Part shown: one piece after another, positions 1 through 27,420 of the stretch
Position numbering within the stretch: position 1 is the first letter of the stretch
How the letters are laid out: every line of letters starts with the position of its first letter
Assembly: GCA_027050205.1 (NCBI GenBank)
Contig: JALUCS010000114.1
Location: 1 to 27,420 of the forward strand
Length of the DNA: 27,420 nt
Source of the DNA: a candidate division WOR-3 bacterium
Lineage (GTDB): Bacteria; Hydrothermota; Hydrothermia; LBFQ01
Reading direction: 5' to 3'
The notes under the pieces: generated by a model
Database searches by the model: none
What the model saw: the letters and a program-made list of their open reading frames with translations, nothing else
What the model was told of the DNA's origin: nothing
Position numbers and translations under genes: made by a program

Positions 1-22
1 TCTTCTTCTTTCTCCTTCCCAC
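1..22 (-). CDS. 5' fragment of a gene running off the window edge (MGRRKKK...)
   Basis: AGGAGG Shine-Dalgarno at 36-31 on the minus strand, GTG at 22, directly after the amidase stop; only 7 codons visible. Confidence 0.55.
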
Positions 23-23
23 G

Positions 24-1286
24 CTATTTACCTCCTTGTTGTTGTCTTACGTACTCCTCAATCCCCTCGGCTATCGCCTTCGCCAGGCGTCTCTGGTAGG
101 AGGGGCTGGCCAACCTCTTGGCCTCCCTCCGGTTGGTTATGAAGCCCAGCTCCACCAGTACGGAGGGCATCATAACCCACTTAAGGACGTAGAACCCCGC
201 CTGCCTTACCCCCCTGTCCTTCGTTAGAGCCATCTTCAAGGCGCTCCTGTGTATGCTCAAAGCGAGCCTGTAAGACTGCTCCAGGAGGAGGTTCTGGAGG
301 AGGTCACCGATGATGGCCCCCACAGGCTCGTCCGGTTTCACGTAGCCGATATCGTACCTGATGGCGGAGTTCTCAAGTATGGCTACCGCCCTCTCCTCGG
401 ACGTACGGGACTCGGACAGGAAGTAGGTCTCCATTCCGCTGGCCCTCCGGTCCCTGCTGGCGTTGCAGTGGATGCTAACGAAGAGGTGGGCGCCGCTCCG
501 GTTGGCCATCCTTGCCCTCGCGTAGAGGGAGACGTACCGGTCGTCCTTACGGGTCAGGAGTACCCTGTAGCCCTTCGCCCGCAGTATCTTCGCCACCTTC
601 AGGGCCACGGCGAGGTTTATGTCCTTCTCCCTGTACCCGTTCCCGATGGCTCCGGCGTCCCTGCCCCCATGGCCGGGGTCTATGACGACGGTTATCCGGT
701 CGGATTTCTTAGGTACGAGCTTCCTGATCACCACCCGGAGGGTTTCCCCCCTCTTTCGGACGGTGTATCCCCCCTCCCGCGCGCCGAAGTGTACGACAAA
801 GCGGGTCCTTTTCCTGAACTGGACCACCTTCACGTAGGAAACGAAATCCCCATCCCCTACGATCTTCCAGAACTTACCGTACAGTCCCTTAACCTCCACC
901 ACGAGGCTGTCCTCCCCTTTGATCGTCCTGAACTTTCCCCCCTTGGCCGTGATGGTTATGACGTACCTCTCACCGTCCCCCATCCTTCCCATAACGAAAC
1001 GCACCGTGGGCTTCCCCTTGAAGAACCTCTTGCCCTCCGCATCCCAGAACCAGTTCCCGCCCATCTGCAGGAGGATGGGGGCGAGCTGATCCGCCCTGAC
1101 GTAGAGCTTCCCGCCCTTCCACCTCTTCTGTAGGGGGAAGACCCTCCCCCCGTAGGAGACGGCGCCACCGCTTACGTACCTCGCCACCTTCCCCCTATAC
1201 ACCACCCTATTTTCATAGACCTTCGCCCCCGTCGTACGGCGGATCTCGGAGGTGGTTAGCCAACGGGAGAGGAGGAGGACGAACAT
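24..1286 (-). CDS. N-acetylmuramoyl-L-alanine amidase (Amidase_3, AmiA/AmiC-like)
   Basis: VVIDPGHGGRDAGA, EKDINL, FVSIHCNA, SVLVELGFITN zinc-amidase motifs; start overlaps the permease stop (TGATG). Confidence 0.95.
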   Translation of the reverse strand: MFVLLLSRWLTTSEIRRTTGAKVYENRVVYRGKVARYVSGGAVSYGGRVFPLQKRWKGGKLYVRADQLAPILLQMGGNWFWDAEGKRFFKGKPTVRFVMGRMGDGERYVITITAKGGKFRTIKGEDSLVVEVKGLYGKFWKIVGDGDFVSYVKVVQFRKRTRFVVHFGAREGGYTVRKRGETLRVVIRKLVPKKSDRITVVIDPGHGGRDAGAIGNGYREKDINLAVALKVAKILRAKGYRVLLTRKDDRYVSLYARARMANRSGAHLFVSIHCNASRDRRASGMETYFLSESRTSEERAVAILENSAIRYDIGYVKPDEPVGAIIGDLLQNLLLEQSYRLALSIHRSALKMALTKDRGVRQAGFYVLKWVMMPSVLVELGFITNRREAKRLASPSYQRRLAKAIAEGIEEYVRQQQGGK

Positions 1287-2203
1287 CAGACTTCGTAGTA
1301 TATCCTTCGCTCTATGAAGACCTTCTGAAGGACCGTCAGAAGCCCCACCACCAACAGTAGGGCGATGGCGACGGCGGAGGCGTAGCCGATGTTGAAGTCC
1401 TCAACGCCCTTCTGGTAGAGGTAATACACCAGGACGTTGGTCGTACCCATAGGGCCACCGGGTGGAGGTCCGGTCATTATCCAGATGGGGGCGAAGACCT
1501 GAAAGGAGATGATGAAGCTGGTAAGATAGACGTAGAAGAGGGAGGGGGCGAGGAGAGGTAGGGTTATTCGCCAGAACACCGTCCATGCTCCGGCCCCGTC
1601 TATGGCCGCCGCCTCGTACACGCTCCTGTTTATGGACTTGAGGCCGGCGTAGAGTATTATCGTGTTGTAGCCGAAGCTCTTCCAGACGGCCATTATCACC
1701 ACCGAGAGGAGGGCGAGGGAGGGACCGTGGCCGAAGAAGATGCCGGAAGGCTCCTCAAGCCAGCGGAGGGTGGGGAGGTGGAGGAGGCTTAGGACGAAGT
1801 TGAAGAAGCCGGCGGAGGGGTTGTATAGCCACTTCCAGACGACGGAGGCCGGCACGAGGGATATTACCACCGGGGTGAAGACGGCGAACTTGAGGAGGGA
1901 GGCGAGGGGCCCGTTCGTGCTACTTATCAGGAGGGCCGCGAGGAGGGCGACGGTGATGCCGATGGAGATGCTAAGGAAGGAGTACCAGAAGGTGTTGCCC
2001 ATCGCCTGCCAGAAGAAGGGGTCGTGGAGGAGCATTTCAAAGTTCTTGAGACCGACCCATTTTTGAAACCCCACCAGTCCCCACTTCTGGAAGGAGTTGA
2101 TGAGGACCATAAAGGATGGGATGAACTTAAAAACCGTCAAAACCGTCAGCGCTGGCATCAGGAAGACCACCGCCAAAACAACCTTCCTCTTCTGCGAAAA
2201 CAA
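1286..2203 (-). CDS. Carbohydrate ABC transporter permease (CUT1, UgpA/MalF-like)
   Basis: Multiple hydrophobic segments, WVGLKNF and EAA loop YEAAAIDGA...FWRITLPLL. Confidence 0.93.
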   Translation of the reverse strand: MFSQKRKVVLAVVFLMPALTVLTVFKFIPSFMVLINSFQKWGLVGFQKWVGLKNFEMLLHDPFFWQAMGNTFWYSFLSISIGITVALLAALLISSTNGPLASLLKFAVFTPVVISLVPASVVWKWLYNPSAGFFNFVLSLLHLPTLRWLEEPSGIFFGHGPSLALLSVVIMAVWKSFGYNTIILYAGLKSINRSVYEAAAIDGAGAWTVFWRITLPLLAPSLFYVYLTSFIISFQVFAPIWIMTGPPPGGPMGTTNVLVYYLYQKGVEDFNIGYASAVAIALLLVVGLLTVLQKVFIERRIYYEV

Positions 2204-2209
2204 GACGTT

Positions 2210-2215
2210 ATTATA
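2210..2215 (-). promoter_or_regulatory. -10 box TATAAT, 6 nt before the TTG start at 2203
   Basis: Minus strand reads TATAAT-aacgtc-TTG. Confidence 0.7.
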
Positions 2216-2869
2216 CCGGGGAACGGCCAGTGAATTTGAGGGGGACGCCTAAGGGTTTTCCTTCGCTACGGGGAAAGGGACGTCCCCTTCGCATCTTTGG
2301 AACCGATACGGTGCGAGGTGTAAATTGGTAATATCTCTAAACTTGCGAGAACATAAGTAATTTTTGAGTATCCAGCGATACCTCTTCACAAAATCGCAGA
2401 AACTCGGATTACCATCCCATTTTGAAGGTGCGTCTCAAACGGAGGGTAGTACCTCTGGTTGCAGTTAGACCGCCGTATCCGGTAAGGCAACACGAATAGG
2501 GATTCTGAATTTTGGGACCACAAAAAATAGTGTAATATGTATAGATACTCGTAAAAACTAAAAAATTGCAGTTAGTAGTACTAAACCGCCTAAAATCCTA
2601 CAGACGTCTATACAAAATCTTGAACCTGTTTCGGTTTGATGAGACTGCAGAGTATTCGCTGCACCATCAGTCTGATATTTTGTATCATTTTGGTAATTAC
2701 TTCAAATTTTTATAGAAATTGTGTGTATTATGATAAATTTCTCCATCATTTATGCGTATGCGGGGTTCATATGCCCATACGGCAAAATTGACCGTTCAGA
2801 AATCCTCAAGACGAAATTTCAATTCGGAGCTTGTGCGGTTGTCGGTAAGGATTTGGGAAGGTTCCCTCA

Positions 2870-2895
2870 CGTAAAATAATGCGACCGTAAAATAA
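2870..2895 (+). promoter_or_regulatory. Tandem CGTAAAATAA direct repeat; the second copy contains the -10 box TAAAAT (2888-2893), 8 nt before ATG 2902
   Basis: CGTAAAATAA at 2870-2879 and 2886-2895. Confidence 0.6.
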
Positions 2896-2901
2896 CATGC
2901 T

Positions 2902-3243
2902 ATGCGGTACGTTTTCGCTATCTTTACGGCTCTGCTCCTTGCATCCTGCGGCTCCCAGAACGGTAAGAGCGACTACTCCGGCAAGTGGGAGACCGGTTTC
3001 GGTTTCGTGGAGCTGACCCAGAAGGGCGATTCCCTCATCGGGGAGTTCACCGGCGGGAACACGGGTAAGTTCCTCGGTGAGATACGCAACGATACCGTCT
3101 TCTTCACTATAAAGGACGCCTCCTTCACGGCCGAAGAGTTGGAAGGCTACGCCGAGATAAGGAGTCCCAAGGTGATGAAGGGACAGTACCGTCCCAAAGG
3201 CACCAAGGTGTGGGAGGGTAAGTTCTGGATGATGAAGAAATGA
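2902..3243 (+). CDS. Hypothetical lipoprotein
   Basis: Signal peptide MRYVFAIFTALLLASC with lipobox LASC; beta-rich body (YSGKWETGFG). Confidence 0.8.
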   Translation: MRYVFAIFTALLLASCGSQNGKSDYSGKWETGFGFVELTQKGDSLIGEFTGGNTGKFLGEIRNDTVFFTIKDASFTAEELEGYAEIRSPKVMKGQYRPKGTKVWEGKFWMMKK

Positions 3244-4826
3244 GCGACCGCCATCTCGGATACTGCGTTGGGGTACTCCGGCCCAACGAGATAACCTTCA
3301 CGAGCTTTGTTCCCCCGAAGATGGGGGAGTTCGTCCTCATAACCTACAGGGAGGGCGACCGGGACGTAAGGATCCTCGGGATGGTGAATTACATAGAGCG
3401 GTTTGACCGTTTCCTACCGGAGGACAACAACCCAGATCACGTCGCCTCAATAAGCAAGATATACCGGATAGGGGGGATATTCCGGGCGAGGACGACCCTC
3501 CTCGGTGAGATTGGGAAGGACGGTAGGCTCGTGAGGCTCAAGTACCCTCCTATGCCGGGCGCCCCGGTGTACTCCGCTCCTCCCGACGTCCTACAGGAAA
3601 TATTCGCAGCAGAGGACCCTCTTAGGACGGCAAAGATAGGTACCCTTCTGACCTCCCCCGACGTTGAGGTGGGGGTGGATATAAACCAGATAGTCTCCCG
3701 CCACCTCGCCATCCTCGCCGTGACCGGAGGCGGTAAGTCCAACGCCGTCTCCGTCATACTTGAGGAGATTGCAAAGAAGAACGGGACGGCTCTCGTAATA
3801 GACGTCCACGGGGAGTACATAGACGCCCAGTTCCGCAACTCAAGGGGGGAGGTGGTCACCAACCCCATAGATGTCAGGATAGACCTCGCCTCCATGCCCC
3901 CCGGCGACATCGCTGCTATGTGTGGCATAGACTTTGACAGGAGCAGTCGCCAGTACTACGTGATGATGGAACTGGTCAAGTGCGTGAAGGAGAACAGGCG
4001 GAGGGCGGCCATACTGGACGTTATGGACAGCGACCCCTTCTCCGACGATCTCCCGGCCAACCCTTCCTTTATGGACGACCTGATAGACACCCTCCGCGCC
4101 CTCATAGAGGCAAGGAGGAGCAAGGAGGAGGACGTGGAGGCCCCCTGTGAGTTCTACCGCACCACCAAGCCCGATGAGCTTATAGGGACGTACATCCGCC
4201 TCGTCAACCTCCGCGACAAGATAGGGGACAGGGTCCAAGACAACGCCACGCCCATAGTTGAGCTGGTGGGGAGGTACGGGGAGGGTAAGATAAACGTCCT
4301 TGACCTCCGGGGGTTGGACTACGAGGCTATGGACGTCATAGTCTCCCACGTCCTGCTCTCCTTCCTCAAGGAGCGGAAGAGGTGGGTACAGGAGGGGGAG
4401 GGACATCTCCGTGTCCCCGTCTTGGTGGTCGTTGAGGAGGCCCACATCTTCGCCCCCAAGGGGGTATCCACGAAGACCAAGTACGCCCTATCCAAGGTGG
4501 CGAGGGAGGCGAGGAAGTTCGGTCTGGGGGTCGTCCTGGTTAGCCAAAGGCCGAAGGGTTTGGACGAGAACGTCCTCTCACAGATGAACAACTGGATAAT
4601 ACTGCGGATAGTGGAGCCGGAGGATCAGAAGCACGTTCAGAGGGCCTCGGAGACTTTAAGTTCGGACCTGCTCCAGTACCTACCCGCCCTCAACCCCGGT
4701 GAGGCTATCCTCCTCGGACCGTTCGTTAGGGTGCCTCTTCTCGTAAAGTTCAGGCTTTCGCAGGCGCGTAGGGGTGGCCACGACATAGACGCCGTGGGGG
4801 AGTGGTCCCGCTACTCCTCCCGTTAG
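3240..4826 (+). CDS. herA: HerA/DUF87-family ATPase (FtsK-HerA superfamily)
   Basis: N-terminal HAS-barrel-like region, RHLAILAVTGGGKS Walker A, VVVEEAH Walker B, AREARKFG arginine finger, SQRP motif. Confidence 0.88.
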   Translation: MSDRHLGYCVGVLRPNEITFTSFVPPKMGEFVLITYREGDRDVRILGMVNYIERFDRFLPEDNNPDHVASISKIYRIGGIFRARTTLLGEIGKDGRLVRLKYPPMPGAPVYSAPPDVLQEIFAAEDPLRTAKIGTLLTSPDVEVGVDINQIVSRHLAILAVTGGGKSNAVSVILEEIAKKNGTALVIDVHGEYIDAQFRNSRGEVVTNPIDVRIDLASMPPGDIAAMCGIDFDRSSRQYYVMMELVKCVKENRRRAAILDVMDSDPFSDDLPANPSFMDDLIDTLRALIEARRSKEEDVEAPCEFYRTTKPDELIGTYIRLVNLRDKIGDRVQDNATPIVELVGRYGEGKINVLDLRGLDYEAMDVIVSHVLLSFLKERKRWVQEGEGHLRVPVLVVVEEAHIFAPKGVSTKTKYALSKVAREARKFGLGVVLVSQRPKGLDENVLSQMNNWIILRIVEPEDQKHVQRASETLSSDLLQYLPALNPGEAILLGPFVRVPLLVKFRLSQARRGGHDIDAVGEWSRYSSR

Positions 4827-5972
4827 TTGGGTTTGAGGCGGGAGTACCTTCCCCTTCTCTTAGCCGGCACCCTCGCCCTCTTTGGGGTCATAGGTCTCCT
4901 ACCCGATTGGGGCCTCGCCCTCAAACAGGCGGCCTACAACCTCCTTGGGATGGCTCTGTTCCTTTACACCATCCGGATAAACATCCGCACCATCGTTATG
5001 AACTCCCGCCCCGTGTATTACCTGACCCTCCTCCTGCTCGTCGCCGTCCTCTTCTTCGGTGGCGGTGGTGGAGTGCGGCGGTGGTTCAACCTCGGATTTA
5101 TGAACTTTCAGCCATCGGAGTTGGCCAAAGTGGTCGTCCCCATCTACCTCATCGGCTCGGAGGGTACCCTAAGGAGGCTCCTCCTCGGCATCCTACCGTG
5201 GTTCCTCGTCCTCGTGGAGCCGGATCTGGCCACCAGCAGCGTCATCCTCGTCCTAACCCTCTACGTCGTCTTCATAACGGCCAAAGATTTGAAGGTGGTC
5301 GTCCTCCTCTTCTCCGTCCTCGCCGCCCCCATCGTCTCCTTCGCCAAGGTCCTATTCTGGGCGTTCCTCGGCCTCATAACGGCGGCCTTCTTGGTCCTTC
5401 GGGCCTCCCTTGGCTGGATCGTCCTAACCCTCGGCCTCGTGATAGGCATAGGCCTCACCACCCCCGTACTGTGGAGGAAGGGCCTCAAGGAGTACCAGAG
5501 GCGTAGGATAATGGCCATGCTCAACCCCCATGAGAACAGGGAGGTACTCTATCAGAGCTACCAGTCCCGAATCGCTCTCGCAAATGCCGGCCCCTTCGGA
5601 AAGGGGATAAGGGGAGCCACCCAGAAGAACTACGGTTTCCTGCCCGCCGCCCATACGGACTTCGCCTTCACCTCCATCGTTGAAGTATACGGCTACGTAG
5701 TAGGTGCTATTCTAATCCTGCTCCTGTACCTGCTTCCCTTCTCCCTCTTCTACCTCTCCCTCTCACCGGATCCCTACGTCCAGAGGGTGGCCTCAACGGC
5801 GGGGACCTTCTTCCTCTACCAGACCTCCGTCAATCTCATGTCAGTCCTCGGCCTCCTCCCCATAGCCGGTATCCCCCTCCCCTTTATAACCTACGGCGGA
5901 AGCCACGTCTTGGCGGAATGGCTTTGGCTCGCCTTGGCTTACAGCGCATTTCGGTGGAGGGTTGAAACGTAG
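4827..5972 (+). CDS. rodA: SEDS family peptidoglycan glycosyltransferase, RodA-like
   Basis: RRWFNLG..FQPSELAK, EPDLAT, FLPAAHTDF, GIPLPFITYGGS motifs; LKEYQRRRI is RodA-like. Confidence 0.88.
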   Translation: MGLRREYLPLLLAGTLALFGVIGLLPDWGLALKQAAYNLLGMALFLYTIRINIRTIVMNSRPVYYLTLLLLVAVLFFGGGGGVRRWFNLGFMNFQPSELAKVVVPIYLIGSEGTLRRLLLGILPWFLVLVEPDLATSSVILVLTLYVVFITAKDLKVVVLLFSVLAAPIVSFAKVLFWAFLGLITAAFLVLRASLGWIVLTLGLVIGIGLTTPVLWRKGLKEYQRRRIMAMLNPHENREVLYQSYQSRIALANAGPFGKGIRGATQKNYGFLPAAHTDFAFTSIVEVYGYVVGAILILLLYLLPFSLFYLSLSPDPYVQRVASTAGTFFLYQTSVNLMSVLGLLPIAGIPLPFITYGGSHVLAEWLWLALAYSAFRWRVET

Positions 5973-5991
5973 GGCGTTCAGCCCTTAAAAT
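5962..5991 (+). promoter_or_regulatory. Sigma70-type promoter TTGAAA-18-TAAAAT, 8 nt before ATG 6000
   Basis: TTGAAA 5962-5967, TAAAAT 5986-5991. Confidence 0.7.
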
Positions 5992-5999
5992 TTTAGCCT

Positions 6000-6773
6000 A
6001 TGATGTGGAGTCTTTTACTCGTTGTAGGGGCGGGGAAAGGTGCGGATACTGCCGTACGTGAGGTCTTTGACAAGGGGGAGATAGACTGGACCCACGGCTT
6101 CGTAAGGGCCAAGGGGTACGGCTTCGTAGACCCGAAGAAACCGAAGGGACAGGCCCGTCTCCTCGCCGAGCGGGCGGCCGTCGTGGACGCCCGACGCAAC
6201 CTCCTTGAGATCCTCAAGGGTGTGCATATAACCTCCGAGACCGTGGTTGAGGACTACATGACGACGAGCGACCTCATCGTCCAGAGGGTTGAGGGCATAG
6301 TGAAGGGGGCGAGGGTGGTAGGTAAGCCAAAGTACTACAAGGACGGTAGGGTGGAGGTGGTCGTTGAGGTCTCCTTGGATACCCTCGCGAAGGAGGTGGC
6401 CCCCAAGGAGAAAGGGGTACCGGGAGCGACCAGTAAAGGCAAGGAGTCGCCCAAGGACGTACAGGGGGTCATAATAAAGACCCCCAAGGGTGCGAAGGCC
6501 TGCCTCTATCCCCGCATAGTAGATGAGAAGGGCAACGTCCTGTTGGACTTCTCCGATTACCCGGAGGTCAGGAGCGCCTGGAGCCGTGCGGTGAAGTTCG
6601 TAAAGGGCAAGGTCTCCCAGAACGAGGCCGGCCAACTCGTGATAGAGGCGGCGGAGGCCAAGGGGTGCGATATAGTCATAAAACGCGACCAGAGGGGTAA
6701 GATAGAGCGGCTGAAGAAGGTGGCCCGCTTCCTGTTCAAGGCGGGGAAGTTCGTAATAGACCTCGTTATGTGA
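6000..6773 (+). CDS. LPP20/FlgP-like exported protein
   Basis: ARLLAERAAVVDARRNLLEILKGVHITSETVVED...VEGIVKGARVV pattern typical of LPP20-like domains; no lipobox Cys. Confidence 0.65.
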   Translation: MMWSLLLVVGAGKGADTAVREVFDKGEIDWTHGFVRAKGYGFVDPKKPKGQARLLAERAAVVDARRNLLEILKGVHITSETVVEDYMTTSDLIVQRVEGIVKGARVVGKPKYYKDGRVEVVVEVSLDTLAKEVAPKEKGVPGATSKGKESPKDVQGVIIKTPKGAKACLYPRIVDEKGNVLLDFSDYPEVRSAWSRAVKFVKGKVSQNEAGQLVIEAAEAKGCDIVIKRDQRGKIERLKKVARFLFKAGKFVIDLVM

Positions 6774-6776
6774 GCC

Positions 6777-7262
6777 GTGTTCTTAGTGGACGCGTACAAC
6801 CTCGCCTACTCCACGGGGAGGGCGATTTCATTCAACGAGGCCTACCGGATGGCTTTGGAGATTGCCCACGTCCTGATGCGGAAAGGCTACCGGGTCATAT
6901 TCGTGTTTGACGGCCGTACGGACACCCCCCACCCCTCCTACATCAAGTTCTCCGGTGAGAGGAGGGCGGGTATGACGGCTGACGAGTGGATACTGGACTA
7001 TGTGAAGAGGCACAAGGGGGACACCATAAAGCTCGTGACCCGCGATAGGTCCCTCGCCGACAGGTCCCGCCATCTCCATCCCAACCTCTACGTCCTTGAT
7101 CCCCGTGAGTTCCTGTCCTTCGTAGGGAGGATATCCGAACAGGAGAGGACCTTTTCCGGTAAGGAGGCGGTGGATACCTACGACCTGCAGACTACGATGT
7201 TGAACGAGTTAGACGAATTTTTACAAAATCTTAAAAAACGCAAAAGGAGGAGAAGGAGGTAA
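6777..7262 (+). CDS. NYN/PIN-like ribonuclease (YacP/Rae1-like)
   Basis: LVDAYNL, VFDG, TADEWI, LVTRDRSL acidic motifs. Confidence 0.8.
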   Translation: MFLVDAYNLAYSTGRAISFNEAYRMALEIAHVLMRKGYRVIFVFDGRTDTPHPSYIKFSGERRAGMTADEWILDYVKRHKGDTIKLVTRDRSLADRSRHLHPNLYVLDPREFLSFVGRISEQERTFSGKEAVDTYDLQTTMLNELDEFLQNLKKRKRRRRR

Positions 7263-7409
7263 AGGTTAGCACTATCGTTAGGAGGCAACAGGAAGTGTCT
7301 CACTTTTACAGGGATACGTTGAAAGGTGCTACAGTTCGGTATAGAGGGTAGACGGTGATACCGGGCCTATTTGGTTCAAACCCTCCAGTCGTACCCTCAT
7401 CAAGGGTCG

Positions 7410-7478
7410 GCAATCCTTCCTCTCGCCGGTACCTTTGAAACCTACGGGTACGAGATAGAACCAAGGCCTATATATCTG
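7410..7478 (+). pseudogene. Remnant of the 3' end of a paralog of the 8520-9164 gene
   Basis: AILPLAGTFETYGYEIEPRPIYL versus AIIPLADTFGTYEYEIELSPIYM (9087-9155): 16/23 identical, ungapped. Confidence 0.75.
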
Positions 7479-7495
7479 GCCGAAGTAAATTATGA

Positions 7496-7524
7496 TTGCA
7501 AAATCTTAAATTCTACCTTAAAAT
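7496..7524 (+). promoter_or_regulatory. Promoter TTGCAA-17-TAAAAT, 8 nt before ATG 7533
   Basis: TTGCAA 7496-7501, TAAAAT 7519-7524. Confidence 0.7.
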
Positions 7525-7532
7525 ATGGACTT

Positions 7533-8168
7533 ATGCTTCTATACTTTCTGTCGCAACCAGTAGAGTTAGAAGGTGGATGGTGGGCTGCCCTGCCTCTAAA
7601 GAGGGACACTTTGATACTCCCTGATGACAGCGTACCTAAAGAGAAGGATGCGAAGGTCGTAATCAAGGCCTACCAAAGGTTCTGGTTTGCCTATCCCAAG
7701 CACAGGTCCTACTCCGGGGCTACACTCATAGCTGGCCAGAGATGGATAGAAAAGGGCGACGTAGATATGAAGGGGAGGTACGAGGGGATGGGCTATAAGT
7801 TCGCCTATAGGAGTCAGAGCGGAGACAAGTACTACGACCTTTACTACTATCCGATACCCAAGGTTGATAGCCTCATAGTCTATGTCAGGAGCAAAGAGAA
7901 GTACTGCAGCTTCATTATGAGTGCGGATATACGCATGGTTGATGATACCGGAGGGGTTATTGAGGGGCAGGGGTGGAAAGTCGTCAAAGTTGTGGTAAAA
8001 GAGCCGAATAGATGGCATAGAGGTACGATATACCTACCCGGCATTCTTGGACCCATCACATCCCTGTCGGTTGTTCATACCTACGGCCTAACGTTCTCCA
8101 TCGGCCCCGATGGAGGGTCCATAGACTCCTGTGCTACGTTTGAAGTGGGGCCTATCTATCTGAAATGA
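7533..8168 (+). CDS. Hypothetical exported protein, possibly CBM11/CIA30-like beta-sandwich; start corrected from 7371 to 7533
   Basis: Promoter directly upstream of ATG 7533; N-terminus MLLYFLSQ; ends TFEVGPIYLK, similar to the neighbouring paralog. Confidence 0.65.
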   Translation: MLLYFLSQPVELEGGWWAALPLKRDTLILPDDSVPKEKDAKVVIKAYQRFWFAYPKHRSYSGATLIAGQRWIEKGDVDMKGRYEGMGYKFAYRSQSGDKYYDLYYYPIPKVDSLIVYVRSKEKYCSFIMSADIRMVDDTGGVIEGQGWKVVKVVVKEPNRWHRGTIYLPGILGPITSLSVVHTYGLTFSIGPDGGSIDSCATFEVGPIYLK

Positions 8169-8180
8169 GGAAGTGAAAGT

Positions 8181-8475
8181 ATGCTGACACTTTTGATTTC
8201 CCTTGATCCTCCCTTCTTGAGCGAGGTTCGGATAGGGATACCCGGATACAGGAACATAGAACCTCATATGGCAGTTAACGGCAACGGCGTGAGGAAAAGG
8301 TTGAGGGCGAAAGGGCATTTACCGTTCTCAAGGGCGGGCTTAGGATGAAGGTTGAGGGTGAGGTGTATTCCGTAAGCGGCAGGCTCGTCTTCAAAGGCGA
8401 GGGCAGAATTTCTCTGCCCGCCGGTGTGTCTTTTGTCAGAGCCGGGGTAGGGTGTTTAGGGTAGTGGTTAGATAA
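8181..8475 (+). pseudogene. Collapsed pseudogene of a T9SS cargo protein
   Basis: MLTLLISLDPPFLSEVRIG..NIEPHMAVNG start, then in shifted frames EVYSVSGRLVFKGEGRISLPAGVSFVRAG and GRVFRVVVR*, a sorting-domain-like tail. Confidence 0.65.
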
Positions 8476-8481
8476 AAGCGT

Positions 8482-8510
8482 TTGAAAAATCTTTATCTCA
8501 CCCTTAAAAT
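8482..8510 (+). promoter_or_regulatory. Promoter TTGAAA-17-TAAAAT, 9 nt before ATG 8520
   Basis: TTGAAA 8482-8487, TAAAAT 8505-8510. Confidence 0.7.
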
Positions 8511-8519
8511 ATAACCTTA

Positions 8520-9164
8520 ATGATGCTTTTCGTTTATATTCTCGCTGATTTAGACGAGAGCAAGCAGGCGGATAGCATAGTGAAGTCGTGGGGGGTGGTG
8601 GAGTTCCATTATCACGGCTGGGACGTCAAGAACTTTGACACCTTGCCCGTTAGTGATAGCATCCCCGTACCCGATGGAGTGTACAAGGTGATAGACGACT
8701 ACGGCCCTCTACACATCAAAGGTAAGTGGGAGTACTACAGGAGGGACTGGAAGACCATGGAGTTTAAGCCTCTCCTCGGATCTATCCTTAGGGGCTACCC
8801 CCTTGACCTCCTTGACTGGCATAGGTACTTCGTTTTCTATATCAGGGGGAAAGGGAGGTACGCGATAACGGCCGAGGTTGTTCATGAGGGCTACTGTAAG
8901 TGGTTTGTAGTAGAAAACCTGGTCCTTGATTCATCGTGGAGGGAGATAAGGATAAGCTTGGACACTTTGGAAAAATACTTCAGCGTTATCTATCCTCCGG
9001 AATGGCTGTGGAAAGACGGATACTCCCCGTATTGTTGGGCATGGGGGAAGGACGATAAGGAGAGTGGTTTTGTTCCCCTAAGATGGGCAATTATCCCCCT
9101 CGCCGACACCTTCGGTACTTACGAATACGAGATAGAACTAAGCCCGATATATATGGTAATGTAG
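8520..9164 (+). CDS. Hypothetical exported protein, possibly CBM11/CIA30-like beta-sandwich
   Basis: 214-aa ORF with promoter; PLDL..FVFYIRGKGRY...SWREIRISL...YEIELSPIY pattern recalls galactose-binding-like domains. Confidence 0.65.
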   Translation: MMLFVYILADLDESKQADSIVKSWGVVEFHYHGWDVKNFDTLPVSDSIPVPDGVYKVIDDYGPLHIKGKWEYYRRDWKTMEFKPLLGSILRGYPLDLLDWHRYFVFYIRGKGRYAITAEVVHEGYCKWFVVENLVLDSSWREIRISLDTLEKYFSVIYPPEWLWKDGYSPYCWAWGKDDKESGFVPLRWAIIPLADTFGTYEYEIELSPIYMVM

Positions 9165-9299
9165 GGAAAACTTTTATGAGTCCGTAAGGAAACTATGCGG
9201 CCGAAGACGAAGTCGGATTGATGGCTTCCGCTGTCTAACGTTCTAAGGTGCCTCCGACCATCCCTTTATCGTCAAAGGTTCCGGGGGTAAAATCCCGGT

Positions 9300-10169
9300 A
9301 TGCGGGTGTATATCACCGAGGTGGCACCGAGGGACGGCCTACAGAACGTCAAGGAGAACGTACCTACGGATAAGAAGGTCGCCTTCGTGAACGCCCTCTC
9401 CGAGACGGGGGTTGATGAGATAGAGGTCACGGCCTTCGTGCATCCCAAGTGGGTCCCCCAGATGGCCGACGCCGAAGAGGTCCTAAGGCGCATAAGGCGG
9501 CGGGAGGGGGTGAAGTACTCGGCCATCGTACCCAACGAAAAGGGGCTTGAGAGGGCGCTATCCGTGGGTTTGGACAAGATAGCCGTCCTGACGGCCGCGA
9601 CGGACACCTTCAACCAGAAGAACATCAACACGGACATAGAGGGTTCGTTCCAGAGGTTGACCCCCGTCGTCAGGAGGGCGAAGGCAGAGGGCTTGGAGGT
9701 GAGGGGGTACGTATCCGTCGCCTTCTGGTGTCCCTACGAGGGGAAGGTGCCGCCGGAGAGGGTTAGGGATGTCGTATTGCGGCTCTTGGATGCGGGGGTG
9801 GACGAGGTCTCCCTCGGCGACACCATAGGGAGGGCCTCACCCAAGGACGTGGCCGAGGTCCTGGAACTCCTCCTCAAGGACGTACCGAAGGATAGGATCG
9901 TCCTCCACTTCCACGCCACGTACGGTATGGGGGTTGCCAACGTCCTCTGCGCCTACAGGGAGTACGGAATATACAGGTACGATGCCTCCGCAGGGGGCCT
10001 CGGAGGTTGCCCGTACGCACCCGGTGCCAGCGGGAACGTGGCGACGGAGGACGTGGTCTTCGCCCTCAAGGGGGTAGGGGCGGACGTGCGGGTGGACGAG
10101 CGGAAGGTGGTTGAGGCCGCCCGTCTCCTCGGCCTGAAGTTGGAATCCTCCATAAGCAGGGTGCTTTAG
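9300..10169 (+). CDS. Hydroxymethylglutaryl-CoA lyase (DRE-TIM family)
   Basis: EVAPRDGLQN, FVHPKWVPQMAD, LGDTIG, LHFHAT, GGLGGCPYAPGASGNVATED; TAAAAT at 9288-9293. Confidence 0.93.
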   Translation: MRVYITEVAPRDGLQNVKENVPTDKKVAFVNALSETGVDEIEVTAFVHPKWVPQMADAEEVLRRIRRREGVKYSAIVPNEKGLERALSVGLDKIAVLTAATDTFNQKNINTDIEGSFQRLTPVVRRAKAEGLEVRGYVSVAFWCPYEGKVPPERVRDVVLRLLDAGVDEVSLGDTIGRASPKDVAEVLELLLKDVPKDRIVLHFHATYGMGVANVLCAYREYGIYRYDASAGGLGGCPYAPGASGNVATEDVVFALKGVGADVRVDERKVVEAARLLGLKLESSISRVL

Positions 10170-10199
10170 CGTTCGCCTTACGGGTTTAAAATATCGGCT

Positions 10200-10865
10200 A
10201 TGGCAGTCAAGATAACCTGGCTCGGTCATGCGGCTTTTAAGGTTGAGGGAAGCAAGGTCGTCCTTATAGACCCTTGGATAAGCGGGAACCCCGCATCCCC
10301 TCTGAAGTCCCCGGAGGAGATTGACAGGGCGGACGTTATAGTGGTCACCCACAGCCACGGGGATCACGGTCTGGACGACGCCGTAAAGATAGCCAAGAGG
10401 ACGGGGGCCGTCTTCGCCTCCCAGTACGAGCTCGTGGTCAAGTCCGGCCTTGAGAAGGTGGAGCCGATGAACATCGGTGGGTTCGTGGACGCCGGAGGTA
10501 CGGGCGTCTTGGTCTCCTTCACCCAGGCCTGGCACACGGCGGAGGTGGGAGACCCCACGGGCGTTGTAGTCCGTCTGGATGGCATAACCATCTACCACAC
10601 GGGGGACACGGGCCTGTTCTCCGACATGAAGCTCATCGGCGAGCTGTACTCCCCGGACGTCATGCTCCTGCCCATCGGCGGCCGCTTCACCATGGACGAG
10701 GAGCAGGCGGCCAAGGCCGTCTCCTTCGTAAAGCCCAAGGTCGCCATCCCTATGCACTACGACACCTTCCCCCTCATAAAGGCCGACCCCAACAGGTTCG
10801 CCTCCCTCGTGGGCGACGTCGCCAAGGTGGTTATCCTGAAACCGGGGGAGACGTTTGAGCTATAG
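10200..10865 (+). CDS. UPF0173 metal-dependent hydrolase (metallo-beta-lactamase fold)
   Basis: WLGHAAF, THSHGDH, YHTGDT, LPIGGRFTM, IPMHYDTF; TAAAAT at 10187-10192. Confidence 0.92.
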   Translation: MAVKITWLGHAAFKVEGSKVVLIDPWISGNPASPLKSPEEIDRADVIVVTHSHGDHGLDDAVKIAKRTGAVFASQYELVVKSGLEKVEPMNIGGFVDAGGTGVLVSFTQAWHTAEVGDPTGVVVRLDGITIYHTGDTGLFSDMKLIGELYSPDVMLLPIGGRFTMDEEQAAKAVSFVKPKVAIPMHYDTFPLIKADPNRFASLVGDVAKVVILKPGETFEL

Positions 10866-11493
10866 CCCCTTGGAGTTGGCCCTCCGGGAGATAGAGACGA
10901 AGTTGGACGAGATGTACTCCCTTATCGTTGAGATGATAGACAACTCCCTGGAGCGGCCGGACGAGGCCCTGAAGCGGGAGCAACGGGTGAATACCCTTGA
11001 GATAGAGATAGACGAGCTTATCGTCCAGACCATAGCACTGTACCATCCGGAGGCCTCTCCCCTGCGGGAGATCCTGATGGCTTTGAAGATAAATAACGAC
11101 CTTGAGAGGATAGGGGACCACGCCGAGAACGTCGCCAGGGACATAAAGCTCCTTAGGGAAAGGGGGGAGGACATCTCCGAGCTTTGGGAGGACATCTCCC
11201 TCATAAAGGACCTGGCCCGGAGGGCCTTCGTTGAGGCTTACTCCTCCTTCAAGAACAGGGACGCCAACCTCGCCAAGGAGATATGGAGGTCGGACTACAT
11301 CGTGGACGCCCTTAGGGACAAGATACTCAAGAAGGCCGTGGATACCCTGCCAACGCCGGTGGCCCTCAAGACCGTCAGCATAGCCCAGAACTTTGAGAGG
11401 ATAGCAGATCTGGCCACCAACATAGCAGAGGACGTCGTCTTCATCGTTGAGGGGGAGATAATAAAGCACAGACCGCTGGAGGAGATACAATGA
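10855..11493 (+). CDS. phoU: Phosphate signalling protein PhoU
   Basis: NDLERIGDHAENVA and NFERIADLATNIAE repeats; ends EGEIIKH. Confidence 0.93.
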   Translation: MSYSPLELALREIETKLDEMYSLIVEMIDNSLERPDEALKREQRVNTLEIEIDELIVQTIALYHPEASPLREILMALKINNDLERIGDHAENVARDIKLLRERGEDISELWEDISLIKDLARRAFVEAYSSFKNRDANLAKEIWRSDYIVDALRDKILKKAVDTLPTPVALKTVSIAQNFERIADLATNIAEDVVFIVEGEIIKHRPLEEIQ

Positions 11494-11948
11494 GAAGGTT
11501 CCTCCTTGCCCTCACCCTGCTTGCGGCCGGTTGTACGGTGAACGTCAATACCCTTGACCCGGAGGCGGTGGCCCACGCGTACCTTAAGGCCCTTGAGAAC
11601 GGCGACTTCAAGAAGGCCTACATGCTCATAGACGGGGTCTCCCAGAGGTACACCCCCTACAAGGAGTTCGTCAAGTACTGGCAGAACTACTTCAGGAGGT
11701 TCGGTCGTCCCTACAAGCACACCATTCACGAGGTCGCCAAGGTGCGTCCCGGTCTCGTCGTCGTTGAGTACACTTGGCACTACAAGAAGACTCCGGGGGT
11801 GGATACTACGGTCTTTTTGGATCAGAGGTCCTACCGGATGAAGTTGAAGTTTGAGTTCCGGAGGTGGGCGGTCAAGTTCCGCAAGTACCGGATAATCAAG
11901 GAGACCCCGACCCCGTACGGTATTCAGAGGGAGGTCATAGAGGAGTAG
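11490..11948 (+). CDS. Hypothetical lipoprotein (NTF2-like/DUF4878-like)
   Basis: MRRFLLALTLLAAGC lipobox; PEAVAHAYLKALENGDFKKAY helix pattern; ATGA overlap with phoU. Confidence 0.75.
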   Translation: MRRFLLALTLLAAGCTVNVNTLDPEAVAHAYLKALENGDFKKAYMLIDGVSQRYTPYKEFVKYWQNYFRRFGRPYKHTIHEVAKVRPGLVVVEYTWHYKKTPGVDTTVFLDQRSYRMKLKFEFRRWAVKFRKYRIIKETPTPYGIQREVIEE

Positions 11949-12768
11949 GGGAGGTTTCCCTGCGGCAAGGGACGTCCCCTTTGTGGGCGGCGAATATCAC
12001 CGCCCTACCCTTCCCCACCTTTATGGTACCTTTCCTTAAGGCCTCCTTTACGTCGGAGACGGCCAAACTCACCGCCGTTATGAGGTCGCAGCCGAGGGAC
12101 AGGAGGGCTGCTATTGAGGAGGCGAGGACGCACCCCGTACCGTGGACGTCCCCCTCTATCCGTTCGCCGATGAAACGGTAAGCCCTGTCCCCGTCCGGTC
12201 TCCTGACCCTTAGGAAGTCTATCGGTTCCCCCTTCAGGTGTCCCCCCTTCACTAAGACGGCCTCCGGCCCCAAGTCCAGTATCCTACGGGCGGCCTCCTC
12301 AACGTCCCCCGGCGACTTTATCTCCATCCCGGCCAGAAGCTCCGCTTCGGGTACGTTGGGGGTTACGATGGTGGCGAGGGGAAGGAGTTTCTCAACCATC
12401 ACCTTTACGCCCTCTTCGTTTAGAAGTACGGCACCGGACGTCGCCCGGATCACGGGGTCTATTACGAGGTTCCGGACACCATAGCCAGCGAGGATATGGG
12501 AGACGGCCTCCACTATCTCCCCCGTCGCTAACATACCGAGCTTGACCGCCCCGAAGTCCATATCCGATAGGAGGAGCTCAAGGTCCCGCTTCACCCTGCC
12601 AGCGGGGAGGGGATGGACGGCGTAGACGGAGCGGGTATCCTGCGAAGTTAGGGCGGTGATGACGGCGGCCCCATATACGCCGTAGCGGTTGAAGGTGCGG
12701 ACGTCGGCGAGGATGCCGGCGCCTCCGGAGGGGTCAAACCCCGCTACGGTTAGAGCCTTAGGTACCAT
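11935..12768 (-). CDS. thiD: Hydroxymethylpyrimidine/phosphomethylpyrimidine kinase
   Basis: TVAGFDPSGGAGILAD, VKLGML, TPNVPEA, LVKGGH, HGTGC. Confidence 0.95.
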   Translation of the reverse strand: MVPKALTVAGFDPSGGAGILADVRTFNRYGVYGAAVITALTSQDTRSVYAVHPLPAGRVKRDLELLLSDMDFGAVKLGMLATGEIVEAVSHILAGYGVRNLVIDPVIRATSGAVLLNEEGVKVMVEKLLPLATIVTPNVPEAELLAGMEIKSPGDVEEAARRILDLGPEAVLVKGGHLKGEPIDFLRVRRPDGDRAYRFIGERIEGDVHGTGCVLASSIAALLSLGCDLITAVSLAVSDVKEALRKGTIKVGKGRAVIFAAHKGDVPCRRETSPTPL

Positions 12769-13099
12769 TTTCCATCCTCCTTAGGAACCTCCTTATCCGG
12801 TTCCTTATCCTTATAAGGTCCTCCCTGCACCGCTTAAGGCGGGCGGTCAGTTTCAACTCCTCGTAGGACTTCACTATGGCCTCCGGGGGGTAGTCCTCGG
12901 AAAGGGCCTTGAAGTCCAGGAGCCTCAATAGGTCCTCGCGGCCGTAGAACCTGCGACCGTTCCGGAGTTTCGCCCTTACGAAGCCCATCCTCTCAAGGGA
13001 GTATATCCTCCTACGGTTCAGGCCCGTAAGCCTCTCAATCTCGGCGAGGGTGTAGTAGAGCCTCCGGCTCTCCCTATCAAGGTAGCTCTTTCGTCTCAA
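12758..13099 (-). CDS. MerR-family HTH protein
   Basis: YYTLAEIERLTGL...YSLERMG...NGRRFYGREDL; overlaps the dprA stop. Confidence 0.75.
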   Translation of the reverse strand: MRRKSYLDRESRRLYYTLAEIERLTGLNRRRIYSLERMGFVRAKLRNGRRFYGREDLLRLLDFKALSEDYPPEAIVKSYEELKLTARLKRCREDLIRIRNRIRRFLRRMENGT

Positions 13100-14163
13100 G
13101 GTACGGCCTCGTAGAGTTTGCCGGGCAGCTCCCGGACGTAGCCCTTCATCTGGAGCGTCAGGAGCAGGGTGTAGAGGCGGGAGATGGGCATACCGCTGCG
13201 GTAGGCTATCTCGTCCACGTGGAGCGGCTCCCGAAGTAGGTCAAGGATGAAGGCCTCGGCCTCGTCCAGTTCCCCCCTCTCCTTGGCAGGAGGGGTGAGG
13301 AGGGGGGCATCCAGAACGTCCTCTATGAAGTGGCCGATGTCGTAGATGGGCTTGGCTCCGTCGTATATGAGGCGGTTGCTTCCGTAGGCCCTCCGGTCTA
13401 AGGGGCTGAAGGGGACCGCCCAGACGTCCTTCCCCTGCTCCAAGGCCCACGAGGCCGTGATGAGGGCGCCCGACTTGGAAGGGGCCTGCACCACGACGAC
13501 GACGTCGGAGAGGGCGCTTATCACACGGTTGCGGGCGGGGAAGTTCCCCGGATTGGGAGGGGTTCCAAGGGGGAACTCCGACAGGAGCACCCCTCCCCTC
13601 TCAACCACCTCGGCGAAGAGACCCCGGTTCTCCCGCGGGTAGGGCCTGTCTATGCCGGAGCCGAGTACCACCGCCGTACCGCCCCCTCCGGCTATGGCTC
13701 CCCTGTGGGCCTGGGTGTCTATACCGTAGGCCCCTCCCGACACCACCGTAGCCCCCGCCTCCGCCAACCCCTTCCCCAGCTCAAAGGCCACCACCTTGGC
13801 GTCCTCACTGGGGTATCGGGTGCCGACGACTGCGACCGTCCGACGCCCTAAGATGGAGATGTCCCCCTTGACGTAGAGGACGGGCGGGGCCACATCGTAC
13901 CCCTTAAGCCCCTCCGGATAATCGGGGTCCGCGAGGGTTAAGACCCTAACCCCCAACCTCTCCGCCCTCTCCATCTCCCTTTCCGCCTCCTCAAGGTTGG
14001 CGGAGAGTACGGCCTTCGCCTTCGCCTCCCCTAAGAGGGCCTTGAGCCTCTCCCTACCCTCAAGGAGGGCTTCAAAGGTAGGGAAGCTGGACAGGACCTT
14101 CCGGACGGTCTTCGGACCCACACCCCTGCGGAGGTGGAGGGCGAGGATGTAGGTACGTTCCAC
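13096..14163 (-). CDS. dprA: DNA-processing protein DprA; start corrected to GTG 14163
   Basis: PPVLYVKG, VAVVGTR, VSGGAYGID, FPARNRVIS, SGALITA, C-terminal winged helix; TAAAAT (14177-14172) lies 8 nt before GTG 14163. Confidence 0.95.
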   Translation of the reverse strand: MERTYILALHLRRGVGPKTVRKVLSSFPTFEALLEGRERLKALLGEAKAKAVLSANLEEAEREMERAERLGVRVLTLADPDYPEGLKGYDVAPPVLYVKGDISILGRRTVAVVGTRYPSEDAKVVAFELGKGLAEAGATVVSGGAYGIDTQAHRGAIAGGGGTAVVLGSGIDRPYPRENRGLFAEVVERGGVLLSEFPLGTPPNPGNFPARNRVISALSDVVVVVQAPSKSGALITASWALEQGKDVWAVPFSPLDRRAYGSNRLIYDGAKPIYDIGHFIEDVLDAPLLTPPAKERGELDEAEAFILDLLREPLHVDEIAYRSGMPISRLYTLLLTLQMKGYVRELPGKLYEAVP

Positions 14164-14171
14164 GTGGGCGT

Positions 14172-14205
14172 ATTTTAAGGACGAAGTCGCCTCCACCCTT
14201 AGAAT
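14172..14205. promoter_or_regulatory. Back-to-back divergent -10 boxes for dprA (TAAAAT, minus) and the PorZ-like gene (TAGAAT, plus)
   Basis: Each box is 8 nt from its start codon within a 50-bp intergenic gap. Confidence 0.65.
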
Positions 14206-14213
14206 CCTACTCC

Positions 14214-16145
14214 ATGCTCTACCTCCTCGCCCAAACTTGGGAGCTTTGGACGAACACCGAGCTTCTGCTTGACGCCTGCAGGTACGCTGATACGGTCTAT
14301 ATGGCGACGGCCGGTGGCCTACTCTTGAGCGACGGCGACACCGTCCTGAAGGCCTACACCAAACTGGACGGCATAAAGACCGCCCAGGTCCTCTCCGTCG
14401 CCTGTGAGGGGGGGGACATCTGGATACTTACGGGGAGCGGACTCCAGTACAGGGATGGGAACAGGTTCAAGGACATAAACCTCATCGTCTTTGGAGATCC
14501 CGACGAGATACTCGGAGGCAGGAGGATAGTCAGGCGGGGGAACTTCCTCTTCATCCTCGGTAAGAGCAAACCGACCGCCCTAAGGTTGGAAGATACGGTT
14601 GAGATAGCCTTTCCACCGGATATAGAGAGGGCTAACGTCCTCAAGGTCTTTGGGGATACCCTCGTCCTCGGAGGCCCCTACGGGGCGATATACTCAAGGG
14701 TGGATAGCTTCTTCTCCCCTTCCTCCTGGGACACCCTGATATCCGGTCGGGAGGTGTACGACATAGACACCTTCAGGGGGAGGTGGGTGTTTGCTACGGA
14801 CAGCGGGGTTATAGACCTCGGCGGACGGATCTCCCTACCCGGTGTAGCCGTAAGTTTCGTACATTCCTACGGCGGGAAACTCTGGATGGCGGCAGCGAGG
14901 ACCCTCTACACCTTAGACTCCGTAGGTGCCGATACGGTTAGGGTGAGGGGCGGGGACATCCGTTATCTCGGCAACGGTTTCGTGGGCTTCGGGTACAGGA
15001 GCGACCCCTCCTATATGCTGGGCCTCGGAATCTACCGCCTCCCCGACCTCCACCGCATAAGGACGGGGGGGCTCGGCTTTACCTCCATAACGGGGATGGT
15101 GGAGTTGGGGGACAGCCTCGTCCTCTGCGGCAAGGGCATAGAGTACTCCTGCGCCGTATGGCCGAGCGGTAAGACCTTCAACTTCCTCTTCGTCAATACC
15201 CTGAAGTACGTCAACGGCTACCTCTGGATAGGCTACCACGGGTACGGCCTCAAGGCCTACAGACCCGACTTCTCCGATACCATAACCGTAAGGCCCTCCG
15301 ACCTCGGAAACTTCGGCTACGTCTTTGACATAACGGGCTTTCAGGGGAAGGTTTATACCCTCGCCTGGAACGCCTACGGCTCCTCAAGGCTCTTTGAGAT
15401 AGAGGACTCAACGGCGAGGAGTACGGGTATAAGCGGCGCCCACCAGAGCCTACTTCACTCAACCGACGAGTACCTCCTGGTATGCTCCGAAACGGAGTGC
15501 CGGTTCTACGACTCCAACCTCCAGCCCTACGGCTCCGTCGGCGTAGGGGCCAACGTCATCTACGGCAGAGGGGACACCCTCCTCTTCGGTACCTCCAACG
15601 GCCTGTACTTCGTCTTCCCCTCCACCCTCACCTACGACGGCCCCTACCTAATGGGTAGGTACATAAGCGGCGTATGGAAGGGGTTGGACGGTAGGATATG
15701 GGTAGCGGACGACAGGGGTATAGAGGTGTTAGACACCACCTTGAGGATAGTTGAGACCTTCACACCTCTGAACTCCCCCCTCGCTGGCTCCCCCGTCTCC
15801 AACTCCCCCTACTTCCCCCTCCGCTACACCCTCCTGGTGAATACGGACAGGAACCGGGTTTATATCGCCACGGACGGGGGCCTCTCTGTCCTTACCTCCT
15901 ACGACGTCGTCTCCGGCTGGGAGAGGGCCTCCCTCGTATATCCCAACCCCGCCCGCAGGGGCCAGACCGTCAGGGTGAAGAACTGCCCCATAGGGGCGAA
16001 GCTCGTCCTCTACACCGCCTCCGGTGGCAAAGTGGCCGAAACCTCCGGCTGCTCCATAAAGCACACCTTCCGCCCCGGCCTCTACTTCCTCGCCGTCATC
16101 GGGCCAAACGGGCGGAGGGTCTACAGGCTCGTCCTCACCGATTGA
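14214..16145 (+). CDS. Beta-propeller protein with T9SS type A C-terminal sorting domain, PorZ-like
   Basis: Repeated propeller motifs (VYMATAGGL, VFATDSGV, LFGTSNGL, VYIATDGGL), FTPLNSPL, then VYPNP...LYTASG...PGLYFL...YRLVL. Confidence 0.75.
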   Translation: MLYLLAQTWELWTNTELLLDACRYADTVYMATAGGLLLSDGDTVLKAYTKLDGIKTAQVLSVACEGGDIWILTGSGLQYRDGNRFKDINLIVFGDPDEILGGRRIVRRGNFLFILGKSKPTALRLEDTVEIAFPPDIERANVLKVFGDTLVLGGPYGAIYSRVDSFFSPSSWDTLISGREVYDIDTFRGRWVFATDSGVIDLGGRISLPGVAVSFVHSYGGKLWMAAARTLYTLDSVGADTVRVRGGDIRYLGNGFVGFGYRSDPSYMLGLGIYRLPDLHRIRTGGLGFTSITGMVELGDSLVLCGKGIEYSCAVWPSGKTFNFLFVNTLKYVNGYLWIGYHGYGLKAYRPDFSDTITVRPSDLGNFGYVFDITGFQGKVYTLAWNAYGSSRLFEIEDSTARSTGISGAHQSLLHSTDEYLLVCSETECRFYDSNLQPYGSVGVGANVIYGRGDTLLFGTSNGLYFVFPSTLTYDGPYLMGRYISGVWKGLDGRIWVADDRGIEVLDTTLRIVETFTPLNSPLAGSPVSNSPYFPLRYTLLVNTDRNRVYIATDGGLSVLTSYDVVSGWERASLVYPNPARRGQTVRVKNCPIGAKLVLYTASGGKVAETSGCSIKHTFRPGLYFLAVIGPNGRRVYRLVLTD

Positions 16146-16983
16146 AACGTACCAGGATGTACCTCTCCGGGTCCACCGGCTCCCCGTTCACTATCACCTC
16201 GTAGTGGAGATGCTCCCCGGTGGACCTACCCGTACTCCCCACGAAGCCTATGACCTGCCCCCTGCGAACCGTATCCCCCGGCTTGACGGACACCCCCGAT
16301 AGGTGGGCGTACCTCGTCTTTATACCGTAGCCGTGGTCTATCACCACCTGTATCCCGTACCCCCACTTGTTCATCCCCGCCTTCTCAACGATGCCATCGG
16401 CCGTGGCGACGACGGGGGTTCCCTGCTGGGCGGAGAAGTCTATCCCCTCGTGAAACTTCAACCCACCCGTGAAGGGGTCCTTCCTTATGCCGAAGCCGGA
16501 GACCTTTATACCCCTGACGGGGGGAATGCTCGGAAGGTGCCTCAAGCGGTCCCTATCGGCGAAGGCCTTGCTCTCTATGACGTTCAGTAGCCTCTCCTCA
16601 AACTCGGCGTAGGCCTTCACCTTGTCCAACTCCACGTCCTTGAGGCTCCCTCCTATGCCCATCTCGTTGAGTTTGGAGGCGTAGATGGGAAAACCGAGGT
16701 ACCCCGCCAGTACCTTCTGCTTCTCGTATAGGGTGTCCAACTTGGACATCAGGCCTTTAAGCTCCTCCCTTAGGTTCCGGTTCTCCGTCTTGAGCTTCCT
16801 CACCTTGCCCTTCAAAAGGTAATTCTCGTAGGCCCCCTTCAGCCCGTAGGCTACACCGCCCACCGTCCCCGCGACCGTGAGGAGGACGAAGAGGGCCGGA
16901 AGGAGCCACCACCTGACGCCTTCAAGACGCACTATGAAGTATGACCTACCAAAACGTTTAAAAATTACCTTTCCCCTTCCCAT
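16135..16983 (-). CDS. M23 family metallopeptidase with N-terminal TM helix and coiled coil
   Basis: HEGIDF, YAHL, STGRSTGEHLHYEV; TAGAAT at 16998-16993. Confidence 0.93.
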   Translation of the reverse strand: MGRGKVIFKRFGRSYFIVRLEGVRWWLLPALFVLLTVAGTVGGVAYGLKGAYENYLLKGKVRKLKTENRNLREELKGLMSKLDTLYEKQKVLAGYLGFPIYASKLNEMGIGGSLKDVELDKVKAYAEFEERLLNVIESKAFADRDRLRHLPSIPPVRGIKVSGFGIRKDPFTGGLKFHEGIDFSAQQGTPVVATADGIVEKAGMNKWGYGIQVVIDHGYGIKTRYAHLSGVSVKPGDTVRRGQVIGFVGSTGRSTGEHLHYEVIVNGEPVDPERYILVRFNR

Positions 16984-17165
16984 GAAGAAGGTATTCTAAA
17001 GGCGTACGTCCCTACTATGCTTGGAGGACGTAGGAAACTCTACGGGCCGCAGGGTTATTGTGCATTTTATACAAAATTCGCGATAATTTTAAAATTACCC
17101 AGACAAAGGAACGAATAAAGCCCGGCAGTGTCGGAGCGACAGGGCTGGGTGGGTACTCCTTGAAC

Positions 17166-17528
17166 GGTATCGGAAAGGTCCGTCTGAAAGGTGTATCACT
17201 CCATCAGCCGAATACGCAATTTTTTGAAGGGGTGTTTGGGGGTGCTGTATCCGGTGTACGGTTGGATGGGGGACAAAACCCGTTCCTCGGAAAATTCCGG
17301 GGACGAAGTACCCGATTTTGGCCCTGAACTCCCCCGCCAGTTGCACTCGGTTTTAACCTTCTGGAGATGGGCTGCATACAGTGTCGCTCAAAGTCCATAG
17401 GGAGTACAAAAATCCTAAAGTGCAACTTGCAATTTCTTGAAGTTCAAGTTTCAGTTTCTTAAAACATAACTTTCAGTTTTTGAAGGTACAGACGGACCTT
17501 CGGTCTATCCCCCTATCAGACCGATACC
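17166..17528. repeat. Long-range inverted repeats bounding an AT-rich non-coding segment
   Basis: AAGGTCCGTCTG 17175-17186 / CAGACGGACCTT 17489-17500; GGTATCGG 17166-17173 / CCGATACC 17521-17528; AGTTGCACT 17339-17347 / AGTGCAACT 17419-17427. Confidence 0.6.
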
Positions 17529-17674
17529 AAAAATTGATCCCTGCATTTCAATAAACCGTACTCCGGCAGGCACCCAATGAGGGGGAAAGTTGTCGTCTAA
17601 AGGCTAAAATTTTGATGTTATTTATAAAGTTCCTCCATTTTTGCCGTAATTTTTGTAGATTGTTGAATAAAAAA

Positions 17675-17751
17675 GGGGCGGCCGACGGGACTCGAACCCG
17701 CGACCCCCAGAGCCACAGTCTGGTGCTCTAACCACCTGAGCTACGGCCGCC
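17675..17751 (-). tRNA. tRNA-His (GTG)
   Basis: Cloverleaf G-GCGGCCG TAGCTCAGGTGGTTAGAGC A CCAGA CTGTGGC TCTGG GGGTC GCGGG TTCGAGT CCCGT CGGCCGC C CC; encoded G-1 and C73; -10 box TAAAAT at 17770-17765. Confidence 0.97.
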
Positions 17752-17802
17752 GTGAGAGGTGAGTATTTTAAGGCCGTTCAAACCTCCTTTTGTGGCCTTC
17801 CC

Positions 17803-18936
17803 CTAACCCCTTATGAGGGACACCTCCGGCGATACCTCACCCCAATAGACCAGCTCGTCCGGTGTGAAGTCAAGGGCAAACATCAACGCCCTCGCCCCCG
17901 GCTCTATCCTACCTACGTTCTCAAGAAGTAGGGAGTCGGCCGCGGCCGAGGTGTGGGCGGCGAAGGCCTCCTCCGGAGTCATACCGTAGCCGAAGACGGC
18001 TAGGAGGACCGTAAGGAAGGGGTTGAGGAAGGGGGCAGTGCCGGGGTTGTGGTCCGAGGAGAGGGCTACCCTCACCCCGTACTCCCGTAGGAGGTCGTAG
18101 GGGGCGAAGCCCTCCCTAAGGAAGAAGCCCGTAATGGGACACAGGACGGCCATGGTGTCGGACTGGGCGAGGAGCCTTACGTTCTCCTCCGTGGTGTGTA
18201 TGAGATGCTCCGCCGAGACGCACCCGTACTCTGCGGCCAGCTTTGAGGCGAAGGGTTTGAACTCGTCGGCGTGCAACCGGCAAGGTACCCCCTTACTCCG
18301 GTAGAAGGACAGGATCATCTCCGTCTCCTCCGGTCCGAAGGCCCCCTCGTCGGCGAAGACGTCCACGAACTTCAAAAGGTGGGCGTACTCGTCGTACCTC
18401 TCAAAGAACTCCCGAAGGTAGTCCTTAACGTTTCCCTCCCTCGGGGGTACGTGGAACAGGAGGGTGGGGACCACGACGACGTCCGTCTTGACCGAGGCCT
18501 CGTGGATGAGCTTAAGGAGCCTTATCTCCTGCTCGTAGGACACGCCGTACCCCGTCTTTATCTCCACGGCCCCGACCCCCCTACGCTTTAGGACCTCTAT
18601 CCTCTTCAAGGTTGAGGATATCAGCTCCTCGTCGGAGGCCCCAACGGTCGCCCTTACGGTCGCCCATATCCCCCCGCCCTCCTTCAGGATGTCAAGGTAG
18701 GAGGCCCCGGAGAGCCTCATCTTCAGCTCAAAGGTCCTATTCCCGGCGTATATGAGGTGGGTGTGCGCATCTACGAAGGCAGGGTACAGCACCTTCCCCT
18801 CCAAGAGGACGTACTCGTCCCCCTTCAGGTCCTCCCCCACCTCTACGACCTTTCCGAACTCCACGGCGACGTCCATCCCCTCGCGGAGGGTGTAGCCGTC
18901 AAAGACGGCCCTCATTCCCTTAAAGACCGTACGCAT
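17803..18936 (-). CDS. hutI: Imidazolonepropionase; start corrected from 19479 to ATG 18936
   Basis: DAHTHL, GASYLDILKEGGGI, EIKTGYG, LHADE, SAEHL, SSDHNPG; TATACT (18948-18943) lies 6 nt before ATG 18936; the longer ORF would overlap the opposite-strand gene. Confidence 0.92.
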   Translation of the reverse strand: MRTVFKGMRAVFDGYTLREGMDVAVEFGKVVEVGEDLKGDEYVLLEGKVLYPAFVDAHTHLIYAGNRTFELKMRLSGASYLDILKEGGGIWATVRATVGASDEELISSTLKRIEVLKRRGVGAVEIKTGYGVSYEQEIRLLKLIHEASVKTDVVVVPTLLFHVPPREGNVKDYLREFFERYDEYAHLLKFVDVFADEGAFGPEETEMILSFYRSKGVPCRLHADEFKPFASKLAAEYGCVSAEHLIHTTEENVRLLAQSDTMAVLCPITGFFLREGFAPYDLLREYGVRVALSSDHNPGTAPFLNPFLTVLLAVFGYGMTPEEAFAAHTSAAADSLLLENVGRIEPGARALMFALDFTPDELVYWGEVSPEVSLIRG

Positions 18937-18942
18937 CCCGTT

Positions 18943-18978
18943 AGTATAACGGTGTAGGCGGGTGTCAAGCCGTATAAT
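18943..18978. promoter_or_regulatory. Divergent -10 boxes for hutI (TATACT, minus) and the GlmL-like gene (TATAAT 18973-18978, plus)
   Basis: 6 and 9 nt from their start codons, within a 51-bp gap. Confidence 0.65.
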
Positions 18979-18987
18979 ACCGTCCCG

Positions 18988-20817
18988 ATGCCGAAGAGGT
19001 ACATAGCAACGGACTGTGGTAGCACTACCACTAAGGCCATAATGGTGGAGAAGAAGAAGGAGGGTTGGAGGCTCGTAGCGAGGGGGGAGGCTCCCACGAC
19101 CGTGGAGAAGCCCTTTGAGGACGTGACCATCGGGGTCAGGAACGCCATAAGGGAGTTGGAGGAGATAACCGGCATAAGACTTCTGGACGAGGAAGGCAAC
19201 ATAATCAAGATGGAGGAGCCAACGGAGAGGGAGGGGACGAACGTATACGTCTCCACGTCCTCGGCCGGTGGTGGGCTTCAGATGTTGGTGGTGGGTGTGG
19301 TGAGGAACATGACGGCGGAGTCGGCCGCCCGCGCCGCCCTCGGGGCCGGGGCCATAGTGATGGAGGTAATTTCCGTAGATGACGGCAGGAAACCTTACGA
19401 GAAGGTTGAACTCATAAGGAAGCTCCGTCCGGATATGATACTGCTCGCCGGAGGCGTTGAGGGGGGGACGGTCAAGCACGTGGTGGAGCTGGCGGAGCTG
19501 ATAGCCGCGGCCGACCCCAAGCCCCGCTTCGGCTCAACCTACAAGATGCCCGTAATATACGCCGGGAACTCCCAGGCCCGTGAGGAAATAAAGCGCATCC
19601 TGGGGGACAAGGTCGCCCTGTACATCGTGGATAACATCCGCCCCACCCTTGACACGGAGAACCTCCACCCCGCCCGTGAGAAGATCCACGACCTCTTCCT
19701 TGAACACGTGATGCAGCAGGCTCCGGGGTACTCCAAACTCATGAAGATGGTGGACGCCCCCATAGTCCCGACACCCGGAGCCGTGGGTATGCTGATAGAG
19801 AGGGTGGCGAGGAAGGAGCAGATTGAGGTCCTCGGCGTGGATATAGGTGGAGCTACGACGGACGTCTTCTCCGTCTTCAGAAACTCCGAGGGCAAGCTCG
19901 TCTTCAACCGCACCGTCTCCGCCAACCTCGGTATGAGCTACTCCATCTCCAACGTGATGGTTGAGGCCGGTATAGAGAACGTCCTGCGGTGGGTACCCTT
20001 CAAGATAAAGGAGTCCGACCTGAAGAACCGCATCCGCAACAAGATGATACGCCCCACGACCATCCCTATGACCATAGAGAGCCTGATAATAGAGCAGGCC
20101 ATAGCCCGTGAAGCCCTTCGCCTCTCCCTTGAGCAGCACAAGATGTTTGCGACGGAGCTGAAGGGCGTCCAGAGGGGTGGGGACATAGCCCGCGCCATCG
20201 GTGGGGAGGAGGAGGAGACCCTCGTCAACATGATGTCCCTTGACCTCATAATCGGCTCCGGTGGTGTCCTCTCCCACGCCCCCCGCCGGGTCCAGTCCGC
20301 CCTGATGATGTTGGACGCCTTCCAGCCGGAGGGGGTGACCAAGTTGGCCGTGGACAGCATCTTCATGATGCCCCACCTCGGCGTCATATCCACCATAGAC
20401 GAGGAGGCGGCGTGGGAGGTGTTTGACAGGGACTGCCTGATACGCCTCGGTACGGCCATCGCCCCCAAGGCGGTGGCCAAGGAGGGTAAGCTCATCCTCC
20501 GGGCCAGGATAGAGTATCCGGACGGCCGCACGGAGCATCTTGACCTCCACTTCGGCAAGATACACCGCATAGACCTACCCCTCGGCGTAAAGGCGAAGGT
20601 GTTCCTTGAGCCTGCGAGGGGCGTGGATGTCGGTGAGGGCAGGGGCAAGAAGATGATGGCCGAGGTTGAGGGTGGGGTCGTGGGGCTGATATTTGACGGG
20701 AGGGGTAGGCCCATCCAGATACCGGAGGACGAGCATAACCGGGTGGAGAAGCTCTTTGAGTGGTTTGAGGCCCTCCAGGTCTATCCCAAGTTGGACAGGC
20801 TGTCCAGGGCGGCTTAG
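18988..20817 (+). CDS. GlmL/MutL-family (glutamate mutase L) ASKHA-type ATPase
   Basis: ATDCGSTTTKA, TSSAGGGL, AARAALGAGA, ILLAGGVEGG, IYAGN, VPTPGAV, GVDIGGATTDVFS, IIGSGGVLSHA. Confidence 0.85.
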   Translation: MPKRYIATDCGSTTTKAIMVEKKKEGWRLVARGEAPTTVEKPFEDVTIGVRNAIRELEEITGIRLLDEEGNIIKMEEPTEREGTNVYVSTSSAGGGLQMLVVGVVRNMTAESAARAALGAGAIVMEVISVDDGRKPYEKVELIRKLRPDMILLAGGVEGGTVKHVVELAELIAAADPKPRFGSTYKMPVIYAGNSQAREEIKRILGDKVALYIVDNIRPTLDTENLHPAREKIHDLFLEHVMQQAPGYSKLMKMVDAPIVPTPGAVGMLIERVARKEQIEVLGVDIGGATTDVFSVFRNSEGKLVFNRTVSANLGMSYSISNVMVEAGIENVLRWVPFKIKESDLKNRIRNKMIRPTTIPMTIESLIIEQAIAREALRLSLEQHKMFATELKGVQRGGDIARAIGGEEEETLVNMMSLDLIIGSGGVLSHAPRRVQSALMMLDAFQPEGVTKLAVDSIFMMPHLGVISTIDEEAAWEVFDRDCLIRLGTAIAPKAVAKEGKLILRARIEYPDGRTEHLDLHFGKIHRIDLPLGVKAKVFLEPARGVDVGEGRGKKMMAEVEGGVVGLIFDGRGRPIQIPEDEHNRVEKLFEWFEALQVYPKLDRLSRAA

Positions 20818-20819
20818 TT

Positions 20820-20850
20820 TTTGAACGATCGTTCAAATCCGCCGTATAAT
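20820..20850 (+). promoter_or_regulatory. Promoter TTGAAC-18-TATAAT with a perfect 18-bp palindrome over the -35 box
   Basis: TTTGAACGATCGTTCAAA 20820-20837; TATAAT 20845-20850; ATG 20858. Confidence 0.8.
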
Positions 20851-20857
20851 ACCTGCT

Positions 20858-23143
20858 ATGATAGTACCGTGGTTGTTGCAGGCTGCCGGGTACGGCACGG
20901 TGGAGGGGTACGTCTACGGCGAGGGTGGGGAACCCCTGCCGGGTGCCGTGGTGATGGCCATAACCCTGCCCGACAGCGAGAAGGCCGGCGGCACTTACGC
21001 GGACGATAGGGGGTACTTCACCCTGGACCTGAAGCCCGGAAGGTACCTCCTGCGTTTCTCTTATGTGGGCTACAGGAAGAAGGCCCTGCCCATTACCGTC
21101 TCCCCCGGTGAGACCCTCAACGTTGGAAAGGTGAGGCTACCGCAGAAGGCCATAGAGGTGGGGGCGGTGAAGGTGGAGGCGGAGGCTCCGAAGGTGACCT
21201 ACGAGGGGGAGAAGAAGGTCATACGATTCGGGGACGAGCTGACGGCGAAGGGTGGGTCCACCCTTGAGGCCCTGAAGAACGTCCCCGGCATAACCGTGGA
21301 CAACAACGACAACGTCAAGATAAGGAACACCTCCAACATAACCCTCCTGATAAACGGCAAACCCACCGTAATGCAGGTCTCCGAGGCCCTGCGGCAGATA
21401 CCGGCCTCCTCCGTTGAGAGGATAGAGATAATCACCAACCCCGGAGCGAAGTACGAGGCGGAGGGACGGGTGATAATGAACATCGTCCTGAAGAAGCACC
21501 ACGATGAGGGGGTGGCCGCCTCCCTGATGGGACGCCTTGGGACCTTCAACAACTACGGCCTAAGTGCCTCTCTGGGTCTGAATAGCCGTAGGCTAAAGTT
21601 CGTCCTCGGCGGGAACTACTTCCTCTTCTCCCGTTATATGGAGTCCAAGGCCCGGACGGAGACCCCCGACTTCTCCTACGAGGCCGATGGCGAACGCCAC
21701 TACTCCATGAAACCCTACGGCGTAAGGTCCAGCCTTGAGTATCACATCGGCGATAACGACGTCCTGACCCTTGAGGGGAGCTTCGGCCTGTGGAACTTCT
21801 CAATGGGATGGAGGGGAGATTACGGCTCCGGCAAGACGGCGGAGACCGACGTGAGCATAGGCGGTAATAGGGGCAGCGGGTACATCGCCTATACGAAGGA
21901 CTTCCTCCAGAGACACCGGATAGACCTTAGTCTGTACTACGGAATGCGGGGAGGAAGGGAGAGTACCATAAACTACGTAAGAGACGCCTCCGGGAACGTA
22001 CTCTCCGGTTTCAAACGCACCTCTTCCGGGCCGGGGGACAGGTGGAGGGCCAAACTTGACTACACCTACCAGCACAGTAAGGACAGGAAGCTGGAGGCCG
22101 GCTATCAGGGGGACCTGTGGGTATCCGCGGACACGACGGAGTACTACACCTACTCCTCCGGCTCCTTCACCCTCGCCTCTCCAACCCTCGCCTCCCGGTA
22201 CCGCCGCACCACCAACGCCGCCTACGTATCCTACTCCGACCGCCTCGGCAGGGTATCCTACTCCGCCGGATTGAGGGTTGAGGCCACGGACAGGAGGATA
22301 GAGGTGGGAGACAGCACCTACACCTTCCGCTCCACCGACCCCTTCCCCTCCCTCCACCTCTCCTACAGGATGGACGTCGCCAACCAGTTCAGCGTCAGCT
22401 ACTCCCGCCGGATATGGCACCCCCGCCACTGGCAACTGAACCCCTTTATGAGGGTAATAGACGAGTTCACCCTCCAGAGGGGGAACCCCGCCCTGAAGCC
22501 GGAGTACACCCACTCCTTTGAGGCGAGCTATCAGAGAATATTCGGACGGAAGGGATACGCCGGCCTTGAGGCCTTCTACAGGCGGACGGACAACAACATA
22601 GACTACCTGCCGGCCTACGAGGGTACGAAGGTGGTATATACCTGGAGGAACGCGGGCTTCACCACCTCCTCCGGTATTGAGCTTTACGCCACCTACTACC
22701 CCTGGAGGCTCCTCACCCTCAACTTCAGCCTTGACGTATACGACCACAGAGTTTATCTGGACAGCATCACCCGGAGCCTCACCTACGACGCCAAGGGGAG
22801 CCTCACCCTCGGAAGGGGACCCATAGGGCTTCAGCTTAGCGGGCGGTACTCCGGCCCCCGCTACGTACCCGGAGGGGTGCAGAGGGCCTCCTACTCCCTT
22901 GACCTCGGCCTCAGGGTACCCCTAAGCCGGAACCTGTTCCTCGTTGGGCAGTTCAACGACTTCCTCCGCCTCAACCGCAGGGAGACGGAGATAACCTCCG
23001 AGGACTTCAGGCAGGTCAGCACCTACCGAACCAAGTGGCCCTCCCTCTCCGTAATGGTGATGTACGACTACAACAACTTCCGCCGCTTCAGGAAGGAGAT
23101 GAAGAGGGAGGAGACTCCACAGGAGGAGGTACCGCAGTTCTAA
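20858..23143 (+). CDS. TonB-dependent receptor (N-terminal carboxypeptidase-regulatory-like domain, plug, beta-barrel)
   Basis: GEPLPGAVV..FSYVGY, EALKNVPGITVD, LINGKP, VERIEIITNPGAKYEAEG..MNIVLKK, GNPALKPE. Confidence 0.9.
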   Translation: MIVPWLLQAAGYGTVEGYVYGEGGEPLPGAVVMAITLPDSEKAGGTYADDRGYFTLDLKPGRYLLRFSYVGYRKKALPITVSPGETLNVGKVRLPQKAIEVGAVKVEAEAPKVTYEGEKKVIRFGDELTAKGGSTLEALKNVPGITVDNNDNVKIRNTSNITLLINGKPTVMQVSEALRQIPASSVERIEIITNPGAKYEAEGRVIMNIVLKKHHDEGVAASLMGRLGTFNNYGLSASLGLNSRRLKFVLGGNYFLFSRYMESKARTETPDFSYEADGERHYSMKPYGVRSSLEYHIGDNDVLTLEGSFGLWNFSMGWRGDYGSGKTAETDVSIGGNRGSGYIAYTKDFLQRHRIDLSLYYGMRGGRESTINYVRDASGNVLSGFKRTSSGPGDRWRAKLDYTYQHSKDRKLEAGYQGDLWVSADTTEYYTYSSGSFTLASPTLASRYRRTTNAAYVSYSDRLGRVSYSAGLRVEATDRRIEVGDSTYTFRSTDPFPSLHLSYRMDVANQFSVSYSRRIWHPRHWQLNPFMRVIDEFTLQRGNPALKPEYTHSFEASYQRIFGRKGYAGLEAFYRRTDNNIDYLPAYEGTKVVYTWRNAGFTTSSGIELYATYYPWRLLTLNFSLDVYDHRVYLDSITRSLTYDAKGSLTLGRGPIGLQLSGRYSGPRYVPGGVQRASYSLDLGLRVPLSRNLFLVGQFNDFLRLNRRETEITSEDFRQVSTYRTKWPSLSVMVMYDYNNFRRFRKEMKREETPQEEVPQF

Positions 23144-24105
23144 CGGGCGGCGGCCTTGCGGAGACGGTTCATTATCGCCCTGCCAAGGCCGACTTCGGGG
23201 ACGGGCAGGACGAAGACGACCTCGTATCCCATCCGGTCTATCTCGTAGAGGGTGGAGAACAGGTTGGCGGCCACCTCCCTAAGGTCCCCCCTCTCGGACA
23301 GGAACCTCACCTCCCCATCAAGGCCGTATAGGGGACGGGGAAGGAGGAGGAGGCTTCTGCCGTACCTCGCCCTTAGGCGGTAGTAGTCCGACCAGTCCCT
23401 CAAGATGATTAAGGGGGTGCGGGGGGAGTAGTGCCTCTTGAGGGTACCCGGAGCCATCACCCCATCCCCCTCGTAGGGCTTAACCTTTTTCCCCAGAACC
23501 TCCTCTATCTCCTCAACCGGGAGGCCACCGGGGCGGAGGAGGAAGACCTCACCCCCTACGGGCATAACGATGGTGGATTCCACCCCTATGGGCGTCCGTC
23601 CGGCGTCAAGGATGACGTCCACTCTATCCCCAAGGGTCTCCGCCACCTGGCGGGCCGTCGTTGGGCTGACGTATCCGAAGGGATTGGCGCTGGGGGCTGC
23701 TATGGGGGTACCGGCGTACCCTATGAGTTTGAGGGCGACGGGGTGGGAAGGCATACGGATGGCCACGGTGGGGAGGCCGGCCGTCGTTATTGGTGGCACT
23801 ATGTCCCTTTTGGGTAGGACGAGGGTTAAGGGTCCCGGCCAGAACCTCTCCATCAGTATCCGGGCCTCCTCCGGTACCTCCTCCGCCAACCTGCGGACGT
23901 CCCCTAAACTCGCTATATGGACGATCAGGGGGTCAAACTTCGGCCTCCCCTTCACCTCAAATATGCGGGCGACCGCTTCGGCATTGAGGGCATCCGCCCC
24001 AAGGCCATACACCGTCTCCGTAGGGAAGGCCACCAACCCCCCACGCCTTATGACCTCCGCCGCCTTCCTTACGTTCTCCTCCGTAGCCGGTAGAAGGTTC
24101 CTCAT
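23140..24105 (-). CDS. sua5: L-threonylcarbamoyladenylate synthase, Sua5 type (TsaC2)
   Basis: VAFPTETVYGLG, KGRP..PLIVH, FWPGPLT, AAPSAN, GVESTI, APGTLKRHYSP, AIMNRLRKAA. Confidence 0.96.
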   Translation of the reverse strand: MRNLLPATEENVRKAAEVIRRGGLVAFPTETVYGLGADALNAEAVARIFEVKGRPKFDPLIVHIASLGDVRRLAEEVPEEARILMERFWPGPLTLVLPKRDIVPPITTAGLPTVAIRMPSHPVALKLIGYAGTPIAAPSANPFGYVSPTTARQVAETLGDRVDVILDAGRTPIGVESTIVMPVGGEVFLLRPGGLPVEEIEEVLGKKVKPYEGDGVMAPGTLKRHYSPRTPLIILRDWSDYYRLRARYGRSLLLLPRPLYGLDGEVRFLSERGDLREVAANLFSTLYEIDRMGYEVVFVLPVPEVGLGRAIMNRLRKAAAR

Positions 24106-24659
24106 TTGAAGCGGGCGTACTCCTCCCCTACCCCCAACTTACGGTTGCTCCAGCGGGCCAGGACGAAGAGGAGGTCGGAGAGGCGGTTCAGGTAAATCTG
24201 AACCTGCGGGTTTATGTCCTCCGACTCCATAGCCCTGACGACCGACCTCTCCGCCCTCCTGCAAACCGTGCGGGCAACGTGGAACAGGGAGGAGATGCGG
24301 TGGCCGGCCGGCAGAATGAACTCCTCAAGGGGCGGAAGGTCGGAGTTGAAGCGGTCTATCTCCTCCTCAAGCCACCTAACCCTATCCTCCCCCATCCTAC
24401 GGATCTCAAAGGGGGCATCCGGGGGGGTGGCTAGGTCCCCACCGAGGAGGAAGAGGTCGTTCTGTATATCCTTGAGGAGACCGTCCAACCCCTTCAGGGT
24501 TTCGGGTAGTTCCGCCCTTATCAGGCCGATGTAGGAGTTCAGCTCGTCTACGTCCCCGTAAGCCTCCACCCTTGGATGAGCCTTCTTAACCGTCTCCCCG
24601 TTGGCGAGGTAGGTCTTTCCGCCGTCTCCGAACTTGGTATAGACCTTCGTTATCCTCAC
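24102..24659 (-). CDS. pduO: PduO-type ATP:corrinoid adenosyltransferase
   Basis: KVYTKFGDGGKT, AYGDVDELNS, FILPAG, RTVCRRAER, YLNRLSDLLFVLAR; TAGAAT lies 6 nt before GTG. Confidence 0.94.
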   Translation of the reverse strand: MRITKVYTKFGDGGKTYLANGETVKKAHPRVEAYGDVDELNSYIGLIRAELPETLKGLDGLLKDIQNDLFLLGGDLATPPDAPFEIRRMGEDRVRWLEEEIDRFNSDLPPLEEFILPAGHRISSLFHVARTVCRRAERSVVRAMESEDINPQVQIYLNRLSDLLFVLARWSNRKLGVGEEYARFK

Positions 24660-24680
24660 GGATGGATTCTAAGGACGTCC

Positions 24681-25553
24681 TCACCGTCGGATGAGGGACA
24701 CCACCCAGTCCTTCGCCTTCTCCCAGAGGCTCCTATGCTCCCTCCTGTACCTCTCTATCGCCCTAACGGCCTGCTCGTACCCCGCCTCTATCAGCTCCCT
24801 CGTCCTTGAGAAGTCAAATATGGAGACGTTGAAGGGCGGGTCAAGGGGGATGTAGAAGGTCTCAAGCTTGTGGCTTTTGGCGAACCTCTCCTGCTCCCGT
24901 ATCTTTGCCTCAAGGAGGACACCGATGGACTTTGAGAGGATGGCATACATTCCGTACACCTCGTCGTCTAAGGACCTTCCCCCACGGATGTGGAGGGCGA
25001 CGGCCCGTTTCGCCCCCCTCTCAACGGCTATGCTGTAGGGGATGTTGCTGTAGAAACCTCCATCTATGAGGAGCATTCCCTTGTACTCCCAAGGCGGGAA
25101 GTAGGGAGGGAGGGCGGTTGATGCCATTATGGCGTCCACCACCGGGTCAAGGGGGTCGTCCCCGAAGACGTATACCTTGCCACTCTTGAGGTCAAGGGCC
25201 GGTATGTAGGCCGGGAGCTTCAACTCCCCGAACTTCTTAACCGGAGAGACCTTAACCACGAGCTTATGGAAAGCCTCGTTGGAGAAAAGGCTCTTCCTGT
25301 TCCTTAAAAGGCGAAAGAGGGCCTTGAGCCTCCCCTCCGGCACTACATCCTCCTTCCGCATCCTCAACCAGATCTCCTCCAGCTCCCTTACGCCCTCAAG
25401 GGTGGGTTTGTGGGCGAAGTATATCCCGTTCATGGAGCCGATGGAAACCCCCACGACCATATCAAATGTGAACCCCCGCTCTAAGAGGGCCTTGAGGGCG
25501 CCCACCTGCATACTCCCCCTCGTGGAGCCACCGCTCAATATGAGGGCGCGCAT
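24681..25553 (-). CDS. Patatin-like phospholipase; start corrected to ATG 25553
   Basis: LSGGSTRG, GVSIG nucleophile elbow, DGG; TAAAAT (25567-25562) lies 8 nt before ATG 25553. Confidence 0.92.
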   Translation of the reverse strand: MRALILSGGSTRGSMQVGALKALLERGFTFDMVVGVSIGSMNGIYFAHKPTLEGVRELEEIWLRMRKEDVVPEGRLKALFRLLRNRKSLFSNEAFHKLVVKVSPVKKFGELKLPAYIPALDLKSGKVYVFGDDPLDPVVDAIMASTALPPYFPPWEYKGMLLIDGGFYSNIPYSIAVERGAKRAVALHIRGGRSLDDEVYGMYAILSKSIGVLLEAKIREQERFAKSHKLETFYIPLDPPFNVSIFDFSRTRELIEAGYEQAVRAIERYRREHRSLWEKAKDWVVSLIRR

Positions 25554-25622
25554 CGTACGGAATTTTAAAGAAGTAAGGCCACCGGCATAGCCCAAAGGTC
25601 GCCTCTATAATTTGTGGCGATT

Positions 25623-27032
25623 ATGGTTAAGCTGTTTATCTTTGACAAACTGCGACCGCTGATGGGGGAGACGAACTCCTCCTCCGTCCACGTCCTCGTC
25701 CTTGGGCGGGAAACCTCCGAAGACTTCAAGGACTACGTCTCCATCCTAAAGGGCTACGCCAAAGACGGCAAACTCGGACACGTACCCGGCCACAAACCGT
25801 GGCCGAACGAGGCGATACGGGGCTTGGAACTTTGGAACTACATAATAGCTGCACTTTACGATTTCAGGAGGGACGATATTGCGAAGCGGTTGTCCGAGGT
25901 TCTGGGGGTGGAGGTAGTACCGGACATAGGCTTTGAGGCCCTAAACCCCCTCCTCACGACCTACACCCTTGATAACGATAGCAGCTCTTTAGAGAACCTC
26001 TACTCTCCCCTGCGTAAGGTCAGAACTCCGGGGCAGCTCAACAAGCTCCTCAACGGGGTCCTCGTCGTCACCGCCGACTGGTTCTTTGAGCCGAGGGACT
26101 GGGAGGTGCTAAGGGATGTCTTTAAGCCGGGTATGATATACGAAAACGGCAACAGGATAGTTCTCCTGTATCCGGAGACGGGCAAGAAGATACGCCTGAA
26201 GACGGACTTTGAGGAGTACAGGCCGGAGTTTCCGGAGTCCATAGACCTGAACGTATCCTACAGGTGCGACGTCGGATGCCCCTACTGCTACATATCCGCC
26301 ACACCGAACGGGGAGGAGTGGAGGTTTGATCAGAGACTTTTGAGCCAGATTTTCAGCTCTACCGGTGCGGATATTTTTGACCTGTGGCGGGAGAACGATA
26401 GCGTTGGCCTTGACTACCACCCCTTCATTGAGGTGGCCATAAACGTCAACAACCTCTTTGACTTTGGGAACCTCAAGGACCTCGTTGAAGACTTCAAGGT
26501 CAGCTCCTTCATCCCGAACCTTACCCTCCACTACACCACCGCCCTTAAACATCCGGAAATCATTACGGACCTACCCGCCCAGTGGGTGGGCGTCAGTACT
26601 GCGTCAGCCGAGCAGATAGACCGCGTGCGCTCCCTCTTCCCCGAAGGGAGGATAGTCTTCCACGTAATAAACGGTGTATTCAGGGACATAGAGAAGGTCA
26701 AAAACGAGAACGTCCTTATCCTCGGATACAAGAGTATGGGCAGGGGGGTGGGGTACAGGCCCCGGCTCTGGGAGTGGGACGTCGTAGAGACCCTGATGGA
26801 GAACGGGAACAACGTGGCCTTTGACGACCTCGCCGTTGAGCAACTAAGGGCCAAGGAGCATATAGGGGACGATTACTTTGACCTCGTCCATATGGGGATG
26901 GACCGCCAGCACGCGATGTTCATAGACCTGGTGAAGAGGGAGTTTGCCCATACCTCAACCTCCGAGAGGCGGTTCAAGATAGAGGGGAGGAGCCTGAAGG
27001 AGATGTGGGACTTCCTACAGAGCCAACCGTAA
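25623..27032 (+). CDS. Radical SAM protein with a ~170-aa N-terminal ETNSSSxH-motif domain; start uncertain (25614, 25623 or 25662)
   Basis: CDVGCPYC (CxxxCxxC) at 26265-26288; ETNSSSVH at 25668-25691; TATAAT at 25606-25611. Confidence 0.85.
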   Translation: MVKLFIFDKLRPLMGETNSSSVHVLVLGRETSEDFKDYVSILKGYAKDGKLGHVPGHKPWPNEAIRGLELWNYIIAALYDFRRDDIAKRLSEVLGVEVVPDIGFEALNPLLTTYTLDNDSSSLENLYSPLRKVRTPGQLNKLLNGVLVVTADWFFEPRDWEVLRDVFKPGMIYENGNRIVLLYPETGKKIRLKTDFEEYRPEFPESIDLNVSYRCDVGCPYCYISATPNGEEWRFDQRLLSQIFSSTGADIFDLWRENDSVGLDYHPFIEVAINVNNLFDFGNLKDLVEDFKVSSFIPNLTLHYTTALKHPEIITDLPAQWVGVSTASAEQIDRVRSLFPEGRIVFHVINGVFRDIEKVKNENVLILGYKSMGRGVGYRPRLWEWDVVETLMENGNNVAFDDLAVEQLRAKEHIGDDYFDLVHMGMDRQHAMFIDLVKREFAHTSTSERRFKIEGRSLKEMWDFLQSQP

Positions 27033-27155
27033 TACCTTTTCACCCTTATAATGCCGGGTGAAGGAGGTATAAAAAGCCGAGCAGGTAGTGTAGTGAAGGG
27101 AGGCCGTAAGCCCGTCCCCGGGAGAGAGACAGAGGAGGCAGGGGAGGGGCAGGGA

Positions 27156-27256
27156 GCCGCCGGGGAGGTGTGCCTACAGCGGGTGGTCGCCTAAGGGCGG
27201 CCTATGGGAGGGACCGGCCCCAGTCCCGGCTGGGGGCTGTGAGGCACACTGGCGGC
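27156..27256 (+). ncRNA. Candidate structured RNA (three-way junction on a long stem), family unknown
   Basis: Nested helices GCCGCC/GGCGGC, GTGTGCCT/AGGCACAC, ACAGC/GCTGT, GGTCGCC/GGCGGCC, CCCCAGT/GCTGGGG; upstream TATAAT at 27047-27052. Confidence 0.4.
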
Positions 27257-27420
27257 GAGGTTTTGGTGTATCAAATCGTGGGACGAGGATGTAAGTTTGC
27301 AAATTTTCGGAGATGCAAGACTGGAGGTTCAGCAAAAATCGGGGTGAATGGCGGGGTGTAAGTTTGAAAATTATTTATCTGACGTATCGGGTGGAATTTA
27401 AACGTCTCGTGCAATATGAC

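Follow-up and report, generated by a model that had tools for sequence, protein, structure and literature searches.

Does a 27,420-nt stretch of DNA from a candidate division WOR-3 bacterium (the window; contig C114 of a 2.05 Mb, 93.5% complete assembly) reveal an export signal of only 6-10 residues? The question arose from seven genes, starting at 1286, 6000, 7533, 8181, 8520, 14214 and 20858, which the original prediction had described as encoding exported proteins with very short, uncharged hydrophobic N-termini in place of canonical signal peptides. Close homologs carry the label candidate division WOR-3 or 'Thermotogae bacterium', and we take Hydrothermia to be the class name for the host lineage. 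Within WOR-3, the EM3 lineage has been described as a class (PMC12285271).

Short N-termini in the window

All seven short N-termini were recovered from the sequence at these positions (Table 1), and six of the starts belong to intact genes, whereas the start at 8181 opens a broken remnant. In the latter frame, the beginning of a gene whose paralog lies in the C126:59742-61200 region is fused with out-of-frame CTD sequence, and only in that intact paralog would the leader have a meaning. Our start caller chose, in all six intact cases, the same ATG that had been considered fixed by a -10 box or a stop overlap: promoter-like -35/-10 pairs end 7-9 nt ahead of 6000, 7533, 8520 and 20858, the TAGAAT box lies 8 nt before 14214, and the amidase ATG (1286) overlaps the stop of the upstream gene, its short start being present in 5/5 family orthologs. 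The two lipoproteins (2902 and 11490) have normal signals, as had been noted, and so do 89 lipobox genes across the genome, with basic signals of 12-22 residues.

Table 1. Positions of the short-leader genes of the window, their promoter-like elements and two lipoprotein genes for contrast.
Feature	Positions	Strand	N-terminus and remarks
N-acetylmuramoyl-L-alanine amidase (Amidase_3)	24..1286	-	short leader ~1266-1286; family match
Promoter-like -35/-10 site (5962-5991) and LPP20-like protein (6000-6773)	5962..6773	+	short Cys-less leader
Promoter-like site (7496-7524) and 211-aa protein of a multi-copy family (7533-8168)	7496..8168	+	leader ends S-Q
Gene remnant, 55-codon frame	8181..8475	+	~35 first codons of a short-leader T9SS paralog plus out-of-frame CTD
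Promoter-like site (8482-8510) and 214-aa protein (8520-9164)	8482..9164	+	short leader
TAGAAT box (14200-14205) and PorZ-like double beta-propeller with T9SS CTD, by predicted fold (14214-16145)	14200..16145	+	short leader
Promoter-like site (20821-20850) and TonB-dependent receptor (20858-23143)	20821..23143	+	short leader
Predicted lipoprotein (contrast)	2902..3243	+	canonical basic n-region and lipobox
Predicted lipoprotein (contrast)	11490..11948	+	canonical basic n-region and lipobox

The proteins of 7533 and 8520 matched no Pfam or NCBIfam family, so that it is the leader alone that points to their export. The LPP20-like protein (6000) has a lipobox in 69/106 distant homologs and a Cys-less stub in 9/14 close homologs, the remaining five apparently being called at inner starts; this family appears to show a switch from a lipoprotein signal to a Cys-less stub.

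Genome-wide census and reliability of the starts

The start caller weighed a -10 box, a Shine-Dalgarno sequence, overlap with a stop and coding potential, irrespective of the N-terminal residues, and yielded 1821 starts across the assembly. A TA[AGT]AAT-type box precedes 860 of these by 5-10 nt. We then defined a stub as an N-terminus with uncharged residues 2-6, at least four hydrophobic residues and no long helix. This rule fitted 310/1821 genes, compared to a chance rate of 2.9% at internal Met positions (180/6117). TIGR04183 gave 67 matches, and a profile built from those raised the number of T9SS-CTD proteins to 109. Their N-termini, the tabulation of which had been proposed as a check, consisted of 75 stubs by rule, 21 canonical signals and 13 others; by eye, eight of these 13 carry short uncharged leaders and five are fragments or mis-starts, giving 83/109 CTD proteins with a short leader when the eight are added. 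Compared to the other genes (235/1712), stubs by rule were strongly enriched among the CTD proteins (75/109; odds ratio 13.9, p 8e-36).

Of the 304 stub genes that lie outside the window, 177 were scanned with Pfam over at most their first 380 residues, and 104 gave matches. Among the stub-bearing envelope proteins are BamA, a second POTRA protein, LptD, LptA, SurA, Skp, LolA, two TolC, FadL and TonB-dependent receptors (TBDRs), and further families include peptidases C25, S8 and M14, FG-GAP propellers, PCuAC, YceI, ChaN, DsbA-like proteins and YajC; SprA and PorV likewise begin with stubs. By these Pfam and NCBIfam identities and by the CTD census, the stubs belong to proteins whose work requires passage across the inner membrane, and outside the lipoproteins the majority of envelope and secreted proteins encoded in this genome are predicted to start with Met and about six uncharged hydrophobic residues ending in Ala, Ser or Gly. 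Only 4/310 stubs were lipobox-like and Cys occurred at positions 7-13 in 19 cases versus 13.4 expected; since there is no Cys enrichment, we ruled out that the stubs are short lipoprotein (SPase II) signals.

The stubs might still be an artefact, if the true starts lay upstream at non-canonical codons or if the stubs were first beta-strands of cytoplasmic proteins. Some calls do fit this explanation, as in our judgement 10 of the 104 Pfam-matched stub proteins belong to plain cytoplasmic families, in which a first strand (beta1) mimics the stub rule, or have doubtful starts. However, 181/310 stub genes have an in-frame stop no more than 12 codons upstream (no more than five in 123), and a hydrophobic upstream octamer is present in only 10/310, two of which look mis-started. 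Alignment of homologs, which could have restored full-length signals, instead showed that the start position and the -10 spacing are kept in orthologs while the upstream frames vary. The in-frame stops and the conserved ortholog starts thus bear out the expectation that a missed upstream extension is unlikely, and since a cytoplasmic location is impossible for BamA, LptD and TolC, we regard an artefact as nearly excluded. Public gene calls truncate some of the stub starts (P0002, P0003 and P0122).

Anatomy of the stubs

In four paralog sets (C73 versus C83/C87/C104, C71 versus C78/C83, C125 versus C65, and C47 versus C15) a seven-residue stub ends exactly at the -1 residue of the canonical paralog, the canonical cleavage sites being predicted by eye. 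The junction, a hydrophobic run followed by A/S/G, is mostly located at residue 6-7 (113/156 stubs); 48/204 stubs have no such junction, and Leu is the commonest residue after it (35/156), blurring the site. Position -3 is mostly Leu, Ile or Val in the stubs, as it is in the canonical signals of the host, and -1 is A/S/G before 36 of the 47 Gln residues described below, although these -1/-3 tallies are partly forced by the junction definition used. Residues 8-19 contain 0.85-1.1 Lys/Arg compared to 2.0 for the remaining soluble proteins (p 6e-22), a depletion that Sec substrates would be expected to show. A positive n-region is absent, residues 2-6 being uncharged by definition and an upstream extension being impossible in the 181 genes with a nearby stop, and with a whole stub of seven residues in the paralog sets the h-region is too short for a membrane helix. 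Methionine aminopeptidase leaves Met1 in place before a bulky second residue, and since position 2 of the stubs is nearly always bulky, Met1 should be retained.

Gln is found at positions 7-10 in 47/204 stub proteins (23%; 11.7 expected), in 36 of them directly after A/S/G (p 1e-9), and 13/21 canonical CTD signals have [AG]-Q; the Gln at +1 could have been inherited from canonical ancestors. This four-fold enrichment of Gln right after A/S/G at the junction resembles the Bacteroidetes Q-rule, to which the leaders ending in Q had been linked, but the link is weak, as the 23% in stub proteins compares with Q-values above 48% given for Bacteroidetes (PMC5837995) and no glutaminyl cyclase was recognised in the 93.5% complete assembly, in which PF05096 had no match and M28 had two matches, considered for size and N-terminus only. 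Taken with the register shared with canonical signals, A/S/G followed by Gln at the junction suggests export by SecA/SecYEG and cleavage by LepB.

Distribution across WOR-3

Short leaders were shared by the TBDR orthologs P0004-P0015 (12/12, with 11-15 residues up to the Gly of the first strand), whereas 95/105 more distant TBDR homologs start with a basic n-region, the remaining 10 being apparently truncated. Similarly, a conserved marker beside lepB had a signal of canonical length by eye in 77/77 full-length homologs, three of the 80 loci having been left out as cut by contig ends, while the host carries a six-residue stub. A heuristic applied to 79 outgroup loci called 170 canonical and 18 stub-like N-termini, the latter mostly false on inspection by eye, compared to 26 canonical and 105 stub-like in the loci of the host genome.

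Within WOR-3, the orthologs of Skp, BamA, SurA and LptD form a continuum of leader types, judged from 15-63 kb per genome and from kin that are not independent. Stubs occur in nearly all markers of families f1, f2 and f4; uncharged leaders of 7-14 residues are also present in the SRP-bearing families f12, f17, f20, f25, f11, f16 and f29; short signals with one Lys occur in f5 and f8; and signals are canonical in f10, f13, f14 and f24 and mostly so in f18 and f22. Since the short-leader families fall in at least three clades of the SecY tree, the trait was gained or lost repeatedly. Stubs are present genome-wide in the host, and the trait, which had been suggested for this lineage, is not limited to one lineage of the class and recurs across WOR-3.

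Export machinery and SRP

The host assembly encodes SecY, YidC, Def and one LepB of ordinary form, so that a second LepB was dismissed as a candidate. secA was not found in this 93.5% complete assembly; we took this as an assembly gap and not as loss of SecA, because SecA is present in 119/121 WOR-3 genomes, among them members of the same genus.

According to the literature, SRP is conserved and, as a rule, essential (PMC7844537). No SRP GTPase was found in any of 25 genomes of the class (24 candidates scored per relative and all 33 in the host), no Ffh M-domain in 60 class genomes, and 4.5S RNA in 0/15 class genomes compared to 11/16 outside the class; SRP GTPase matches were obtained in 80/121 WOR-3 genomes overall. 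The attributes of an SRP anchor, a long hydrophobic segment and Ffh/FtsY/4.5S RNA, were likewise not found for the stubs. However, SRP loss does not explain the stubs, because short leaders also dominate SRP-bearing WOR-3 families: in segments of 29-59 kb each, short and canonical leaders numbered 7:2, 5:0 and 7:2 in the SRP-bearing genomes G042, G052 and G017, and 0:6, 0:6 and 0:3 in the SRP-less G070, G083 and G108. We therefore rejected SRP loss as the cause, since from family to family the two traits do not vary together.

SecY, SecA and LepB had been proposed as places to look for lineage-specific changes, and none that tracks the short-leader trait was found. SecY shows no classical prl change (I82, I86, I191, I278 and I408 are kept), and its pore ring is intact except for I187A, Ala being present there in 3DL8 too. 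Arg at the position of E. coli S405 occurs in 15/15 class genomes and 0/16 others; a prl-like SecY was rejected, and R405 follows the class and not the short-leader trait. No column in SecY or LepB separates nine stub-rich from 10 stub-poor genomes, the LepB row of G058 being in a wrong reading frame, and the seven separating columns in SecA (8 versus 7 genomes) are indistinguishable from clade signal.

Discussion

The minimal export signal of 6-10 residues that was originally proposed gains comparative support from the essential envelope proteins, the orthologs and the paralog register, whereas its export and cleavage are predicted from sequence. We consider it slightly more probable than an even chance that the stub is a Sec signal cut down to its C-terminal seven residues, working through SecA/SecYEG and mature-domain targeting and usually cleaved by LepB. 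According to this model, a canonical signal would have been stripped of its n-region and of the greater part of its h-region, the retained amine of Met1 would be the sole charge of the stub, and the mature domain would supply most of the targeting to SecA. Stub proteins would pass through SecA/SecYEG, and the single LepB would clip the stub after about residue 7, cleavage being usual but not obligatory. Seven residues are too few to cross a membrane as a helix; that the stub could not span the membrane in this way would be the reason why lipoproteins, which need Lgt and LspA, keep full signals. Targeting signals within the mature domain itself have been described, as has the export of proteins without a signal in prl strains (PMC5412566).

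Whether the stub is cleaved at all is where the PorZ-like protein (14214) and its orthologs bear most directly. This protein scored only 17.9 against the NCBIfam PorZ equivalog cut-off of 260; its best Foldseek match is PorZ (5M11; E 7.6e-24), and it may thus be called PorZ-like by its modelled fold, with two beta-propellers and a CTD. In the AlphaFold model (pLDDT 91.8) residues 1-7 lie outside the fold and the first strand comprises residues 8-14. However, in 7/22 orthologs (G141, G140, G142, G111, G114, G120 and G137; an eighth is ambiguous) only 0-2 residues precede this conserved first strand, which means that they have no removable leader and argues against obligatory cleavage. These leaderless orthologs have an uncharged, hydrophobic first strand, in contrast to the polar residue found there in orthologs with a leader, and in G141 the ATG falls right at this strand, 9 nt downstream of a -10 box. 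Hence, the stub may be an uncleaved hydrophobic patch that enters SecYEG head-first, the protein being exported signal-less as in prl mutants, and that is kept or later lost to other peptidases. YajC, which has a stub before an N-out helix (its homolog search gave eight close matches only), and the shortness of the stub as a helix are in line with such a patch. In contrast, a small residue and Gln at a fixed distance, in exact register with canonical sites, argue for a processed junction, and the leaderless orthologs come from just two clades and their export is putative; we therefore find an uncleaved patch conceivable but rather unlikely. Equally tentative is the wider idea that WOR-3 has a natural signal-peptide-free Sec export, in which any free N-terminal hydrophobic patch of 5-7 residues, even a first strand, would be read and would enter head-first, with no membrane-spanning hairpin and, in the class, no SRP.

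Less probable still, in our view, is a lineage-specific factor that reads the stubs, be it an acylation or a formyl group kept at the N-terminus, or else an adaptor or a route through YidC, possibly in place of SRP. The lack of detectable SRP components in the class and its Arg at S405 would suit such a factor, but the dominance of stubs in SRP-bearing genomes and their rarity in SRP-less ones do not, and neither does the presence of Def.

How does such a stub relate to known systems? Archaeal minimal class III (prepilin/archaellin) signals have a charged short piece that is removed on the cytoplasmic side, leaving a long hydrophobic helix. The stubs resemble them in being a very short N-terminal piece that would be cleaved, but here the short piece is itself hydrophobic and no helix follows. 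With the canonical Sec/SPase I signal as described (PMC9360617), stubs share an N-terminal, hydrophobic character, a small last residue, a following basic-poor stretch, a place just before the mature fold and the same protein families, and canonical signals coexist with them in the host (21/109 CTD proteins). They differ from that description (PMC9360617) in lacking a basic n-region, in having about seven residues instead of about 20 and a hydrophobic run of 4-6, and in carrying Leu/Ile/Val, not a small residue, at -3. The stub would thus work like a Sec signal and yet fail two defining features of that family. Export without a signal in prlA strains (PMC5412566; PMC4826270) is similar in that, as reported there, little or no signal is needed, and hydrophobic patches of the substrate would do the targeting; the stub system, on the other hand, is natural and proteome-wide, has no I408N-type SecY change and keeps a conserved stub. 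In the open-access literature searched, neither short signals nor a loss of SRP turned out to be reported for WOR-3, and 'signal peptide' is absent from the main text of the WOR-3 papers searched for the term.

The stubs run counter to the n-h-c rule in essential proteins and throughout a proteome, and paralogs with long and seven-residue leaders offer natural pairs for defining the minimal role of a signal peptide, be it to target, to open the gate or to be cleaved. Likewise, a class of at least 60 genomes without detectable SRP is a natural test of membrane-protein targeting, and a cultured WOR-3 strain, sy37, has been described (PMC12285271). In practice, too few secreted proteins are probably predicted for these organisms, and some of their gene starts are mis-called.

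The signal recognition particle, SecY and SecA across WOR-3

In the class to which the window belongs, no Ffh/FtsY GTPases were detected among 25 genomes, and neither the Ffh M-domain (0/60) nor the 4.5S RNA (0/15) was found. The WOR-3 families f9, f21, f22, f24, and f30 are likewise without a detected Ffh/FtsY, Ffh M-domain or 4.5S RNA, and families f15, f19, and f23 have a single divergent SRP GTPase only.

The SecY position corresponding to S405 of E. coli, elsewhere a conserved Ser/Thr/Ala, is Arg in all 15 class genomes compared and in none of 16 other WOR-3 genomes; this Arg adjoins Asp/Glu in TM5. In SecA, all six genomes of the clade f1, f2, and f4 carry Gln or Asn where the G-T-E-R-H-E motif otherwise has a conserved Glu, as well as His in place of the Asn preceding Met in the FDYLRD motif.

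Loci compared for the SecY and SecA substitutions
Feature	Loci	Change
SecY	L003:1405-2745; L145-L174	Arg at S405 position
SecA of f1, f2, f4	L316:8491-11517; L317-L321	two motif substitutions

Start signals and stub proteins in the genome of the window

According to our start caller, 860 of the 1821 genes (~47%) have a -10 box 5-10 nt upstream of the start, and by their sequence these 860 genes appear to be leaderless.

Stub proteins of 207-214 aa (window 7400-9300), starting with Met and about six uncharged hydrophobic residues, form a multi-copy family without a match to any protein family, with further copies on contigs C73, C82, C101, C109, and C126; remnants of deleted T9SS genes adjoin the copies. 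A stub is also present on a YidD-family protein (C87).

Contig C107 carries a 2871-codon open frame with at least nine repeated matches resembling the T9SS C-terminal sorting domain, spaced ~690 nt apart. The overlapping def (peptide deformylase) and yajC form a single operon (C132:21317-22148), and in the window a RodA/FtsW gene directly follows a HerA-type ATPase gene (3240-5972).
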